In this document: positions 1 to 64,000 of the stretch, piece after piece | Numbering within the stretch: the first letter of the stretch is position 1 | How the letters are laid out: the number at the start of each line of letters is the position of its first letter | Assembly: GCA_963782945.1 (NCBI GenBank) | Contig: CAWALO010000033.1 | Location: forward strand, 194,014 to 258,013 | Length of the DNA: 64,000 nucleotides | Direction: 5' to 3' | Source of the DNA: an uncultured Bacteroidales bacterium | GTDB taxonomy: Bacteria; Bacteroidota; Bacteroidia; Bacteroidales; VadinHA17 | Notes under the pieces: model-generated | Seen by the model: the letters and a program-made list of their open reading frames with translations, nothing else | What the model was told of the DNA's origin: nothing | Databases searched by the model: none | Made by a program: the position numbers and the translations under genes

Positions 1-1
1 G

Positions 2-772
2 CTACCGTGTCTGATCGTTAATGTTGTAAGGGGCGGCCCCGGCCTTGGAACTATCCAGCCAGCACAGTCGGATTATTTTCAGGCTGTAAAGGGCGGTGGA
101 CATGGTGATTATAAAATGATAGTGCTGGCACCAGCCTCTGTTCAGGAAATGGCCGATTTTGTTGACCTTGGCTTTGAACTTGCATTTAAGTACAGGACTC
201 CGGTGATGATGCTTACCGATGGAGCAATAGGCCAGATGATGGAAAAAGTTTATCTGAATAAGCAGAAACAAAGGATCACTGCTTTCCCTGAATGGGCCAC
301 AACAGGAAAAACATCATCGAGGCCAAGAAATATCATTACCTCGCTTGATCTTGATTCCAATGGACAGGAGATTTTCATCCATAAACTTCAGGAGAAGTAT
401 AATGAGATAAAAAGGAAAGAGGTAAGGTTTGAGGAATTTCTTGTAGAAGATGCTGATTACCTTCTCGTTGCTTACGGAACGAGCGCAAGGGTTTGCCAGA
501 AAGCTGTTCAGACAGGCAGGGAGCAGGGTATAAAAGTCGGTCTGCTGAGGCCAATTACACTGTTCCCATTCCCTTCCATCCGGATAAATGAACTTGCCCA
601 AAGGGTCAGGGGAATTCTGTCTGTAGAAATGAGCGCCGGGCAGATGGTGGAAGATGTAATGCTTTCTGTAAACGGTAAAGTTCCGGTTAAGCATTTTGGG
701 AGAAATGGAGGTATTATAACAACACCTGAAGAGGTTGTGGAAAATCTGAAATCAATATTTATCGGAGGCTAG
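2..772 (+). CDS. 2-oxoacid:ferredoxin oxidoreductase alpha subunit (KorA/VorB-like), 5' end cut by window edge
   Basis: Frame is open from nt 2 (LPCLIVNVVRGGPGLGTIQPAQSDYFQAVKGGGHGDY...) upstream of the listed Met at 116; OFOR-alpha-like sequence; beta and gamma subunit genes follow closely. Confidence 0.85.
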   Translation, partial: LPCLIVNVVRGGPGLGTIQPAQSDYFQAVKGGGHGDYKMIVLAPASVQEMADFVDLGFELAFKYRTPVMMLTDGAIGQMMEKVYLNKQKQRITAFPEWATTGKTSSRPRNIITSLDLDSNGQEIFIHKLQEKYNEIKRKEVRFEEFLVEDADYLLVAYGTSARVCQKAVQTGREQGIKVGLLRPITLFPFPSIRINELAQRVRGILSVEMSAGQMVEDVMLSVNGKVPVKHFGRNGGIITTPEEVVENLKSIFIGG

Positions 773-775
773 GTT

Positions 776-1555
776 ATGATTGAAATTACAGGAATAAGGG
801 AGATAGTTAAGCCTGAAAATCTCGCATACAGGAAATCGGTTTTACTGACAGATAATATTATGTCATATTGCCCGGGCTGCGGACATGGGACAGTTCACAG
901 GATACTTGCGGAGGTAATTGATGAGGAGGGTGTGGCATCTCAGACGATTGGAGTATCACCCGTGGGATGTTCTGTTCTGATGTATAATTATCTGGATATT
1001 GATATACAACAGGCAGCTCACGGACGTGCGCCGGCTGTTGCAACCGCTATAAAGAGGCTTTTGCCCGACAATTTTGTTTTTACCTACCAGGGGGACGGTG
1101 ATCTGGCTGCCATCGGAACAGCCGAGACTATCCATGCCTGCAACAGGGGAGAAAACATACTTATGATCTTCATTAACAACGGAATTTATGGAATGACAGG
1201 AGGCCAGATGGCTCCTACCACACTGGAAGGAATGAAATCTTCCACATCACCATTGGGCAGGGTGGTAAAAACAATGGGTAATCCACTTAAGATGACCGAT
1301 ATTGTAGCAACACTTCCCGGAACTTATTATGTTACCAGGCAGAGTGTGCACACACCGGCAAATGTTCGTAAAACAAAAAAGGCAATAAGAAAAGCGGTTC
1401 AATATCAGAAGCTTGACAGGGGTACATGTTTTATAGAAATTGTATCAAATTGTCCCTCAGGCTGGAAGATGACTCCTGTGCAGTCCAATAAATGGATGGA
1501 GGAGACAATGTTTCCCTATTACCCGCTGGGAGATCTGAAAACCCCGGAAGAATAG
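776..1555 (+). CDS. 2-oxoacid:ferredoxin oxidoreductase beta subunit (TPP-binding)
   Basis: CPGCGHG cysteine motif near N-terminus; GDGD...NNGIYGMTGGQ thiamine-diphosphate binding motif; 3 nt after alpha gene. Confidence 0.9.
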   Translation: MIEITGIREIVKPENLAYRKSVLLTDNIMSYCPGCGHGTVHRILAEVIDEEGVASQTIGVSPVGCSVLMYNYLDIDIQQAAHGRAPAVATAIKRLLPDNFVFTYQGDGDLAAIGTAETIHACNRGENILMIFINNGIYGMTGGQMAPTTLEGMKSSTSPLGRVVKTMGNPLKMTDIVATLPGTYYVTRQSVHTPANVRKTKKAIRKAVQYQKLDRGTCFIEIVSNCPSGWKMTPVQSNKWMEETMFPYYPLGDLKTPEE

Positions 1556-1583
1556 TCTTTTTAATAATGAAATCATCAGAAAA

Positions 1584-2138
1584 ATGACCGAAGAAATAAT
1601 TATAGCCGGCTTTGGAGGACAGGGTGTTCTGTCGATGGGAAAAATTCTGGCATACTCAGCTGTGATGCAGGATATGGAAGTAAGCTGGATGCCATCATAC
1701 GGGCCTGAGATGCGAGGCGGGACTGCCAATGTTACTGTGATAATAAGCAATGAAAGGATAAGCTCACCAATAGTAAGGGATTTTGATACAGCAATTATTC
1801 TCAATCAGCAATCGCTCGATAAATTTGAGGGAGCTATCAAGCCAGGAGGAGTTCTGATATACGACATCAATGGTATCACACGGCATCCGGAAAGAAAAGA
1901 TATAACAATCTACCGTGTTAATGCAACCGAAGAGGCGGCAAAAATGAACAATGTGAAGATTTTTAATATGATCGTCATGGGAGGTTTTATTAAAGTAAAG
2001 CCAATCATTAAACTTGAAAATGTTATTAAAGGCCTTAAGAAATCTCTTCCGGAACGAAATCACAGCCTTATCCCTCTTAACGAAAAAGCGCTCATCCGGG
2101 GTGAACAGATAATTGAAGAGGTAGGGAAGGGGAATTAA
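1584..2138 (+). CDS. 2-oxoacid:ferredoxin oxidoreductase gamma subunit
   Basis: IIIAGFGGQGVLSMGKILA N-terminus typical of OFOR gamma subunits; operon position. Confidence 0.85.
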   Translation: MTEEIIIAGFGGQGVLSMGKILAYSAVMQDMEVSWMPSYGPEMRGGTANVTVIISNERISSPIVRDFDTAIILNQQSLDKFEGAIKPGGVLIYDINGITRHPERKDITIYRVNATEEAAKMNNVKIFNMIVMGGFIKVKPIIKLENVIKGLKKSLPERNHSLIPLNEKALIRGEQIIEEVGKGN

Positions 2139-2150
2139 GGGTCAGGGTAC

Positions 2151-2747
2151 TTATTTCTCGTAGAAATGCATCTCTTTGATATATTTCCAGACTGGCGGAG
2201 GAAGAAAGTATGACATATCTTTGCCGTGTTTGATTCCATTCCTGATGAATGTGCCGGAAATATCCATCTGCGGAGCATCTGCGCGATGAACCTGTGCAAT
2301 TGAAAGGATCCTGTCAAGAATTTGCGAAGAGGGTTTTACAGTATCCGGTCTTGGATAATAGTATATCGGATATTTATTTATCAGTTCTTCTGCATTTTTC
2401 CATTTATGAAGTGTGTAAAGGTTATCCTCACCCATTACCAGACAAAATTCATTTTTGGGATATTTTTCCTGCAGGAAGGTAAGCGTATCGATAGTATATG
2501 AAGGTACGGTAAGTTTAAATTCAATATCTGATGCCTTCAGCCTGTCGCTGTCACCAATGGCCAGCTGTGTCATGTAAAGACGCTGGTGGTCGGCAAGAAG
2601 AGTCTCTTTCTTTTTTAGTGGATTTTGAGGACTGACAACAAACCATACCTCTCTTAATCCTGTAAATTCAGTCATATACCCTGCAATTGCTATATGCCCT
2701 AAATGAATGGGGTTGAAAGATCCGAAATACAGGCCAATTTTAGCCAT
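2151..2747 (-). CDS. nadD: nicotinate-nucleotide adenylyltransferase
   Basis: GSFNPIHLGHIAIA nucleotidyltransferase (H/T)xGH motif, size 198 aa. Confidence 0.9.
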   Translation of the reverse strand: MAKIGLYFGSFNPIHLGHIAIAGYMTEFTGLREVWFVVSPQNPLKKKETLLADHQRLYMTQLAIGDSDRLKASDIEFKLTVPSYTIDTLTFLQEKYPKNEFCLVMGEDNLYTLHKWKNAEELINKYPIYYYPRPDTVKPSSQILDRILSIAQVHRADAPQMDISGTFIRNGIKHGKDMSYFLPPPVWKYIKEMHFYEK

Positions 2748-2761
2748 CTGAGTTTTAAATT

Positions 2762-3328
2762 TTAACTTTCAAGAAAAGATGTAACAATTTTCAGAACTTC
2801 TTCCTTTGCCTTATCCAGATGATGATTAATAATGACGTTATCGAACTGGTTTGCAAGTTCCATCTCTTCTTCTGATTTATTAACTCTCATCCTGATCTTT
2901 TCCGGATTATCTGTGGCTCTCTTAATCAGCCGGTTTTCCAGCTCTTCAACTGATGGTGGCATTATGAATATTGCAATTGATCTTGTGCCAAATATTTTCT
3001 TCAGTTTAATTCCCCCTCTCGCATCAACATCAAAAATCACATGATTCCCGTTTGACCAGATCCTGTTCAGTTCAGATTTCAGCGTACCATAAAGAAGATC
3101 CTCATAAACTTCCTCCCATTCGACAAATTCATTTTTCACTATCCTTTCCCTGAATTCTGTCACTGAAAGAAAAAAATAGTCAACGCCATCTTTTTCATCT
3201 CCCCTTGGAGGCCTTGTAGTAGCAGAAACAGAAAAGCCCAGGTTCAATCCGCTCTCAAGCAATTGTTTGACTATAGTTGTTTTTCCTGCACCGGATGGTG
3301 CCGATATTATCACAAGTTTTTCCATCAT
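2762..3328 (-). CDS. gmk: guanylate kinase
   Basis: P-loop SAPSGAGKTT, TTRPPRGDE motif, 188 aa. Confidence 0.92.
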   Translation of the reverse strand: MMEKLVIISAPSGAGKTTIVKQLLESGLNLGFSVSATTRPPRGDEKDGVDYFFLSVTEFRERIVKNEFVEWEEVYEDLLYGTLKSELNRIWSNGNHVIFDVDARGGIKLKKIFGTRSIAIFIMPPSVEELENRLIKRATDNPEKIRMRVNKSEEEMELANQFDNVIINHHLDKAKEEVLKIVTSFLES

Positions 3329-3353
3329 TTAATTACATCTTTAATCCTTTCTC

Positions 3354-3423
3354 CATGCGCCCTGAGCCCATTGCCCTGAGCTCTGAGCTCTGCGCCCTTT
3401 GCCCTGCGTCCTTTGCCCTGCGC
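3354..3423. repeat. degenerate heptanucleotide array, 10 units
   Basis: catgcgc cctgagc ccattgc cctgagc tctgagc tctgcgc cctttgc cctgcgt cctttgc cctgcgc; exact 7-nt phase; ends 1 nt before the yicC-like stop (3425..3427). Confidence 0.9.
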
Positions 3424-3424
3424 C

Positions 3425-4300
3425 TTAAAGTATATTCATCGTCTGCTCCTTGATCTTCTCAAGGTCATCCTTCATCATTACAACAAGTTTCTGAATTGAG
3501 GCATCATTGGCTTTTGACCCTATTGTATTGATCTCCCGTCCGATCTCCTGTGTTATGAAGTTTAAAATCTTACCATTTGGCGACGGAGTGTTGATAGTCT
3601 CAAGAAAATAGTCACAATGGGTTTTCAGTCTCACTTTTTCCTCATTTATGTCAAATTTCTCCAGATAGAATATAAGTTCCTGTTCGAATCTGTTCTTATC
3701 GATATTCTCCCTTCCCACATTTTCCTCGAGAAGTGATAAAAGCTTTTCCCTTACCTTTATAATTCTACCCTGTTCAAAAGTTCCGACAGTCTGAAGCATT
3801 GACAAAATATTCCCAATACATTTTTTCAGATCTGCTGCTATTGAATTCCCTTCCTCGATTCTGTACTGATCAAGCATATTGATTGATTCAGTGATCTTGC
3901 TTTTTGCCAGTTGCCATTCTTCCTCCGGGATTTCAAGTTTATCCGTTTTGAGAGTGTCAGGGAGTTTCATTATGGCTGTAAATATCTGATCATCAAGATT
4001 TATCTTCAATTCTGATGCGATATCTTCAAATTGCCTGTAGTAGCTTTTCACGGCTGATTTGTTTATTGCAGTAGTAACTTCTTCATCATGCATATCAAAG
4101 TAGATGGTGAGGTCAATTTTCCCCCTGTCAAGTTTCTGACTGATAAGATTTCGTATCTCCGGCTCCTTTTCCTTATATAGCCATGGTAGCTTGATATTCA
4201 GATCGAGCTGTTTGGAGTTGAGTGATTTTATTTCTATTGCTATTTTTTTATTTGATGTCTCAGCTATTGCCTTACCATATCCGGTCATGGATTTAATCAT
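3425..4300 (-). CDS. YicC family stress-induced protein
   Basis: MIKSMTGYGKA N-terminus and C-terminal EIGREINTIGSKAND motif typical of YicC family. Confidence 0.8.
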   Translation of the reverse strand: MIKSMTGYGKAIAETSNKKIAIEIKSLNSKQLDLNIKLPWLYKEKEPEIRNLISQKLDRGKIDLTIYFDMHDEEVTTAINKSAVKSYYRQFEDIASELKINLDDQIFTAIMKLPDTLKTDKLEIPEEEWQLAKSKITESINMLDQYRIEEGNSIAADLKKCIGNILSMLQTVGTFEQGRIIKVREKLLSLLEENVGRENIDKNRFEQELIFYLEKFDINEEKVRLKTHCDYFLETINTPSPNGKILNFITQEIGREINTIGSKANDASIQKLVVMMKDDLEKIKEQTMNIL

Positions 4301-4344
4301 CTGCCTATTGTTAGTTTCGGGTTTAAGAAATTGTGGGCTGAAAG

Positions 4345-5691
4345 TTACAAATTCTCATCATATTTAACAACACTCTTCTTCTTCCAACGTCCTGATTTGT
4401 AATATATGAAAGATAATATAAGCCCTATGAACCATCCGGCCGGAATAGACCACCAGATTCCTGCAGCGCCTATCTTTCCTGACAAGATCCAGGCAAAGGG
4501 AATTCTAATCAGCCAGAGGGAGAGAAGAGAGATAAACATCGGGATAAGGGCATCGCCTGCTCCCCTCATTAAGCCGGTATAGATAAACATAAATGTAAAC
4601 ATTATATAGAATGAGCTTACAATAGTGAGATACTGATCACCAAGTCTGATAACCTCAGGGTCGCTGGTGAAAAGGCTCATAAGAATATGCCCTGTAAAAA
4701 CTATAAAAAGTGATGTTACTATCGTTACTATTCCGGACATTTTTATTGTAGCAATAAGTCCTGATTTGATTCTTTCCGGTTTATTGGCCCCGATATTCTG
4801 TCCGACAAATGTTGAGAGGGCCTGAGAGAATGACATGGCAGGGATTATAGCTAGTGCATCGAGTCGGCTTGCCACTGAAAAGCCTGCTATTACATCGGTT
4901 CCGAATTTATTGACAATACCAAGTAATGCAAGTGCTCCAAGAGCAATAAGAGTCTGTTGTATGCCTGTCGGAAGGCCTATCCCTATGCTCTGCCTGAATG
5001 TTTCCCGGTCAAAATGAAGTCCTCCTAATGCTATACGGATCAGTTTATGTGTTTTGTTCAGCCAGATAATTGCAAGTGCGAAAGCTACTCCGTTTGCAAT
5101 AAGTGTAGCATATGCCGCTCCTGCAACGCCCCATTTAAAAATTGCTACAAATAGAATGACCAGGATAATATTTACAAGAGTGGCAATGATAAGAAAATAC
5201 AATGGTGTTTTTGAGTCGCCCAAACCACGGAGTACTGCACTCGTTCCGTTGAAACCAAAGAAGATAACATTTCCTGAGAGATAGATACGCAGATATGTCA
5301 GTGCCTGCGGCATGATCTCTTCGGGCAGTCCGAGCAATCTCAGAAGTGGTTCGCTGATTATAAGACCGATTACTGTTGTAAGGATTCCGGCAATTGCAGT
5401 GTAAATGTACATTGTATCGATGGCCCTCTTGACTTTTACGAAGTCTTTTGCCCCAAAGTACTGTGAAATAACAACAGTGGTACCCATTACAAGGCCGATT
5501 ATAAGCGATACCATTATAAAGATCACAGGGAATGATGCTCCTACTGCGGCCAGCGCTTCTTTTCCAATAAATTTCCCTACAACGATGCTGTCAACAACGC
5601 TGAATAGCTGCTGAAATAAGTTTCCGAGAAGCATAGGTGCGGCAAACTGAAAAATAAGCTTACCTTCCTTACCAATTGTCAGATCATGCAT
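4345..5691 (-). CDS. MATE family efflux transporter
   Basis: 448 aa, about 12 hydrophobic segments, N-terminal PMLLGNLFQQLFSVVDSIVVGKFIG motif of MATE/NorM proteins. Confidence 0.85.
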   Translation of the reverse strand: MHDLTIGKEGKLIFQFAAPMLLGNLFQQLFSVVDSIVVGKFIGKEALAAVGASFPVIFIMVSLIIGLVMGTTVVISQYFGAKDFVKVKRAIDTMYIYTAIAGILTTVIGLIISEPLLRLLGLPEEIMPQALTYLRIYLSGNVIFFGFNGTSAVLRGLGDSKTPLYFLIIATLVNIILVILFVAIFKWGVAGAAYATLIANGVAFALAIIWLNKTHKLIRIALGGLHFDRETFRQSIGIGLPTGIQQTLIALGALALLGIVNKFGTDVIAGFSVASRLDALAIIPAMSFSQALSTFVGQNIGANKPERIKSGLIATIKMSGIVTIVTSLFIVFTGHILMSLFTSDPEVIRLGDQYLTIVSSFYIMFTFMFIYTGLMRGAGDALIPMFISLLSLWLIRIPFAWILSGKIGAAGIWWSIPAGWFIGLILSFIYYKSGRWKKKSVVKYDENL

Positions 5692-5855
5692 CCTGTTTTT
5701 TTTGCGATACTAAGAACGTTAATTAATGGAGATTATCAAAGCTGGTTTTTAAATCCATTCCTGGTTTAACCGGAAAGAATTCATTGTTTTTGATATTTCT
5801 ATATAACAATCATGATATTTGTCGTTATATGATAAGGGACATGGATATTGAAAAT

Positions 5856-5863
5856 TATATTTG
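5856..5863 (+). promoter_or_regulatory. Bacteroidota-type -7 box TATATTTG upstream of the DUF3078 gene
   Basis: Exact TAnnTTTG match 48 nt upstream of ATG 5911. Confidence 0.45.
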
Positions 5864-5910
5864 CATAAATAAAGCTCTTTTATAATATATTCAACCAGAT
5901 ATTGTTATCT

Positions 5911-7737
5911 ATGAAAAGTGTTATCATGACAGGAAGAAAACTTCTTCAGTTTTTTGCAGTTATTTTATTAAGTCCGTGGATATCTGTTTTTTCGCAGAAT
6001 ATCCCAGATGTAAGTACATTCTCCAATCCGGTACTTGATTCACTGAGGAGCAAGGGCATTCTTTTCGGTGACTTTCAGAAAAAGCCGGAAATAGAACTTT
6101 CAGTAACCCAGGCTGTGAAATTTTTACAGCAGAGATATCAGTCTCAGAACTGGAATAATATCTCTGACCCTTTAAGACAGGCTATCGGTCAGTTGATATC
6201 CAATGCTTCAAATCCCCCTGTTGATTCAACAATCTCCGTCCTGAAGAGGTTCCCGTATGATTCAATCAATATTCCATGGGATAAATTCTACATATGGGAG
6301 CCTATGAGGGTAAAGATTCCGGTCAATATTCTTAAGGAAATACCTGTTCAGCAGGAAGCAGTTGCCGTGCAGGATATTATTCCTGAAGGAGCGGATAGTG
6401 ATTCACTAAAGGTTAAAAATGATAAGGCTCCACCTGCGGAATACACTTATGAATCTGTCACTGTTCTTAAGGATACTACCCTGATGGTTGTCATTGACAC
6501 TTTGCATGAAGTCACAGAATCTCATTCCCGGTTTCCTTTCCGTTACTTAAGTTTTCCGTATCAGTCTGATTCCATAAAGGTTGCGGTAGATGCATTGATA
6601 AAGTACCTTGTGGATAGAGATTCGGCCGTAGTCTATTTTACGGGGATTGATAACCGCATTACGCCGGTTTGGTTAAACTCTAAAGCTGATAAGTATGTAA
6701 GATACTGGCTCAAAAATGATTTGAATGACTCAGTTACTGTCTGGATCGGAAATCCATCAAGAGATACATTCGGCCTTTATCTGGAAAAGGAGGTGATATT
6801 CAGGAGGCCGCCAAAGCAGGGTAATTATTCGGATGCCCGGATAAATGTAAAGGAAGTTGATAAATCAACATTGCTTGAAGTTCAGAAAGTTTACATCAAG
6901 CCACATTACTGGAAAGACAGACTGGAGGCAAATTTTATCCTGAATCAGTCGGCTCTTTCCAACTGGGTAAAAGGAGGGGAAAACAGTCTCTCGACATCGA
7001 TGGATATTACTGAATATGCCAATTATGAGAATAAGAGTATTAATCTGAATTCATATAATTTTGTCAGGTTAAAACTCGGATTTCTTACTTCAGGTAAATC
7101 TTTAAGGAAAAACCTTGACCTCTTTGAGACCAACTCAAAATTAAATCACAAGGCATTCGGAAAATTTGATTTCAGCGGTATATTATTGTTTAAGACGCAG
7201 TTGGCTAAAGGATATGATTACAATACAGACGAGCCCACCCTTGTTTCCAAATTCCTTAACCCAGCTACCCTTACTCTCGGCTTTGGTCTTGATTACAAAC
7301 CAAACAAGGCCACTTCCATTAACTTCTCCCCCTTTTCATACAAAGGTACCTATGTAACAGACACCATATCAATTGACCAGACCCGGTATGGTATTCCGGC
7401 CAATAAAAAAGCTATGCATGAACCTGGTATAAGTCTTTTGGTGGCCCACGAGTACAAACCCATAAAAACAATATCGATCATCAACAGGCTGCAATTATTT
7501 ACCAATTATGTAAATAATCCTCAGAATATTGATGTCGACTGGGAAATGATAGCTGTAATGAATCTTAACTGGTTCACCGATATACGGTTCAACACACATC
7601 TCATTTATGATGATGACACAAAAAGCCAGGTATTTGATGGTGAGGAACCGGTATTAAATCCTGACGGTACTCCCAAAAAAACTGCGCGGGCACAGTTTAA
7701 AGAGATGCTGGGGTTATCTGTTGTTTTCAGATTCTGA
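5911..7737 (+). CDS. DUF3078-type outer membrane protein with about 330-aa N-terminal extension
   Basis: ATG at 5911 gives a signal peptide (MKSVIMTGRKLLQFFAVILLSPWISVFSQ); C-terminal half has the SNWVKGGENS motif and alternating beta-strand pattern of DUF3078; ends in aromatic residue (F). Confidence 0.6.
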   Translation: MKSVIMTGRKLLQFFAVILLSPWISVFSQNIPDVSTFSNPVLDSLRSKGILFGDFQKKPEIELSVTQAVKFLQQRYQSQNWNNISDPLRQAIGQLISNASNPPVDSTISVLKRFPYDSINIPWDKFYIWEPMRVKIPVNILKEIPVQQEAVAVQDIIPEGADSDSLKVKNDKAPPAEYTYESVTVLKDTTLMVVIDTLHEVTESHSRFPFRYLSFPYQSDSIKVAVDALIKYLVDRDSAVVYFTGIDNRITPVWLNSKADKYVRYWLKNDLNDSVTVWIGNPSRDTFGLYLEKEVIFRRPPKQGNYSDARINVKEVDKSTLLEVQKVYIKPHYWKDRLEANFILNQSALSNWVKGGENSLSTSMDITEYANYENKSINLNSYNFVRLKLGFLTSGKSLRKNLDLFETNSKLNHKAFGKFDFSGILLFKTQLAKGYDYNTDEPTLVSKFLNPATLTLGFGLDYKPNKATSINFSPFSYKGTYVTDTISIDQTRYGIPANKKAMHEPGISLLVAHEYKPIKTISIINRLQLFTNYVNNPQNIDVDWEMIAVMNLNWFTDIRFNTHLIYDDDTKSQVFDGEEPVLNPDGTPKKTARAQFKEMLGLSVVFRF

Positions 7738-7752
7738 TCGAGGAAACTCTTA

Positions 7753-8874
7753 TTAAAGGTCTTTCTGGTAAATTCGGAACTTTTTGACTACCTGACATCC
7801 GACTCTTTCATATTCGGCTCTCATCTTCATGTTATCCTCGAGAACCAGGTGGCTGTCGAGAGTATCCATATTATGTTTAATCCCCGACTGAAGTATTTTT
7901 ACACCCATCAGAACTTCAAGTCCTCTTCCTCTGTATTCCTTCTTCACACCACCAAGCATCATAAGCAGTTTTTTTGATTTTTTCGAATCACTGAGGATTT
8001 TAAATATCCCAAAGGGAAACAGTTTACCTTTTGCATCTCTTATCCCTTTGCTGAAATCAGGCATGCCGATAGCAAATCCTGCAAGCACGCCGTTTATCAC
8101 AATGAGCTTAATGAATTTCGGATCAAGAATTGGCAGATAACGGGCAGCAAAATCTTTCTTTTCCTTATCATTAAGCGGCACAAATCCATAGATCTCCTCA
8201 AAAGTCTGATTCATTAGTTCAAGCACTTCAATAATATACGGCTTAAGTTCCCTTTTTGAATTGAATTCAACGATTTTATACTCCTCCATCTTATCAACAC
8301 GGCTCAGTATTTTATCATAGATCTCCGGGAATTTCTCAGGGATCTTGCCGAGGTAGTTTACCAGATCAACCTTTTTTTCAAAACCTTCTGCTTCTAAAAG
8401 TAAAGGCATATATGCAGAATTGTTTGCACTGGTCATAAACTGAGGGTACTCAAATCCTTCAATCTGGAAACCCTGAGGATCTTTATCTGAAAAGCCCAGG
8501 GGACCAACTATTTTTATCATTCCATGCTCCCTCAGCCAATCTTCAACTCTTTTTAATAGTGCATGAAATACCTCTTTGTCATTATAGCATTCCATGAAAC
8601 AGAAGCGGCCATGCTGTTCATCATGAATGGAATTATACCGTTTGTTTATTATTCCCATTATCCTCCCTACAGGTTTATTATCACGGTACGCCAGCAGGAG
8701 CAGTGCATCAGCATACTGGTATGATTTATTTTTTTTCTTATCGTATAATTCCCATTCATCCATATAGATAGGCGGAAGCCAATTGGGTTCTTCCCTGTGT
8801 ACTTTCTCCGGAAGATATATAAATTCACGACGATCTTTCTTTGTAATGACCTCTTTAATAATCAGTTCACCCAT
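7753..8874 (-). CDS. GNAT-fold acyltransferase-like protein, function unknown
   Basis: 373-aa ORF, C-terminal YRGRGL motif resembling acyl-CoA binding loop of GNAT enzymes; weak by-eye call. Confidence 0.45.
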   Translation of the reverse strand: MGELIIKEVITKKDRREFIYLPEKVHREEPNWLPPIYMDEWELYDKKKNKSYQYADALLLLAYRDNKPVGRIMGIINKRYNSIHDEQHGRFCFMECYNDKEVFHALLKRVEDWLREHGMIKIVGPLGFSDKDPQGFQIEGFEYPQFMTSANNSAYMPLLLEAEGFEKKVDLVNYLGKIPEKFPEIYDKILSRVDKMEEYKIVEFNSKRELKPYIIEVLELMNQTFEEIYGFVPLNDKEKKDFAARYLPILDPKFIKLIVINGVLAGFAIGMPDFSKGIRDAKGKLFPFGIFKILSDSKKSKKLLMMLGGVKKEYRGRGLEVLMGVKILQSGIKHNMDTLDSHLVLEDNMKMRAEYERVGCQVVKKFRIYQKDL

Positions 8875-8943
8875 ATTTGTTATATTAAGATTTCTATAGT
8901 AAAAAACTCCGTGAAAATAATTCCGGCATGAAATATATATAAA

Positions 8944-9822
8944 TTATTTGTATCTGAGAAACAGATCCAGAATAACGAATATTGCAAAAAGAACACTGGC
9001 TACGCCATTCGTAGTTCCAAAGGCAATTGTTATTCTGCTGAGATCATTGTGCTTAACGATGAGATGCTGATATAACAGAAACATTGAAAACAGTGAAGCT
9101 CCAATCCAGTAAAGCCAGCCGCCATCTCCTTTGAAACCGGCAAGGAGAACAAGCAAAAATGTGATTAAATGAACAAAAACAGAAATCGCAATTGCATTTT
9201 TTATACCAGCAGCAGAGGGAACCGAGTACAGATTATTTGACCTGTCAAATTCATCATCCTGAAGGGCATAGATTATGTCAAAGCCACTTACCCATGTAAG
9301 CACAATAAATGAATAGACAAGAGGTACAAAGCTGAAATTCCCTGTTAATGAAATATATGCACCAATAGGAGCGAGGCTGAGGCCAAGGCCCAGAATAAAA
9401 TGACACAGGAAAGTAAATCTTTTTGTGAGGCTGTATCCAAGGATAACGATCAGGGCAAAGGGAGAAAGATAGAGGGTAAGAGGGTTGATGAATGATGTTG
9501 AAACAATGAATAAAACTGCATTGACAATAACAAAGATTGCAGCAGCCCTGCTGCCAATAATCCCTGAAGGGATCTCTCTGTTTCTGGTTCTTGGATTGAG
9601 AGCATCAAATCTTTTATCAGCCAGCCTGTTAAATCCCATTGCTGCGTTGCGCGCAAAAATCATGCACAGGACAATAAGCAGCAGCAGCTTAAGACTAAAG
9701 GTATATTCAGGTTCTGATATGGCGAGTGAATAGCCAATAAGTGCAAAAGGCATTGCAAAGACTGTATGGCTGAATTTTACGAGCGAGAAGTAGTTATTAA
9801 CTGAATTGATAATGTTTTTCAT
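8944..9822 (-). CDS. UbiA family aromatic polyprenyltransferase
   Basis: NRLADKRFD (NxxxDxxxD) and later DDEFD Asp-rich motifs, about 8 TM segments, 292 aa. Confidence 0.8.
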   Translation of the reverse strand: MKNIINSVNNYFSLVKFSHTVFAMPFALIGYSLAISEPEYTFSLKLLLLIVLCMIFARNAAMGFNRLADKRFDALNPRTRNREIPSGIIGSRAAAIFVIVNAVLFIVSTSFINPLTLYLSPFALIVILGYSLTKRFTFLCHFILGLGLSLAPIGAYISLTGNFSFVPLVYSFIVLTWVSGFDIIYALQDDEFDRSNNLYSVPSAAGIKNAIAISVFVHLITFLLVLLAGFKGDGGWLYWIGASLFSMFLLYQHLIVKHNDLSRITIAFGTTNGVASVLFAIFVILDLFLRYK

Positions 9823-9838
9823 TAAGCAAATCCCTTAA

Positions 9839-12295
9839 TTACCTGATGTGGGCATTAAGTTCCTTTTCGAAGGCCCTTATAAGATTATTCATTACCTTGT
9901 CGATATTCTTGTCTGTCAGGGTCTTCATTTCGTCTCTCAGAATAAAGCTTACTGCATATGATTTTTTGTTGTTTCCAAGACTATCGCTTTCATAAACGTC
10001 GAAAAGATTAATGTCCCGGAGAATATTTCTTTCGGTCTGCAGCGCAATATCCCTGATCTGAGAAAACTTTACTCCCCTGTCAAGAAGTAATGCAAGATCA
10101 CGCTTAACAGATGGATATTTAGGCAATTCGCGGAAAGAAATTGCATGATTCTTAATAATTTTCATTACAAGGTCCCATTCGATATGACCATAATAGACAT
10201 CCTGATTTATGTCAAACTGGGACAGGCATTTTTTTGAGATGCGCCCTGTCTCAGCAAGGATCTCATTGTTAAAAAGATACGTCAGTGATTCTGTGAAATA
10301 TTTTTTATCACTTTCCCTGCTTGCCAGATCACCTGTATTTATGCCAAGTCGTGAGAGAACCATCTCCAAAGCTGATTTTATATTGAAGAAGTCTGTAGGA
10401 TTGGTTTTGCAGTTCCAGCTCAGTCTGTTGTTATTGCCTGTTATGAAAAGATCGAGCGATTCCTTTTCAGTATAATCGTCTGCAGCAGGATATCTTTTGT
10501 CTGATTTTTTGTAGAAATAGCAATGTCCGAATTCGTAAAATCTGAGGTCGAGATGCTGCCTGTTCAGATTCCAGATCACCGAGCTAAGTCCTCCGAAAAG
10601 AAGAGATTGTCTCATCGCATCCAGATCTGAGCTCAGTGGGTTAGCAAGCAAAACAAGCTGTTCCCTGTCAAAATCACTATTCTGTTCGTACCAGGCAGAT
10701 GGATTTAGAGAATTGCACATTATTTCAGAAAAGCCATTTGCGGACAGGAGATCAGCTGTGATGTTAACGACCTTTTCCCTGTTAGGCTTTTCAGGATAGG
10801 AGAGTGTTGAATTGACATGATTGGTGACTTCCACGTTGTTGTATCCATATATCCGGAGTACCTCCTCAATAACATCAGCCTCCTTCTTTACATCAACACG
10901 GTATGAGGGAATGTCAAGTGTCAGAGTTTCTCCCTTTTCTGTTATTATTACTATGTCAAGGAGCTTAAGTATTTTTTTTACAGTATCAGGGTTGATCTTT
11001 TTTCCAATGAGCCTGTTAATGTTGGAATAGGTAACTTCAATAACTGCATGCTTAACCTGGCCAGGGTATACATCGATTATATCTGATGAAATATTCCCTC
11101 CTGCCGACTCTTTTATCATCATAATAGCCCTTTTCAGTGCCCAGGTAGTCATATTTGGATCTGCACCTCTTTCGAAGCGGAAGGAAGCATCGGTCTTTAA
11201 TCCATGTCTTTTAGATGTTTTACGTATTGCAACAGGGTTAAAATAGGCGCTTTCAAGGAAGATGTTTTTTGTTGAAGCAGTAACCCCTGATTCTATTCCT
11301 CCAAACACTCCTGCAATGCACATTCCCCCTTCCGGACTACATATCATGAGGTCTTTTGAGGAGAGGCTTCTTTCATTATTGTCAAGGGTTATGAACTTGC
11401 TTTTATCAGGCAGATTTCTGATAATTACCTTTTTGTTTGTAATCTTATCTGCATCAAAGGCGTGAAGTGGTTGTCCGATTTCATGCTGGACAAAATTTGT
11501 GATATCAACGACATTATTTATTGGATTAAGACCAACTGCCTTTAGTCTGTTCTTAAGCCATTCGGGTGATTCTCCGACTGTTATGCCGCTTATTGTTATT
11601 CCCGAATACCTTGGACAATCTGTTGTATTTTCAATAATTACTTCATACGGATTGTCATTATTATCTGGTTTAAATCCTGATAAGGATGGCAGAACTGCAT
11701 TTGCGGCGAAATTTTCATTGAGATTCAGGTAGGCTGCCAGATCTCTTGCCACACCGTAATGTGAGCCGCTGTCTATCCTGTTCGGGGTCAGTCCTATTTC
11801 AAAAACAACATCCCTGACAACATTAAAATAGTTTTTTGCAGGTGTTCCGGGTTTTGCGTTACTGTCAAGCACCATGATGCCTTCATGGGAATTCCCCAGT
11901 CCGAGTTCATCTTCTGCACAGATCATACCCTCCGATAATTCACCCCTTATTTTTGATTTTTTTATCTCCAGGCTTTCATCTCCCTTGTATACCATTGTGC
12001 CTATTGTGGCTACAGGAACCTTCTGACCTGCTGCAACATTCGGCGCTCCGCACACTATCTGAACAGGTTGGTCTGCTCCGATATCAACGGTTGTAACAGA
12101 AAGTTTATCAGCATCCGGGTGTTTTTTACAGGTTAGAACTTCGCCTATTACAACACCTTCAAGACCTCCCTTTACTGAAACCCACTCGTCCATAGCTTCT
12201 ATCTCTAGTCCGATACCCGTCAATATCTCCGCCACCCGGGAAGGCTCCAGGTCGATCTTTAAGTAATCCTTAATCCAGTTATATGAGATCTTCAT
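9839..12295 (-). CDS. pheT: phenylalanine--tRNA ligase beta subunit
   Basis: Start moved to MKISYNWIKDYL (ATG at 12295), the canonical PheT N-terminus; tRNA-binding, B3/4, B5 and anticodon-binding regions recognisable; a minus-strand -7 box lies inside the longer ORF. Confidence 0.92.
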   Translation of the reverse strand: MKISYNWIKDYLKIDLEPSRVAEILTGIGLEIEAMDEWVSVKGGLEGVVIGEVLTCKKHPDADKLSVTTVDIGADQPVQIVCGAPNVAAGQKVPVATIGTMVYKGDESLEIKKSKIRGELSEGMICAEDELGLGNSHEGIMVLDSNAKPGTPAKNYFNVVRDVVFEIGLTPNRIDSGSHYGVARDLAAYLNLNENFAANAVLPSLSGFKPDNNDNPYEVIIENTTDCPRYSGITISGITVGESPEWLKNRLKAVGLNPINNVVDITNFVQHEIGQPLHAFDADKITNKKVIIRNLPDKSKFITLDNNERSLSSKDLMICSPEGGMCIAGVFGGIESGVTASTKNIFLESAYFNPVAIRKTSKRHGLKTDASFRFERGADPNMTTWALKRAIMMIKESAGGNISSDIIDVYPGQVKHAVIEVTYSNINRLIGKKINPDTVKKILKLLDIVIITEKGETLTLDIPSYRVDVKKEADVIEEVLRIYGYNNVEVTNHVNSTLSYPEKPNREKVVNITADLLSANGFSEIMCNSLNPSAWYEQNSDFDREQLVLLANPLSSDLDAMRQSLLFGGLSSVIWNLNRQHLDLRFYEFGHCYFYKKSDKRYPAADDYTEKESLDLFITGNNNRLSWNCKTNPTDFFNIKSALEMVLSRLGINTGDLASRESDKKYFTESLTYLFNNEILAETGRISKKCLSQFDINQDVYYGHIEWDLVMKIIKNHAISFRELPKYPSVKRDLALLLDRGVKFSQIRDIALQTERNILRDINLFDVYESDSLGNNKKSYAVSFILRDEMKTLTDKNIDKVMNNLIRAFEKELNAHIR

Positions 12296-12328
12296 TTTAT
12301 TTGGTCTAAAAATATTGCATAATGGATG

Positions 12329-12336
12329 CAAAAGTA
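12329..12336 (-). promoter_or_regulatory. -7 box TACTTTTG (minus strand) upstream of pheT
   Basis: caaaagta on the plus strand, 34 nt upstream of ATG 12295. Confidence 0.45.
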
Positions 12337-12366
12337 AGGATTTTTGAATTATGACTATGGTATGAC

Positions 12367-12400
12367 TTTGATAAATCAGCACCAAATTTGTCTATATTTG
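12367..12400 (+). promoter_or_regulatory. -33 TTTG (12367..12370) and -7 TATATTTG (12393..12400) upstream of surE
   Basis: Both consensus elements present, 22-nt spacing, -7 box ends 20 nt before ATG 12420. Confidence 0.55.
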
Positions 12401-12419
12401 TAGCTCAAACAGGCATAAT

Positions 12420-13202
12420 ATGGTAATTGAAAAAGATGACAGGCTGATTTTACTCACAAATGATGATGGTTTGTATGCTGCCGGATTGAAAACACTTCTC
12501 GGGGTAATGGAAGAATTTGGTAAGGTGTTTCTCATATCTACAACAGAGAGTATGTCAGGTATGTCACAGGCGCTTACTGTTAAGACTCCATTGCGGGTAA
12601 AATTGCTTGAGGAGAATGAAAAGCACCGTATCTATGCTTGTAACGGAACACCTACTGATAGTGTTAAGCTTGCTATCAATCAGTTGCTGGAAAGAACTCC
12701 GGACTGGGTTGTCTCAGGCATAAACCATGGGGCCAATGCCTCGGTAAGCATACTCTATTCGGGAACCATGGCTGCGGCAATTGAAGGTTGCCTATATGGT
12801 ATCAGCTCTGTAGGCTTCTCCCTTAATAACTTTTCACCTTCTGCGGATTTTTCAATATGCAGAAAGTACATAAGGCAGGTGATGAGGAAAGTTGCAAAAG
12901 AGCCGCTACCTCCCGGAGTATGCCTGAATGTTAATATCCCGGTTGCCAACAGTAAAGAGATAAAGGGAATTAGAATATGCCGTCAGGCAAAAGGAAACTG
13001 GAAGGAGGAATTCGAGAAGAGGAAAGACCCAATGGGAAAGACTTATTACTGGCTGACGGGTGTATTTCTGAATCATGAACCGGATGCCTCAGATACTGAT
13101 GAATGGGCAATTGCAAACAATTTTGTGTCGGTTGTTCCCGTTAGTGTCGATATGACAGCGCACTGGTATCTGGATGAACTTAAACTCAGGTTTAAGAAAT
13201 GA
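12420..13202 (+). CDS. surE: 5'/3'-nucleotidase SurE
   Basis: ILLTNDDG N-terminal motif, GINHGAN, YSGTMAAA motifs. Confidence 0.9.
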   Translation: MVIEKDDRLILLTNDDGLYAAGLKTLLGVMEEFGKVFLISTTESMSGMSQALTVKTPLRVKLLEENEKHRIYACNGTPTDSVKLAINQLLERTPDWVVSGINHGANASVSILYSGTMAAAIEGCLYGISSVGFSLNNFSPSADFSICRKYIRQVMRKVAKEPLPPGVCLNVNIPVANSKEIKGIRICRQAKGNWKEEFEKRKDPMGKTYYWLTGVFLNHEPDASDTDEWAIANNFVSVVPVSVDMTAHWYLDELKLRFKK

Positions 13203-13498
13203 CAATTCCGGAGAAATATGACAGGCTGATAACAGGTCTGATAAGCGGATTAATTTTACCATTTGTTATTGGATTATTAGTATTCCTTTTCTCATCCGGT
13301 GATATCTCACTTGGTTCATACCTCTCCAGACTGAAAGATTCCAATATTATTACACATTCAATTACCTTGTGTGTCTTCCCTAATATTTTTGTTTTTCTGA
13401 TATTTAACAGATTCGATATGCTGAGGGCTGCAAGGGGAATGCTGGCCATAACTATTATCTGGGCAATCATTGTTTTTGCTGTAAAATTCCTGACATGA
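13199..13498 (+). CDS. small membrane protein (3 predicted TM segments), unknown function
   Basis: 99-aa ORF with ATGA start/stop overlaps to surE (13199-13202) and to lpxB (13495-13498). Confidence 0.55.
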   Translation: MTIPEKYDRLITGLISGLILPFVIGLLVFLFSSGDISLGSYLSRLKDSNIITHSITLCVFPNIFVFLIFNRFDMLRAARGMLAITIIWAIIVFAVKFLT

Positions 13499-14643
13499 AG
13501 TATTTTATTATTGCAGGAGAACAATCGGGAGACCTTCATGGCTCAAACCTTGTCAGGGGTATTCATTCCGCTGATAAAAATGCAGAAATTTTTTGCTGGG
13601 GAGGTGATCTGATGGAAGAGGCCGGGGCAAAATTATTGAACCATTACAGGAAACTGGCCTTTATGGGATTTGTGGCGGTTGTAAAGAACCTTGGGGCTAT
13701 AAGTAAGAATTTGGATCTATGTAAAAAACAGATTCTTGAATTCAATCCTGATGTTGTGATTTTTATTGATTACCCCGGATTTAACCTCAGGATTGCAGAA
13801 TTTGCAAAAACATCTGGTTTCAGGACCTTCTATTATATCTCGCCAAAGCTTTGGGCATGGAATGAAGGAAGAGTGAAGAAGATAAGAGAATACATCGACA
13901 GGATGTTTATTATTTTCCCTTTTGAGGAGGAGTTCTACAAAAAACATGGTATTGCTGTAGAGTATTACGGGAATCCGCTTGTGGATGAGACTGAAAAACG
14001 AAATGCTTCATTCCCGGAGAAAGGTGAGATCTTCAGATCGATCGGAATAAAGGAGCAGCCTGTAATAGCATTGCTTGCCGGAAGCCGCAGACATGAAATT
14101 GAATACGTACTGCCGCAAATGTTAAAAATGGTCAGCCATTTTCCCGCTTGCCGGTTTATTCTTGCAGGTGTAAAAAATATTCCTGATGAATTCTACAGAA
14201 AGATCATCGGAGACAGTGCTGTGATGCTGGTAAAGAATAAAACTTATGAGATTTTGCATATATCAGAGGCTGCCCTTGTTACTTCGGGGACTGCCACCCT
14301 CGAGGCTGCTCTTCTTGGTACACCCCAGGTTGTCTGCTATAAGGGTGATTTCTTCTCAATGGTTATTGCCTGGATGGTAGTAAAAGTAAAATATATTTCA
14401 CTGGTGAATCTCATTATGGGGATGGAAGTTATTAAAGAACTGGTCCAGTATGACCTGAATGAGAAGAACTTGAAAACAGAGCTTAAAGCAATTCTGCGGG
14501 GAGGGAACAAAAGGGATAAAATCATTTCCGATTATGAGGCGCTGAAGATAAAGCTCGGGACTGCCGGGGCATCGGGAAGGATAGCTCAGGAAATGGTTGA
14601 GGAACTGAAAAGAAGTAATGAGGGGAATGAAATATTGGTATAA
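13495..14643 (+). CDS. lpxB: lipid-A-disaccharide synthase
   Basis: MKYFIIAGEQSGDLHGSNL N-terminus, YISPKLWAW and SGTATLEAALLGTP motifs. Confidence 0.9.
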   Translation: MKYFIIAGEQSGDLHGSNLVRGIHSADKNAEIFCWGGDLMEEAGAKLLNHYRKLAFMGFVAVVKNLGAISKNLDLCKKQILEFNPDVVIFIDYPGFNLRIAEFAKTSGFRTFYYISPKLWAWNEGRVKKIREYIDRMFIIFPFEEEFYKKHGIAVEYYGNPLVDETEKRNASFPEKGEIFRSIGIKEQPVIALLAGSRRHEIEYVLPQMLKMVSHFPACRFILAGVKNIPDEFYRKIIGDSAVMLVKNKTYEILHISEAALVTSGTATLEAALLGTPQVVCYKGDFFSMVIAWMVVKVKYISLVNLIMGMEVIKELVQYDLNEKNLKTELKAILRGGNKRDKIISDYEALKIKLGTAGASGRIAQEMVEELKRSNEGNEILV

Positions 14644-14652
14644 AGAATTTAA

Positions 14653-14748
14653 ACACGGAGTGTCACTGAGTTTGACACGGAGTGACACTGTTTGGAATCT
14701 TTCATAAACTCCGTGAAACACCGTTTAAAACTCTGTGTAACTCAGTGG
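14653..14748. repeat. CACNRAGK 10-11-nt repeat block arranged as an imperfect inverted repeat
   Basis: acacggagtgt cactgagtttg acacggagtg on the left; actccgtgaaacaccg ... actctgtgtaactcagtg on the right; cactgagtt(14664-72)/aactcagtg(14740-48) and acacggagt/actctgtgt can pair. Confidence 0.8.
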
Positions 14749-14796
14749 TTAAAAAACAACAGGCCTTAATTATTGTTAAAAATACTTGTTCCATTA

Positions 14797-15966
14797 ATGT
14801 ACAAAAAGCTGATCCTTATTCTTTTTTTTGATGTTCTTTTCGTTCTGTTTATGCAAGGGCAGGTAAGGATCAGGCTGTTTTCATCACAGACTCCCGAATC
14901 AGCCCTGTTCTCAGTCACCAGCGGCAGGTATGAATTAATAACGTATAACGGGGAGAGCCTCACTGTGAAAAAAAATGAAACTGTTTTGATAACCAGGTTC
15001 AATGGAAAGCTGGCGGTAAAAGCAGGCGATAAGAAGGGGTTCACTTGTGATTCGCTTCTTCTTTTAGGGAAAACAGGAAATGATTTCTTTTCACTGAGGA
15101 TAAATGATGGTATTCCTGTCAGACAGTTTTATTCGGGAGACCTTCTGTGTTACCCTGATCTGGGTACTATTGTCATGATAAACAAATGTAATGTAGAAAG
15201 CTATATAGCCGGTGTCGTAAAAGCAGAAGGTGGAAGCGGCAGGTATAAGGAGTATATCAAGACCCAGGCCATACTCGCACGGACATATATGTACCGGTAT
15301 TTCGACAAGCATCTATCTGACAGGTACAATGTTTGTGACAATACACATTGCCAGGCCTTTAAGGGATTGTCAGCAGACTCAGTTATCAACAGGTCAGCTG
15401 TTGAAACGAAGGGGTTGGTTATACTTGATCGCGACAGCATTCTTATCATATCCCCTTTTCATTCAAATTGCGGAGGTGAGACTTCAGGTCCTGAAAATGT
15501 ATGGCTGACAAGTCTGCCATATCTCAAAAGTGTTGTGGATCCATATTGTATTACTTCAAATAGTGCCACCTGGGAAAAACGGCTTAGCCTAAAAGAGTGG
15601 ATCGGATTATTGAGGAACTCAGGGTATGAAGGCAAAACAGATAATCCTGCAGGTTTTACTTTTATACAGAAAACCCGGGAGTATTATTACCGTACAGGAT
15701 CATTCAGTGTTCCGTTAAGTACAATAAGGGCAGAATTGAATCTGAGGTCAACTTTTTTTTCAGTTTATGCTGAAGGTGATTCTGTTATCCTTAAAGGAAG
15801 AGGCTATGGTCATGGTGTCGGACTATGCCAGGAGGGAGCAATGGAGATGGCAAAAGAGGGAAAAAACTGCCGGCAGATATTAGATTTTTATTATTCTGAT
15901 GTTATATTAGCCGATATTAAAAATGCACTAATTTTGGACAGTGATACAACTGCAAAAACACCGTAA
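14797..15966 (+). CDS. SpoIID/LytB domain-containing protein
   Basis: ATG at 14797 gives a signal peptide; ARTYMYRY...CDNTHCQAFKG and HSNCGGET motifs of the SpoIID family. Confidence 0.8.
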   Translation: MYKKLILILFFDVLFVLFMQGQVRIRLFSSQTPESALFSVTSGRYELITYNGESLTVKKNETVLITRFNGKLAVKAGDKKGFTCDSLLLLGKTGNDFFSLRINDGIPVRQFYSGDLLCYPDLGTIVMINKCNVESYIAGVVKAEGGSGRYKEYIKTQAILARTYMYRYFDKHLSDRYNVCDNTHCQAFKGLSADSVINRSAVETKGLVILDRDSILIISPFHSNCGGETSGPENVWLTSLPYLKSVVDPYCITSNSATWEKRLSLKEWIGLLRNSGYEGKTDNPAGFTFIQKTREYYYRTGSFSVPLSTIRAELNLRSTFFSVYAEGDSVILKGRGYGHGVGLCQEGAMEMAKEGKNCRQILDFYYSDVILADIKNALILDSDTTAKTP

Positions 15967-16027
15967 GATTTTGGGATTTTTGCCACCGCCTGCTTCAAAA
16001 AGGGCTACGTACAGCGATGGATTTCAA

Positions 16028-16051
16028 CCCCCCTTCAGGGGGGCAGGGGGG
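16028..16051. repeat. C6-TTCA-G6-CA-G6 module
   Basis: cccccc ttca gggggg ca gggggg read directly; GC hairpin with a second competing G-run. Confidence 0.8.
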
Positions 16052-16132
16052 CATAAAGTCTCAGGGCTGTGGAGTATAAAGTTTAGTAAAAATACATATC
16101 TGTTAATAATTAGAAGTGTTAAGATATAACAT

Positions 16133-16876
16133 ATGTTAGCAATATTCAAAAAGGAGATAAGCGGATTTTTCAGCAGTCTTACCGGGTATGTGGTAATTCT
16201 TGTTTTCCTGCTTATCAACAGCCTGTTCATGTGGGTTTTTCCAGGAGAGTGGAATATTTTTGACACCGGATATGCCGGGCTTGACACCCTGTTTTTACTG
16301 TCACCCTGGGTTTTTCTCTTCCTTGTGCCTGCCGTAACAATGAAGATGATAGCTGAGGAAAAAAGACTAGGTACAATTGAACTGATATACTCCAGACCCA
16401 TTACGGAAAGAGGTATTGTCTGGGGTAAATTCCTGGCTTCCATAATACTTGTTCTGCTGGCCCTTATTCCCGGCCTGATATATTATATTTCTGTTTATAT
16501 GCTTGGAGAGTCGCCGGGCAATCTTGACAGGGGGGGAACACTGGGCGCCTTCATCGGTCTCTTTTTCCTGGCATCAGTTTATGCTTCTGCAGGTATTTTT
16601 GCCTCTTCTGTTACTGAGAACCAGGTTGTAGCATTTATCCTGGCTGTTCTTATCTGTTTCTTTCTTTTTATGGGTTTTGACTCGTTTGCCTATCTGCCCG
16701 GATTTAAAAAAATGGATGAATTAGTTTTAAATCTTGGAATCAACGAGCATTATAAATCTGTCAGCAGGGGAGTGATTGACATTAAAGATGCCGTATATTT
16801 TATATCGGTCGCCCTGATCTTTAATGAGGCAACCAGACTTGTTCTGTTATCGCGTAAATGGAGAAAAATAAAGTAA
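16133..16876 (+). CDS. gldF: gliding motility-associated ABC transporter permease GldF
   Basis: N-terminus MLAIFKKEISGFFSSLTGYVVILVFL...WVFLFLVPAVTMK matches GldF pattern; followed by gldG. Confidence 0.85.
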   Translation: MLAIFKKEISGFFSSLTGYVVILVFLLINSLFMWVFPGEWNIFDTGYAGLDTLFLLSPWVFLFLVPAVTMKMIAEEKRLGTIELIYSRPITERGIVWGKFLASIILVLLALIPGLIYYISVYMLGESPGNLDRGGTLGAFIGLFFLASVYASAGIFASSVTENQVVAFILAVLICFFLFMGFDSFAYLPGFKKMDELVLNLGINEHYKSVSRGVIDIKDAVYFISVALIFNEATRLVLLSRKWRKIK

Positions 16877-16879
16877 TCC

Positions 16880-18592
16880 ATGACAGACAAATCTTCCTCA
16901 AATATCAGATTAAGGAGCTGGCTTCAATTCATAAGTGCAGTGGCCGGAATAATTCTGCTGGCAACAGTCAGCTCATTTGTAAGGCTCAGGCTTGATCTGA
17001 CTGAAGACAAAAGATTCACTCTTTCTGACCCTTCACGAAGGGTATTGTCAGGTATAAAAAATGATGTTTTTGTGCAGGTTTGTCTTGACGGCGAAATGCC
17101 AATTCCCTTGAAAAAGCTGAAAAGATCCGTAAGGGAGATGCTCGATGAATTCAGAATAGCATCCGGGAAGAAGATAGATTATGAATTCATAAATCCGTCA
17201 GAAGGGAGGGATGCCAAACAAAGGCAGGCAAGCTATCAGTCTCTCATAAATAAAGGATTAAACCCAATCAATATCCAGGCAGGTGATGCCGAGGGCGGAT
17301 CGACACAAAAGATTATTTTCCCGGGAATGCTGATAAACTGCAATGGAGTTGAAGTTCCTGTCAATTTTTTAAAGAACAATCCCTCTCTGTCATATGAACA
17401 AAATATCCTGCATTCCGTTGAAGGACTCGAATATGAATTGATTCAGAATATTGCCACTCTGAGCTCAGATACAGTTTATAAAATTGCTTTCATAGAAGGT
17501 CATGATGAGATACCTGAAATTGAAACAGCAGATCTTACTTTAAACCTGGCAAAGTTCTTTACGATTGACAGGGGAATCATAGGTGGCAAACCAGGAATAC
17601 TCGACGATTACGCAGCAGTAATAATTGCCGGTCCGGAAAAGGAGTTTAATGAATCAGACAAGCTTGTCCTTGATCAGTATATCATGAACGGAGGCAAGGT
17701 TATCTGGCTTTTCGACGAGGTGGCAGTAAACGCTGACAGTCTGATATTCGGTGAAACAGTTGGACTTTACCGGCCATTGAACATTGAGGATCAGATTTTC
17801 ATGTACGGTGCAAGAGTCAATCCTGCCATAGTGCAGGATCTGGAATGTATGATTATAAGGCTGAAGATAGGTACCGGCAGCACAAACCAGCAGATTGTCC
17901 CTGCACCATGGGTATATTATCCCTTGCTGATTCCATCTGCCAATCATCCGGTTACACGAAATCTGAACAGGGTAAAAGGAGAATTCACGAATTATATTGA
18001 TACTGTAGGCCTCGATACAGCTATTAAGAAGACGGTTCTTCTCTCAACCTCAAAGAATAGCCGGACACTTTCGCCGCCTCTTATTGTAAGTTTAAAAGAG
18101 GCCGAATTAACCCCTGATGAGAAAGACTTCAATAAATCAGGCCTTCCGGTTGCAGTCCTTCTTGAGGGAGTGTTTCCTTCAGTTTTCAGGAACAGGACAG
18201 TCAGCAACCTGACCGATGATAAGAATTTTAAAATAAGAAGCAAAAGCAGGAAAACAAGGCTTATCGTAATAGCCGATGCAGATATTATCAGGAATGAAGT
18301 AAGACGAACAGGGGTTGAAGAGACACCGCTGCCATTGGGCCAGGATAAATATACAGGTCAGATGTTTGGGAACAGAGACTTCCTTATCAATTGCCTTAAT
18401 TATCTGGTAGATGATCATGGTATAATGGGACTCAGATCGAGAGAGCTGAAAATGAGGCTCCTGAACAAAATGAAAGTGAAGTCAGAAAAGACAGAGTGGC
18501 AGATGATTAATGTTCTTGGCCCTGCTGTGTTGGTAATCCTGGCCGGATTTATATTTAACTACTTCAAAAAAAGAAATTATACAAAAGTCTGA
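16880..18592 (+). CDS. gldG: gliding-associated ABC transporter substrate-binding component GldG
   Basis: 570 aa, N- and C-terminal TM anchors, RLDLTEDKRFTLS motif; 3 nt after gldF. Confidence 0.85.
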   Translation: MTDKSSSNIRLRSWLQFISAVAGIILLATVSSFVRLRLDLTEDKRFTLSDPSRRVLSGIKNDVFVQVCLDGEMPIPLKKLKRSVREMLDEFRIASGKKIDYEFINPSEGRDAKQRQASYQSLINKGLNPINIQAGDAEGGSTQKIIFPGMLINCNGVEVPVNFLKNNPSLSYEQNILHSVEGLEYELIQNIATLSSDTVYKIAFIEGHDEIPEIETADLTLNLAKFFTIDRGIIGGKPGILDDYAAVIIAGPEKEFNESDKLVLDQYIMNGGKVIWLFDEVAVNADSLIFGETVGLYRPLNIEDQIFMYGARVNPAIVQDLECMIIRLKIGTGSTNQQIVPAPWVYYPLLIPSANHPVTRNLNRVKGEFTNYIDTVGLDTAIKKTVLLSTSKNSRTLSPPLIVSLKEAELTPDEKDFNKSGLPVAVLLEGVFPSVFRNRTVSNLTDDKNFKIRSKSRKTRLIVIADADIIRNEVRRTGVEETPLPLGQDKYTGQMFGNRDFLINCLNYLVDDHGIMGLRSRELKMRLLNKMKVKSEKTEWQMINVLGPAVLVILAGFIFNYFKKRNYTKV

Positions 18593-18594
18593 TA

Positions 18595-19566
18595 ATGTAC
18601 AAATTAATCATAAGGGGAGTGCTGATAGCAATAGCAGCCGTGATTGTTGTGCTGACATTATTCCGAAACAGGCTTCCTTTTGGGGAAGGTAACAGTTCAT
18701 TTGCAACAGAACCAGGGCAGGAGATTACCAGGATCGAATTCTCGGAGGAAGGGAAAAAGTTGTCGTTGCAGAAAAATAGCGAAAGCTGGGTTATCAATGA
18801 AAAAGCTGAGGCCAGGAAAAGCGGGATGCAATTTATTCTGAGGATCCTGCGTGAGGTAAAGATTAAATCACCCGTGTCTTCAGAGTTGTTTAAATCGGAG
18901 ATCACTGATAAGGGAATAATACCTGTAAAAATTAAGGTATACGAAGGCAGAAAACTCATAAAGAGTTACCTGGTTTATAAAACATCGTCAAACAGTTATG
19001 GAAATATAATGAAAATGGGAGAAAGGGCAAAGCCTTTCATAGTTTATGTGCCAGGATATGATGGAGATATAGGTTCTGCATTTACGCCCAGTGAATTGTT
19101 CTGGCAACCATACACGGTTTTCAACTTACTCCCTTCGGAAATTGAATCAGTAAAGCTGGAAAATATTGCAGATACGTCGGCCTCATTCTCTATAACCTCC
19201 AGGGATCATCATCTTGTTCTTTCGGATTTGAAAAGGGAACTGACCGGATTTGATTCTACACTTGTATTACGGTATCTCTCATATTTTGCCTGGATCCCAT
19301 TTGAAAAATGGGCACTCGATATGGGAGATAAAGCCAAAGAAATGGTTGAAGCTCAGCAACCTCTGTACAGGATTACAGTAACCACGCCTGCAGGAAGAAC
19401 GACAATTCTTACCTTATGGGAAAAAATGATGGAAGAACAGGGAGACAAGAAAAAAGACAGTGACAAATTACTTGGCAGGACACAATCCGGTGATTATTTT
19501 TTTGTCATGAGGTATTTCGATATTGACCCGCTGCTGAAGAAGAGGTCTTATTTCTTTCCGGAATAA
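18595..19566 (+). CDS. DUF4340-like protein
   Basis: 323-aa ORF with N-terminal TM anchor, 2 nt after gldG, the usual position of DUF4340 proteins. Confidence 0.55.
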   Translation: MYKLIIRGVLIAIAAVIVVLTLFRNRLPFGEGNSSFATEPGQEITRIEFSEEGKKLSLQKNSESWVINEKAEARKSGMQFILRILREVKIKSPVSSELFKSEITDKGIIPVKIKVYEGRKLIKSYLVYKTSSNSYGNIMKMGERAKPFIVYVPGYDGDIGSAFTPSELFWQPYTVFNLLPSEIESVKLENIADTSASFSITSRDHHLVLSDLKRELTGFDSTLVLRYLSYFAWIPFEKWALDMGDKAKEMVEAQQPLYRITVTTPAGRTTILTLWEKMMEEQGDKKKDSDKLLGRTQSGDYFFVMRYFDIDPLLKKRSYFFPE

Positions 19567-19699
19567 TTTTTTTCTGTTAATAGTTTTTTTTTGTAATATT
19601 GGTAAATGAGAATTCCATCCATAATGTGATTCAATTGATTCATTTTGACTCAAATAGTAAAATATATAATTCTAACAATAAATTTAAAACGGCACCGAT

Positions 19700-20830
19700 A
19701 TGAAATTTGTAGTATCCAGTTCGGAACTTCTAGGTCACCTGCAAGCCATAAGCAGGGTAATCAGTTCAAAGAATACACTTCCCATACTTGATAATTTTCT
19801 TTTTAATCTTTCCGGCAACGATCTTGAAATAACTGCATCAGATCTTGAATCGACCCTTATAACACGGATGAAACTTGAAAATACTGACGGAGACGGAACA
19901 ATTGCCCTGCCTGCAAGGATATTACTGGATACACTCAAGGAGTTTTCGGTTCAGCCGCTCACATTTGATATCAATATGTCAACAATGGCAGTGGTTATCA
20001 GCTCCGAGAATGGTAAATTTAATGTTGTCGGGCAGAATGGTATTGATTTCCCTGCATTGCCGGCTATTAAAAAGGAGAAGAAATTTTCATTCGTTCTGAA
20101 TGCGGATGTTATGCTTGCCGGAATTACCAGGACTCTCTTTGCCACTGCCGATGATGAATTGCGTCCTGTAATGGGTGGTATCTTTATCGAAGCATCCACC
20201 GACAGGATTACTTTTGTAGCATCGGATGCCCATAAACTTGTGCGTTATCAGCGTACCGACGCGCAGGCTGATGATATCTCTTCATTCATCCTGCCTAAGA
20301 AACCGGCTTCTCTTCTGAAGAATATCCTGCCGCGGGAGGAAGGAGCAGTCACAGTGGAGTTTGATGACAAAAATGCATTCTTTAATCTGAGCAATTATAA
20401 AGTTGTTTGCCGTCTTGTGGAGGGAAATTATCCCAATTATAATTCAGTAATTCCTAAGAATAATCCGCGTAAGATCACTATCGACAGGGTGGAGTTTTAT
20501 AATACTCTGAAGAGAGTTTCCGTATTTTCAAATCAGGCGAGCAATCTTGTGAAACTTCAGATGAAAGGCAACCAGGTAATGGTATCAGCACAGGATATAG
20601 ATTTTTCAATATCTGCATATGAGAGGATCAAATGTCAGTATGAAGGGGAAGAAATTGAGATTGGGTTCAAATCGGTTTTCCTTTTGGAGATATTAGCAAA
20701 CATCGCGTCTCAGGATGTTATGATTGAACTCGCTGACCCTACAAGAGCTGGGTTGTTTCTTCCCGCAGTTACCGAGAATGAATCGGAAGATCTGCTTATG
20801 CTCCTTATGCCAATGATGATAAATGCCTGA
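19700..20830 (+). CDS. dnaN: DNA polymerase III beta subunit (sliding clamp)
   Basis: MKFVVSSSELL...TLPILDNFLF N-terminus, 376 aa, C-terminal LLMPMMI motif. Confidence 0.92.
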   Translation: MKFVVSSSELLGHLQAISRVISSKNTLPILDNFLFNLSGNDLEITASDLESTLITRMKLENTDGDGTIALPARILLDTLKEFSVQPLTFDINMSTMAVVISSENGKFNVVGQNGIDFPALPAIKKEKKFSFVLNADVMLAGITRTLFATADDELRPVMGGIFIEASTDRITFVASDAHKLVRYQRTDAQADDISSFILPKKPASLLKNILPREEGAVTVEFDDKNAFFNLSNYKVVCRLVEGNYPNYNSVIPKNNPRKITIDRVEFYNTLKRVSVFSNQASNLVKLQMKGNQVMVSAQDIDFSISAYERIKCQYEGEEIEIGFKSVFLLEILANIASQDVMIELADPTRAGLFLPAVTENESEDLLMLLMPMMINA

Positions 20831-20833
20831 CCC

Positions 20834-21611
20834 TTGGATCTGAATATTAAACGTCCAATAGCTTTTCTGGATCTTGAAACAACAGGTATCAACGTTGCCG
20901 TTGACCGTATTGTCGAAATTTCAGTTCTGAAGATAACTCCCAATGGAAAAGAGGAGTGGTTGAGCACAAGGGTAAATCCTGAGATGCCTATCCCTCCCAA
21001 ATCAACAGCTATACACGGGATTACTGATGAAGATGTTGCAAACTCGCCCTCATTCAGGGAAATAGCTAAAAATCTGGCCTCTTTCCTTGAGGGATGCGAC
21101 CTTGCCGGATACAATGCTGTTAAATTTGATATCCCGGTAATGGCCGAGGAATTCCTCAGGGTTAATATCGATTTTAATTTCAGGAAGCGCAGGTACGTGG
21201 ATGTCCAGGTTATCTTCCATAAAAAAGAACAACGAACACTTGCTGCGGCTTACCAGTTCTACTGCAAAAAAGACCTTGTAGGAGCCCATGGCTCAAAGGC
21301 TGATACTGCAGCCACTTACGAGGTTCTTAAAGTCACAGCTGGATAGGTATAAGGATCTGGAAAATGATGTTGAGAAGCTCGCAGATTACAGTTCATACAA
21401 CAGCATTGTTGATTTCGCCGGCAGGATAATACTTGATGAAAAAGGAATTGAAGTATTCAACTTCGGAAAACATAAGGGAAAAGCTGTGGAACTGGTTTTT
21501 AAGGAGGAGCCTTCCTACTACTCCTGGATGATGAATGGTGATTTTCCTCTCTACACAAAAAAAGTTCTGACAGAAATCAAATTAAGATCTTTCGGAAAAA
21601 TCCAGGGTTAA
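20834..21611 (+). pseudogene. DnaQ-like 3'-5' exonuclease, interrupted by a 1-nt frameshift near 21329-21332
   Basis: ORF 20834..21346 (TTG start; FLDLETTG Exo I motif, HGITDED) stops at TAG 21344; ORF in the +1 frame continues to 21611 with ...LKSQLDRYKDLEN...; removing one nt of ctt-AAAG-tca joins them as ATYEVLKSQLDRYKDL. Confidence 0.7.
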
Positions 21612-21612
21612 A

Positions 21613-22224
21613 ATGAAGATCATCTGTATCGGACTTAACTACCGCCAGCATGCTCTGGAAATGGGATGGAAACTCCCGACAGAACCTGTGGTCTTCCTTA
21701 AGCCCGATTCATCTCTCCTTAAGAACAATAAGCCCTTCTTTCTTCCCGGTTTCTCAGAGAATATTCATTATGAAGTGGAGGTTGTTGTTAAGATCAGCAA
21801 ACTCGGGAAAAGCATTGCCTCAAAGTTTGCACCCCGCTATTTCGATGAGGTTACCCTGGGTATTGACATTACTGCCCGTGATATTCAGAGCCGGCAGTCA
21901 GCTGCAGGATACCCATGGGAATTATCAAAATGTTTTGACGGGGCAGCTCCGGTCGGCACATTTATTCCGGTAAAGACATTCAGCGATATGGGAGATATCG
22001 ATTTCAGGCTTGAGATAAATGAAAAAGTCGTCCAGAAGAGTAACACCTCAGATATGATATTCAGTATCAATGAGATAATTGAATATGTATCAAGGTTCTT
22101 TACCCTTAAGACAGGCGACCTGATATTCACAGGCACACCATCCGGAGTCGGACAGCTTAAAAAAAACGATAATCTTGTTGCCTACCTTGAAGACAAACCA
22201 CTGCTGGATTTTCGGATAAAATAA
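21613..22224 (+). CDS. fumarylacetoacetate hydrolase (FAH) family protein
   Basis: KIICIGLNY, YEVEVVV, GDLIFTGTPSGVG motifs of the FAH fold. Confidence 0.85.
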   Translation: MKIICIGLNYRQHALEMGWKLPTEPVVFLKPDSSLLKNNKPFFLPGFSENIHYEVEVVVKISKLGKSIASKFAPRYFDEVTLGIDITARDIQSRQSAAGYPWELSKCFDGAAPVGTFIPVKTFSDMGDIDFRLEINEKVVQKSNTSDMIFSINEIIEYVSRFFTLKTGDLIFTGTPSGVGQLKKNDNLVAYLEDKPLLDFRIK

Positions 22225-22239
22225 TATTTTAATTCCTTA

Positions 22240-22267
22240 GTAGGGTCATGCCATGGCATGACCCTAC
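22240..22267. terminator. 28-bp perfect palindrome gtagggtcatgccatggcatgaccctac (bidirectional hairpin / REP-like)
   Basis: Self-complementary over all 28 nt; lies between convergent genes ending at 22224 (+) and 22334 (-). Confidence 0.55.
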
Positions 22268-22287
22268 AATGTCATCATAATATACGT

Positions 22288-22315
22288 GTAGGGACACGCC
22301 ATGGCGTGTCCCTAC
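22288..22315. terminator. 28-bp perfect palindrome gtagggacacgccatggcgtgtccctac (variant copy)
   Basis: Same outer arms (gtaggg/ccctac) and CCATGG centre as the 22240 copy; inner 5 nt changed symmetrically on both arms. Confidence 0.55.
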
Positions 22316-22333
22316 ATAGAAAACAAATATTCC

Positions 22334-24508
22334 TCAATTAAACCAGTACGATATTTTCAGAACCAGTCCGCGGTTCTTAATTTCATGATCCTGAGGGAAT
22401 GAGTTTTCGGTATAAACGATAAACAGGTCAGATACAGGTGCAAATCGCCACTGGAAGCGGAGATTGAGATTAATGTTGTCGATCTGGTCATTGTACTGGA
22501 GGAGACTTGTGAAAAATATCTTATCGGTAAAAGTGAAATCCAGTCTTGGTCCGACAAGCAGGAATCTTGCACTGCTGTAGGGATCGGGCAGTTCAATATT
22601 ATTGTAAGATGAAACGATACCAATGCTTCCATAGGGTTGAACACGGTAGTTTAATTCCCCGTTCACTGTCCATCCTGTGCCGTTGTAATATCCTCCATAA
22701 CGTCCGGCGAGGAGTAAGTTGAATGGCCTCCTTATATCTGAAGTAAAGGATGCGCCCACATCTTTCCAGTCAAACACCTCTCCTGCAGGTAATGGAACAC
22801 CTCCTGAGTTGGTAGGATCAAAAGGCGCCTGCAGTAAAACATAAGTGGATTTTACATTTATCTGGGCAACGCTTTTATTCATCCATTCAGCCTGGTAAAA
22901 AACAGTGGCATCCCTGTCAGTTATCTTAAAGGCAGGATCTGTAAGAAGATCCAGTTTTATACCCGGTCCGTGATTTGCAATCTTGCTGGCGGCCGGGAAA
23001 AATTTGTACTGAAGTATCGGATTAATTTCGTAATAGCCTTTTCTTCTGATATATCCCACTTCAGCTACATAGTCGGCGCCTACCCATGACTGGTTTATTG
23101 TTGCAGTCAGATACTGTGTTGAATACATTATATTCGCTGCAGCTGCCGCAGCATCTCCATTGGCACCGGGATAAAATGCCTGATGATAAAATGTTTTACC
23201 TGTCCATCTGTTATCGGCGCTTGCAAGGTTAAATTCCAACCCTGCCACGCGGTTAAAATCGAGACCAGTGAATGTGGTGTCACTATTTGCATTCGTTACC
23301 TGTTTATTTACAAGAAAGGCAGAGATACTCGACCTTCTGAAAACTTTGCGCTGAAGGGCAGCCACGGTAAAGTTACTTGCAGGTATTTCATCTTCTTCCC
23401 TGGTCTGCATATCCATCAATCCGATCCTCCAGTTATTTCCGATCTTTCCGCTAAGCCGTGCCCCTGCCACAACAGGAGAGTTAAGTCCGATACGCCTCGA
23501 GAAAAAGGGTCTGAGATTTTCAGTTCCAAGGTTAGCGAATAGGTCGCTGTTCTCAAGGTAAAACTGCCTCTTCTCAGGGAAGAAAAGTTCAAACCTGTCA
23601 AGGTTGGTCACCTGCCTGTCAACCTCAACCTGTGAATAATCAGGATTAACAGTAAGGTCAAGATTCATTGATGTTGACAGGATTACTTTTGCATCCACAC
23701 CGGCATTGACTCTGGGTTGGATATCTGTCCCGGCCTCCTTGTCCTGTGTTGCCTTGCCGGATACATAGGGTATTAGTGAAATCCTGGGTCCGCTTGATGA
23801 AGGCAGCGGCTTATCCCATAGAAGTGAACCTGTATATGCAAGGTTGGCTGTGGCGAACTGCCTTGGCATCGGAGCCCAGCTTGATTTTTCATTTGTTTTA
23901 AGGTCCAGCCTGCTGAAATTAATGCCCCACTCCGGTTCTCCTCCGTGATATCTTATACTGCGAAAAGGAATTGCAAACTCCGCTACCCAGCGGTCTTTAT
24001 AATTTCTAACAGCTGATTTCCATTTGATATCCCAGTCCAGATTCACTAATCCTCCATTTGCCTGAACGCCATCCCATTGTGCCCCTGCGGCTGAAACACC
24101 GAATGAAAATCCATTTGTCTGATCATTGTAGGTATCAATGAAAACAAGAAAATTATCGTTTTTGCCAAAGTTGAAATCGCGCCTCAGTGATTCAACAGGG
24201 CGCTTGCCGGGAGTGGAATCATAGCAGGTGATTGCCATATAAAGGGTCGATTCAGTATATGTCAGCCTCACTTCGGTCTGTGAAATTGCAAAACCGGTAT
24301 CGGTTGGCTGAACTCGCTGGAAATGAGTTGCTGTCTCTGTCGCAGACCAGATTGGTTCATCAAGAACTCCATCTATATTTATGATTGCATCTGTCCTCGA
24401 AATCCCAATGCGGTATTTTTCCCGGTTTATTCCTTTTGATTCACCAAAAAGTAATGCAGTATATAACAGAGGGATTATTGAAAGCAGGAAAAAACGGGCT
24501 CTGAGCAT
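22334..24508 (-). CDS. DUF5916 / CBM9-like domain outer membrane protein
   Basis: ATG at 24508 gives a signal peptide (MLRARFFLLSIIPLLYTALLFG); IDGVLDEPIW motif of the CBM9-like N-domain, long beta-rich C-terminal part ending in F. Confidence 0.6.
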   Translation of the reverse strand: MLRARFFLLSIIPLLYTALLFGESKGINREKYRIGISRTDAIINIDGVLDEPIWSATETATHFQRVQPTDTGFAISQTEVRLTYTESTLYMAITCYDSTPGKRPVESLRRDFNFGKNDNFLVFIDTYNDQTNGFSFGVSAAGAQWDGVQANGGLVNLDWDIKWKSAVRNYKDRWVAEFAIPFRSIRYHGGEPEWGINFSRLDLKTNEKSSWAPMPRQFATANLAYTGSLLWDKPLPSSSGPRISLIPYVSGKATQDKEAGTDIQPRVNAGVDAKVILSTSMNLDLTVNPDYSQVEVDRQVTNLDRFELFFPEKRQFYLENSDLFANLGTENLRPFFSRRIGLNSPVVAGARLSGKIGNNWRIGLMDMQTREEDEIPASNFTVAALQRKVFRRSSISAFLVNKQVTNANSDTTFTGLDFNRVAGLEFNLASADNRWTGKTFYHQAFYPGANGDAAAAAANIMYSTQYLTATINQSWVGADYVAEVGYIRRKGYYEINPILQYKFFPAASKIANHGPGIKLDLLTDPAFKITDRDATVFYQAEWMNKSVAQINVKSTYVLLQAPFDPTNSGGVPLPAGEVFDWKDVGASFTSDIRRPFNLLLAGRYGGYYNGTGWTVNGELNYRVQPYGSIGIVSSYNNIELPDPYSSARFLLVGPRLDFTFTDKIFFTSLLQYNDQIDNINLNLRFQWRFAPVSDLFIVYTENSFPQDHEIKNRGLVLKISYWFN

Positions 24509-24666
24509 TTGAAGTAAAAAATTTTGGCGCAATATAGGAAAAATAGTATAAGGTGGAAATTGTCAAATGTTAAAGAACCTTAAGATCATGAAATACATTT
24601 AAACAGATAAAATATATTCCTAATTCGTTACATTTGAGCTGTTGTTTTAATTCTATGTTGAAAAAT

Positions 24667-24757
24667 CCTTTGTGAACCTTTGTGAAATCCTTTGCGACCT
24701 TCGTGTTAAAAAAAATAAACACGAAGGACACGAAGGGTCTCACAAAGGACACAAAGG
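24667..24757. repeat. CACNRAGK-type repeat hairpin (arms about 40 nt, A-rich loop)
   Basis: cctttgtgaa cctttgtgaaat cctttgcga ccttcgtgtt - aaaaaaaataa - acacgaagg acacgaaggg tctcacaaagg acacaaagg; the arms are near-complementary unit by unit. Confidence 0.85.
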
Positions 24758-24774
24758 CTAAATCGTCTTTGTTA

Positions 24775-25947
24775 ATGGCAAAAAAAGAAAAACCTGATTC
24801 TATTGTTGGCGGAATTCATTATGCCACCGGTCAGCCAGTCAAAATAGAAATTAAGGATGGACGAATCGTCTCTGTTATTGAAACAGCCAGGACCGGATTA
24901 GATTTCACGGATCTGATCATTGCTCCCGGATTGACAGATAATCAGATAAACGGGTATGCAAGTATCGATTTCTCAGGAAATGATCTTTCTGCGGATGGTG
25001 TGATAGAGGCAGGAAAGGCTATAAACAGAGATGGCGTTACAACTTTTCTGCCGACATTGATTACCGGCAGCCATGAAAACCTTATTAAAAATTTCGGAAT
25101 TCTTCATGAAGCATTAAACAAAGATGAGAGGCTGTCAGGATCTGTTCCCGGATTTCATCTCGAAGGGCCTTATATCTCACCCGATGAAGGATACCGGGGC
25201 TGTCATCCTGTGCAGCATATAAGGAAGCCTTCCTGGGATGAATTCACCCTGTATCAGAAAGCTGCAGGAGGGAAGATTATCCAGGTCACTGTCGCTCCCG
25301 AGCTGGAGGGATGTACTGAGTTTATAAGGTTATGTAAACTTAACGGTATTACTGTTGCCATGGGTCATACAAATTCATCTGCAGAGGATATCCGCAAGGC
25401 TGTGGAAGCAGGAGTAAGTATATCGACCCATCTCGGAAACGGCTGTGCCAATCTCATTCACCGTCATAATAATCCTATCTGGCCTCAGCTGGCAAATGAA
25501 AATCTTACTTCAACAATAATAGCTGACGGGTTTCATCTGATTCCCGAAGAACTTAAAGTGTTCTATAAAGTAAAAGGTCCGGATAAGCTAATTCTCACCT
25601 CGGATGTAATTTACCTGGCCGGAATGGCTCCGGGGAAATATACTTTTCTGGAAAGTGAGGTTATACTTACAGAGGAAGGCATGCTGAAAAATATAGCCAT
25701 GAACTGCCTTGCAGGAGCCTCTTTTCCCTTAAAAACCGGTGTGGGTAACATGATGAAATATACCGGCTGTTCCATGAAAGATGCAATTAATATGGCATCG
25801 GGTAATGTTGCGAGGGTTTATGGACTGACTGACAGGGGAAGTCTGTCAGCTGGAAAAAGAGCTGATCTGATCATGTTTGAAATGGATGGAGATCATCTTA
25901 AGATCAGAAAAACCTATCTCAATGGGGAACTTGTATTTCAGGGATAA
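24775..25947 (+). CDS. nagA: N-acetylglucosamine-6-phosphate deacetylase-like amidohydrolase
   Basis: APGLTDNQINGY (E. coli-type QxN instead of HxH), HLEGPYIS, AMGHTNSS, STHLGNG motifs; start moved to ATG 24775 because 24682..24774 is repeat DNA. Confidence 0.7.
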   Translation: MAKKEKPDSIVGGIHYATGQPVKIEIKDGRIVSVIETARTGLDFTDLIIAPGLTDNQINGYASIDFSGNDLSADGVIEAGKAINRDGVTTFLPTLITGSHENLIKNFGILHEALNKDERLSGSVPGFHLEGPYISPDEGYRGCHPVQHIRKPSWDEFTLYQKAAGGKIIQVTVAPELEGCTEFIRLCKLNGITVAMGHTNSSAEDIRKAVEAGVSISTHLGNGCANLIHRHNNPIWPQLANENLTSTIIADGFHLIPEELKVFYKVKGPDKLILTSDVIYLAGMAPGKYTFLESEVILTEEGMLKNIAMNCLAGASFPLKTGVGNMMKYTGCSMKDAINMASGNVARVYGLTDRGSLSAGKRADLIMFEMDGDHLKIRKTYLNGELVFQG

Positions 25948-26037
25948 GCATTAATTGGATAAATTACTATATTTATCCGTTGACAATTAATGTTTTTTTA
26001 AGTTAAGTACTATATTCTTCCAATAATAACCAAATGT

Positions 26038-26079
26038 CTCACGCCTCACCCCTGATGCCTGACGCCTCAAACCTCCATC
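26038..26079. repeat. degenerate heptanucleotide array, 6 units
   Basis: ctcacgc ctcaccc ctgatgc ctgacgc ctcaaac ctccatc; ends 4 nt before the SSF start codon; reverse complement of the ggcgtca family at 37624. Confidence 0.8.
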
Positions 26080-26083
26080 CCAC

Positions 26084-27751
26084 ATGAGCCCCATAGATTA
26101 TATAGTACTGTTCGGTTATTTCATCTCAATCACAGCTTTTGGCTTATGGATGGCTCATAGGACAAAGACCAGTGATGCATTTTTCAGGGGCGAGCGGAAG
26201 TTCAAATGGTATATTATGATCGGCCAGGCATTTGGTGTCGGCACCCACGCTGAGATGCCTGTGGCTCAGACAGGAGCAACCTTCAGCCAGGGTTTTGCTA
26301 CAATCTGGTACCAGTGGAAAAATATGCTGATCACTCCTTTCTACTGGCTTATTGCACCTTTTTACAGGCGTAGTGAAAGGACAACTATCGGTGAGATAAT
26401 TGAAGACAGGTATGGCAGCAAAATGGGACTTACATATTCAATATTTGCCGTTTGCTACTTCGTATTCAATATGGGTGTGATGATGCAGGGTGCAGCGAAA
26501 GTGATATCAGTGGCTTCAGGGAATTTAATATCTCCGGATATGGTTGTTCTTACCATGACAGTGGCATTTATCATTTATAGTTATGCAGGTGGACTTATAG
26601 CTGCCGCATACACAGATTTCATCCAGTCATTTCTTATTATTACTCTCTCTATTTTATTAATACCACTTGGATTAAAGCAGATTGGCGGGTTTTCCGGAAT
26701 GAGGGCTGTTCTTCCTGACCATTTCTTTGACCTCTTTAACTCTGCCAGTGGCATTGATGCATTCACAATAGCCATGCTGGCTGTCAACGGAATTGTAGGA
26801 ATAACCGCTCAGCCTCATATGATCTCAATGTGCGCAACAGGTGATACTGAGAGAGCCGGACGTATAGGTCAGACATTCGGATCGATGGTTAAACGGCTGG
26901 TTACTATTGGATGGGCCCTAACAGGATTAGTTGTGGCAGCGCTTGTGATTAAGAAAGGAGTATCACTTCCGGATCCGGAGATGGCTTTCGGATATGCCTG
27001 CAGCGTCCTTCTTGTTCCGGGACTGGTTGGGTTAATGCTGTCAGCAATTGTTGCAGCAAATATGGCAGCTTGTTCAAATTTCATGGTCAATACCGGTGCC
27101 CTTTTTACCCAGAATTTTTATAAGAAATATATCAATCCGGCGGCTGAGGATAGGCGGTTGATGAAGATGGGTCAGGTATCAGGACTCGGTTTGTCAGTGC
27201 TGGCAGTTTTTTTTGCTATGAGCATCAAGAATGTATTGCATGCCTTTCTCTTTACTGAAACGCTGGCGGCATTTATGGGTATAATCTTTCTGGGAGGTAT
27301 TATCTGGAAAAGAGCAAACAGATATGGTGCAGCATCAGCATTGGCCATATCATTATTAACCTATTTTCTGACAAATTTTATTTCCACCGGTGAGTTAATG
27401 CTTGTCTATAAATGGACACCTGCTCCTTTCGGTCTGGCTATGCTTTCAGGTTTCTTTGTGTTCTGGCTTGTAAGCGTACTGACTAAACCTGAAGACAAAG
27501 AGAAAAATGATGCTTTCTTTGATAATATGAGAAGAAAATCGGATGCTAAACATACCGATGGTGACGGGAAAAAGCCACTTGCTTCAGAAACAGGAGACGA
27601 CCTTCTTCTTCTGGACCTTCCCGGATGGCTCCATAAAAAAAGATGGACCAATTTCTTCAGCCGTTATCGTGAAGATATTGGAGGATTCCTTTTAAGCTGG
27701 GTTGTGGTAGGTGCATTGATACTGCTAGCCTGGGGAATACTTCAGATCTAG
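26084..27751 (+). CDS. sodium:solute symporter (SSF) family transporter
   Basis: 555 aa, 13-14 hydrophobic segments, GGLIAAAYTDFIQ motif typical of SSF. Confidence 0.8.
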   Translation: MSPIDYIVLFGYFISITAFGLWMAHRTKTSDAFFRGERKFKWYIMIGQAFGVGTHAEMPVAQTGATFSQGFATIWYQWKNMLITPFYWLIAPFYRRSERTTIGEIIEDRYGSKMGLTYSIFAVCYFVFNMGVMMQGAAKVISVASGNLISPDMVVLTMTVAFIIYSYAGGLIAAAYTDFIQSFLIITLSILLIPLGLKQIGGFSGMRAVLPDHFFDLFNSASGIDAFTIAMLAVNGIVGITAQPHMISMCATGDTERAGRIGQTFGSMVKRLVTIGWALTGLVVAALVIKKGVSLPDPEMAFGYACSVLLVPGLVGLMLSAIVAANMAACSNFMVNTGALFTQNFYKKYINPAAEDRRLMKMGQVSGLGLSVLAVFFAMSIKNVLHAFLFTETLAAFMGIIFLGGIIWKRANRYGAASALAISLLTYFLTNFISTGELMLVYKWTPAPFGLAMLSGFFVFWLVSVLTKPEDKEKNDAFFDNMRRKSDAKHTDGDGKKPLASETGDDLLLLDLPGWLHKKRWTNFFSRYREDIGGFLLSWVVVGALILLAWGILQI

Positions 27752-27816
27752 TATGTTCCACGCTTAGCATTTTACAGGATTTCGCTAAACATTCAGGGCA
27801 AACCTTTACATGAACC

Positions 27817-28941
27817 TTATTTGTATATATCCTTAAGATCCTTTTCGAATAAAGTATACGGATCATTATAGAATTTCATAAAATCAGGCACACTCACCTG
27901 TCCCGGGAAAGGTGCATAAAAATGAGTAGGGCTGCTTGCATCGTTTCTCCATACAAGAACATAGCAGAGCTGCATTTTATGCATCAGCATAGTTTTTAGC
28001 AGTGTTTCTGTCCACCAGCCAGGATTGGGTATTGATTCAAGTCCTGTTTCTGTAAAAGCAGCCAGTTTACCCGTCTTCATGGCATAATCAGAAACTATTT
28101 TCAGCTTATTGGCTGCTCCTGTGATATCATATTTATCACGTCCCATTTCTGAATAATTATCCACTCCTACCATATCAACCCATTCATCACCAGGATAGCG
28201 TTCCAGGTATTCCTCTGTGGTATTGAACTTGATATCAGGAGAAAATGCATAAATAAAATTATGCACCCCTGCACTGTCTCTCAGGTAGGACACCGTAAAC
28301 TGCCATAACGACTTGAACTCTTCAGTTGTACAGTGTGGTTTACCCCACCAGAACCAGCCGCCGTCAAATTCATGGAAAGGACGGAAGATAATTGGTACCT
28401 GTTTGCCATCTGATCCTTTAACGCTCTTCGCCCATTCTCCAAGGTCTTTTAATATTTCCACATAAATGGCGTGTGCCGATCCGCCTGGAATAATAAATCT
28501 TACAGCTGGTGCCGATATTGAATCATTCCAGTAAAAGCCTCCTTCAGAGACAGGATTTGAGAAATGCCATGAAGCAGTAATCACTCCACCCCGGTCATAT
28601 GTGGCTGCAATATTTTTCCGTAAATCGTCTTTATACTTGCTGGTCTGCTCTGCCGGTCCGCCTGTAAACCCCATGAAATCCACCCCGATTACAGCAGGAT
28701 GCGATCCGGTAACAGATTTTACATCGGAGCGGTCAGTATCACCGGCCCATCCATGGCCATATTCAGTTGCGTGCTGATGGCCGAACAGGGTGTGTTCCCG
28801 GGCCAGTTCTCCAAGGTTTTTGTAAAGATTTCTGGTTTCATCCGTGGCATTGGGATCAACCATTTTACGACTGTTGTCACCGGCACTCTTGCTGCAGGAT
28901 ACTGCTGTAATTACCAGTAGAAGGATTAGTAGAAATTTCAT
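27817..28941 (-). CDS. glycoside hydrolase family 26 (beta-mannanase-like) lipoprotein
   Basis: Lipobox ITAVSC; FRPFHEFDGGWFWWG catalytic-region motif characteristic of GH26. Confidence 0.8.
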   Translation of the reverse strand: MKFLLILLLVITAVSCSKSAGDNSRKMVDPNATDETRNLYKNLGELAREHTLFGHQHATEYGHGWAGDTDRSDVKSVTGSHPAVIGVDFMGFTGGPAEQTSKYKDDLRKNIAATYDRGGVITASWHFSNPVSEGGFYWNDSISAPAVRFIIPGGSAHAIYVEILKDLGEWAKSVKGSDGKQVPIIFRPFHEFDGGWFWWGKPHCTTEEFKSLWQFTVSYLRDSAGVHNFIYAFSPDIKFNTTEEYLERYPGDEWVDMVGVDNYSEMGRDKYDITGAANKLKIVSDYAMKTGKLAAFTETGLESIPNPGWWTETLLKTMLMHKMQLCYVLVWRNDASSPTHFYAPFPGQVSVPDFMKFYNDPYTLFEKDLKDIYK

Positions 28942-29122
28942 GATCTCAGATTTGGTTAGATAGGTATTTCTTCAGATAAAGATATAAATAATTATCAGAA
29001 TTGATATCTGGATGTTCGGCGAAGGATGGAGACTTAACCGAACAATTCTCAATTGACTTACCTTAGATTTTAATCTTAAGAAACATTAACTTTTTTCATT
29101 TGGTATTGAATGATACTATTAA

Positions 29123-29130
29123 TAACTTTG
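29123..29130 (+). promoter_or_regulatory. -7 box TAACTTTG upstream of tatA
   Basis: Exact TAnnTTTG match 24 nt upstream of ATG 29154; lies inside the TTG-extended ORF, supporting the shorter start. Confidence 0.45.
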
Positions 29131-29153
29131 ACCGTTACTTAAAACTTATCGCA

Positions 29154-29342
29154 ATGGGAAATCTTGGAGCTACAGAGATCATTTTAATTTTACTTGTTGT
29201 TGTTTTACTTTTCGGCGGAAGAAAGATACCTGAACTGATGAAAGGTATTGGACAGGGGATGAAGGAATTTAAGAAGGCCTCCAGAGTGGAAGATGATAAG
29301 GAGAAGATGAGCGCTGAGCCAAAAGAGGAAGAGAAAAAATAA
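29154..29342 (+). CDS. tatA: twin-arginine translocase subunit TatA/E
   Basis: [42 protein letters not shown]; ATG at 29154 preferred over the TTG-extended ORF. Confidence 0.85.
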
Positions 29343-29392
29343 AAGGTTGCCCTTGTATTAAAGCAAGCATTTTATTTGTAATGTATTGTATA

Positions 29393-30988
29393 TCAGTCTG
29401 AAACAATATATTTTGGTTTTCTTCTGTTCTTTGTTCCCTGCTCATAGCTATATGCTATCTGAATAAGGAGCGGTTCACTCCATGCCCTGCCAAAGAAGGT
29501 TACCCCAACCGGAAGGTTATCTATGAAGCCCAATGGAACCGAAATTGCCGGGTATCCGGATATTGCTGCCAGTGATGAGCTGCCTCCTACAAAATGATCC
29601 CCTAGTATTAAATCTGTTTTCCATGCCGGAGAACCTGTCGGAGCCATTATAGCATCAAGTTTATTTGTACCCATTACCTTGTCAATTCCATCTTCTCTTG
29701 TTGCTTTTAGCATAAGGGCAAGGGCTTTTTTATATTCAGGCGATTCCAGATCACCTTTTTTATCTGCCATTTCAAGGATTTTCTGATCAAAATAGAGAAG
29801 TTCAATGCTGTCAGATTTATTGAATTCAATAAGCTCGCCTATATTTCTAACATGTGAATCACTCTTCAGTCCTGCAAGATATTTGTTAAGACCATCTTTG
29901 AATTCATAAACCATAACATCATATGAAGCAGACTCATAATCTTCACCTTTAGGGAAGTCAATATCTATCACCTCTGCTCCATTTGCTTTTAGCCATTTAA
30001 CTGCCTTCTCCATCAGAGTATCAACTTTATCAGAGAAGCCCATCGCCTTTCTCTGGAGACCTATGCGTTTACCTTTTACTCCATCTGCAATAAGATATTC
30101 TGAATAGTCGGTAAGGTATTTGCCCGCGGAAGCCACTGTTTTACTGTCAGTTGAATCGATACCGGTCATGGTTCCCAGGGCAATAGCAATATCCTGAACT
30201 GTTCTTCCCATCGGGCCTGGAGTATCCTGTGAGAAAGAAATAGGTATGATCCCCGAGCGGCTTATGAGTCCTACTGTTGGCTTTATTCCTGCAATGCCAT
30301 TGTTGTTTGAAGGGCAAACTATTGAGCCATTGGTTTCGGTGCCAATGGCTAGCATACATAGATTGGCTGAGACAGCTACTCCTGATCCGGAGCTTGAGCC
30401 GCAGGGATTACGGTCGAGTACATACGGATTTTTTGTCTGTCCTCCGGCTCCGCTCCATCCGCTGGATGACATCGAAGAACGGAAATTCGCCCATTCACTC
30501 AGATTCGATTTTGCAATTATTACGGCTCCAGCCTCTCTGAGCTTTTTTGCAACAAAGCTGTCATCTTTTGGATAAGAATTTCTCAGAGCTCTTGATCCGG
30601 CACTATTCGGCATCTTGTCATTAGTGCTGATGTTGTCCTTCAGGATCACGGGAACCCCATGAAGAGGCCCCCTTGACTTGCCGGCAGAAAGTTCCTTGTC
30701 CAGTTCACCGGCAATAGTTAGTGCATCTGGATTTACCTGTATTACAGAATTAAGCTTGGGCCCGTTTTTATCCAGATCATTAATGCGGTTAAGATAGATT
30801 GTCACGATTTGGGTAACAGTATATTTTCCATCCTTATATCCCTGCCGGAGCTGCGGAATAGTAAGTTCTTCAATCCAGCTGTTGTCAGCTGTTACCACAA
30901 TATCCCTGCCGGAAGGAGATGTGCATGTTATCAGAAATATCACTGCCGATGCGCACAGTAGGGAAAATCTGTAAAAGCGGGTTTTCAT
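29393..30988 (-). CDS. amidase-signature family amidase, lipoprotein
   Basis: GGSSSGSG-like signature (CGSSSGSGVAVSA), start at ATG 30988 gives MKTRFYRFSLLCASAVIFLITC lipobox; the longer ORF runs into the octamer array. Confidence 0.85.
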   Translation of the reverse strand: MKTRFYRFSLLCASAVIFLITCTSPSGRDIVVTADNSWIEELTIPQLRQGYKDGKYTVTQIVTIYLNRINDLDKNGPKLNSVIQVNPDALTIAGELDKELSAGKSRGPLHGVPVILKDNISTNDKMPNSAGSRALRNSYPKDDSFVAKKLREAGAVIIAKSNLSEWANFRSSMSSSGWSGAGGQTKNPYVLDRNPCGSSSGSGVAVSANLCMLAIGTETNGSIVCPSNNNGIAGIKPTVGLISRSGIIPISFSQDTPGPMGRTVQDIAIALGTMTGIDSTDSKTVASAGKYLTDYSEYLIADGVKGKRIGLQRKAMGFSDKVDTLMEKAVKWLKANGAEVIDIDFPKGEDYESASYDVMVYEFKDGLNKYLAGLKSDSHVRNIGELIEFNKSDSIELLYFDQKILEMADKKGDLESPEYKKALALMLKATREDGIDKVMGTNKLDAIMAPTGSPAWKTDLILGDHFVGGSSSLAAISGYPAISVPLGFIDNLPVGVTFFGRAWSEPLLIQIAYSYEQGTKNRRKPKYIVSD

Positions 30989-31016
30989 TGTCATAACTCT
31001 GTAACTTATTAAGCTC

Positions 31017-31080
31017 TTCAACATTTCAACATTTCAACTCTTCAACATTTCAACACTTCAACATATCAACATTTCACCTC
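31017..31080. repeat. degenerate octanucleotide array, 8 units
   Basis: ttcaacat ttcaacat ttcaactc ttcaacat ttcaacac ttcaacat atcaacat ttcacctc; ends 5 nt before the kef-type stop codon (31086..31088). Confidence 0.9.
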
Positions 31081-31085
31081 TGCCA

Positions 31086-33068
31086 TCAGTTGGTTTTACG
31101 GACTAGTAATTCGGAAGCAAAATTTATCTGTTCAGGATTTCCCAGTAAATATGCAATATCGTCACCCTTGAACACAGTTTCCGGTACAGGATGTTCAATA
31201 ATATCCGAACCTCTTCTGATTGCCAGGAGGGTTACTCCGGTCATTTTTCTCAGGTCAATATCAATTATCGATTTTCCATCTGCACGAGCGCCACGTTCAA
31301 CCTTTACTGCCTGTATGCTGATATTCGGAAATTCATCGAGAACAGAAGGCTGATTAACAATGTCTTTTTCACTGAATACACCCAGATTCGTATTCCTGAT
31401 ATGTGTAAGTATACGGTTAACCTCTTTTTGAGGGATCAGCCTTTTTATGAGGATACTGTTTAAGAGATCAATGGCTAACTCCAGTTTTTCAGGAATCACC
31501 TGGTCTGCGCCGGCTTTATATAGCATCTCCACATTCCTTATAAGAGTACCTCTTGCCAGAATATAGGCGTTTTTATTTATCCTCCTTACTTTATCGATAA
31601 TAGCTATTGAGGGTATGACACTGCCCACTGAAATAACGACAATATCAGCTGTATCCACATGGGCTTTTCTCAGAATTGGTTCATTGACAGCATCACCATA
31701 AACAACCATATCTCCGCAATTTATTTTTTCGCGGGCTCTTGAAGGGTCAAATATTATGGAGATATGCCTGAGATTATTCTGTTTTGCCATCGCCGATAGT
31801 TTTATAGCAGCTGCATCCTTACCTATGATTACAAGATGGTTCTTGAAATCGGGTATTTCAATCTCCTTCAATGGAAACAATCCGTTAATCATAACCCCGG
31901 GAAGTGGTAGCTTAAGCAGTAATTTTAACATCGGTGATGACAGGTAAAATATGAATGGGGTAAAAGCCATTGTAATGACTGCAACTGCAAGGAAGAGATG
32001 ATAATAGAAAGCTGACAATATAGAGTTATCAAATCCGATTTTAGCCAGGACAAATGAAAATTCACCTACCTGGCTGAGCGCAAGGCCGATCAATATAGTA
32101 CCCTGCAATGTATGCCCCAGAATAAATCCTGTACCTCCTGCAATTATTGTTTTTACCACGAGTATCAGCACAACACTTATAATAACCAGTATATAGTTCT
32201 CGATAACGAATGAGATATCAAGCAGCATACCGATGGAGACAAAGAAAAAGCTGGCGAATATATCCTTTACTGGCTGAAAATTTCCGAAAGCATTGTAGCT
32301 GTATTCCGATTCAGAGATCATCAACCCTGCTAAAAATGCACCGAAAGCAAGTGACATCCCTAATTTTGAGGTAAACAGGGCGATTGCAAAACAGATCAGG
32401 AATATACTCATCATGAAGAGCTCCTGACTCTTTGTAAGTGCAATAAGGTGCAATAGTTTAGGCAACAGCCATTTGTTACCGGCATAGACAAGTCCGATTA
32501 TGAAAATTACCTTGAGTGTAAGCGCAATTAATTCCTTTTGTATGTCCAATGTATTCTCAGCCAGAAGATTGACTAACAGGAGGAGAGGAGCGAGCAGAAG
32601 GTCCTGGAAAATAAGAATACCCAAAACAGTGCGCCCGTAGTTTGAAGTAAGTTCGGACCGTTCCTGGAGAATTTTCAAAACCAGTGCTGAGCTGCTCAGA
32701 GCAGCCAGGAAACCTATAAATAGTCCTCCCTGCCAGTTCATTCCAAAAAAATGTGATGCTACGAAAAACACTCCTGCAGTTACGGTTACCTGTATAAAGC
32801 CTCCAAGGAAGACAATTCTTCTGATCTTCAGGAGATGTTGCAAAGAGAACTCCATTCCAATGGTGAAGAGCAGCAATACAACCCCTATTTCAGCTAAAAG
32901 CTCTATCTGATGTCCTTCGGAAACCAGTGAAAGCAGATGTGGTCCGGCGATGACACCTGTAAGCAAATATCCAACAACTGTGGGGATCCTGAACCTTGTG
33001 AAAATAAGATTCACCAGGGTGGAGAGAGCAAAGATTATTACAATATCCTTTAATATTGATAACTCCAT
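31086..33068 (-). CDS. Kef-type cation:proton antiporter with RCK (TrkA-N/TrkA-C) domains
   Basis: About 12 TM segments followed by a Rossmann-like HLVIIGKDAAA segment and a C-terminal RCK_C-like region; ATG at 33068. Confidence 0.85.
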   Translation of the reverse strand: MELSILKDIVIIFALSTLVNLIFTRFRIPTVVGYLLTGVIAGPHLLSLVSEGHQIELLAEIGVVLLLFTIGMEFSLQHLLKIRRIVFLGGFIQVTVTAGVFFVASHFFGMNWQGGLFIGFLAALSSSALVLKILQERSELTSNYGRTVLGILIFQDLLLAPLLLLVNLLAENTLDIQKELIALTLKVIFIIGLVYAGNKWLLPKLLHLIALTKSQELFMMSIFLICFAIALFTSKLGMSLAFGAFLAGLMISESEYSYNAFGNFQPVKDIFASFFFVSIGMLLDISFVIENYILVIISVVLILVVKTIIAGGTGFILGHTLQGTILIGLALSQVGEFSFVLAKIGFDNSILSAFYYHLFLAVAVITMAFTPFIFYLSSPMLKLLLKLPLPGVMINGLFPLKEIEIPDFKNHLVIIGKDAAAIKLSAMAKQNNLRHISIIFDPSRAREKINCGDMVVYGDAVNEPILRKAHVDTADIVVISVGSVIPSIAIIDKVRRINKNAYILARGTLIRNVEMLYKAGADQVIPEKLELAIDLLNSILIKRLIPQKEVNRILTHIRNTNLGVFSEKDIVNQPSVLDEFPNISIQAVKVERGARADGKSIIDIDLRKMTGVTLLAIRRGSDIIEHPVPETVFKGDDIAYLLGNPEQINFASELLVRKTN

Positions 33069-33194
33069 CTTAACTTTAATGGATTTCTGCAAGTAACATC
33101 CTAAAGATAATTTTTATAGTCCGGATTCAAGTATGCCTTAAGAGGATTTTTATATGATTTATTTTTAGCTCCCTGAAAAATTTTAATCTGCAGA

Positions 33195-33212
33195 TATTTT
33201 TGAATATATTTG
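33195..33212 (+). promoter_or_regulatory. two overlapping-phase -7 boxes (TATTTTTG 33195, TATATTTG 33205) upstream of the xdhC-like operon
   Basis: Exact motif matches 76-86 nt upstream of ATG 33288. Confidence 0.4.
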
Positions 33213-33287
33213 TTCAATAACATCAGAATATATTCAGAATTTATAATTCAGTTATTCTCAGAAAGTATTAAAAGTCAATAGGGAAAA

Positions 33288-34352
33288 ATGAAAAACATCT
33301 ACCTGGAGATTCTTGATCTGCAGTCATCCGTTTCCCCGCTGGCATTGGCCACAATTGTCAGAACGCAGGGTTCCACTCCCCAGAAGCCCGGATGTTCCGC
33401 ATTATTTGATGGAATGGGGCTTGTTACCGGCACCGTGGGAGGAGGCATTGTAGAAGGGAAAGTGCAAAAACTGGCAGCAGAGTCAATTGTATCAGGGAAT
33501 TCAGGAATTCATCATTTCAATCTGGGGAATGACATATCAAACACGGAGGAGGCTATCTGCGGTGGACAGATAGATATTCTTATTGACCTGAATATCAGTA
33601 ATTTCATGCCGGTATTTGAACAGATGAACCAGTCTCTCAAAAACCAGATTCCGGGGGTTTTGATTACTGAGATCACAGGATTAAAAGAGGCAAAAGCACT
33701 TATAGATCGTTTCTGGATCAGTGAAATTGCCGAACCATCTTTACCGGCAGATTTCATAGCAAGTATTGAACCTGAATTCAAAAAGCTGATCTCTGAAAAG
33801 AATCCCTCAGGTTTCCGCGAAATATCGATGGGTTTGGCAGATGAAGAACCATCCACCCTGTTTTTACTACAGCCTTTTTTTCCTCCTGATCAACTGATAA
33901 TAGCAGGAGCCGGACATATCGGCAGGGCACTGGCACATTTCGGAATGCTTCTGGATTTCGAGGTTACAGTAATTGATGACCGTCAGGAATTTGCAAATAA
34001 AGACAATATCCCTGATGCAGACCATATTATTGTGAGGAATATAGGCGATGCCATCAATGAACTGAAAAAAGCCGGTAACACCTATGTAGTTATCGTCACA
34101 AGAGGGCATAAGGATGATGCGTCCGCCCTCAGACCATGCATTGGAAAGGGGTTGGCATATATAGGAATGATAGGCAGTAAAAAAAAGGTTTCTGCTATGA
34201 GGATAAACTTCATAGAAAACGAATGGGCTACATATGCACAGTGGGATCAGATCCATGCACCGGTTGGGCTTCCTGTCAAGGCACAGACAGTTGAAGAAAT
34301 TGCTGTAAGTATCGCAGCGGAACTCATTCTGATAAGAAATAGCAAAAGGTAA
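33288..34352 (+). CDS. XdhC family molybdoenzyme maturation protein
   Basis: N-terminal XdhC/CoxI region (LATIVRTQGSTPQKPG) and C-terminal Rossmann-like IIAGAGHIGRAL. Confidence 0.8.
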   Translation: MKNIYLEILDLQSSVSPLALATIVRTQGSTPQKPGCSALFDGMGLVTGTVGGGIVEGKVQKLAAESIVSGNSGIHHFNLGNDISNTEEAICGGQIDILIDLNISNFMPVFEQMNQSLKNQIPGVLITEITGLKEAKALIDRFWISEIAEPSLPADFIASIEPEFKKLISEKNPSGFREISMGLADEEPSTLFLLQPFFPPDQLIIAGAGHIGRALAHFGMLLDFEVTVIDDRQEFANKDNIPDADHIIVRNIGDAINELKKAGNTYVVIVTRGHKDDASALRPCIGKGLAYIGMIGSKKKVSAMRINFIENEWATYAQWDQIHAPVGLPVKAQTVEEIAVSIAAELILIRNSKR

Positions 34353-34380
34353 GACGACTCACGATGTACGGCACACGGCA
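34353..34380. repeat. short heptanucleotide array, 4 units
   Basis: gacgact cacgatg tacggca cacggca, starting at the nt after the xdhC-like stop codon. Confidence 0.5.
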
Positions 34381-34395
34381 TAAATTAATTTTCAG

Positions 34396-34989
34396 ATGGG
34401 TGAGATCCGGAGTATAATACTGGCAGCAGGCGAATCAAAGCGCATGGGATTTCCTAAAATGCTTCTGAAGTTTAATGGGAAAACAATGATTGAAAAAGTT
34501 CTTGAAAATGTTGCAGAATCGGATTCAGATAGTATATTAGTGGTTCTTGGCGCCAGCATGGAAGTTTTGATAGACCTGGTCAGGAAATATGATGTAAAGT
34601 ATTGCTATAATAGTAATTACATGGACGGAATGCTTTCCTCTGTACAATGCGGGTTTAAAAATCTGCCTTCAGATACTGCGGCGACTATGGTTTTTCAGGG
34701 CGATCAGCCATTTATTACTCCGTCGGTTATCAATATGGTAATCGATGCATACAAAACATCCGGAAAGGGAATTGTTATTCCTGTTTATAAAGGGAAAAGA
34801 GGCCATCCTCTGCTGCTTGACAAAAAATATTCAGACCGGATCTACAGTCTTGATCCTTCAGAAGGATTACGTTCTATTATATACCTCAATTCATCCGATG
34901 TTCTGGAGGTTGAGACAGGCGAACCTGGTATTTTGAGAGATTTTGATACATATGACGATTATAAAGAGGAAATTAATCAAACATTATAG
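34396..34989 (+). CDS. MobA-like nucleotidyltransferase (molybdenum cofactor cytidylyltransferase MocA-like)
   Basis: ILAAGESKRMG N-terminal motif, 197 aa, located between xdhC-like and molybdoenzyme genes. Confidence 0.75.
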   Translation: MGEIRSIILAAGESKRMGFPKMLLKFNGKTMIEKVLENVAESDSDSILVVLGASMEVLIDLVRKYDVKYCYNSNYMDGMLSSVQCGFKNLPSDTAATMVFQGDQPFITPSVINMVIDAYKTSGKGIVIPVYKGKRGHPLLLDKKYSDRIYSLDPSEGLRSIIYLNSSDVLEVETGEPGILRDFDTYDDYKEEINQTL

Positions 34990-34991
34990 CT

Positions 34992-35468
34992 ATGCAAGAA
35001 ACAATCAGTTTTGAGTTAAACGGGAAAAAAACAGAGGCCCTGATTGATCCCACCGAAACACTCCTGTGGGTGTTGCGCAATCATTTCGGGCTCACGGGAA
35101 CCAAATATGGCTGTGGCATGGGATTTTGCGGATCATGTACGGTCCTCATTGACAATGAGGCAGTAAGATCATGCACCATCCCTGTTGGTGACGTAAAAGG
35201 TAAAAATGTTGTTACCATAGAAGGCCTGGCAAATAACGGAGAGCTGCATCCTGTTCAGAAGGCATTTATCGAACATGACGCCTTGCAGTGCGGTTATTGT
35301 ACCCCCGGCATGATAATGAATGCTGCAGGTCTCCTGCTGAAAAATCCTTCCCCCAATACAGATCAGATAAAGGAGGGAATGGAAAATAATTTCTGCCGTT
35401 GCGGTGCTCATGTTCGTATTGTTGCGGCTGTAGAGACTGCTGCTAAAGAAATGAAAGGAGGGAAATAA
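34992..35468 (+). CDS. (2Fe-2S)-binding small subunit of a xanthine dehydrogenase-family molybdoenzyme
   Basis: CGMGFCGSC plus CGYCTPG...CRCGAH cluster motifs; 158 aa; no signal peptide. Confidence 0.9.
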   Translation: MQETISFELNGKKTEALIDPTETLLWVLRNHFGLTGTKYGCGMGFCGSCTVLIDNEAVRSCTIPVGDVKGKNVVTIEGLANNGELHPVQKAFIEHDALQCGYCTPGMIMNAAGLLLKNPSPNTDQIKEGMENNFCRCGAHVRIVAAVETAAKEMKGGK

Positions 35469-35470
35469 TC

Positions 35471-37624
35471 ATGAAAAAAGATGAAACTGTGAATATAGCC
35501 TCAGCAACTGGCAAAAAGCGTCGCGGAATGCCGAGGCGTGATTTTTTCAAACTAATAGGAAGTGGAATTATTGTCTGTTTCATGCCAAGGTGTGCCAGCG
35601 ACGGAACTCCGCTGGCAGCTCCGCTGGAAAGAGATCTCACAAAGGATTACAATGCTTTCCTGCTTATAGGTGAGGATGGAACTGTAAACTGCTTTACCGG
35701 AAAAATTGAGATGGGTCAGGGAATTATCACATCACTGGTTCAGATGATGGCTGATGAACTGAATGTTCCGATTGAAAAAATTAAGCTTGTGATGGGAGAT
35801 ACCGACCTTTGTCCCTGGGATGGCGGTACCTGGGGTTCAACTACTACCAGGGAATTCGGACCATCCATGAGGGCTGCTTTAGCAGAAGGGAAAGGGGTGC
35901 TTCTTGAACTGGCATCGGAAAAGCTTAAGGTGCCGGTAAGTCAGCTTACCGTGAATGATGGTGTAATAACAGATACTGCTAATCCTGCCAATTCGGTCAC
36001 TTATGCCGAGCTTGCTAAAGGGAAGAAAATTGAGCGATTCCTCAAAGAAAAACCTTCTCCTGAAGACTATACGAAATATACGTTTGTTGGTAAATCCTAC
36101 CAGCGAATGGATGCAAAAGTGAAAGTTACCGGGGAAGCGAAATTTACAGGCGACTTGAAAGTGCCAGGGATGGTTTTTGCCCGTATCCTCAGACCTCCGT
36201 CGCATGGCGCAAAACTTACAACTGTTGATACATCCGGAGCTGAAAAGGTTGAAGGCGCAAAAGTGGTCAGGGATGGAGACCTTATAGCTGTACTGCACGA
36301 AAACCGTGACAAAGCTGATGAAGCGCTCATTAAGATAAAAGCGGATTATACTTATAATGAATTGCCTGTCAATGATAAGACTGTCTTCGAGTATATGCTG
36401 AAATCGGATTCATATGCAAATGTTGAGACGTCAAGTGGTGATCTTGAGGCAGGAAAAAAACTTTGCGATAAGACATTCGAAACAGTTGTTCATGATCCAT
36501 ATCTGGCTCATTCACCTATGGAAACTCATGCAGCTCTTGCACAATTTGAAGGAGGTAAAATGACTGTCTGGGCATCAACTCAAACGCCTTATCCTCTTCA
36601 GGACGAACTGGCAGGAGTATTGGCACTTCCTCTTGAGAAAGTCAGGGTAATTGTGCCCTTTGTCGGCGGAGGTTTTGGTGGCAAGAGCACAAACTATCAG
36701 GCTGTCGAAGCTGCAAAGCTGGCAAAGCTGAGTGGGAAACCTGTGATGGTTATGTGTACACGTGATGAAGAGTTTTTCAAGGATAATTTTCATCCGGCCG
36801 GGGTAATTACAATTAAATCTGGTATTGACAAGGAGGGACTGATAAAATACTGGGAATACGATACATATTACTGCGGCACAAGGGGCACTGAGATTCTTTA
36901 TGATGTCCCCAATCTTAAGTTTACAGATCACGACCGTAAGGAAAACGGGCCGCTTATACATCCCTTTGATACAGGGCCGTGGCGTGCTCCCAACAACAAC
37001 ACAAATACTTTCGCCAGAGAGATGCAGGTAGATCTCATGGCAGCAGCAGCAGGGATTGATCCTCTGGAATTTCGTCTTAAGAATCTTAAGGATGAGAAGA
37101 TGATAGAGGTACTGAAAAAAGTTGCTGATATGTTCGGATATAAGCCGGGTAAAGGTAAAGGTGGAAGAGGGGTTGGTATGGCAATAGGTACTGATGTTGA
37201 TTCGTTGGTGGCTCAGATGGCTGAAGTTGAGGTTGATAAAAAGAGTGGTAAGGTTAAGGTTTTGCGTATGGCCTGTGCACAGGATATGGGGCAATGCGTT
37301 AATCCTCAGGGAGCAACACTTCAGATGGAGGGATGTATGACTATGGGACTCGGATACACCCTTACGGAAGAGATTATCTATGAGGGAGGGAATATAATAA
37401 CAAGAGGATTTGATTCCTATGATATTCCAAAGTTCTCATGGCTGCCAAAAATAGATACCTTTATAATTCAAAGGCTAAATGAACCTCCGCATGGTGGGGG
37501 AGAACCAGCAATTATTACTGTCGGGGCAGTTGTTGGAAACGCCATTTTTAATGCAACGGGAGCACGGCTCACCAGAATGCCATTTACACCGGAAAGAGTC
37601 CTTGAGGCATTGAAAAAAGTATAG
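35471..37624 (+). CDS. molybdopterin-binding large subunit (IorB/aldehyde oxidoreductase-like), Tat signal
   Basis: PRRDFFKLIGSGIIVCF twin-arginine leader; GQG, FGGK and other XDH-family large-subunit motifs; 717 aa. Confidence 0.85.
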   Translation: MKKDETVNIASATGKKRRGMPRRDFFKLIGSGIIVCFMPRCASDGTPLAAPLERDLTKDYNAFLLIGEDGTVNCFTGKIEMGQGIITSLVQMMADELNVPIEKIKLVMGDTDLCPWDGGTWGSTTTREFGPSMRAALAEGKGVLLELASEKLKVPVSQLTVNDGVITDTANPANSVTYAELAKGKKIERFLKEKPSPEDYTKYTFVGKSYQRMDAKVKVTGEAKFTGDLKVPGMVFARILRPPSHGAKLTTVDTSGAEKVEGAKVVRDGDLIAVLHENRDKADEALIKIKADYTYNELPVNDKTVFEYMLKSDSYANVETSSGDLEAGKKLCDKTFETVVHDPYLAHSPMETHAALAQFEGGKMTVWASTQTPYPLQDELAGVLALPLEKVRVIVPFVGGGFGGKSTNYQAVEAAKLAKLSGKPVMVMCTRDEEFFKDNFHPAGVITIKSGIDKEGLIKYWEYDTYYCGTRGTEILYDVPNLKFTDHDRKENGPLIHPFDTGPWRAPNNNTNTFAREMQVDLMAAAAGIDPLEFRLKNLKDEKMIEVLKKVADMFGYKPGKGKGGRGVGMAIGTDVDSLVAQMAEVEVDKKSGKVKVLRMACAQDMGQCVNPQGATLQMEGCMTMGLGYTLTEEIIYEGGNIITRGFDSYDIPKFSWLPKIDTFIIQRLNEPPHGGGEPAIITVGAVVGNAIFNATGARLTRMPFTPERVLEALKKV

Positions 37625-37728
37625 GCGTCAGGCATCAGGCATCAGGCGTCAGGCGTCAGGCCACAGGGGAGATTGATTTATAAAAATTCCCCTGATACCT
37701 GTCGCCCGCCCCCTGACGCCATTTTTTT
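37624..37728. repeat. heptanucleotide array (6 units ggcgtca ggcatca ggcatca ggcgtca ggcgtca ggccaca) folding back on an inverted partial copy, followed by T7
   Basis: Right arm tcccctgatacctgtcgcccgccccctgacgcc (37688..37720) pairs with cagggga and ggcgtcagg of the left arm; ttttttt at 37722..37728; fills the whole gap between convergent genes. Confidence 0.8.
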
Positions 37729-38596
37729 AATAGAGATATTTTTTAAGGAGTTCAATTCCTTTCTTTATCTCTTCGCGGCCTGAAGATTCAATGCCATACC
37801 ATCCGCGGTATCCTGAGTCTCTGGCCAGTTTTATCATTTTTGCGGTAATCTCCTCTGTTGGCTGATTCCGGTAAGACATTCCTCCGGCATAAGGAAGCAT
37901 TTTCTGCAGATAGTCATAATTATCGAAATTATCAGACGGCCGGCGCCAGTCGGGATAACTTCCGAAATAGAGGTTGTCAACCTCCTTCAGAAGCGATACC
38001 ATCCAGTCAGCATCATTGGAGACTCCGCCGTGATTTTCGATCAGTACACTGATCTTTGCAGGAACCGCATATTCCATCATCATCTGATATGTCTCCGTTG
38101 CCCATTTAAGCGCTTCACCCTTTGAAACATTCTCCGGTCCCCGGCAGTTGGTCCTGATTGCATGACATCCAAGGTAATGTGCAGCATCGATCCACTTGCG
38201 GTGATTAATCTCAAACTGACGCCGTTCTTCCCTGGTTGAAGAACATCCATCGCCCTCATCGTCTACCATTATCAGAACCATTGTAACACCATTGTCTGCA
38301 GCGTTTTTCTTTAACTGTTTAAGATACCCTTCTGTGGTTACTTCAAAAAGAGTATTTACAAATTCAATACCATTCAGTCCAAAATCATTCCTTGCTATTT
38401 TAGCAAAATCAAGGGTTTTCCATTTGCCCGACTTCACTTCATCAACAAGAGCCCATTGGGCGAGTGAGATATCATCTTTGATCATACGGGCCGTGGGCCC
38501 TGTGAGGGATGACCCGATTACTGAGGGAGCAACAATGCCTGCTGCTCCCACTACAACCGATTTTTCGAGAAAATTTCTTCTTGTAATATTCTTCAT
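37727..38596 (-). CDS. xylose isomerase-like TIM-barrel protein (sugar phosphate isomerase/epimerase family), Tat signal
   Basis: MKNITRRNFLEKSVVVGAAGIVAP leader; family resemblance of the mature part (IENHGG motif). Confidence 0.75.
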   Translation of the reverse strand: MKNITRRNFLEKSVVVGAAGIVAPSVIGSSLTGPTARMIKDDISLAQWALVDEVKSGKWKTLDFAKIARNDFGLNGIEFVNTLFEVTTEGYLKQLKKNAADNGVTMVLIMVDDEGDGCSSTREERRQFEINHRKWIDAAHYLGCHAIRTNCRGPENVSKGEALKWATETYQMMMEYAVPAKISVLIENHGGVSNDADWMVSLLKEVDNLYFGSYPDWRRPSDNFDNYDYLQKMLPYAGGMSYRNQPTEEITAKMIKLARDSGYRGWYGIESSGREEIKKGIELLKKYLY

Positions 38597-38649
38597 TACT
38601 ATGAATTAATTATTCATTGGTATTTCGTAGTTTTCAATTAAAGCTGAGA

Positions 38650-40158
38650 TTAAAGCTCCCAGCCTTTGCGATATTCTCTCACAAGATATTTATTGGCATC
38701 AGGGATGTTTGTAATTTTCATTTCCTGGCTGTTGTACTGGACTTTTTTTCCAGCTCTCAATGCCACCGCGCCAAGCAGAATTGTCTCGGTAACCGGTCCT
38801 GCATAAATAAAACTTCCCGGTGACTGGGTTTTATTCCGGAAGGCGTTTATCCAGGTATCATTCCTGTCTTCCCGTTCCGATTCAGAGGTTGGCTTTTCAG
38901 GCAGAATCTTTTTATTGCCAACATATAAAACCGGTTTTTCACCTCTGAAATCACCAATGATCTTCCCTTTATCGCCGACGAACATAAGTCCTTCAGGTGC
39001 CAGCTCCTTATCTTCAGAGCGTAATTCGTCAGGGTTCATCGGTTTCATGCCTCCGTCATACCAGAAAAGATCAAAAGGACTCAGTTCTTTCTGAGCCGGG
39101 AACTTAAAGCGGACGATGCATGATAAAGGAAAAGCTACATCATTATGTACACTGGTTGAAACATGATTGATTATTGTACGTGTTGTGGTGGCGTATGACT
39201 CTGCACTTAATGCAGGAGTATTGATACCAAGAGTCAGGAACAGCGGAAACAGGCTGTAATGTCCCATATCTGCAATGCTGCCTGCACCAAAGTCGTACCA
39301 GCCGCGGAAGACATTATGGGTGTAATTGGGATGATAAGGACGGCCAGGTACTGGCCCGAGCCATAAATCCCAGTTGAAATCTTTCGGTACAGGTGGAGTA
39401 TCTGTCGGATTTGATTGCCATTGCGGCCAGACGGGTCTGTTAGACCAGTTGTGTATTTCCTTTAGTGTGCCAATCTGTCCCTCTGCGATCCACTTTTTAA
39501 TTACATCATATTCGGGCCTTTTACTCCATGCCAGAAGATGTGTGCTCAGACCGGTTTTCCTTGCAGTATCTATGGTAAGCTTTGCCTCATACATCCTGTT
39601 GGCAATTGGCTTATGCGTAACCACATGCTTACCTTTTTTCATTGATGCGACAGCAACAGTCGCATGAAGATGATCAGGGGTCATAATTTTAATAGCTGCT
39701 ATGTCGCTTTCTTTTTCAAGTAATTCGCGGAAATCTTCATATGACTTGCAACCTTTAAATGTTCCTGATGGCATTGTTTTTCCGTAATATTTCTGAACAA
39801 ACTCCTGTCCGATGTCCCTTCCGCCTGGAATTCCGCTGATTCCTTCTCCCCATGATTTATCGCCCAGAGCATCCCTGATATCATCACGTATTCCATTTAA
39901 AGACCAGTCGACATAATCTGTTGTGAATTTATTGGGATCACAGACAGCCACGATCTGGAGCGCCGGATTTTTTATAAGTTCAGTCATCTCTCTCATCCCC
40001 TGGGTGCCGCAGCCAATATAACCAAGTGTGAGTTTATCGCTTGGGGCAACATAGCCTGGTCCGCCAAGCACATGTCTGGGAATGACTGTAAATGCCACGG
40101 AAGCAGCGGCTGCTGAACCGAGGAATTCACGACGGTTAATCTTGTTTGATTTTGTCAT
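38650..40158 (-). CDS. Gfo/Idh/MocA family oxidoreductase, Tat signal
   Basis: KINRREFLGSAAAASVAF leader; Rossmann GYIGCGTQG; 502 aa. Confidence 0.8.
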   Translation of the reverse strand: MTKSNKINRREFLGSAAAASVAFTVIPRHVLGGPGYVAPSDKLTLGYIGCGTQGMREMTELIKNPALQIVAVCDPNKFTTDYVDWSLNGIRDDIRDALGDKSWGEGISGIPGGRDIGQEFVQKYYGKTMPSGTFKGCKSYEDFRELLEKESDIAAIKIMTPDHLHATVAVASMKKGKHVVTHKPIANRMYEAKLTIDTARKTGLSTHLLAWSKRPEYDVIKKWIAEGQIGTLKEIHNWSNRPVWPQWQSNPTDTPPVPKDFNWDLWLGPVPGRPYHPNYTHNVFRGWYDFGAGSIADMGHYSLFPLFLTLGINTPALSAESYATTTRTIINHVSTSVHNDVAFPLSCIVRFKFPAQKELSPFDLFWYDGGMKPMNPDELRSEDKELAPEGLMFVGDKGKIIGDFRGEKPVLYVGNKKILPEKPTSESEREDRNDTWINAFRNKTQSPGSFIYAGPVTETILLGAVALRAGKKVQYNSQEMKITNIPDANKYLVREYRKGWEL

Positions 40159-40239
40159 CTTACTGAAATAGGTTTATATTAATAAATTCTGTTATTTGAG
40201 GATAAATGGATAATTCAACATTGAGAATAGTGTATTATT

Positions 40240-40247
40240 CAAATGTA
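40240..40247 (-). promoter_or_regulatory. -7 box TACATTTG (minus strand) upstream of the Tat Gfo/Idh/MocA gene
   Basis: caaatgta on the plus strand, 82 nt upstream of ATG 40158. Confidence 0.4.
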
Positions 40248-40308
40248 CAAAAAAATAAGTTCATTAACTGAACGTGAATTGTTAACATATACGGCAGTTT
40301 AATTATTT

Positions 40309-40316
40309 TATATTTG
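40309..40316 (+). promoter_or_regulatory. distal -7 box TATATTTG, 264 nt upstream of the ManD-like gene
   Basis: Exact motif match; would give a long 5' leader or a separate short transcript. Confidence 0.3.
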
Positions 40317-40523
40317 CAGGTACAATATTGAATCGGAAAACCGGCTATAATGTAAAGATCTGTTTCAAACCTGAAAATACCAATAAGGAAGTTGTCAGCA
40401 CTGGAATAATGCTCAGTCGAAAAAGTACTCAGGGAATCCTGGATTCAAAAAGGGAATAGAACTTGAATCAATTCCGGATACTTTCGTAATAAGTGGGTAA
40501 TAGGACTTTAGAAAACTTATAAA

Positions 40524-40531
40524 TATATTTG
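40524..40531 (+). promoter_or_regulatory. proximal -7 box TATATTTG upstream of the ManD-like gene
   Basis: Exact motif match 49 nt upstream of ATG 40580. Confidence 0.45.
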
Positions 40532-40579
40532 TTAAATACATCATTCAATAAAAAGCACTTCCTTAAATTACTTTCAAAA

Positions 40580-41941
40580 ATGAAAAACCCTGAAAATAAA
40601 TTCAAAACCAGCCGTCGTGATGCTATGAAGCTTATTGCAGCCGGCGGATCCGCCGGACTTCTTGGTATGCTTGGCAGCCCGCTCGCTATGGCCGAAAAAT
40701 ATGAAGCTCCAGCCTATGCAAAAGGAATGGCTCCTGTTAAGATTAAAAGTGTGAAAGCTATTGCTACAGCACCAGAGGGTATAAACCTTATTGTTGTAAA
40801 AGTTGAGACCACTGAGCCCGGATTATATGGACTGGGTTGTGCAACTTTCACTCAGAGGGCTGAAGTAGTAGTTACGGCAATTGATAAATATCTGAACGAT
40901 TTCTGTGTTGGCAGGGATGTTGACAATATTGAAGATATGTGGCAGAACGTATATGTAAGTTCTTACTGGCGCAATGGAGGGGTTTTGAACAATGCAATAA
41001 GCGGGCTTGATCAGGCATTGTGGGATATCAAGGGAAAAAGAGCAGCTATGCCGGTTTACCAGTTGCTTGGTGGCAAATCGAGATTTGCCGTTCAATGTTA
41101 TACTCATGCAAGCGGGAGAACCAATGAAGAGGTGATTGCTGATGTCCAGAAATATATGGCGATGGGATATCAGCATATCAGGATCCAGCTTGGAGGATAT
41201 GGCAGTGTTGGGGCACTGGGAAAGAATCCTGCCTTCCGGGATGCAGGGTTTGGAATGGAGACAGATGACTTCATGGACCAGCGGGCATATCTGAATGGAG
41301 TTCCGAAAATGTTTGCGGCTGTGCGCAAAGCCTGTGGAGACAAAGTTGAGCTGCTTCACGATATCCATGAGCGTGTCGAGCCTCTGGATGCCATAAATCT
41401 TATCAAGAGGCTGGAGGAGTATAATCCTTTTTTCATTGAGGACCCTTTCTCTCCTGAGAATATGGAATGGTTTAAACAGCTCCGGATTTCAACTTCAGTC
41501 CCTATTGCCATGGGAGAATTGTTCAATAACATAAATGAGTTCAAAGTCCCGATGGTTAACCAGTGGTTCGATTTTATAAGGGTTCATGTTTCCCAGATAG
41601 GAGGTATAACTCCGGCAATGAAGATAGCACGTCTGGGGGAGTGGTTCAATATCAGAACTGCATGGCACGGCCCGGGGGATGTCTCGCCTGTCGGACATGC
41701 TGCCAACTGTCACATGGACCTGGCCGTTTGGAACTTCGGAATACAGGAAGCGGTCCGGTTCTCTGAAAAACTTCAGACTATCTTTTCAGGGTGTCCTACT
41801 ATGAATAAAGATTTCATGTCAATTAATGAGGTTCCGGGACTTGGTGTAGATATAAACGAGAAGGAGGCTGCAAAATATCCGATTGGTACAAAATCAAGAT
41901 GGCAGGTAAGGAAGAATGATGGTACTGTCATAAGACCTTAA
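40580..41941 (+). CDS. enolase-superfamily dehydratase of the D-mannonate dehydratase (ManD)/galactonate dehydratase type, Tat signal
   Basis: ATG 40580: MKNPENKFKTSRRDAMKLIAAGGSAGLLGMLGSPLAMA-EK; mature part starts like ManD (VKIKSVKAIATAP) and has LHDIHER, FIEDP, AMGELF metal-ligand motifs. Confidence 0.8.
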   Translation: MKNPENKFKTSRRDAMKLIAAGGSAGLLGMLGSPLAMAEKYEAPAYAKGMAPVKIKSVKAIATAPEGINLIVVKVETTEPGLYGLGCATFTQRAEVVVTAIDKYLNDFCVGRDVDNIEDMWQNVYVSSYWRNGGVLNNAISGLDQALWDIKGKRAAMPVYQLLGGKSRFAVQCYTHASGRTNEEVIADVQKYMAMGYQHIRIQLGGYGSVGALGKNPAFRDAGFGMETDDFMDQRAYLNGVPKMFAAVRKACGDKVELLHDIHERVEPLDAINLIKRLEEYNPFFIEDPFSPENMEWFKQLRISTSVPIAMGELFNNINEFKVPMVNQWFDFIRVHVSQIGGITPAMKIARLGEWFNIRTAWHGPGDVSPVGHAANCHMDLAVWNFGIQEAVRFSEKLQTIFSGCPTMNKDFMSINEVPGLGVDINEKEAAKYPIGTKSRWQVRKNDGTVIRP

Positions 41942-41954
41942 GAAAAATATCTGA

Positions 41955-43106
41955 ATGAAAAACAACAGAAGGGAATTCATCAGGAAGAGCACCGCTATGG
42001 CTGCTCTGTCAGTTGCAGGATTAAGTCCTGGAGCATCAGAATTGTTGGGCAATTCTCATAATCAGGGCATAGCAGGTGTCAGTGGATCGCCATCAAAGGA
42101 ATATATCCAGGATGCCGGAATCAAAATGTGTTTTGCCTATTTTGGCGGTATGGAAGCAGAGCAGCGTAAAGTTCAGTTTGGCAAGCAGCTGAATGTCCTC
42201 GGTGCTGTTGGAGGTATCGATACAAGAATGGTTTCTCTGCCAAATGCACAACCATGGGATTTTGAAGCAGTGTCTGCGGTTAAAAATGCATGGGATAAGA
42301 CCGGACTGAAGCTCGAAGTCATTGAGGGCCCTCCGGCTTTATCTGAAAAGACCAAGCTGGGTATGAAAGAGAGGGATGAAGAGATATCCAACTTCATCAC
42401 CTTCATGAAAAATCTCTCCAGGGTTGGAATTGATACAGTATGTTACAACTGGATGCCGGTAATAAGCTGGGCCCGCACAACCAACGATCGTCCGGGGCGT
42501 GGCGGGGCACTGATGACTGCATTCGACTACGAAGATATTAAGGATCAGTCACCGACAAAGTATGGTGAAGTTTCAAAAGAGAGCCTCTGGAAAAACCTGG
42601 AATATTTTCTGAAAGCTGTTGTCCCTGAGGCAGAGAAGTATGGTATCAGGCTGGCGATGCATCCGGACGATCCGCAGGTTGACAGCATAAGAGGTATTTC
42701 AAGGATCATGACTACGGCTGATGCTTTCAGGAGAATGGCTGCGATATACCCGAGTCCATATAACGGAATTACAATGTGCCAGGGCAATTTTTCGCTTATG
42801 GGAGAGGATATTCCGGCCCTCGTCAGGGATTTTGGAAGCAGGAATCTTATCCATTTTGTCCATTTCAGAAACGTAAGGGGTGGAAAGACAAACTTTGTTG
42901 AGACCTTTCATGATGAAGGCCAGATAGATATGTATGCTGCCATGAAAGCATATATCGGCATTGGTTTCAGAGGCCCTTTACGGCCCGATCATGTTCCAAC
43001 GATGGCCGGTGACAGTAATGAACGGCCAGGTTACAGCGCTCTGGGAAGCCTTTATGCAGCAGGCTATATAAGGGGACTTATTGAGGCCGTTGCCAAAAAC
43101 GGTTAA
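41955..43106 (+). CDS. UxuA-type mannonate dehydratase homologue, Tat signal
   Basis: MKNNRREFIRKSTAMAALSVAGLS leader; CYNWMPVISWART, RLAMHPDDPQ, MCQGN, RPDHV, PGYSALG blocks align by eye with E. coli UxuA blocks. Confidence 0.8.
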   Translation: MKNNRREFIRKSTAMAALSVAGLSPGASELLGNSHNQGIAGVSGSPSKEYIQDAGIKMCFAYFGGMEAEQRKVQFGKQLNVLGAVGGIDTRMVSLPNAQPWDFEAVSAVKNAWDKTGLKLEVIEGPPALSEKTKLGMKERDEEISNFITFMKNLSRVGIDTVCYNWMPVISWARTTNDRPGRGGALMTAFDYEDIKDQSPTKYGEVSKESLWKNLEYFLKAVVPEAEKYGIRLAMHPDDPQVDSIRGISRIMTTADAFRRMAAIYPSPYNGITMCQGNFSLMGEDIPALVRDFGSRNLIHFVHFRNVRGGKTNFVETFHDEGQIDMYAAMKAYIGIGFRGPLRPDHVPTMAGDSNERPGYSALGSLYAAGYIRGLIEAVAKNG

Positions 43107-43178
43107 AAAACTCTTCTGGTTAGTTAATATGCAAGATAACCAGTAAGGCATCGTACCATTTAATTCAATACTATATTA

Positions 43179-44138
43179 ATGAAAAAAATAATTTATTTAT
43201 TATCAGGACTAACAATTGCAGCTATGCCATTAATGAAATTTCCACAAACAGAGATCTCCAACGGATTAATTCAGGCAAAGATCTATCTCCCTGATGCCAA
43301 AGAAGGATATTACCAGGGAACCAGGTTTGACTGGTCGGGCAATATGCCAAGCCTTAAATTTGCAGGACACGAATATTTCGGACAGTGGTTCACCACCTAC
43401 AGTCCGGAGATCCACGATGTTATAATGGGACCTGTGGAGGAGTTTACGGCACTCGATTACCCGGAAACAAAATCCGGAGAAAGTTTTGTCAAGATAGGAG
43501 TAGGCGTTCTTACTAAACCGGATAACGAGCCATATGCATTTGCAAGGTTATACCCTGTTGTGAACAGGGGCAAATGGGATGTTAAACAGGAGCCTGATCA
43601 GGTATTGTTTTCACATGTGCTCAATGACAAGGCTTACTCATATCGGTACGAAAAATGTGTTCAGCTTGTAAAGGGAAAACCTGAGTTGCTCCTTAGTCAT
43701 ACATTAAAAAATACAGGTAACAAGGCAATTGAAACAAGTGTTTATGATCATAATTTTTTCGTAATTGATAACCAGCCGGTTGGACCTGGTTATTCAATAA
43801 CATTCCCGTTTGATATCAAAGGAACAGGACAGGGAATAGGAGAACTCGCTGAAATAAAGGGGAAACAGATCCTGTTCCTTAGAAATGTGAACAACGGCGA
43901 GAATGTCTTCTGCAGTCCGCTTGAGGGGTTCAATGCTACTCCAGGTGATTACGACATCAGAATTGAAAACAAGATTGCAGGTGCAGGAGTGCGGATTACA
44001 TGCGACCAGCCAATTCAAAAGCTTAACTTCTGGTGTTGTTATACAACATTGTGCCCCGAGCCTTATATCAGGATTAAGGTTGATCCGGGTAGAGAATTCA
44101 GCTGGAAGATAAGATATGAGTTCTATACGTTGAAATAG
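43179..44138 (+). CDS. secreted hypothetical protein (possibly mutarotase-like beta-sandwich)
   Basis: Sec-type signal MKKIIYLLSGLTIAAMPL; no recognisable catalytic motif; same strand and 72 nt after the UxuA-like gene. Confidence 0.5.
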   Translation: MKKIIYLLSGLTIAAMPLMKFPQTEISNGLIQAKIYLPDAKEGYYQGTRFDWSGNMPSLKFAGHEYFGQWFTTYSPEIHDVIMGPVEEFTALDYPETKSGESFVKIGVGVLTKPDNEPYAFARLYPVVNRGKWDVKQEPDQVLFSHVLNDKAYSYRYEKCVQLVKGKPELLLSHTLKNTGNKAIETSVYDHNFFVIDNQPVGPGYSITFPFDIKGTGQGIGELAEIKGKQILFLRNVNNGENVFCSPLEGFNATPGDYDIRIENKIAGAGVRITCDQPIQKLNFWCCYTTLCPEPYIRIKVDPGREFSWKIRYEFYTLK

Positions 44139-44143
44139 GTTTG

Positions 44144-44165
44144 GGGTCATGCCATGGCATGACCC
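44144..44165. terminator. 22-bp perfect palindrome gggtcatgccatggcatgaccc (third copy of the 22240 element)
   Basis: Identical to the core of the 22240..22267 palindrome; between convergent genes ending at 44138 (+) and 44172 (-). Confidence 0.55.
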
Positions 44166-44171
44166 TACATA

Positions 44172-44771
44172 TTATAATTCTTCAATTAGAAGGTTACGCC
44201 ATTTAACTCTGATTCCACCTCCCGAATGTATTTGAAGGGCTATTGATCCGTTGCCCTGACCGATCTTTGCGTCAGAGAAATCTACCATGGACTGACCATT
44301 GAGCCAGGTCTGAACCCTGTCGCCAACAACACGGATCCTCAATGTATTCCACTCACCGGGTTTAAGGATATTCTCTTTATCATCATCAATCTGTTTAAGC
44401 CATTCCCTGCCGTAAGATTCATATATTCCGCCAGTATCATGCCCTTTGGGAGCCACTTCACACTGCCATCCTGATATTTTTGTACCTTCAATTGTAGAAC
44501 GGAAGAATACACCGCTGTTTCCGTCAGCCTCCTGAAGAAACTCCAGAGTCAGGTCAAAGTTTTTGTAGAATTTTTCAGTCGCCAGATACCCATACTCCTT
44601 ATCCGGACCACTTTCGCAAACCAGTAGCCCATTTTCAACAAACCACTTTTCGGTTCCATATATCTTCCAGCCAGTCAGGTCTTTTCCGTTAAAGAGTGAC
44701 TGTTTTTTTGAAGGAGTTGTAAAACCTGAGAGTAGAATCAGAACAAGAATTGAAAGAAAGATTTTTTTCAT
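44172..44771 (-). CDS. DUF1080 (3-keto-disaccharide hydrolase family) protein, Sec signal
   Basis: LFNGKDLTGWKIYG...WFVENGLL N-terminal motif and C-terminal IALQIH...WRNLLIEEL typical of DUF1080. Confidence 0.8.
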   Translation of the reverse strand: MKKIFLSILVLILLSGFTTPSKKQSLFNGKDLTGWKIYGTEKWFVENGLLVCESGPDKEYGYLATEKFYKNFDLTLEFLQEADGNSGVFFRSTIEGTKISGWQCEVAPKGHDTGGIYESYGREWLKQIDDDKENILKPGEWNTLRIRVVGDRVQTWLNGQSMVDFSDAKIGQGNGSIALQIHSGGGIRVKWRNLLIEEL

Positions 44772-44815
44772 AATATAAAGGATTTATTAAATATTTGTAA
44801 TTTAGTTTGATTGAC

Positions 44816-45736
44816 TTAATGTATCACATACTGCCTGAGGTAATTCCGGCTTTGGATGAGTGCTGTTTTTCTGTTCTCAACAGACCCTTCAAAAGATTTA
44901 TCCTCCACTTCGATACAGGCTGAACCATTATAGCCAACCTCATACAATGCAGAAAAGAATTTCCCCCATTCTATATCACCCAGACCCGGAATTTTCGGTG
45001 TATGCAGGTTGAGTGGCGTTGTCAGGATTCCTACATCATTTATTCTATCCTTCAATACCCTGGCATCTTTCAGGTGTACATGAAAGATGCGATCCCTGAA
45101 CTCAAAAACTGGTTTCACATAATCCATCATCTGCCATATCAGGTGAGACGGATCATAATTCAGTCCGAAATTCTTTGAAGGAATTGCTTCAAACATCCTT
45201 CTCCAGATTGCCGGAGAATGAGCCAGATTATTACCCGAAGGCCATTCATCCCTGGTAAAGAACATGGGGCAGTTCTCAATGGCTATTTTAATTTTCCTCT
45301 GCTCAGCATATTGCACTATGGGAGGCCATAACTCCATGAATGTTTGGAAATTGTCATCATCATGCCTCGCAGGGTCGGCACCAATAAAAGTATTAATGAT
45401 ACCCAGATCCAGTCTCACGGCAGCATCAATAACTTTCTTTATATGATCGATATAGAATTCAGATTTAACCTTATCCGGATGGAGCGGATTGGGATAATAT
45501 CCAAGCCCTGAAACAGTTATTTTTTTCTGAGCAAGTTTGTTTTTAATCCTGTTGAGTTCATCATCATCCAGTGACGCAACATCAATATGCGTTACACCTG
45601 CATACTTTCGATCAGCTTTACCTGATGGCCAGCACATCAGCTCCACACAGGCAAAACCGTTTTCAGCAGCAAAATCGATGACTTCATCGAATGTCAGATC
45701 TCCTAATATTGCGCTTACAAAACCAAGTTGAATCAT
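44816..45736 (-). CDS. xylose isomerase-like TIM-barrel protein (sugar phosphate isomerase/epimerase family), no signal peptide
   Basis: MIQLGFVSAILGDLTFDEVIDFAAENGF..., IAIENCP, HVHLKD motifs. Confidence 0.75.
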   Translation of the reverse strand: MIQLGFVSAILGDLTFDEVIDFAAENGFACVELMCWPSGKADRKYAGVTHIDVASLDDDELNRIKNKLAQKKITVSGLGYYPNPLHPDKVKSEFYIDHIKKVIDAAVRLDLGIINTFIGADPARHDDDNFQTFMELWPPIVQYAEQRKIKIAIENCPMFFTRDEWPSGNNLAHSPAIWRRMFEAIPSKNFGLNYDPSHLIWQMMDYVKPVFEFRDRIFHVHLKDARVLKDRINDVGILTTPLNLHTPKIPGLGDIEWGKFFSALYEVGYNGSACIEVEDKSFEGSVENRKTALIQSRNYLRQYVIH

Positions 45737-45832
45737 AATGTTACAGTTTTATAATTTCCAGGTATAATTATCAGGATGCAATTTAGCGAAAATGCAGTAC
45801 TTTTTTACTATTGGAATAATTTTAGATAAAAA

Positions 45833-45898
45833 GCCGGAAGCCCGAAGCCGGAAGCCGGAAGCCTGCTGCCTGCTGCCTGCTGCCTGAAGCCTGAAGCC
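45833..45898. repeat. degenerate heptanucleotide array, 9.4 units
   Basis: gccggaa gcccgaa gccggaa gccggaa gcctgct gcctgct gcctgct gcctgaa gcctgaa gcc; last nt is part of the stop codon of the 45898..46872 gene. Confidence 0.9.
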
Positions 45899-46872
45899 TA
45901 CTTCACCTCCGTCCTGACACCTGTTGTAATTGCCACATTCTTCCTCCATTCATATTTAGAATCTTTCGCGAACCTGAGAAGAACGTCGTAAGTGCCAGGA
46001 GAACAGCAATTTGCCACGGTAATATTTTCGTAACTTATTGTTTCAAGATTTTTAATAGGTTCAGGTTTGCCTGTCTGTTTCAAGGCCGTTCCTGCAGGGT
46101 ATAGATGCATTGCTTTAACATCCGGGCTGGAACCGGTGTAGACAATTCCGCCGGCATTCAGATTGACAGCTACCTTATAGCTCATGTCTGGTTTCAGCTG
46201 GAAGTTTTCAAGCCATACTTTGTGGGTTTGGGATGATATTGCAATAGATATCAGTACGTCATAGGTACCTGGTTTAATTTTGCCTTTTGTTTTGCCATCA
46301 CTTTTGTCGGGTGTGACAGGTTTGTCACGCTTTCCCTGTTCATAGAAGGTTGGGATACCGAAGTAGACATCCTGTATTGTATGGGATTTGCATCTGTTTA
46401 CTTCAGATTCATACTGGCTAAGTCCATTAAGTGATGCCTGTTTTTCTTCAAGGTTGATCTGGTAATCATAAAGAGTAACAGACACAGTTGTTTTAGTTTT
46501 AGGCTTTATTAAGATATTGCCGGCAATAAAGCTCAGTAATCCGGGGCTTCCTGACAGCTTGAAATTAAGCATTAGATCGTAGGTGCCCGGAGCAGCTCCC
46601 TGCATCTTAACCTCTTTACCCGAACTCAGCAGTTTAAATTCCGAACTTGCAATAAGATCACCAAGAGCCCTGATGTTAACCGTTAAAGGAGATGTTTTAT
46701 CACCTTCATTCATTGCAGCATAGCTTTGCTGAATCCAGACCTGGTTCCAGCAACGTTCAGTTTTTACGTTAATGCCATTTTTAAGCTTGTAGACATAGTT
46801 TGATACAGGCTGAGCCTGAATGGCGAATAACAGCACGAGATGAAGAACCAAGATTGAAATTATGTTTTTCAT
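45898..46872 (-). CDS. secreted hypothetical protein with three PGTYD-containing repeats
   Basis: Signal peptide; PGTYDLML (aa 95), PGTYDVLI (aa 201), PGTYDVLL (aa 292). Confidence 0.55.
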   Translation of the reverse strand: MKNIISILVLHLVLLFAIQAQPVSNYVYKLKNGINVKTERCWNQVWIQQSYAAMNEGDKTSPLTVNIRALGDLIASSEFKLLSSGKEVKMQGAAPGTYDLMLNFKLSGSPGLLSFIAGNILIKPKTKTTVSVTLYDYQINLEEKQASLNGLSQYESEVNRCKSHTIQDVYFGIPTFYEQGKRDKPVTPDKSDGKTKGKIKPGTYDVLISIAISSQTHKVWLENFQLKPDMSYKVAVNLNAGGIVYTGSSPDVKAMHLYPAGTALKQTGKPEPIKNLETISYENITVANCCSPGTYDVLLRFAKDSKYEWRKNVAITTGVRTEVK

Positions 46873-46908
46873 GGCTGTAAAAATTATTTAGAATTTGTAA
46901 CTCCTAAA

Positions 46909-46916
46909 CAAAGTTA
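46909..46916 (-). promoter_or_regulatory. -7 box TAACTTTG (minus strand) upstream of the PGTYD-repeat protein gene
   Basis: caaagtta on the plus strand, 37 nt upstream of ATG 46872. Confidence 0.4.
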
Positions 46917-47010
46917 AACCAATAAACAACTCGAGTCAATTTTATTTGTTACCGTTATTCTGTGCATGGGATATTTCCTGAGGAAGTTGAGCGGAGTTTG
47001 ATTTTTTTAC

Positions 47011-47050
47011 CACGGTGTTGCACTGAGGATTAACGGAGTTTCACGGAGTC
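47011..47050. repeat. CACNRAGK-type decamer array, 4 units
   Basis: cacggtgttg cactgaggat taacggagtt tcacggagtc; the reverse complement shares actccgtgaaacNccgtt with 14708..14726. Confidence 0.75.
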
Positions 47051-47070
47051 TTTTTAAAGCTGTATTCTTC

Positions 47071-47119
47071 CTCTACACTCTATACTCTACGCTGTATGCT
47101 CTATGCTTCCTATCTATAT
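47071..47119. repeat. degenerate heptanucleotide array, 7 units
   Basis: ctctaca ctctata ctctacg ctgtatg ctctatg cttccta tctatat; ends 1 nt before the DUF2177-like stop codon (47121..47123). Confidence 0.8.
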
Positions 47120-47120
47120 T

Positions 47121-47516
47121 CTACCCGATTTTTGAAGAGATAAAATAGGTTACCACGGAGACAGAAGCCGCCAGCACCATACCCCAGATCAGATCCACTA
47201 TTGTGACCAATACAGGCCAGTTTTTTAAAGTTGCGAGATTAGTCAGATCGTAAGTGGCATATGTGACGAGTCCGAAAAAAGCACCATAAAGCAGGGCGTG
47301 TACCCAGGAATGCTTTTCAATAGCCGGACTGATTACAAATACGACCAGTGCCGCTATAAAGAGAAGATAGAAAATAATGGCAGCCGGCCAGACGATATCG
47401 GGTCTCATCAGAAATCCTATCTGTTCGCTGTAAAATTTCTTTGCTACCAGAACAAGCCAAATCATATCGATTATAAAAAAAGCCGGCAATGCAATCAGAA
47501 AAAGTCTAATAAACAT
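47121..47516 (-). CDS. DUF2177-like small membrane protein
   Basis: 131 aa, 4 hydrophobic segments. Confidence 0.55.
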   Translation of the reverse strand: MFIRLFLIALPAFFIIDMIWLVLVAKKFYSEQIGFLMRPDIVWPAAIIFYLLFIAALVVFVISPAIEKHSWVHALLYGAFFGLVTYATYDLTNLATLKNWPVLVTIVDLIWGMVLAASVSVVTYFISSKIG

Positions 47517-47537
47517 GACGTTTGTGTATTAAGTTAA

Positions 47538-48908
47538 TTATTCATTAATGTTTATGAAAGCCGAATTTACAAAATAATTTTCCTCAATGCCATAAATGAA
47601 CAGACAGCTTCCTTTGGAAATCTTATCTATTACCTCACCGGATATTTCAACGGGCAGTGCAGGGCATCCCCAGCTTCGACCCAGCCTGCCATGTTTTTCA
47701 ATAAAATCCTCGCTTACATAATCTGCTCCGTGGATAACAATTTCTCTCGATCTTGCATTGTCATTAAAACTCTTTTCCAGGCCGTCAAGCCTTAGAGAGT
47801 AGCCATTCTTTCCAGAATAGGTCTCGGCTGTAAGATAAAACCCCAGGGAACTCTTGAGAGATTCAGGCTTATTGGAGAAACTGCTGGCAAAATTATCCCC
47901 GGAGTTTTTTCCATGTGCTACCAGGCAGTGGTATAAAAGTTTCCGTTTATCAATGTCAACAACAAAACAACGTTTCTCTGTAGATGGTTTCGAAAAATCT
48001 ATAATAGTAAGGAGATTCTTTTTCCTTATTTTATCTGTCTGCCGGTATCCGATGAGAGCAAAGTTAAAAACCTGGACAGGGAGGATCTTGTCAAGTTTGC
48101 AGTCATGCCACAACTGGTTTATATCATCGTCCATTAATGCTACTTTTGTATTACCTGAACTATTGACGGATAGAGACAGGAGAAGTATTATCGCAGATGA
48201 TATTTTCCCAGGTATCAGTATGTTTTTCAGGATCTCCGGCTTCAATGATTTTATACTGGTTAAAGTGAGGTTTTTATGAGAATCCGAGAGTATCCAGAAA
48301 ATTACTCCGCTAATCAGTGCTGCAAAAAAACACCAGACGGATGTGAGATATTGCCTGAAGAATATAGCTGTCACCAGGCATGATAATGTCATTAATATAC
48401 CTAAAAGCCAGGTTTTCTTAATTCCCGATATAAAAAGAGGGGTAATAGTTACAATAAGGTAAACGGCAAATGCAGGGTTGGAAAGTGAATGTGGGAACCC
48501 ATTTTTATAAAGTATATGATGACCGGAGATCTCAGGATTCACACTGAAAGTCAGTAAGCAATATGAATAATAAATTGACAATGACAGTCCAATTCCAGAC
48601 AGTATACGTAAAAATCTTTTTTTTCTGACATTCTCTTCCATCAGCATTATTGATACAGGAATCATTAAAGGCCAGATTACCTGTGCCATTAAAAGAAACA
48701 GGTAGGTACTTATTTTCTGGAGATTAATATAATCATGACCAGGAAGTGTTATCCAGACAAAACCCTCTGCAATCTGTTGAATACCGAAAAAAAGCGGAAT
48801 ACTGGCAAAAACTAATTGTGATGGATTATGAACTTTTCTCAGCGTAGCGACACCAATTGCTGAAATAATTATACCTCCTGCGAAACTGGCTTCGGGTGAA
48901 AAACACAT
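47538..48908 (-). CDS. multi-pass membrane domain fused to an L,D-transpeptidase catalytic-domain (YkuD-like) protein
   Basis: aa 1-215: about 7 TM segments starting MCFSPEASFAGG; aa 230-456: HGKNSG...SSLGFY...VIHGADYV...LGRSWGCPALP (His and Cys catalytic motif of the YkuD family). Confidence 0.7.
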   Translation of the reverse strand: MCFSPEASFAGGIIISAIGVATLRKVHNPSQLVFASIPLFFGIQQIAEGFVWITLPGHDYINLQKISTYLFLLMAQVIWPLMIPVSIMLMEENVRKKRFLRILSGIGLSLSIYYSYCLLTFSVNPEISGHHILYKNGFPHSLSNPAFAVYLIVTITPLFISGIKKTWLLGILMTLSCLVTAIFFRQYLTSVWCFFAALISGVIFWILSDSHKNLTLTSIKSLKPEILKNILIPGKISSAIILLLSLSVNSSGNTKVALMDDDINQLWHDCKLDKILPVQVFNFALIGYRQTDKIRKKNLLTIIDFSKPSTEKRCFVVDIDKRKLLYHCLVAHGKNSGDNFASSFSNKPESLKSSLGFYLTAETYSGKNGYSLRLDGLEKSFNDNARSREIVIHGADYVSEDFIEKHGRLGRSWGCPALPVEISGEVIDKISKGSCLFIYGIEENYFVNSAFININE

Positions 48909-49041
48909 ATTCCTCCTTTCCTGTTATTAGTTAAAAAAGTTCATTGAAATGACTTGGAAAAACTATCCGGAATTATCTTTTAATATTACAACATAATAAC
49001 GGATATTAGCCGTTTAAGTCAATAAAAATCAATATTTTATT

Positions 49042-50709
49042 TCACTGATGTCCGGTATATTCAAACAGGCTGCTTTCGTTCAGGTTTTGTTTTCCACGCG
49101 AGGTAACTTTCGGATTCACGTCAAGCTTAAGAAGAGTTTTCATATTTCCAATATCAAAAGCAGTAAGGTAAACCAGCTTTGTTATCCTGAAGAATTTTTC
49201 ATAATTTATAAGTTCAGGAGTATCTCGTGGTGTGTGATAATCTGGTGTAAAGCCTGAGAAAAACCAGACTGAAGGTATTCCGAAACGGATAAACGGATAA
49301 TGGTCACTCCTGAAATAGACCTGCTCAGGATTGCTAAGATTGGAGTACCTGTAATCAAATCCGAAGTTGATTCCGGATTTCCTGTTCAGTTTGTTTATTG
49401 ATGCATCCAACTCTGAACTGAGGAGATCAGGACATACCAGGTAGAGACTGTCGGTATTATTCCTTCCAAGCATATCCATGTTAAGGCAGGCGCTTATCTT
49501 TTCGACAGGCACAGGACAGTTATTAATGAAATAGTGCGATCCGTTCATCATTTTCTCTTCTCCTGTGAACCAGGCAATTATAACGGATCTCTTTGGACGT
49601 TCTGTGAGCAGAGCCTGTGCGATCTCCATGAGTGCTACAGTTGCCGTTCCATTATCGTCCGCTCCCGGCAGAACTTCCCCTTCGCGCAATCCCAGTCCGT
49701 CGGGGTGACCGCATATAATCACATATTCATTTCGCAGGAGCAGATCAGAACCTTCAACTACTGCAACAACATTTCGCGAGGTTCTGTTTATGTACTCCAC
49801 TGCAACATCCATCTGGACCCTTACACCACTTACTTCCTTTACTGCGACCTGTTGTCCCTGTTCTATTTTCATAAACATTCCTGTGATATCATTCTCTGTC
49901 ATGCCAAGTATATCGGCGGCAACCCTGTGCGAGATCTCGGCTTGTTCAAACGGCAGTGATGGCCTGCTGGTTTCATCCGGGATTTTCCGGGAGTTTGCTT
50001 CAGCATTTGTTCTTTGCGAATCATAAATTATGCCCAGCATGCCTGAGGGGATATCATCAAAAATATTGAATCCCGAATCTAATTTTGCCTCTCTTTCCGG
50101 ACTTACAACAGAAAGTACTGCCGACGCTCCCCTGCCATGCAGCGCAGATACTACGGAATTCAACCTGTAATAGTGATAGGGTCCCGGAGCAGTTTTATAG
50201 CCAGGCCGTAGAGCGTCAAGAATTATAACTATTTTTCCCCTCAGGTCCAGGTCTTTCAAATCATCCCAACCATGATCAGGATCAGAAATACCCAGTCCGG
50301 CAAAAACAACATCACCGGAATAAGATCCGTTGACGGAAAAGTTCCCTCCGAAAGTCTGTCCGAAATAATAAATCCGTTCCCCTTTTCCTCCGGATACTCT
50401 TATCCGTGTACCTGGCTGAAAGACTTTTGTAACAGTGACCGGGACTGACTGGTAGAAGGAACCATCCCGCATAATTGGCTTAAGACCGGCATTCCGCGAC
50501 CAGTTGGCAACATACAGAGTTGCTATGTCAAGCTCAGGGGATGGCGTTTCCCTGCCCCTGAATTCTTTTGCCCCAAGGAAACCCAGATGATACCTCAGTT
50601 CCTTTTCTGTAATCGTCTTTAGTCCTTTTGACTGCGCAAACAGTAGTCCGAAATCAGAAAGAAGTATTAACAAGAATAGAAATCGTAAAATGATCCGGGA
50701 TTTTTTCAT
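49042..50709 (-). CDS. M28 family metallopeptidase with PA domain
   Basis: Signal peptide; GHPDG, DDNGTATV, GEEKMMNGS, DYHTPRD motifs. Confidence 0.85.
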   Translation of the reverse strand: MKKSRIILRFLFLLILLSDFGLLFAQSKGLKTITEKELRYHLGFLGAKEFRGRETPSPELDIATLYVANWSRNAGLKPIMRDGSFYQSVPVTVTKVFQPGTRIRVSGGKGERIYYFGQTFGGNFSVNGSYSGDVVFAGLGISDPDHGWDDLKDLDLRGKIVIILDALRPGYKTAPGPYHYYRLNSVVSALHGRGASAVLSVVSPEREAKLDSGFNIFDDIPSGMLGIIYDSQRTNAEANSRKIPDETSRPSLPFEQAEISHRVAADILGMTENDITGMFMKIEQGQQVAVKEVSGVRVQMDVAVEYINRTSRNVVAVVEGSDLLLRNEYVIICGHPDGLGLREGEVLPGADDNGTATVALMEIAQALLTERPKRSVIIAWFTGEEKMMNGSHYFINNCPVPVEKISACLNMDMLGRNNTDSLYLVCPDLLSSELDASINKLNRKSGINFGFDYRYSNLSNPEQVYFRSDHYPFIRFGIPSVWFFSGFTPDYHTPRDTPELINYEKFFRITKLVYLTAFDIGNMKTLLKLDVNPKVTSRGKQNLNESSLFEYTGHQ

Positions 50710-50769
50710 GACTTTATGTTATCTATGTGCCCTTCGTGTTTTATTTTTCTGAGATTCTGACCGCCCTTT

Positions 50770-51570
50770 TCATATCATCCCTGCTACCACTGCAATAATC
50801 TTTGCAGCAGGTACGAGCATAATCTGTGCTATAACTGTTCCAATTACTCTGGCAAACACCATATAGACAATATATCTCCTGAAGCGGCTTTCACTTGTCT
50901 TTCCCAGAACTACATCATCTGTCATGACCGAGAGGAAAGGATCAATGAAAACGAACATTAATATTGTTGAAAATCCATTTATTATTGCGGAGAGACTGCT
51001 TGCAGTAGTGCGGAATTCGGGATTGAAGTAACCTGCATAGAGTGAGGATAAAACTCCTATAGTTATAATCGCAACGGCTACTACGTTCATTATAAACACT
51101 TTCCATGGGAAATCATTTTTAAGATCAACAGAGGTAATGTTTTTTGCACTGGGGATGACTATATTTTCCCTGATCGAGCTTATTCCTGATTTACTCAGAC
51201 TGTAGAAAAGAACCTTTGGAACTGACTTATAAATACTGAATTTATCTACTGCAATTGATAATACTCTCTGAAAGGTAGGGATCAGTAGTCCGCCAAATAC
51301 TGTCGCAATTGTACAGGATAGAATGATTAGCCTGAAATCCAGGAGATTGGAACCTGCACCTGAATTGATGTTTTTTTCAATCGTACTTGCCAGTAGTGGA
51401 GCCTGGAATCCATTGGCAGTGCGGGAAACCAATACCAGGATATTAAAAAGGGCAAATGAGACTGCAATTCTTCCGGTCCTTATTCCTACGATCCGCACAG
51501 AATAGGAGAGTGTGGTTATAAGGTTGATCAGGAATGTGAGTGCCAGTACAAGTGCAATTTGACTAGTCAT
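50770..51570 (-). CDS. Amj-like lipid II flippase (DUF2837 family)
   Basis: N-terminal LINLITTLSYSVRIVGIRTGRIAVSFALFNILVLVSRTAN resembles B. subtilis Amj; 266 aa polytopic. Confidence 0.6.
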   Translation of the reverse strand: MTSQIALVLALTFLINLITTLSYSVRIVGIRTGRIAVSFALFNILVLVSRTANGFQAPLLASTIEKNINSGAGSNLLDFRLIILSCTIATVFGGLLIPTFQRVLSIAVDKFSIYKSVPKVLFYSLSKSGISSIRENIVIPSAKNITSVDLKNDFPWKVFIMNVVAVAIITIGVLSSLYAGYFNPEFRTTASSLSAIINGFSTILMFVFIDPFLSVMTDDVVLGKTSESRFRRYIVYMVFARVIGTVIAQIMLVPAAKIIAVVAGMI

Positions 51571-51800
51571 AAAGTATAAGGTTAATTTTTCACTGTCTGG
51601 TCATGAAAATTGTATTATGTGGTTGCCGGACAGAACATCAAAATTAACATATAAGTTATACTGAAATTGAAAGGACATCGATTTTTTTAAAGCAAATCTA
51701 TCAACTCTATTTTGTTGCTATTTTCTGATATGCTTTTTTTTCGCCATTTTGATACTTTTTGATATTTTATGATCATTTGTATTTTACAGCTTTATATTTA

Positions 51801-51843
51801 AACACGAAGGTGCACAAAGGTTTTCACAAAGGACTCAAAGGGC
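51801..51843. repeat. CACNRAGK-type array, 4 units
   Basis: aacacgaagg tgcacaaagg ttttcacaaagg actcaaaggg; same unit family as 24719..24757. Confidence 0.75.
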
Positions 51844-51871
51844 TTATATCAAATCAGGTCTTTAATTGTAT

Positions 51872-51934
51872 CTCTATGCTCTTCGCTCTCCGCTCTCCGC
51901 TCCCCGCTTTATGCTTTATGCTCTACGCTATTCG
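51872..51934. repeat. degenerate heptanucleotide array, 9 units
   Basis: ctctatg ctcttcg ctctccg ctctccg ctccccg ctttatg ctttatg ctctacg ctattcg; same unit family as 47071..47119. Confidence 0.9.
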
Positions 51935-51945
51935 AACTCTTCAGC

Positions 51946-51953
51946 TATCTTTG
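51946..51953 (+). promoter_or_regulatory. -7 box TATCTTTG upstream of kefG-like/kefB-like operon
   Basis: Exact motif match 27 nt upstream of ATG 51980. Confidence 0.45.
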
Positions 51954-51979
51954 TTGTTAATATTTAAAATGGGTTAAGA

Positions 51980-52597
51980 ATGGCCAATAAAATACTAATC
52001 GTTTTTGCACATCCAAGATTTGAAAGCTCCGCAAATAATTCGCTTCTTGTTCAGCAGATACCTATTATTCCTGAGATTACATTTCATGATCTGTATGAGA
52101 AGTATCCTGATTTCAATGTTGATGTCGAAAATGAGAAAAGATTGCTTGCGGACCACCAGGTAATTATCTGGCACCACCCTTTCTACTGGTATAGCGCTCC
52201 GGCGCTTTTAAAGCAATGGATCGACCTTGTTCTTGAATTCGGGTGGGCGTATGGTCCCGGAGGAGAAGCTCTGAAAGGCAAAATATTGTTTCATTGCATC
52301 ACTTTGGGGGGACACCGGTCGGCTTACAGTAAGGAAGGGTACAACAGGTTTACCCTGATGGAACTTCTCTCTCCATTTTACCAGACAGCATTTCTTTGTA
52401 AAATGACATGGCTGCCTCCTTTTGCAGTCCATGGGACCCACAGAATATCAAATGAGGAAATGAATCTTGCTGCCCGCCAATACGGTGTTTTGCTTGAGAT
52501 GATGGTCAGAGGAGATTTTTCAGTAAATGAAATCAGTAAGTATACGTATATGAATGACTGGGTTACAAGTATAACAGCTAAAATTTCTGCACAATGA
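51980..52597 (+). CDS. flavodoxin-like NAD(P)H oxidoreductase, KefF/KefG-type ancillary protein
   Basis: KILIVFAHPRFESS..., WHHPFYWYSAPALLKQWIDLVL; ATGA overlap with the following kef gene. Confidence 0.8.
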   Translation: MANKILIVFAHPRFESSANNSLLVQQIPIIPEITFHDLYEKYPDFNVDVENEKRLLADHQVIIWHHPFYWYSAPALLKQWIDLVLEFGWAYGPGGEALKGKILFHCITLGGHRSAYSKEGYNRFTLMELLSPFYQTAFLCKMTWLPPFAVHGTHRISNEEMNLAARQYGVLLEMMVRGDFSVNEISKYTYMNDWVTSITAKISAQ

Positions 52598-54471
52598 ATT
52601 TCCTTACACAGGCACTTATTTATCTGGCGGCTGCAGTAATCTGTGTGCCAGTGGCAAAAAGGCTGGGGATGGGATCTGTCCTCGGGTACCTCCTGGCGGG
52701 GATGCTTATAGGCCCCTTCGTTCTCGGATTTATTGGAAAGGAGGGTCAGGATATAATGCATTTTGCCGAGTTTGGGGTGGTAATGATGCTTTTCCTTATC
52801 GGACTGGAGTTGGAACCATCTCAATTCTGGAAAATGAGAAAAACGATTTTAGGTATGGGTTCGATCCAGCTTGTTTTTACTTCATTACTGATATTTGCAC
52901 TCATGATGGTTCTGGGACTTGCATGGCAGGTATCTCTGGCTGTTGCCCTTGCCTTTGCAATGTCCTCCACAGCCATTGTATTACAGACGATTAAGGAGAA
53001 AGGTCTTTCCGGAACTGCTTCCGGACAGGCCTCATTTTCGGTACTTCTTTTTCAGGATATAATGGTTATACCGATCCTGGCAATTCTTCCCCTTATTGCA
53101 GTCAGGGGGCTTACTGAAAGCCGGCATATCGATTCATCGCTCATTGGTAATTTGCCGGGGTGGATGCAGGGAATTGCGTTTTTTGGCGCCATAGCCTTAA
53201 TATTTTTCGGCGGAAGATACCTTTTTGTGCCCCTTCTGCGGATTGTTGCCAGAACAGGGCTTAGAGAGCTCTTTACCGCCTCATCACTGCTTCTTGTAGT
53301 TTCTGTCGCTCTTCTGATGCAGGCAATTGGCCTCAGTCCTGCCCTCGGCACATTTATGGCTGGAGTTGTACTTGCAAGCAGTGAATACCGCCATGAACTT
53401 GAAAGCGATCTTGATCCTTTTAAGGGACTACTTCTCGGACTTTTTTTTATAGGAGTAGGGGCATCTATAAACTTTGAGCTTATAGGTTCAAAACCCTTTT
53501 TGATCTCCGGCCTTGTTGCCGGAGTCATGGTAATAAAGTTTGCAATTCTTCTGGCAACAGGCAAGATATTCAAAGTGTCTTCCGATCAGAACCTCCTTTT
53601 TGCTTTTGCTCTTTCCCAGGTTGGCGAGTTTGCATTTGTTCTGCTTTCATTTTCAAATCAGCTGAATATTATTGACCGTGAATGGATGGATATTATGATG
53701 GCTGTAACAGCGATTACAATGACAATAACTCCTCTGCTTCTCCTTCTTAATGAAAGAATTATTGATCCAAAATTCGGAGTAATGGAAAAATCAGATATGG
53801 ATAAAAATGCTGATTCTGAGATTGAAGAACATCAGCCGGTTATAATTGCAGGATTCGGTCATTTCGGAAGTACAATCGGAAGGTTCCTTAGGGCTAATGG
53901 TGTCGAGGCAATAATCCTGGATCACGATTCCGACCGTGTTTCACTTCTCAGAAAGATGGGTTTCAGGGTGTATTATGGCGATGCCACAAGGCTGGATCTT
54001 CTTCAGGCCGCCGGTGCCGGGAAAGCTAAAATTCTGATTGCAGCCATTGATTCTCCTGAAATAAACCAGGAACTCATTGCCACTGCAAGGAAAAATTTCC
54101 CTCACCTTCATATAATGGCCAGGGCAAAAAGCAGGATGGACGCCTACGAACTAATCGATATGGGATTGAGCGATATTTACAGGGAGAGCCTTCATACTTC
54201 TGTAAAACTTGCAGTTGATGTTCTGGGAAAGCTTGGACACAGAAGTTATACCGCAACCCGTCAGGGACAAAAGTTCCTGCAATATGATGAAGCTGCCCTG
54301 AAAGAGATGGCTGAGCATCGCCATGATATGAAACAGTATGTCCTTAAAGCCAGGGAAACTTTTAAGCTCCAGGAAGAGTTGCTCGCAAAAGACATTGCCA
54401 TTGAAACAGGTGAAAATGATCACTCATGGGATTCAGAAAACATAAGGGAAACGCTCCGGAGAATTCAGTAA
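52594..54471 (+). CDS. glutathione-regulated K+ efflux system protein KefB/KefC type
   Basis: About 12 TM segments plus C-terminal Rossmann VIIAGFGHFGSTIGR (KTN/RCK) domain. Confidence 0.85.
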   Translation: MNFLTQALIYLAAAVICVPVAKRLGMGSVLGYLLAGMLIGPFVLGFIGKEGQDIMHFAEFGVVMMLFLIGLELEPSQFWKMRKTILGMGSIQLVFTSLLIFALMMVLGLAWQVSLAVALAFAMSSTAIVLQTIKEKGLSGTASGQASFSVLLFQDIMVIPILAILPLIAVRGLTESRHIDSSLIGNLPGWMQGIAFFGAIALIFFGGRYLFVPLLRIVARTGLRELFTASSLLLVVSVALLMQAIGLSPALGTFMAGVVLASSEYRHELESDLDPFKGLLLGLFFIGVGASINFELIGSKPFLISGLVAGVMVIKFAILLATGKIFKVSSDQNLLFAFALSQVGEFAFVLLSFSNQLNIIDREWMDIMMAVTAITMTITPLLLLLNERIIDPKFGVMEKSDMDKNADSEIEEHQPVIIAGFGHFGSTIGRFLRANGVEAIILDHDSDRVSLLRKMGFRVYYGDATRLDLLQAAGAGKAKILIAAIDSPEINQELIATARKNFPHLHIMARAKSRMDAYELIDMGLSDIYRESLHTSVKLAVDVLGKLGHRSYTATRQGQKFLQYDEAALKEMAEHRHDMKQYVLKARETFKLQEELLAKDIAIETGENDHSWDSENIRETLRRIQ

Positions 54472-54490
54472 ATAGCAGCAAATAGCAGCA
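54471..54490. repeat. direct decamer duplication aatagcagca x2
   Basis: Starts on the last nt of the kefB/C-type stop codon. Confidence 0.6.
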
Positions 54491-54564
54491 ATGCTGGTTT
54501 TTACTGAACCTGTCCTGATTAATATGTTATATACAATCTTCTTGACTTTTGTAACTGGATTGAG

Positions 54565-54572
54565 TATCTTTG
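54565..54572 (+). promoter_or_regulatory. -7 box TATCTTTG upstream of the desaturase gene
   Basis: Exact motif match 58 nt upstream of ATG 54630. Confidence 0.45.
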
Positions 54573-54629
54573 TAGTTTGATTATCAAAGTATTGCCTTAA
54601 AAGCACTTATCAATTTTTAAACACATTTT

Positions 54630-55649
54630 ATGGAAACTGAAAATACTATAAATAAGAATAAAAGACCTGAATGGATGGAGATTATCTCACGGTACAATAT
54701 ACCAGATCCGGTCAAAAGCTGGTGGCAGATAATTAATTCAGTCGGCCCCTATATAATCCTCTGGATTCTAATGGTAAAAACCATAGGAATATCTTACTGG
54801 CTTACATTGCTATTGTCTGTATTTGCGGCCGGTTTTATGATCAGGACGTTTATTATCTTTCATGATTGCGGACATGGCTCATTTTTTAAATCAAAAAGAT
54901 TAAACACGGTTGTGGGAATCATAACAGGGCTTATGGTATACACTCCTTATCACAGATGGCACAAGGAGCACAAGATACATCACCAGACAGTTGGCAATCT
55001 GGATAAGCGCGGTATTGGAGATGTTACAACACTTACCGTAGAGGAATATTCTAAAATGACTAAGTGGCAGAAATTTGGTTACAGGTTTTACCGGAATCCT
55101 TTTTTCCTTTTCGGCATTGCTCCGATCTTGCTGTTCACTATTCTACTGCGATTCACCAAAAAGGATATGTCAGCAAAGGAAAAACTTTATATTCATTTAT
55201 CGAACCTTGCACTTGCTGCTGCAATTACATTGCTTATACTGGTAATCGGCTGGAAGACATTTCTATTGATCCAGCTGCCAATACTTTATATTGCCACAGT
55301 ACATGGCGTATGGTTGTTTTATGTTCAGCACCAGTACAGGCATGTGAAATGGACTGAAACTGAAGGATGGGATTACATGACTATCGCCTTAAACGGAAGC
55401 TCTCTGTTCAAACTGCCGGCACTGCTCAACTGGTTTACCGGCAATATTGGCTATCATCATATTCATCACCTTAGCCCGCTCATCCCGAACTATAATCTTA
55501 AACGGTGCCATAATGAGAACTCGATCTTCCAGCAGGTCAAACCGCTCACTTTCTTCACTGCATTCGAGTCGCTCTTTTTAAGGCTATGGGATGAAAAGAG
55601 ACAGATGCTCATCAAGTTCAGTGAGATGCAACGGGTGAATACTATTTAA
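54630..55649 (+). CDS. membrane fatty acid desaturase
   Basis: Three His boxes: HDCGHG, HRWHKEHKIHH, HHIHHL. Confidence 0.85.
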   Translation: METENTINKNKRPEWMEIISRYNIPDPVKSWWQIINSVGPYIILWILMVKTIGISYWLTLLLSVFAAGFMIRTFIIFHDCGHGSFFKSKRLNTVVGIITGLMVYTPYHRWHKEHKIHHQTVGNLDKRGIGDVTTLTVEEYSKMTKWQKFGYRFYRNPFFLFGIAPILLFTILLRFTKKDMSAKEKLYIHLSNLALAAAITLLILVIGWKTFLLIQLPILYIATVHGVWLFYVQHQYRHVKWTETEGWDYMTIALNGSSLFKLPALLNWFTGNIGYHHIHHLSPLIPNYNLKRCHNENSIFQQVKPLTFFTAFESLFLRLWDEKRQMLIKFSEMQRVNTI

Positions 55650-56475
55650 CAGTTCTGTCCAGCGGTCGCCCAAGATCTTCGTACAAGCTCTTCCTTCCTG
55701 CTTTATCATTTGTCAGGATATCGTTTGCATATTTCGCTACCTGTTCAGCAACGGCTCTTGGAACAACTACCACGCCGTCGCCATCGGCAACTACAACATC
55801 TCCCGGACAAACAAGAACTCCGCCGATACAGACCGGACGATTCACTGATTCAATTTCATTTCTGCCCGGACGAATACCACGTCCCTTTTGTCTGAGGTAG
55901 ATTGGAACTCTCTCGAGGCCTATCTCATCTGTATCTCGTGCACCTGCATCTGTAATAACGCCTACAGCCCCGAGCTTTACATAATTAAGAATATTATTCG
56001 AGCCAATCGATCCTATATCCATATCTTCCACGTCGTCGATCACAACAACTGAACCTTTTCTGATAAGCTGTGTATAGGCCTCATGAGAATAGGTGCTGTA
56101 GAAATTACCCTCCCATTTCGGGAATTCAACACCTGGAGCGGGAAGTGCAGGTTTCTGGGTTGGAACAAACCTGACAGTCACCGCGATGCCCCTGATGATA
56201 TGGGCAAAATCCTTCAGATCAACCCAGTCGGGATGTATTGCCTGGTTAACCAGGCCAGTACCTGGCAGTCCTACCATATCAAGTCCATCTGAAACGTCGG
56301 CTACCCTCAGATTTTGATATAGAGCGAGGATCTTTGCATCATCCTCTGCTGCATAGGTTTTTGTCTCTATAAAGTTCATTCCCTTTGCAAGGGCAGCTTT
56401 ATCATACTCCTGGGCATCAGCGATCCTGTAAATCCCAGCTATCAGAAAAAAAGAAAATAAAATAAGTTTTTTCAT
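55642..56475 (-). CDS. RraA-fold family protein (class II aldolase / RNase E regulator fold) with Sec signal peptide
   Basis: MKKLILFSFFLIAGIYRIADA-QE leader; GSVVVIDDV...GSNNILNYVKLGAVGVITDAGARDTDEI core motif. Confidence 0.65.
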   Translation of the reverse strand: MKKLILFSFFLIAGIYRIADAQEYDKAALAKGMNFIETKTYAAEDDAKILALYQNLRVADVSDGLDMVGLPGTGLVNQAIHPDWVDLKDFAHIIRGIAVTVRFVPTQKPALPAPGVEFPKWEGNFYSTYSHEAYTQLIRKGSVVVIDDVEDMDIGSIGSNNILNYVKLGAVGVITDAGARDTDEIGLERVPIYLRQKGRGIRPGRNEIESVNRPVCIGGVLVCPGDVVVADGDGVVVVPRAVAEQVAKYANDILTNDKAGRKSLYEDLGRPLDRTVK

Positions 56476-56589
56476 AGTTTTTGCATTTCAAATGAGGTTG
56501 AACAATCGTAAGTGGACGAAAATTACTTAAAAGTAGTAAAAGTATTTGAGAAACTTTTTTTTAATTGAGCAATTGCAGAAATGAGGGAT

Positions 56590-56624
56590 GGTGCTGGGTT
56601 CTTGGTGCTGGGTTCTGGGTGAGT
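56590..56624. repeat. degenerate heptanucleotide array, 5 units
   Basis: ggtgctg ggttctt ggtgctg ggttctg ggtgagt; same unit family as 60987..61042. Confidence 0.8.
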
Positions 56625-56638
56625 AAAGTTAGTGAATT

Positions 56639-56662
56639 CCCCCTTTGAAGGGGGCAAGGGGG
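56639..56662. repeat. C5-TTTGAA-G5-CAA-G5 module
   Basis: ccccc tttgaa ggggg caa ggggg; same architecture as 16028..16051. Confidence 0.8.
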
Positions 56663-56703
56663 ATGTTTTTCTGGATCAATGTTCAATGTTACTAACCAAA
56701 GTT

Positions 56704-56729
56704 CCCCTCCTTGGAGGGGTTAGGGGTGG
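56704..56729. repeat. CCCCTCC-TT-GGAGGGG-TTA-GGGGTGG module
   Basis: The first two blocks are exact reverse complements; a third G-rich block follows, as in the other two modules. Confidence 0.75.
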
Positions 56730-56739
56730 TTTAAAAGTT

Positions 56740-57213
56740 TCAAGGTGCCCGGTGCAGAGTGTTAATATTCCCAACTTGAAGCCAGTCATCTGGAGATGTA
56801 AATCTTGGTATATCAATTCTGATAGGTTCTATCACTTCAATCACTTCAATGCCTATTAAGACAAGATATTTTTTGCCAGCCATTCTCTCAAACTGCTCAT
56901 CCGGAAGCTGCAGTTTATCCTGGTTTCTTATTATTGTTTCAAAAGATGCCTCCACGGATAATCTTTCCGAATTGTAAACAGATGAGACAATACCCCTTGC
57001 TTTAACCTCTCCATCGCCAATGCAACTCATAAAGTATAAAATATCACCCTCCTTTGTGCTACTGTAAGGAAGATCTCTTTCATCCGATCCTCTGATGATC
57101 ATAGACTTATTGCCATTAATAAGGTTCTCAAGTTCCTTTGCTCCGGCATCCAGACAGACAACATGATCCATGGTTTGAGGTTTTAGGTTTATACTGATTA
57201 AAGACGACTTCAT
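56740..57213 (-). CDS. hypothetical protein, possibly ASCH/PUA-like fold
   Basis: 157-aa ORF (alternative start ATG 57171); no strong motif, weak by-eye call. Confidence 0.35.
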   Translation of the reverse strand: MKSSLISINLKPQTMDHVVCLDAGAKELENLINGNKSMIIRGSDERDLPYSSTKEGDILYFMSCIGDGEVKARGIVSSVYNSERLSVEASFETIIRNQDKLQLPDEQFERMAGKKYLVLIGIEVIEVIEPIRIDIPRFTSPDDWLQVGNINTLHRAP

Positions 57214-57365
57214 TATGCAAATGTTACATGTTTCTTTAAGAATAATTGTTAATTTAGGGTTAATGTATTGTTAATGTGAGAATTGTACCCAGTACCTTGT
57301 TTTCAAGTAAGGATGCCCTCTTTGTTTAATATTTATATTATCTTTTGAATTCAAATACTACCGCC

Positions 57366-59657
57366 ATGGACCGAAGGGATTTCATTAAGACAACATCTGC
57401 AGCTGCAACATTTACTCTTGCGCCGGAAGTGCTTAATCTGCAGGAGAGTAGCTTACGGGAAAAGAAAGTGACACCAGATGAAATTCCCTGGTACAGAAGG
57501 GTTACACGCTGGGGCCAGACAAACATAACAGAAAAAGACCCGGCCAATTATGATATTGAATGGTGGCGAAACCACTGGAAGGAGACTGCAACCCAGGGGG
57601 TCATAATAAATGCAGGAGGAATTGTGGCTTATTATCCGAGCAATGTGCCTCTGCATCGGCAGGCTCAATACCTTGGAGGCCACGATCTGTTTGGAGATTT
57701 GTGCCATGCTGCCCATAGTGACGGACTGGCAGTCTTTGCCAGAATGGATTCCAATCGTGCACATGAAGAATTCTACACGGCTCACCCTGAATGGTTTGCC
57801 AAAGATGAAAAAGGCAATCCCTATAAAGCAGGTGATCTCTTTATAACCTGTATTAACAGTCCATATTATAATGAACATATTCCTTCCATCCTCACCGAAA
57901 TCACAAAATTGTATAAACCGGAAGGTTTTACAGACAACAGCTGGAGCGGACTTGGTCGTGATACTATATGTTATTGTGAGAATTGTAAAACAGATTTTTT
58001 CAAAAAAACAGGTCATGAAATACCACGGACAGTGAACTGGGGTGATCAGGCATACCGGGAGTGGATCCGCTGGAATTATAATCGCAGGCTTGAGGTCTGG
58101 GACCTTAACAATAAAACGACAAAAAAAGCCGGAGGTCCTTCATGCATATGGTCAGGAATGAACAGCGGCTCACTCGCCTGGCAATCGGAGAGTTTTCGTG
58201 ATTATAGACAGATCTGCGAACAAGCGGAAATAATAATGCTCGACAGCCAGGCAAGAAGCGATACAGGAGGCTTTCAACAGAATGCAGATACGGGAAAACG
58301 AATTCATGGAGTTCTTGGATGGGATAAGCTTGTTCCTGAAAGCATGGCAATGTACCAGGCGGGCAGGCCAACATTCAGGATGGCAGCCAAGCCTGTCGCA
58401 GAAGCCAGGATGTGGATTATCGAAGGTATGGCCGGCGGGATACAGCCCTGGTGGCACTATGTGGGTGCATCTCATGAGGATCGCCGGATCTACCATACAC
58501 CCGGACCGCTCTTCCGGTGGCATAAAGTCAACGAGGAATTTCTTGTGAACAGGAGGCCGGTGGCAACAGTTGGCGTTTTATGGTCGCAAGTTAACATGGA
58601 CTTCTTTGGCAGGGACGAAGCTGAAACGATGGTAGAGCTGCCTTGGAGAGGGATTGTTCAGTCGCTGATCCGTGCCAGGATTCCCTACATTCCGGTTCAT
58701 GCCGACAATATTGACCGGGAGGCAGCCGGTCTTTCATTGCTTATTTTGCCTGATCTTGGAGTGATGACTGATGCTCAGGTGGCAGAAGTGAGGAGATTTG
58801 TAAAAAGAGGAGGAGGTCTCCTGGCTACCGGTGAAAGCAGCCTTTATAACGAATGGGGAGACAGGAGGCCGGATTATTCACTAAGTGATCTGTTTGGAGC
58901 CCATACCATTGAAAAGTCTCTTTCAGATCCTGAAGATGCCAAAAGAAAAAACGTATCTGATACATACCATACATATCTGCGGCTGACTCCAGAGCTTCGC
59001 AAAAATGCAGATGGACCTGCTGGTACAAACGAACCTGTTGCCACAGGTGAACGGCATACTGTTTTCAAAGGCTTTGATGAAACTGATATAATCTCCTTCG
59101 GAGGACGTCTTGAGAAGGTAAGAATGGATGAAGGAGCAGAAGTCCTGATGACTTTTATCCCGGAGTTCCCGGTTTATCCGCCGGAGACAGCCTGGATGAG
59201 GGAGCCAAAGACAAATATACCTGGCCTTATCCTTAATAAAGTTCCGGGATGCGGCAATATAGCCTTTATGCCTGCCGATATTGACAGGCAGTTTGGGCGA
59301 TATAACCTTCCTGATCATGGCAACATCCTGGCAAACCTCATACGGTGGGCGGCGAAAGATAATATTCCTCTTTCTGTTGAGTGCGCCGGACTGATTGACT
59401 GTAATATTTACCAGAAGAACGATTCACTTATTTTGCACATTGTAAATCTTACAAGCGCAGGTACATGGCGCCAGCCGGTTGACGAATACATCCCGGTAGG
59501 TCCGGTCAAAGTAAGGGTCCGCCTTCCGGATGGTGTGAATGCCGGAAATCTTCGCCCACTGGTATCTTCCCAAAAAATTGGTTTCACCATTAAGAATGGA
59601 TGGACTGAATTCGTAATAAATTCAATTACTGACCATGAGGTAATAGTAATTTCATAA
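57366..59657 (+). CDS. GHL6 / beta-galactosidase-trimerisation-domain-like putative glycoside hydrolase, Tat signal
   Basis: ATG 57366: MDRRDFIKTTSAAATFTLAP; IINAGGIVAYYPS...FARMDSNRAHEEFYTAHPEWFAKDEKGNPY region typical of GHL6-type proteins. Confidence 0.6.
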   Translation: MDRRDFIKTTSAAATFTLAPEVLNLQESSLREKKVTPDEIPWYRRVTRWGQTNITEKDPANYDIEWWRNHWKETATQGVIINAGGIVAYYPSNVPLHRQAQYLGGHDLFGDLCHAAHSDGLAVFARMDSNRAHEEFYTAHPEWFAKDEKGNPYKAGDLFITCINSPYYNEHIPSILTEITKLYKPEGFTDNSWSGLGRDTICYCENCKTDFFKKTGHEIPRTVNWGDQAYREWIRWNYNRRLEVWDLNNKTTKKAGGPSCIWSGMNSGSLAWQSESFRDYRQICEQAEIIMLDSQARSDTGGFQQNADTGKRIHGVLGWDKLVPESMAMYQAGRPTFRMAAKPVAEARMWIIEGMAGGIQPWWHYVGASHEDRRIYHTPGPLFRWHKVNEEFLVNRRPVATVGVLWSQVNMDFFGRDEAETMVELPWRGIVQSLIRARIPYIPVHADNIDREAAGLSLLILPDLGVMTDAQVAEVRRFVKRGGGLLATGESSLYNEWGDRRPDYSLSDLFGAHTIEKSLSDPEDAKRKNVSDTYHTYLRLTPELRKNADGPAGTNEPVATGERHTVFKGFDETDIISFGGRLEKVRMDEGAEVLMTFIPEFPVYPPETAWMREPKTNIPGLILNKVPGCGNIAFMPADIDRQFGRYNLPDHGNILANLIRWAAKDNIPLSVECAGLIDCNIYQKNDSLILHIVNLTSAGTWRQPVDEYIPVGPVKVRVRLPDGVNAGNLRPLVSSQKIGFTIKNGWTEFVINSITDHEVIVIS

Positions 59658-59697
59658 ACATTCGTAAGTGCACTATTTATCAAAATGAACCTATATC

Positions 59698-60981
59698 ATG
59701 ACAACCAGCAGACGCAAATTTATTTCTACCTCAATTGCAGGCGGCATAGCAGCTTCGATACCTTTCTCTGCATGTACATACTCAGCACCGGCAGGTAGCT
59801 CTGCCAATTCCGGGACTGACTATTCAGGACTTGATGCGATACTTAAAAAGCGGGTCTTTAAAAGTGAGCTCTTTTCATCGCCGGTAATAATTGAAACGCT
59901 TGAGTTACTCAGGTATAATAACAGTTTCTTATGCCGCGTCAGATCGCGTGACGGTGCGGAAGGATTATCTGTTGGTCATAGCGGACAGCTGAGGTCTCTG
60001 TACCCTGTTTTTACAAATCTTTTGCAACCATTTTTTATTGGCAAGGATGCCCGCGACCTTGATCTGCTTGTGGAGAAAGTATATATCTACAACCTCAATT
60101 TCAGGCTTTCGGGGATGGCCCTGGGTGTTCCTCTTGCGACAATAGAATTTGCCATCCTTGATATGATGGGACGGATATCTCAAAAAACTATAGGACAGAT
60201 GATTGGTGAAATACATCATCCTGAAGTAGCTGTTTACCAGGCTACCGAATACCGTGAGAAACCGGTAGGGGAGTCAATGGAACTTATAAAGCGGGACGTT
60301 ACGGAATACGATGCCAAAGCGCTGAAGATAAAGGTGGGCGGATTAATGTTCATGACAGATGACATGAATGCTGTCGGGCCTGAGGGCAGGACTGAGACAA
60401 TGATACCACTTGTAAGAAAAACATTCGGTGATGACATGGTTTTGTATGCTGATTCAAACGGATTTTATTCGGTGGAAGAGGCAATACGCGTAGGTAAAAT
60501 TCTTGAGGAGTATCATTTTGAGTTTTTTGAGGAGCCTGTTCCTTTTGACTGGTATGAGGAGACAAGGAAGGTTGCCGATAATCTGGCAATAGCGGTTGCC
60601 GGAGGAGAGCAGGAATACAGTCTGCATGGGTTCCGGTGGCTTATTGCCAATGACAGTCTTCAGATAGTTCAGCCAGATACCTTTTATTTCGGAGGGATGA
60701 TACGGTCAATGAGAGTGGCACTTATGGCTGAGGCAGCTGGTAAAAAATGTACTCCGCATATGTCAGGAGGAGATCTGGGATTCCTTTATATGATGCACTT
60801 TGTATCAGCTCTGCCTAATGCACTTAATTATCATGAGTTCAAAGGTTTTACAACTGATACTGTTTTTGAGTGTAAAACATCACCCCTTAAGAGTGTTGAA
60901 GGAAAGGTAAAGGTTCCTACTGGTCCGGGGTTGGGGGTGGAGATTGATCCTGCGTTTGTAGCTAAGCACAGGGTGGTGTAG
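59698..60981 (+). CDS. enolase-superfamily (mandelate racemase/muconate lactonizing enzyme family) protein with Tat-type leader and possible lipobox
   Basis: [26 protein letters not shown] leader; KIKVGG (KxK), YADSNG, FFEEP, GGEQE, TPHM catalytic-type motifs. Confidence 0.75.
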
Positions 60982-60986
60982 GGGAT

Positions 60987-61042
60987 GGTTCCGGATTCTG
61001 GGTTCTGGGTACTTGGTACAGGGTACAGGGTGCGAGGTGCAG
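60987..61042. repeat. degenerate heptanucleotide array, 8 units
   Basis: ggttccg gattctg ggttctg ggtactt ggtacag ggtacag ggtgcga ggtgcag; starts 5 nt after the stop codon at 60979..60981. Confidence 0.9.
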
Positions 61043-61140
61043 CAATAAAATAGTTGACTACTTTAGATTATGCAAATAAAATTGTATAAACATATTTACT
61101 ATTTTTAAAGTTCGAACGGAATAAAAGATTTGATTAGTAA

Positions 61141-62013
61141 ATGGTAATCGCGATCTCTAAATGGTTTAACAAGAGTTACCCTCAGAACTACATAATTAAG
61201 CATCCCTTAATCGGTTCAATAGTCTTTCTCGGATTCTGCATTTTCTTTGTTTTAGTTTATAAACCACTGCAAGTGCATGAATCCCGTTTTTTCAGCTATG
61301 ATTTAACGGTGGCGATCTATTGTTCTATTGTTGCGATACCTTTATTCTTATTGGTCAGGATTCTGAAAAGCATTAAGTACTTTTCAAATTCTGACGAATG
61401 GACAGTACTCAAGGAAGTTTTATCTGTTATTCTATCGCTTCTGGGTATGGGAATTACAGTATATTTTTCGGGATTCTTACTGGAACCCCCTTTTCAAAGA
61501 TGGAACCTGCCAACTTTTTTTGATTCTTTATTATCCGCATTTCTCATATTTGCAGTTCCCCTAAGTTTCTTTACCCTGATTAATTACCGCTACCTACTGG
61601 TCTCCGATATCATAAAAAAATTTAATACTGAAACTTTTGTATCCTCCCCGGGAGAATCTGAAGAACTGATCCGGATTGAGTCACAGTTAAAAAAAGAAGA
61701 GCTGGCCTTTTACCCGGGCCAGCTTATCTATGCAGAATCGGATGGGAATTATATTGTTTTTTATTTGAACCTTGAAAACCAGGTTAAGAAAAAGATAATC
61801 CGCAATTCCATAAGTAATATCGAACAACAATTTTCTGCAATTCCATTTCTTTTCAGGACACACAGGGCATATATTGTAAACATAAAAAAGGTAAGCTCTC
61901 AAAAGGGAAACACATTAGGTTATCGTTTAAAACTGGCGGGTACCGATATTGAAGTTCCTGTTTCGAGACAAAAGACCCGCGACTTCGATCAAATCCTGAA
62001 ACGGTATCATTGA
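61141..62013 (+). CDS. membrane-anchored LytTR-family DNA-binding protein
   Basis: N-terminal 4-5 TM segments, C-terminal LIYAESDGNYIVFYL...FRTHRAYIVNIKKV LytTR motif; no receiver domain. Confidence 0.8.
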   Translation: MVIAISKWFNKSYPQNYIIKHPLIGSIVFLGFCIFFVLVYKPLQVHESRFFSYDLTVAIYCSIVAIPLFLLVRILKSIKYFSNSDEWTVLKEVLSVILSLLGMGITVYFSGFLLEPPFQRWNLPTFFDSLLSAFLIFAVPLSFFTLINYRYLLVSDIIKKFNTETFVSSPGESEELIRIESQLKKEELAFYPGQLIYAESDGNYIVFYLNLENQVKKKIIRNSISNIEQQFSAIPFLFRTHRAYIVNIKKVSSQKGNTLGYRLKLAGTDIEVPVSRQKTRDFDQILKRYH

Positions 62014-62169
62014 TCCGTTCATCACAGAAATTTACCATTTATCCCAACTTTCTACTGGTTGCTCAGGACAAAGATTCATTTCATAACAAATCCTTGCTAT
62101 AATTCCCAATAAGTTGTAAAACAATTTGATAGTTCTTCAATTTGCTGAACAACTTTAAAAATTATAGCA

Positions 62170-64000
62170 ATGAAAATGTCAATTAAACTATTATGTAAAA
62201 GAATTGCATGCATAAAATTTATGCTGTTAGCTATCACTATTGTAAGCTTCAAAGGAGTTTATGCCCAGGAAAAACAAACCATTACCGGAAAACTTATTGA
62301 GGGAAATAGCAATCAGCCTGTTCCTTTTGCCACTGTTGCATTAATTAAGGCATCAGATTCGAAAATAATCGGAGGCACTATGAGTGATGAAAGCGGTCTG
62401 TTCATTATAACGTCTGTTAGTTCAGGTGATTACATACTTCAGGTTTCCAATATTGGCTATAAACCGGCAAGCAGGAGCATTGAGGTAATAAATAAAGGGG
62501 TGACAGATGCCGGGATTATAGTATTGCAGGATACATCCATCATGCTTGAAGAATTAGTAATATTTGGTGAAAGGATAAAGGCAAAATCTGAAAGTGACAA
62601 AACCACTTTCTTTATTACAAAAAAAATGCTGGACGTTTCTAATACAGGTACCGATGTGTTGAAACTTATTCCCGGCATACAGATTGACCTTATGCAAAAC
62701 ATTTCACTTGAAGGAAGCCCTCATATCCTCATTTTTGTTGACGGGAAAGAGCGCGATAAAAGCTACGTCAGCCAGCTAAGTCCAGATCAGATTGACCAGA
62801 TTGAAATAATCACTGCACCCACTTCAAATTATGATGGAGATATGACGGGGGCAATTAACATAATCCTGAAGAAAAATCGTGACTCAGGAATAAGCGGCCA
62901 TATTCTTGCTGAGATACCTGTTTCATCTTCTCAGATCTATATTTTCCCCGCTTACAGTTTGAACTGGGGTTTTAAGAAACTTAATCTTTACACCTCCTAT
63001 AACGGCGAGCTTACCTACCTGGATCTTCATGAAAGTACAAGCCGGAAGGTATGCAATGAATCCGGTGAGAATGAGATCACCTTCAGTCAGGATCTGAGAC
63101 AGAAGGACTGGTCGCACAGGTTTCATTACGGGTTTGACTATTTTTTAAGTGATAAGGACCAGTTTAATTTTTATGCTTATTATAATCCGTATTCACGCGA
63201 ACTTGATGGAAATGCCTATTCTCAGATATCAGGTACCCTTAACAATAACTTTAAATCGGTAAAAGAAGATACTGATATAAATACCGCAACCTTCTATTCT
63301 TTGTATTACAAACACACCTTTAATAAAAGAGAAAGCGAAATAACTGCTGATGTAAGCAATTATTTCCTGACGGCAGAAAACCGGACAGACTATTTTTACA
63401 GTGGATCAGAAGATGTCATGATCTATCAAACAAATACCGTAAAACCAACACAAAATTCGGGCAGCTTAAGAATAGACTTCAAAACACTTTTTTGGAAAAA
63501 GCTCAATTTCAGCACAGGGGCAAAGGTAAAATTGCAGAAGTCACTTGACCGATACAATGAATTTGAATATAATGAGAACATTTATGCGATCTACAGTAAT
63601 ATTACCTATAAACAGGAGAAGATTGATATGAGTATTGGTTTGCGTGCAGAGAAATCAGTTACCGAGCTGCAAAATGCCATCATTATTCCTTTTCTCTCTT
63701 TTTTACCTAATACCACTTTGCGGTATAAACTCACCACCAGACAAAATATTCAGCTATCATATAATCGTGCAATAAAACGCCCCAATATGTACCAGTTAAA
63801 TCCGTATACATCCCTGAGCGATCCTTACACAATAAGCAAAGGCAATCCTTTTCTTAAACCGGAACTGTGTGCCAGTATTTCTCTCGAACATTCCATGCAG
63901 TTTAATGGTAATTATTTTGCTTCGCGTCTTTTCTTCAACAGAACGACTGATGACATTACCAACCTTCTGTTTCTTAATAACAACAATGCTTTTGAAAATC
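62170..64000 (+). CDS. outer membrane beta-barrel / TonB-dependent-receptor-like protein with CarboxypepD_reg-like N-domain, 3' end cut by window edge
   Basis: Not in ORF track (no stop in window). ATG 62170: MKMSIKLLCKRIACIKFMLLAITIVSFKGVYAQEKQTITGKLIEGNSNQPVPFATVALI...; plug-like IEIITAPTSNYDGDMTGAINIILKK; open to the window end. Confidence 0.75.
   Translation, partial: MKMSIKLLCKRIACIKFMLLAITIVSFKGVYAQEKQTITGKLIEGNSNQPVPFATVALIKASDSKIIGGTMSDESGLFIITSVSSGDYILQVSNIGYKPASRSIEVINKGVTDAGIIVLQDTSIMLEELVIFGERIKAKSESDKTTFFITKKMLDVSNTGTDVLKLIPGIQIDLMQNISLEGSPHILIFVDGKERDKSYVSQLSPDQIDQIEIITAPTSNYDGDMTGAINIILKKNRDSGISGHILAEIPVSSSQIYIFPAYSLNWGFKKLNLYTSYNGELTYLDLHESTSRKVCNESGENEITFSQDLRQKDWSHRFHYGFDYFLSDKDQFNFYAYYNPYSRELDGNAYSQISGTLNNNFKSVKEDTDINTATFYSLYYKHTFNKRESEITADVSNYFLTAENRTDYFYSGSEDVMIYQTNTVKPTQNSGSLRIDFKTLFWKKLNFSTGAKVKLQKSLDRYNEFEYNENIYAIYSNITYKQEKIDMSIGLRAEKSVTELQNAIIIPFLSFLPNTTLRYKLTTRQNIQLSYNRAIKRPNMYQLNPYTSLSDPYTISKGNPFLKPELCASISLEHSMQFNGNYFASRLFFNRTTDDITNLLFLNNNNAFEN

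Follow-up and report, generated by a model that had tools for sequence, protein, structure and literature searches.

Heptanucleotide tandem arrays in the gaps between genes of an uncultured Bacteroidales bacterium and its relatives

In a 64-kb stretch of DNA from an uncultured Bacteroidales bacterium (the window), several gaps between genes carry tandem repeats with a unit of 7 nt, raising the question of what these repeats are, what creates them and what places them where they lie. An earlier note on this DNA had listed ten such loci and taken them for a genome-wide element class that might be a 3′ UTR or terminator-like platform, a protein landing pad or the footprint of a slippage process. 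It had proposed a period-7 scan of related genomes, a comparison of orthologous gaps and a search of Rfam, and had named a match to a REP/BIME-type family as a finding that would speak against a new class.

Period-7 arrays in the window and their units

We detected arrays with a lag-7 self-match scan (match +1, mismatch −1), and designated those with a score of at least 12 as strong. The window contains 8 strong period-7 arrays, whereas shuffles give an expectation of 0.2, and the same scan at other lags returns 0-3 arrays for each period except 14, whose 7 arrays are the same loci. In 100 kb of E. coli K-12, the lag-7 scan found 0 arrays. TRF calls period-7/14/21 arrays at 3359-3424, 26041-26067, 37623-37667, 45831-45899, 47071-47107, 51872-51929, 56589-56621 and 60987-61031; copy-to-copy matches are 68-93% in window arrays longer than three units (TRF), and the arrays are thus imperfect. 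The window arrays are real, fast-evolving, microsatellite-like arrays of 7-nt units in gaps between genes. Two of the loci listed earlier fall outside the strong set: the periodicity at 34353-34380 is at chance level, and 37688-37720, listed as an inverted partial copy, is not tandem but an inverted arm that pairs with 37624-37665. The loci are as follows.

3337..3424, minus strand: heptamer array of ~10-12 units, sense GGCGCAG/GGCAAAG/AGCTCAG (TRF; lag-7 score 27), occupying the 96 nt that separate the yicC stop (3425) from the gmk start (3328); sense-strand G−C = +14
26038..26085, plus strand: heptamer array CTCACGC/CTGATGC/CTGACGC (lag-7 score 17), sense strand C-rich, downstream of a strong nagA hairpin and T-run and reaching the start of a sodium:solute symporter gene, 4 nt short of its ATG at 26084
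34353..34380, plus strand: weak period-7 stretch in the gap from xdhC to the next gene (lag-7 score <9, chance level taken alone)
37623..37667, plus strand: heptamer array AGGCGTC/AGGCATC x6 (TRF; lag-7 score 30), beginning on the TAG stop of an XDH-like Mo-subunit gene
37688..37720, plus strand: inverted partial copy, 3′ arm of a hairpin (RNA fold)
45831..45899, minus strand: heptamer array of ~10 units, sense AGGCTTC x2, AGGCAGC x3, CGGCTTC x4 (TRF; score 48), beginning on the TAG stop of gene 45898..46872
47071..47119, minus strand: heptamer array, sense ATAGAGC/GTAGAGT, periodic core 47071-47107 (TRF; score 18), directly downstream of the stop of gene 47121..47516
51872..51934, no strand assigned: heptamer array CTCTATG/CTCTCCG/CTTTATG x9 (TRF; score 32) in a divergent gap, the start at 51980 lying 45 nt downstream
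56590..56624, no strand assigned: heptamer/14-mer array GGTGCTG GGTTCTT x2.4 (TRF; score 14), mid co-directional gap, past two small G/C hairpins
60987..61042, plus strand: heptamer array GGTTCTG/GGTACAG/GGTGCAG x8 (TRF; score 27), beginning 5 nt past the stop of an enolase-superfamily dehydratase gene

The only REP-like palindrome in the window, separate from the arrays and unrelated to them, occurs at 22240-22268 and 44144-44169.

Units drift stepwise along an array, as had been described: the mean unit-to-unit distance rises from 1.7 for neighbours to 3.0 for units six apart. The claim that unit families recur at distant loci is borne out for two pairs, namely the arrays at 26038 and 37623 (81-87% complementary over 30-37 nt) and those at 56597 and 60987 (83% over 24 nt), the latter pair, 56590..56624 and 60987, having a common unit family (family D2). 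Beyond these, recurrence is weakly above background. An exact unit is in common in 3 of 28 window pairs, versus 4.4% of between-genome pairs, and pooled within-genome sharing over all genomes is 8.6% versus 4.4% (p = 0.07). Non-orthologous arrays have units in common at 4.0% versus 2.2% in the null, a ~1.8-fold excess that is confounded by hidden orthology, as the coordinates of truncated loci do not align, and that may point to a preference for certain units or to copying from locus to locus. The base composition of conserved columns equals that of all columns, with no dominant di- or trinucleotide, which rules out a core motif common to all arrays, such as an (NAG N4)n motif modelled on that of HutP. 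The sequence-specific landing pad is therefore unlikely, since no common core motif was found. Rfam 15 gave 0 matches at the gathering score, and at E ≤ 1 only spurious miRNA-hairpin matches away from the arrays.

Placement, strand and inverted partners

The arrays form a class that is not only genome-wide, as proposed, but lineage-wide. Related Bacteroidales MAG loci (1.46 Mb) contain 100 period-7 arrays versus 2-30 for periods 4-13 and 15, and an independent set of metagenome loci (set 2; 0.70 Mb) contains 36 versus 1-17 at other periods; array density in this environmental Bacteroidales clade is ~50-125 per Mb. Coding sequence makes up 85-86% of the DNA, yet 138 of 144 arrays were located outside ORFs (105/108 and, in set 2, 33/36), in keeping with the non-coding location inferred before. 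Per kb, convergent gaps hold the most arrays (0.82) and divergent gaps the fewest (0.16); the convergent excess is inflated by one XDH 3′ gap having been sampled 80 times. Co-directional gaps that contain an array have a median length of 135 nt, compared with 50 nt for those that do not.

Abutment on CDS ends, mostly stops, likewise stands well above random placement. In the window, the stop|array junctions read TAA|GGCGCAG at yicC, TAG|GCGTCAG at the XDH-like gene, TAG|GCTTCAG at the 45898 gene and TAG|GGGATGG at the dehydratase gene; these four arrays begin 0-7 nt from the stops, and the array at 47071 lies 13 nt from the stop of the 47121 gene. Among the 7 window arrays having free space, 4 lie 0-13 nt from a stop, where random placement would give ~0.07 each (P ~1e-3, by hand arithmetic from the array coordinates). 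With 60-500 nt of gap free to them, 13 arrays lie within 10 nt of a stop versus 2.2 expected under random placement, and in set 2 the count of arrays at stops is 11/23. We also considered whether after-stop arrays serve as backup stops in all three frames, which was rejected: 10 of 42 do so, compared to 11.8 in column-permuted controls and 7 in antisense.

Arrays within 10 nt after a stop, to which the rule is limited, have a sense strand richer in G than in C in 23 of 24 gap clusters, in 12/12 cases in set 2 and in 6/6 in the window. The rule is valid at operon ends too, and array-free gaps have no G/C skew (167:185). Upstream of starts, arrays have more A than T (43:9). Strand orientation is constant within a gap (24/24 and 9/9). 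A general sense-strand purine-richness was not upheld, the raw 38:7 becoming 16:9 (p = 0.23) after collapsing orthologous gaps.

The array at 37623..37667 and the inverted copy at 37688..37720 form the 5′ and 3′ arms, respectively, of a long hairpin. Folded as RNA, 37612-37738 reaches a dG of −51.1 kcal/mol (z = −6.3), with 0 of 200 shuffles as stable. The element at 37613-37730 has an A-run, GAAAAAAG, upstream and a U-run, AUUUUUUUA, downstream, and so combines the stable G+C-rich hairpin and U-run of an intrinsic terminator with the upstream A-run of a bidirectional one. Lying between convergent genes, it looks like a bidirectional intrinsic terminator, termination itself being predicted. 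An inverted partner occurs within 130 nt of 18 of 108 arrays (~17%) versus 1 in the control, and the array of one relative (L051) forms a perfect 23-bp stem. A simple terminator scan found 14 versus 14.2 expected. The terminator-like platform suits the 37.6-kb locus and the ~17% of arrays with an inverted partner, but not the remaining arrays.

Turnover between relatives

Orthologous gaps in the relatives repeatedly hold arrays, with different unit sequences. Among XDH 3′ gaps, 26 of 80 contain an array scoring best at lag 7, with unrelated units. The gap orthologous to 34353-34380 holds arrays, strong ones, in roughly 25 of 80 relatives (~1/3, hand count), and the weak stretch in the window is possibly a decayed array remnant. 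Different arrays occupy the gaps orthologous to that of 45831..45899 in L001 and L003, and different C>G arrays those orthologous to the 26038 gap in L004 and L034; the position equivalent to 60987..61042 is also occupied in L083, L088, L090 and L152. In orthologues without an array, the gap is just 4-17 nt.

The earlier note had held the units too imperfect for slipped-strand events, a view that is unsupported, since arrays of close relatives differ in their number of complete 7-nt units. In L102 and L103, which are 94-98% identical, AGGCATG x1 and AGGTGTG x1 correspond to x3 and x3, one additional CTGCCAA unit is found, and CTACTTA units number 12 versus ~7. The L057 and L080 arrays differ by exactly one 7-nt unit. 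In bulk, noisier alignments, indel lengths are not clearly multiples of 7, and only clean pairs are informative.

The L057/L080 array region is 98% identical over 108 nt, whereas the coding flanks are 76-77% identical, which looks like constraint or recent exchange rather than hypervariability. General purifying selection on array sequence, as this and other BLAST-visible pairs might suggest, was rejected as an ascertainment effect: when 2524 orthologous gap pairs were compared at equal flank identity, conservation was lower in gaps with an array (e.g. 0.45-0.53 versus 0.71 for array-free gaps).

Origin of the arrays and relation to described repeats

The arrays are probably hypermutable heptanucleotide simple-sequence repeats (SSRs), microsatellite- or VNTR-like, that are remodelled by strand slippage and whose placement is set by expression. 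The footprint of a slippage process is the best supported of the options raised earlier, given the whole-unit indels and the period-7 excess, and we infer the following course from them. Slippage would create arrays as 7-nt units are gained or lost, acquire point mutations and are re-amplified in mutated form, in a host lineage of uncultured Bacteroidales that would be prone to it. As 7 is not divisible by 3, arrays would persist solely in untranslated DNA. An array born in a gap would stay long, its period and strand inherited and its unit sequence drifting, and related genomes would therefore have like gap and period but unlike units. Gene expression would determine the location and orientation of lasting arrays. 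The asymmetry may come from selection against C-rich, unstructured, ribosome-free RNA, the loading substrate of Rho, or from a mutational bias tied to transcription, whereby naked RNA rich in G would form R-loops just past the stop and so promote slippage; the G>C excess at operon ends counts against the Rho filter, which should not matter there. Some arrays would have gained an inverted copy and become the stem of a terminator-like hairpin, as at 37613-37730. Pure slippage leaves unaccounted for both the dominance of period 7 and the onset of arrays exactly at stops despite the free gap. A conjecture in the literature equates the period with the length of DNA held by the polymerase.

It is rather unlikely that the arrays are instead selected RNA elements of 3′ UTRs and intercistronic spacers, bound by a single-stranded-RNA binder with a ~7-nt footprint at one unit per protein. 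Such a binder may be an RRM protein or one with an OB fold of the cold-shock-domain or S1 type, whose coating of the RNA may tune mRNA stability, processing or downstream translation, with selection on period and not on sequence. This would suit a period that is kept while sequence changes, arrays that begin precisely at stops and adjoin start codons, an orientation-specific composition of the mRNA strand, direct repeats predicted to be mostly unpaired, and the L057/L080 region, far more conserved than its flanks. There is also precedent, in that binding of Csp, S1 or CsrA was proposed for TAACTGA heptamers, with CspB taking one heptamer per protein (PMC4679880), and deletion of heptamer repeats in Nostoc is reported to affect a reporter (10.1101/2022.06.06.494920). 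Nevertheless, the arrays are dispensable, many orthologues having a 4-17-nt gap in their place; their conservation falls short of that of ordinary intergenic DNA, and they vary in copy number between near-identical genomes and have no common motif among their units.

That the arrays are transcription-termination devices is doubtful: intrinsic and bidirectional where an inverted copy is present, and otherwise one-way antisense pads for Rho loading. Rho loads on C-rich, G-poor unstructured RNA, and after-stop arrays are C>G in antisense because they are G>C in sense (23/24 clusters); the C-rich unstructured antisense may block read-through or antisense entry at the 3′ end of a gene, the G-rich sense strand being inert. 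The −51 kcal/mol fold with its flanking A- and U-runs, the L051 stem, the excess of inverted partners and the convergent-to-divergent density ratio agree with termination. Yet the majority of arrays have neither inverted partner nor U-run, the convergent excess is inflated by the 80-fold sampling of one gap, and the period of 7 is not accounted for. Many arrays, moreover, lie between co-directional genes within operons (yicC-gmk, xdhC-next gene); a terminator there would do harm, and no transcript should run against the genes. We give similarly little credence to the arrays being selected, orientation-specific untranslated RNA tracts instead of slippage debris, with function residing in the 7-nt register and not in the sequence; a protein of 7-nt footprint, or Rho loading on one-way antisense pads, might mediate it. 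The mRNA strand is G-rich and C-poor after stops and A-rich before starts, and slippage would allow quick tuning of dosage. The related sequences are all metagenome assemblies, in which tandem repeats are prone to mis-assembly, but assembly or sequencing artefacts and chance periodicity are hardly credible: dozens of independent assemblies, differing in assembler and read type (judged by contig names), have like arrays at orthologous sites, relatives differ cleanly by whole units, and chance would give 0.2 per window.

Under the preferred reading, slippage-remodelled SSRs, known repeats offer several comparisons. CRISPR arrays have 23-50-nt repeats and unique spacers of similar length, and the 7-nt units here are contiguous, without spacers, as the earlier note had seen. 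REP elements consist of one conserved sequence, an imperfect palindrome of ~35-40 nt that is scattered in near-identical copies. Enterobacterial REP/BIME resemble the arrays in their 3′ UTR or intercistronic location and in some hairpins that act as terminators or stabilisers, but the arrays are direct repeats of unrelated units with no conserved sequence, and a match to this type was not found. Contingency SSRs are near-perfect short repeats in a CDS or between promoter elements, where a change in the units turns a gene on or off; the arrays here are imperfect and lie after stops or in intercistronic spacers, not in CDSs. To our knowledge, the sigma-70-type promoter consensus does not describe Bacteroidetes promoters. 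Short tandemly repeated repetitive (STRR) heptamers of cyanobacteria were reportedly described by Mazel et al. in 1990. STRR units (CCCCAGT, TTGGTCA, CAACAGT) are fixed sequences of heterocystous cyanobacteria. They too are tandem heptamers dispersed in intergenic DNA lineage-wide, but such fixed units are absent here. PMC4692102 refers to these cyanobacterial STRR.

The earlier note could not match the arrays to a described repeat family, but they agree with a class already described, the intergenic heptanucleotide long SSRs (PMC4679880, PMC4692102), which includes STRR, GGGAATC/GGGGAYT and TAACTGA: they are head-to-tail tandem, non-coding and in excess at period 7, and vary in unit number between close relatives. 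Long SSRs (LSSRs; Mrázek et al. 2007, as summarised in PMC4679880 and PMC4692102) have units 5-11 nt long, with 7 standing out as a clear peak, are intergenic and sporadic across lineages, and are ascribed to polymerase slippage. The likeness lies in tandem head-to-tail intergenic units, period 7 and slippage; stop abutment, the G>C mRNA strand and orthologous-gap persistence with unit turnover are features here that are not in those summaries of the Mrázek survey. The Xanthomonas GGGAATC and Nostoc GGGGA(T/C)T repeats (Rehm et al. 2015, PMC4692102) share inverted arrangements able to form stem-loops, but one G-quadruplex-forming unit family is dominant per genome, whereas here many unrelated units occur per genome. 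TAACTGA repeats (MacGregor 2015, PMC4679880; Beggiatoaceae, cyanobacteria and five Bacteroidetes) are intergenic heptamer direct repeats that often butt against a CDS end, as here, and S1, Csp and CsrA are candidate binders, as proposed above; they have a single unit in mostly 2-6 copies and lie mostly just upstream of starts, whereas the arrays here mainly follow stops. Other heptamer repeats have been noted in Bacteroidetes intergenic regions (PMC4679880). Tandem dimers of the STRR, TAACTGA, GGGAATC and GGGGAYT units were found neither in the window nor in 160 related loci.

An excess of heptamers among long bacterial SSRs has been on record since 2007 or before, as in STRR, Xanthomonas GGGAATC and Beggiatoa TAACTGA. 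A function for this bacterial 'heptamer excess' would follow if the selected-tract reading were true. In practice, the arrays are usable as strain-level VNTR markers and are a hazard to assembly and to intergenic motif and ncRNA prediction in Bacteroidales MAGs. Added here are a large environmental Bacteroidales clade, the high array density and the many unrelated units per genome, along with three regularities for any explanation: arrays begin at stops, their mRNA strand is nearly always G>C, and array and strand are kept in orthologous gaps while the units turn over.

Heptamer arrays and accompanying repeats across the lineage

We scored self-matches at an offset of 7 nt (match +1, mismatch -1) and called an array at a score of at least 12. 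This lag-7 scan returned 8 arrays in the window against 0.2 in shuffles; periods other than 7 gave 0-3 arrays in the same scan, and 100 kb of E. coli K-12 gave none at lag 7. TRF likewise reports period-7, -14 or -21 arrays where the earlier note had placed tandem heptamers. The stretch at 34353-34380, also listed there as an array, is by itself at chance level in the lag-7 scan, and the segment at 37688-37720 is indeed an inverted copy but forms one arm of a hairpin, with the 37624 array as its opposite arm. The arrays are non-coding, as had been proposed, because they lie between well-supported genes. Their units also drift stepwise as described, neighbouring units showing 1.7 differences and distant units up to 3.0.

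The window is gene-dense (G+C about 41%) and encodes GldG, PheT, YicC, Gmk, NagA, an XdhC-like factor and an XDH-family molybdenum subunit (XDH-like). The top relatives of the XDH-like protein (62-85% amino acid identity) occur exclusively in uncultured MAGs labelled Bacteroidales or Rikenellaceae, whose names imply fen, lake and anaerobic reactor samples, which places the source genome among uncultured Bacteroidales. In 80 related MAG loci (1.46 Mb) the scan returned 100 arrays at lag 7 and 2-30 at each other period; in set 2, 80 independent metagenome loci collected around another window gene (0.70 Mb), it returned 36 against 1-17. Although this DNA is 85-86% coding, 105 of 108 arrays and, in set 2, 33 of 36 lie outside ORFs. 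Contig names point to several assemblers and read types, so an artefact is excluded. Heptamer arrays are a real, lineage-wide feature.

The arrays have no common core motif, their conserved columns being composed like all columns. Stop triplets are not enriched in them, the named heptamer families do not occur in tandem among them, and an Rfam search gave no matches at the arrays. Period 8 is the second commonest array class in the relatives (30 versus 100 for period 7). The window and its relatives hold further repeats:

Window 31017-31076, plus strand: tandem array of 8-nt period, TTCAACAT x7.5, reading ATGTTGAA on the sense (minus) strand
Window 22240-22268, 22291-22316 and 44144-44169: REP-like perfect palindrome GTAGGGTCATGCCATGGCATGACCCTAC, in gaps between convergent genes
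Window 14653-14747, 24663-24757, 46999-47060 and 51796-51841: CACrrAGk repeat (reverse complement CCTTyGTG)
Relatives, L002 1069-1107, L015 11710-11826, L037 794-894 and others: CACrrAGk repeat

The period-8 array fills the gap between the minus-strand genes at 31086..33092 and 29393..31024. Each of its units contains an ATG as well as a TGA out of frame with it, so that a mini-ORF results (ATG TTG AAA TGT TGA); the predicted start codon at 31024 comes from the final unit. Two copies of the REP-like palindrome, which is unrelated to the heptamer arrays, are 100% identical at a distance of 21.9 kb; the third is 85% identical. CACrrAGk, present as 17 clusters across 2.2 Mb, is a second type of dispersed repeat. 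Its 3-4 copies are spaced about 10-11 nt apart and frequently form an inverted pair flanking an A/T run, with a long predicted hairpin. It matches no Rfam family, giving spurious miRNA-type matches only. It lies upstream of nagA both in the window and in the related locus L002, and two window copies sit 10-35 nt from CTCTAyG heptamer arrays, a proximity that may explain the common unit family of those two arrays.

Placement, strand asymmetry and hairpins

In co-directional gaps that leave 60 nt or more unoccupied, array placement is bimodal: 13 arrays are no more than 10 nt from the upstream stop and 8 equally close to the downstream start, with 2.2 expected at either end. In set 2, a stop is no more than 10 nt away from 11 of 23 arrays; the gaps measure 51-574 nt, several exceeding 200 nt. 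The abutment on coding sequences that the earlier note had reported is seen in the window, where arrays start on or directly after the stop codon (TAA-GGCGCAG, TAG-GCGTCAG, TAG-GCTTCAG, TAG-GGGATGG). The proteins' C-termini are conserved through the final residue in relatives both with and without arrays, which means that errors in ORF calling do not account for the abutment.

On the mRNA strand, G outnumbers C in nearly all arrays that lie no more than 10 nt past a stop. This is so for 23 of 24 gap clusters; some of these are mutually orthologous, and collapsing them by hand leaves about 16 independent gaps with G>C to 1. It also holds for 12 of 12 such arrays in set 2 and for all 6 in the window, where the G-rich strand is that of the gene, whichever DNA strand the gene lies on, and does not coincide with a single replication strand. 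Array-free gaps show no G/C skew. Upstream of starts, arrays in the relatives have A>T (43:9) with G and C balanced. An apparent purine bias on the sense strand disappeared when orthologous gaps were collapsed, whereas the narrower after-stop rule of G>C survived. The window arrays at 26038-26083, 51872-51934 and 56590-56624, all upstream of starts and none of them after a stop, have a strong excess of C and little G on the sense strand of the gene that follows (G-C of -19, -16 and -13, respectively); they mirror the after-stop arrays, a pattern that is inconsistent in relatives (28:24).

An inverted partner lies within 130 nt of 18 of 108 arrays versus 1 in the control, and one related locus (L051) has a perfect 23-bp stem. 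The majority of arrays have no such partner and are predicted to be mostly unpaired. In the window, the segment 37612-37738 lies between convergent genes and has a predicted folding energy of -51 kcal/mol (z = -6.3); it is preceded by an A-run and trailed by a U-run, and thus resembles a terminator for both directions. Directly 3' of nagA, at 25941-26003, a strong hairpin leads into a T-run and is probably the intrinsic terminator of that gene; the 26038 array sits between this putative terminator and the symporter start codon.

Unit turnover in orthologous gaps

Comparison of orthologous gaps, a check proposed in the earlier note, bears out both the presence of arrays and the turnover of their units in relatives: gaps recur and units differ. 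The gap after the XDH-like gene holds an array with its top score at lag 7 in 26 of 80 cases, with units as diverse as AGGCGTC, TGAGGTA, AGCACAG, GGCAACC, TAAGAAT and GAAAGTC. By hand count, roughly 25 relatives have an array between xdhC and the next gene, a gap in which the window shows no more than the weak stretch at 34353. Further gaps with recurrent arrays precede the symporter gene and follow gene 45898 and the dehydratase (enolase-superfamily) gene. Strand is constant within a single orthologous gap (24/24 and 9/9). Array-free orthologues have gaps of just 4-17 nt, and the arrays are therefore dispensable insertions.

In some BLAST-visible pairs the arrays seemed better conserved than their coding flanks. 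The opposite holds over 2524 orthologous gap pairs compared at equal flank identity, a fair test of conservation in which array-bearing gaps are less conserved than array-free ones. Two close relatives, L102 and L103 (94-98% identical), differ by whole units: AGGCATG x1 plus AGGTGTG x1 versus x3 plus x3, one additional CTGCCAA, and 12 versus about 7 copies of CTACTTA. Such differences indicate microsatellite/VNTR behaviour. One outlier remains unexplained by it: an intercistronic hairpin built of heptamers, at 1516-1623 of L057 and 8760-8867 of L080, is 98% identical over 108 nt between these two loci while their coding flanks are 76-77% identical, and the arrays differ by exactly one 7-nt unit indel. 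This conservation, which runs counter to the general hypervariability of the arrays, points to strong constraint or else to recent recombination over a short tract.

Origin of the arrays and known heptamer repeats

The best-supported account is that the arrays are heptanucleotide SSRs driven by slippage. In this account the arrays, which are restricted to untranslated DNA, persist and drift in place, with gene expression filtering or promoting them and a few being co-opted as terminator stems. This account does not explain the period of 7, the start at stop codons, or the excess of G over C even at operon ends. The asymmetry could stem from avoidance of Rho loading or from R-loop-promoted slippage directly 3' of the stop. 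We keep two functional alternatives beside slippage, in which the arrays would act either as a binding platform for a protein whose footprint spans 7 nt or as one-way termination pads.

Heptamers are the most frequent long SSR in many prokaryotes, and polymerase slippage has been conjectured for them, as relayed by two later papers (Mrázek 2007, via PMC4679880 and PMC4692102). G-rich heptamers of Xanthomonas and Nostoc are flanked by the same genes across related species and vary in length and sequence, with some of them in inverted arrangement (PMC4692102). TAACTGA repeats are described from Beggiatoaceae, cyanobacteria and five Bacteroidetes in a paper that also mentions other heptamer repeats between Bacteroidetes genes (PMC4679880). 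According to a Nostoc preprint, heptamer repeats influence the expression of a reporter (10.1101/2022.06.06.494920). The arrays of the window and its relatives fall within the generic heptamer SSR class but fit none of the sequence-defined families; what sets them apart is the many unrelated units within each genome, together with the stop-codon and G>C regularities. They are a lineage-wide case of a kind of repeat already known.

Follow-up and report, generated by a model that had tools for sequence, protein, structure and literature searches.

Predicted Tat export of ManD-type and UxuA-type dehydratases in a Bacteroidales genome and related Bacteroidota

ManD-type and UxuA-type enzymes are ordinarily intracellular dehydratases of sugar acids. 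In a 64-kb stretch of DNA from an uncultured Bacteroidales bacterium (the window), adjacent genes encode a homologue of each behind a twin-arginine (RR) leader, which raises the question of whether such dehydratases are exported and what pathway they would then serve. A full-text literature search found no report of ManD or UxuA being exported, in line with an earlier note on this DNA, which likewise knew of no periplasmic form. The seven ORFs that the earlier note had grouped into one cluster are all present where it had placed them, between 37.7 and 45.7 kb, with the families and leaders that it had assigned.

Twin-arginine leaders

Each of the four RR leaders claimed for the cluster scores above the curated 16.7-bit cutoff of the TIGR01409 TAT_signal_seq model: those of a TIM barrel protein (37727-38596; 17.3 bits), a Gfo/Idh/MocA oxidoreductase (38650-40158; 18.3 bits), the ManD-type protein (40580-41941; 23.1 bits), and the UxuA-type protein (41955-43106; 19.8 bits). 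No match to this model was found for the two Sec-type leaders (43179-44138 and 44172-44771) or for the leaderless N terminus at 44816-45736. An RR motif with a hydrophobic stretch occurs in 7 of the 51 nonoverlapping ORFs of the window, and five of these seven are consecutive genes between 35471 and 43106.

The RR pair is kept in 118 of 120 ManD homologues and in 109 of 120 UxuA homologues; those UxuA homologues that miss it are gene calls cut short. Hundreds of Bacteroidota relatives share conserved leaders of this kind. In ManD, the internal Met, which the earlier note had set against the RR extension as a possible start, is often Leu in orthologues, and a translation start there is therefore ruled out. 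The third codon position holds a share of 0.46 to 0.47 of the differences within the leaders, and this excess shows that the leaders, that of UxuA included, are translated. Across four orders, the RR motif, the hydrophobic stretch, and the AxA site are kept while the remaining leader residues vary freely.

These patterns bear on the alternative that the N-terminal extensions are nonworking export signals and that the enzymes stay in the cytoplasm or at its membrane face. Leader function is read here from sequence, and of the Tat translocase the window shows TatA alone (29154..29342, plus strand; PF02416, 59.9 bits), which confirms the tatA gene reported earlier at 29154, with no TatC visible in the 64 kb. 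Retention of the three leader elements amid otherwise free variation nevertheless argues against this alternative, as do the TIGR01409 scores, the Sec leaders of partner proteins at the same loci, and the relatives BT2158 and Zymomonas GFOR, both accepted as Tat substrates (PMC8121099). Failure of export is thus most improbable, and ManD and UxuA are very likely exported by Tat, as their sequences predict.

The dehydratases and the mutarotase-like protein

The ManD-subgroup acid-sugar dehydratase of the enolase superfamily (40580..41941, plus strand; 453 amino acids; MR_MLE_N and MR_MLE_C domains) has a leader of about residues 1 to 38, which ends in AMA before EK. Its start is the ATG at 40580, supported by 118 of 120 homologues of about 453 amino acids that begin MKN; homologue lengths and these starts favor it over the TTG at 40529 with which the mechanically called ORF begins. 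It matches PDB entries 3t6c, 3tw9, and 4ihc (E value, about 1e-131), and identity to solved ManD-subgroup proteins is about 57%. Seven residues comprising metal ligands and acid/base residues (R147, D210, H212, E236, E262, H312, and E339) are invariant across 205 sequences, and the Tyr of the GGYG motif is found in 204 of them.

The UxuA-type mannonate dehydratase homologue (41955..43106, plus strand; 383 amino acids; PF03786, 306 bits), whose canonical domain begins near residue 56, reaches 259.7 bits against NF003027 (cutoff, 191) and lies under the TIGR00695 equivalog cutoff but over the PRK03906 subfamily cutoff. It matches PDB entry 3ban (E value, 3e-57) with conserved HPDDP, NGITMC, HxRNV, RPDH, and PGY blocks. 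The catalytic residues of both enzymes are intact.

The substrates would be sugar acids for which gluconate and mannonate are simply the nearest precedents. ManD lies under both NCBIfam cutoffs (394 bits against the NF043051 ManD model; cutoff, 550), and its nearest solved relatives are said, in work attributed to Wichelecki et al. 2014, to be low-efficiency gluconate dehydratases; its real substrate may for these reasons be something else. One could go further and suppose that the exported proteins have drifted to another reaction, such as epimerization, cycloisomerization, or a lyase reaction on an acidic glycan fragment, which would make the family names misleading. The subthreshold ManD scores, the TIGR00695 score of UxuA, a substrate-gating 150-180s loop unlike that of NaManD, and the co-occurrence of several further uncharacterized Tat enolase families would fit such drift, as would the well-known tendency of the enolase superfamily to diverge in function. 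Since the ManD-subgroup catalytic set is complete and invariant, the identity to solved ManD-subgroup proteins is about 57%, and UxuA exceeds its subfamily cutoff, we regard drift as quite improbable. Dehydration by enolase-superfamily enzymes requires a carboxylate substrate; the dehydration of keto sugars, which the earlier note had offered as an option, is therefore chemically unlikely for ManD.

The third gene of the operon (43179..44138, plus strand) encodes a Sec-leader protein with no Pfam or NCBIfam match. It has 4,773 homologues, and the 120 listed are all named hypothetical protein, none with a Pfam domain. The AlphaFold and Foldseek check proposed earlier gave an AF2 model (pLDDT, 82; pTM, 0.83) with a predicted galactose-mutarotase-like beta-sandwich fold; the top 16 PDB matches are aldose 1-epimerases (best, 3nre; E value, 4e-12). 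This fold is also known from noncatalytic domains, and a mutarotase role here is putative.

Neighborhoods of Tat-ManD in other genomes

Relatives are encoded in 480 genomic stretches, and the best 80 of these 480 loci, the closest relatives and a phylogenetically redundant set (45 groups at 90% identity), are all from Bacteroidota. Across four orders, the neighbors of Tat-ManD include mutarotase-like proteins, PQQ/cytochrome c dehydrogenases, further Tat enolase-superfamily dehydratases, Sec-leader RraA-like proteins, SusC/D, MFS and SBF transporters, and leaderless DgoK and KDPG aldolase. The mutarotase-like protein is among the most frequent (30 of the 80 loci, in three orders), followed by the Tat enolase family ENa (26), SusC and SusD (21 each), the Tat enolase family ENb and MFS transporters (17 each), RraA-like proteins (13), UxuA (just 12), and PQQ dehydrogenase (11).

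The Fibrisoma montanum locus (L070) has the gene order LacI, Tat-enolase, SusC, SusD, Tat-ManD, Tat-galactonate dehydratase, mutarotase-like protein, PQQ/cytochrome c dehydrogenase, DGOK kinase, KDPG aldolase, and MFS transporter. The galactonate dehydratase reaches 436 bits against NF010624 (cutoff, 311), and the Tat-bearing dehydratases beside Tat-ManD are thus predicted to include a bona fide galactonate dehydratase; the MFS protein is nearest to the galactonate transporter model (240 bits; cutoff, 395). Every leader-bearing enzyme requires just a metal or bound cofactor, and the ATP-dependent kinase and the KDPG-type aldolase acting on its phosphorylated product never bear leaders. By its genes, the ManD-UxuA-mutarotase-like operon is part of a set of predicted exported acid-sugar enzymes that is widespread in Bacteroidota and of which we found no description in the literature searched.

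These neighborhoods also invite the explanation that the exported dehydratases scavenge preformed sugar acids, either free aldonates or aldonic-acid-ended oligosaccharides, for example products of lytic polysaccharide monooxygenases or of the periplasmic oxidases of other microbes, taken up via SusC/D. In the 21 loci, Tat-ManD adjoins SusC/D pairs accompanied by ECF sigma and FecR, and many Tat-ManD loci are without any dehydrogenase. RraA-like proteins with Sec leaders lie beside Tat-ManD, Tat-UxuA, and further Tat enolases, and as exported aldolases they may split the 2-keto-3-deoxy acid into pyruvate and an aldehyde in the periplasm; their matches to aldolase models are weak, however (46 to 71 bits, all below cutoff). 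No glycosidase dedicated to such acid-ended oligosaccharides was found, and the PQQ dehydrogenase and mutarotase-like protein at several loci favor on-site oxidation. Scavenging is thus an unlikely explanation.

The window has its own RraA-like protein (class II aldolase fold; 55642..56475, minus strand; PF03737, 74.4 bits), which bears a Sec leader, weakly matches CHA aldolase/oxaloacetate decarboxylase models, and is 78% identical to an RraA-like gene near Tat-UxuA in L086. The same region (55.6 to 61.0 kb) holds a Tat-leader GHL6/GH42-like protein (57345..59657, plus strand; PF14871 and PF02449; TIGR01409, 17.2 bits), syntenic within 10 kb of ManD in L059, L017, and L008. It also holds a second Tat-leader enolase-superfamily protein (59698..60981, plus strand; 427 amino acids; PF13378, 170.8 bits), with an RR leader and then a hydrophobic stretch but no TIGR01409 match, whose orthologues near ManD in L013, L017, and L059 are 78 to 80% identical. 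The GH26 mannanase lipoprotein that the earlier note had tied to a mannose theme is present in the window; the tie itself is unsupported, as GH26 synteny with Tat-ManD amounts to a single short fragment match among the 80 loci.

Flanking oxidoreductase, TIM barrel, and DUF1080 genes

On one side of the operon lie a Tat-leader xylose-isomerase-like TIM barrel (37727..38596, minus strand; 289 amino acids; PF01261, 54.5 bits; best PDB match, 4ovx; E value, 2e-44) and a Tat-leader Gfo/Idh/MocA oxidoreductase related to the BT2158 glycoside 3-dehydrogenase (38650..40158, minus strand; 502 amino acids; PF01408 and PF19051). The latter scores 295 bits against its best NCBIfam model, NF058561 BT_2158_fam, under the cutoff of 750, and about 200 bits against its best PDB matches, 8tdf and 8tdh. 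Its leader aligns with the beginning of that NCBIfam model and is conserved in 10 loci; the TIM barrel leader is kept in all five other cluster members, from Bacteroidales-type loci. On the other side, a minus-strand run begins with a Sec-leader protein with no Pfam match (45898..46872, minus strand; syntenic in 8 loci at 65 to 83% identity). The run includes a xylose-isomerase-like TIM barrel (44816..45736, minus strand; 306 amino acids; PF01261, 150.7 bits) and a Sec-leader DUF1080/3-keto-disaccharide hydrolase family protein (44172..44771, minus strand; 199 amino acids; PF06439, 142.9 bits). This TIM barrel is leaderless, as noted before, also in 8 orthologues, and weakly matches IolE and the 2-hydroxy-3-keto-glucal hydratase 8ro4 in the PDB; the DUF1080 protein matches 4jqt and, weakly, 8tda and 8rr2. 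By sequence similarity, the Gfo, TIM barrel, and DUF1080 genes are a relative of BT2156-59, an oxidative 3-keto-glycoside system already described as periplasmic (PMC8121099).

The earlier note had read all seven genes as one periplasmic route, in which the Gfo, TIM barrel, and DUF1080 proteins oxidize and cleave a glycoside and the product feeds ManD and UxuA directly. The tight packing and divergent arrangement of the genes speak for it, as do their identical order in L006 to L009, L013, L027, and L059 and the Gfo protein as the sole oxidoreductase within the cluster; a member of this protein's superfamily, Zymomonas GFOR, yields gluconolactone in the periplasm (cited in PMC8121099). Against it, only one Bacteroidales lineage has the arrangement: among the 80 loci, Gfo is found in 10, DUF1080 in 9, and the TIM genes in 8 and 5, adjoining ManD only in Bacteroidales-type loci, with none from three other named orders and one Gfo locus unclassified. 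A DUF362 gene stands between Gfo and ManD in relatives and is deleted here, leaving an in-frame relic of its 3' end (40399..40500, plus strand; DNA alignment with L006, L007, L009, and L059) that reads HWNNAQSKKYSGNPGFKKGIELESIPDTFVISG up to the stop, versus HEHWNNAQSKQYSGNLGFKKGIELVSIPDTLVKNSK in L009. Moreover, the Gfo protein is closest to C3-oxidizing BT2158-type enzymes, whose products are 3-keto sugars and not the acids that enolase-superfamily chemistry needs. Given also the low frequency of UxuA, the seven-gene cluster is not a single conserved pathway, and a direct feed from one half to the other is rather unlikely.

A proposed periplasmic route

The best explanation, which we hold to be somewhat probable, is that two periplasmic sugar-processing modules lie side by side: the Gfo, two TIM barrel, and DUF1080 genes, and the ManD-UxuA-mutarotase-like operon, which would serve a route of aldose oxidation, aldonate dehydration, and import of the 2-keto-3-deoxy acid. 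ManD (Mg2+) and UxuA (Mn2+/Fe2+) would fold, oligomerize, and load metal in the cytoplasm before Tat export. In the periplasm, an aldose from imported glycans would be anomerized by the mutarotase-like protein and oxidized at C-1 by a bound-cofactor enzyme, which elsewhere would be the PQQ/cytochrome c dehydrogenase; no lactonase was identified. The ManD-type or UxuA-type enzyme would convert the aldonate to a 2-keto-3-deoxy acid, to be imported by an MFS or SBF transporter, as in other genomes, and passed to the ATP-dependent kinase and KDPG-type aldolase. Dehydration in the periplasm would serve no purpose if the MFS protein imported the undehydrated aldonate.

For the oxidant in this genome, the Gfo-type enzyme is one possibility; the other candidate is an adjacent xanthine-dehydrogenase-family oxidoreductase with a [2Fe-2S] subunit and a Tat-leader molybdopterin subunit (34992..37624, plus strand; MoCoBD_1 and MoCoBD_2; RR leader). 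Six ManD loci have a full-length match to it upstream of the cluster and 4 others a partial one; in L086, a full-length match adjoins Tat-UxuA. The route was pieced together from other genomes because the cluster has no transporter, kinase, KDPG aldolase, or PQQ dehydrogenase; the earlier note had correctly listed kinase, KDPG aldolase, transporter, SusC/D, and regulator as absent from 37.7 to 45.7 kb. The other genomes lend further weight to the earlier note's broader proposal that sugar oxidation and acid dehydration were relocated to the periplasm: there, Sec-leader PQQ dehydrogenase, mutarotase-like protein, and Tat dehydratases are joined by MFS transporters and leaderless DgoK and KDPG aldolase. 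The cluster itself does not form one conserved pathway. These observations suggest that, in Bacteroidota, part of sugar-acid breakdown, not described as periplasmic in the literature searched, may take place in the periplasm.

Gene content and signal peptides of the cluster

All seven ORFs of the proposed exported sugar-acid cluster were found where the earlier note had placed them, and its family assignments were upheld by Pfam and NCBIfam. The minus strand encodes a Tat-leader xylose-isomerase-like TIM barrel (37727 to 38596; PF01261, 54.5 bits) and a Tat-leader Gfo/Idh/MocA protein (38650 to 40158). The plus strand then encodes a Tat-leader ManD-subgroup protein of the enolase superfamily (40580 to 41941), a Tat-leader UxuA (41955 to 43106), and a Sec-leader mutarotase-like protein that has no sequence family and was assigned from a fold model (43179 to 44138). 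On the minus strand again are a Sec-leader DUF1080/3-keto-disaccharide hydrolase protein (44172 to 44771; PF06439, 142.9 bits) and a leaderless TIM barrel (44816 to 45736; PF01261, 150.7 bits). As had been noted, the cluster has no kinase, aldolase, transporter, or SusC/D, and no SusC/SusD pair occurs among the window ORFs read. TatA (29154 to 29342) and the GH26 lipoprotein are both genuine genes, and TatC is not found within the 64-kb window in which TatA is present. The mannose connection that had been tentatively drawn from the GH26 gene was dropped, as its synteny amounts to one short fragment match across 80 loci.

In a TIGR01409 scan of N-terminal peptides only (cutoff, 16.7 bits), all four twin-arginine leaders exceeded the cutoff (Tat-TIM, 17.3; Gfo, 18.3; ManD, 23.1; UxuA, 19.8), and each has the RR motif, a hydrophobic stretch, and a signal-peptidase site, which in ManD is a putative AxA site between AMA and EK. 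The scan gave no match for the two Sec-type leaders or for the N terminus of the leaderless TIM barrel. An RR motif with a hydrophobic stretch is present in 7 of 51 non-overlapping window ORFs, five of them consecutive (35471 to 43106); the run of adjacent RR genes first described is real but is one gene longer than had been thought.

The earlier note had made its reading depend on conservation of the leaders, and they are conserved. Nearly all of the 120 best ManD homologues are 452 to 454 amino acids long and span the full query, and 118 of them have RR within the first 30 residues. The UxuA leader is present in 109 of 120 homologues, the 11 exceptions being gene calls that start inside the same leader or linker. 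A ManD start at the internal Met (GMAPVKI), which had been raised as an alternative, is excluded, because this residue is replaced by Leu in many orthologues (GLAPVKI, GLPPVKI) and a leaderless start is impossible there. Leaders are also conserved in the Gfo, Tat-TIM, DUF1080, and 43179-44138 families. Among orthologues from the fetched loci, third codon positions account for 0.47 (ManD) and 0.46 (UxuA) of the nucleotide differences in the leader segments, against the one third expected for untranslated DNA, and synonymous changes are less frequent than in the mature parts, as would suit a signal peptide that is translated but under loose constraint.

About nine more leader-bearing clusters were found inside the ManD subgroup at the level of 50%-identity representatives. 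In a neighbor-joining tree of these representatives, Tat-ManD sequences all fall in one half, on the side of 3t6c, where they are interleaved with leaderless sequences, and none fall in the half containing the Novosphingobium reference enzyme NaManD. Because it carries no support values, the tree does no more than hint that the leader was gained or lost several times. In one locus (L032), a protein of another enolase-superfamily family (ENc; 1980 to 3347, plus strand) begins almost exactly like ManD, with the same leader and linker apart from minor differences (..QRRNTIKMLGIGSASGLLGLFGS...YAKGMAP), and beyond this point has ENc sequence. It adjoins two ManD-family ORFs, and its N terminus may be either a leader exchange between neighboring paralogues or an assembly chimera.

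The two dehydratases

The window ManD has the two-domain MR_MLE fold of its subgroup, with an N-terminal capping domain (PF02746, 71.7 bits) and a C-terminal barrel (PF13378, 148 bits). It scores below the NCBIfam cutoffs for the equivalog NF043051 (393.8 versus 550 bits) and the subfamily NF011654 (PRK15072; 385.2 versus 430 bits). The NaManD sequence, checked against PDB 2qjj/4k1w, was aligned with 204 leader-bearing ManD sequences. Arg147, Asp210, His212, Glu236, Glu262, Arg283, His312, and Glu339 are invariant across the 205 sequences, the numbering being that of NaManD. Reportedly, according to Rakus et al. in 2007, Asp210, Glu236, and Glu262 are metal ligands, His212 is the acid, and Arg147 and a loop Tyr are the base pair. 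That Tyr is present in 204 of 205 sequences and lies 6 residues past the Arg, as in 3t6c, 3tw9, and 4ihc, versus 12 in NaManD. Ligands, His212, and the Arg147/Tyr pair are shared with the subgroup (NaManD, 2qjj; nearest solved structures, 3t6c, 3tw9, and 4ihc), and identity to 3t6c is about 57%. The window protein differs in adding a Tat leader of about 38 residues, predicted to be cleavable, and a linker of about 10 residues, and the genes around Tat-ManD encode SusC/D and exported partners, where cytoplasmic glucuronate genes would be usual for the subgroup. To our knowledge, the described members of the ManD subgroup are cytoplasmic, and some of the PDB entries are low-efficiency gluconate dehydratases, reportedly according to Wichelecki et al. 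in 2014.

PF03786 spans the entire mature region of the window UxuA (306.2 bits; cutoff, 23.7), which also passes the PRK03906 subfamily (259.7 bits; cutoff, 191) and falls slightly short of the TIGR00695 equivalog (187.1 bits; cutoff, 199.55). The putative active-site blocks HPDDP, NGITMC, HxRNV, RPDH, and PGY are kept and align with those of Streptococcus suis 3ban. In contrast to known UxuA D-mannonate dehydratases, such as those of Escherichia coli and 3ban, this protein has a Tat leader and an N-terminal extension of about 55 residues, and its partners are a ManD-type enzyme and RraA-like proteins, not UxaC/UxuB. Judged from sequence, the fold and chemistry of both dehydratases are secure; their exact substrates are less certain, because the scores lie under the curated ManD cutoffs and the TIGR00695 equivalog cutoff.

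Tat-UxuA also exists without ManD, beside RraA-like, Tat-enolase, and DUF362 genes. A lactonase candidate labeled "SGL (faint)" near Tat-UxuA in L087 to L089 was rejected, as it resembles a Sec-leader Reg_prop-type beta-propeller instead. One Prolixibacteraceae MAG locus (L014) contains both a leaderless UxuA of 331 amino acids (8884 to 9879, plus strand) and a Tat-UxuA (12376 to 13530, plus strand), which lie on either side of the Tat-ManD and mutarotase-like genes; with both forms in one locus, they are not duplicates that serve a single function.

The mutarotase-like protein

The product of 43179 to 44138 matches neither Pfam nor NCBIfam, including any aldose 1-epimerase sequence family, and it has 4773 homologues; the 120 listed are all named "hypothetical protein" at source and none has a Pfam domain. 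The structural comparison proposed in the earlier note returned a galactose-mutarotase-like fold. An AlphaFold2 model (33 homologues as input; pLDDT, 82; pTM, 0.83) was searched with Foldseek against the PDB, and each of the 16 best matches is an aldose 1-epimerase or galactose mutarotase (E values down to 4e-12; TM scores, 0.49 to 0.60). The modeled protein has the galactose-mutarotase beta-sandwich fold, and the family alignment contains invariant His and Glu residues, the identification being by fold and not by the catalytic His/His/Asp/Glu set. This gives a fold-based lead for a family of more than 4,700 proteins without a Pfam domain.

The flanking Gfo/TIM/DUF1080 genes

The best NCBIfam match of the window Gfo is the BT_2158 glycoside 3-dehydrogenase family, at 295.2 bits against a cutoff of 750, making it a homologue and not an equivalog. 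Its best solved homologues are 8tdf (200 bits) and 8tdh, which we take to be structures from the study of the BT2156-BT2159 pathway, reportedly that of Nasseri et al. in Nature in 2024. In Bacteroides thetaiotaomicron, BT2156-BT2159 encode a TIM-barrel protein, a signal-peptide-bearing DUF1080 3-keto-disaccharide hydrolase, and two Gfo-type enzymes, one of them the dehydrogenase BT2158 with its Tat leader. This set carries out periplasmic breakdown of disaccharides, which passes through 3-keto intermediates (Liu et al. 2021, PMC8121099). The locus studied here shares with that system a Tat-leader Gfo/Idh/MocA protein, xylose-isomerase-like TIM barrels, and a DUF1080 protein that bears a signal peptide. 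Unlike the described system, which has no dehydratases, the locus lacks a SusR regulator and arranges these genes as two divergent pairs around a dehydratase operon.

Between Gfo and ManD, an in-frame relic of a DUF362 gene remains (40399 to 40500, plus strand), consisting of the last 33 codons of the C terminus and the stop. An intact DUF362 gene sits at this position in four close relatives (L006, L007, L009, and L059), and the gene has been deleted in the source genome. As only the relic is left between Gfo and ManD, the two halves have become adjacent through rearrangement.

Neighborhoods across Bacteroidota and the wider island

With one genome per species, Tat-ManD relatives are encoded in 480 stretches, and in the best 80 of these, ORFs were called, clustered, and counted up to 6 genes away. 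The best 80 loci are all from Bacteroidota (Bacteroidales, Cytophagales, Chitinophagales, and Sphingobacteriales), with Fibrisoma, Larkinella, Daejeonella, Parapedobacter, and Chryseolinea among the cultured genera. The most frequent neighbor in these 80 loci is the mutarotase-like protein (30 loci, three orders), followed by the Tat enolase-superfamily family ENa (26), SusC and SusD (21 each), a second such family, ENb, and an MFS transporter (17 each), Sec RraA-like proteins (13), Tat-UxuA (12), a PQQ dehydrogenase with a cytochrome c domain (11), window-type Gfo (10), DUF1080 (9), leaderless TIM (8), and Tat-TIM (5). Partners confirmed by Pfam and NCBIfam include PQQ dehydrogenases of the glucose/quinate/shikimate type with cytochrome c, a DGOK kinase, a KDPG aldolase, SBF and MFS transporters, and RraA-like proteins.

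The earlier note had treated the seven genes as a single pathway. They do all occur together here, but the Gfo, DUF1080, leaderless TIM, and Tat-TIM genes adjoin ManD in Bacteroidales-type loci, with none from the other three named orders and one Gfo locus unclassified. We lean slightly toward a two-module model, with the Gfo/TIM/DUF1080 genes as one module and the ManD-UxuA-mutarotase-like operon as the other.

The clearest locus, in Fibrisoma montanum (L070), encodes LacI, a Tat-enolase, SusC, SusD, Tat-ManD, and a Tat-leader galactonate dehydratase that passes its equivalog (436 bits; cutoff, 311), and continues with the mutarotase-like protein, a PQQ/cytochrome c dehydrogenase, DGOK, KDPG aldolase, and MFS. 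The DGOK kinase and KDPG aldolase have no leaders. In four Larkinella loci (L061, L063, L066, and L068), a run of SusC, SusD, mutarotase-like, PQQ dehydrogenase, and ManD genes precedes a Tat-leader, purple-acid-phosphatase-like metallophosphoesterase directly after Tat-ManD (about 11600 to 12840, plus strand).

Upstream of the window cluster, a plus-strand operon (33288 to 37624) encodes an XdhC-like factor and a MobA/MocA-like nucleotidyltransferase, together with two subunits of a xanthine-dehydrogenase-family enzyme: a [2Fe-2S] subunit and a molybdopterin subunit whose Tat leader has no TIGR01409 match. The molybdopterin subunit is syntenic upstream of the cluster, where it is matched over its full length in 6 ManD loci and in part in another 4; in L086 a full-length match lies beside Tat-UxuA. 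This molybdoenzyme may oxidize aldehydes or aldoses in the periplasm. The exported island extends beyond the seven genes, with a second exported set at 55.6 to 61.0 kb: a Sec RraA-like protein (55642 to 56475, minus strand), a Tat GHL6/GH42-like protein (57345 to 59657, plus strand), and a second Tat enolase-superfamily protein (59698 to 60981, plus strand). In L059, L017/L005, and L013, ManD is no more than 10 kb away from the latter two.

A 324-amino-acid Sec-leader protein without a Pfam family (45898 to 46872, minus strand) is syntenic in 8 loci; its gene comes first in a minus-strand run that also includes the DUF1080 and leaderless TIM genes. At about 40307 to 40314 (plus strand), TATATTTG fits the Bacteroidetes -7 promoter consensus, TAnnTTTG; with about 265 nt between it and the downstream ManD start, it would imply a long leader RNA. 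Rfam gave no match in the 420-nt region upstream of ManD, and sigma-70 promoter and terminator scans gave counts equal to those in shuffled sequence.

Proposed pathway

In the pathway that we propose, anomerization, oxidation, and dehydration would take place outside the cytoplasmic membrane, and the 2-keto-3-deoxy acid would afterwards be imported. In the source genome, the oxidant, if there is one, may be Gfo or the molybdoenzyme. None of the leader-bearing enzymes requires more than a metal or a cofactor that it binds tightly, and the ATP-dependent kinase and the aldolase that uses the phosphorylated product of the kinase are leaderless, a pattern that fits such a split between periplasmic early steps and cytoplasmic kinase and aldolase. 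Tat would be used instead of Sec because folded, metal-loaded oligomers would be exported, a reason that we infer from established Tat biology.

The Fibrisoma locus clusters with Tat-ManD the counterparts of the De Ley-Doudoroff galactonate pathway of E. coli (DgoT, DgoD, DgoK, and DgoA), namely, an ACS-type MFS transporter, galactonate dehydratase, DGOK kinase, and KDPG-type aldolase; the window lacks the kinase, aldolase, and transporter. Since the dehydratase of these relatives has a Tat leader, transport would come after dehydration and not before it. The PQQ glucose dehydrogenases of Pseudomonas and Gluconobacter oxidize aldose to aldonolactone outside the cytoplasm with bound PQQ. The Tat-exported glucose-fructose oxidoreductase of Zymomonas likewise oxidizes aldoses in the periplasm, with bound NADP (PMC8121099). 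Extracytoplasmic oxidation of aldose to aldonolactone would be common to these systems and the present one, a PQQ/cytochrome c dehydrogenase lying beside Tat-ManD in 11 of 80 loci. Those organisms import the aldonate or ketoaldonate for cytoplasmic dehydration, whereas in the present system it is apparently the dehydratase that is exported.

A more far-reaching scheme, which we consider rather improbable, is that in Bacteroidota an entire section of sugar-acid catabolism that needs neither ATP nor NAD is periplasmic: anomerization; oxidation that depends on PQQ, Gfo, or Mo; dehydration, for which UxuA and several enolase-superfamily enzymes would be exported by Tat; and even aldol cleavage to pyruvate and an aldehyde by exported RraA-like proteins, with SusC/D perhaps serving aldonic-acid-terminated oligosaccharides. 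If it were true, the periplasm would be the site of action of many PUL-encoded enzymes that current annotation treats as cytoplasmic and specific for monosaccharides.

Novelty and implications

The acid-sugar dehydratases ManD, UxuA, and DgoD are textbook cytoplasmic enzymes, and pathway reconstruction tools and PUL annotation presume this location. Nothing is new in the enzyme families themselves, in the Tat pathway, or in the 3-keto-glycoside system that flanks the dehydratases. The systematic export of ManD-, UxuA-, and DgoD-type dehydratases with recurring exported partners, as predicted from the genomes, is apparently undescribed: searches of full-text literature, with incomplete coverage, gave no description of an exported ManD, UxuA, or galactonate dehydratase, in line with the earlier note, to whose author no described periplasmic ManD or UxuA was known.

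If hundreds of Bacteroidota genomes export such dehydratases, the transport step would follow dehydration, and the respiratory chain could take up the electrons from oxidation. Few competitors would be able to use the compound that is imported, a 2-keto-3-deoxy acid, and this use of Tat would join the known cases of metal loading in the cytoplasm before export. Carriers of the ManD family are in culture (Fibrisoma montanum HYT19, Larkinella spp., Daejeonella rubra DSM 24536, and Parapedobacter lycopersici), and the prediction is therefore directly testable. If export is real, the presumed location of a standard sugar-acid pathway would change, and this can be tested in cultured strains.
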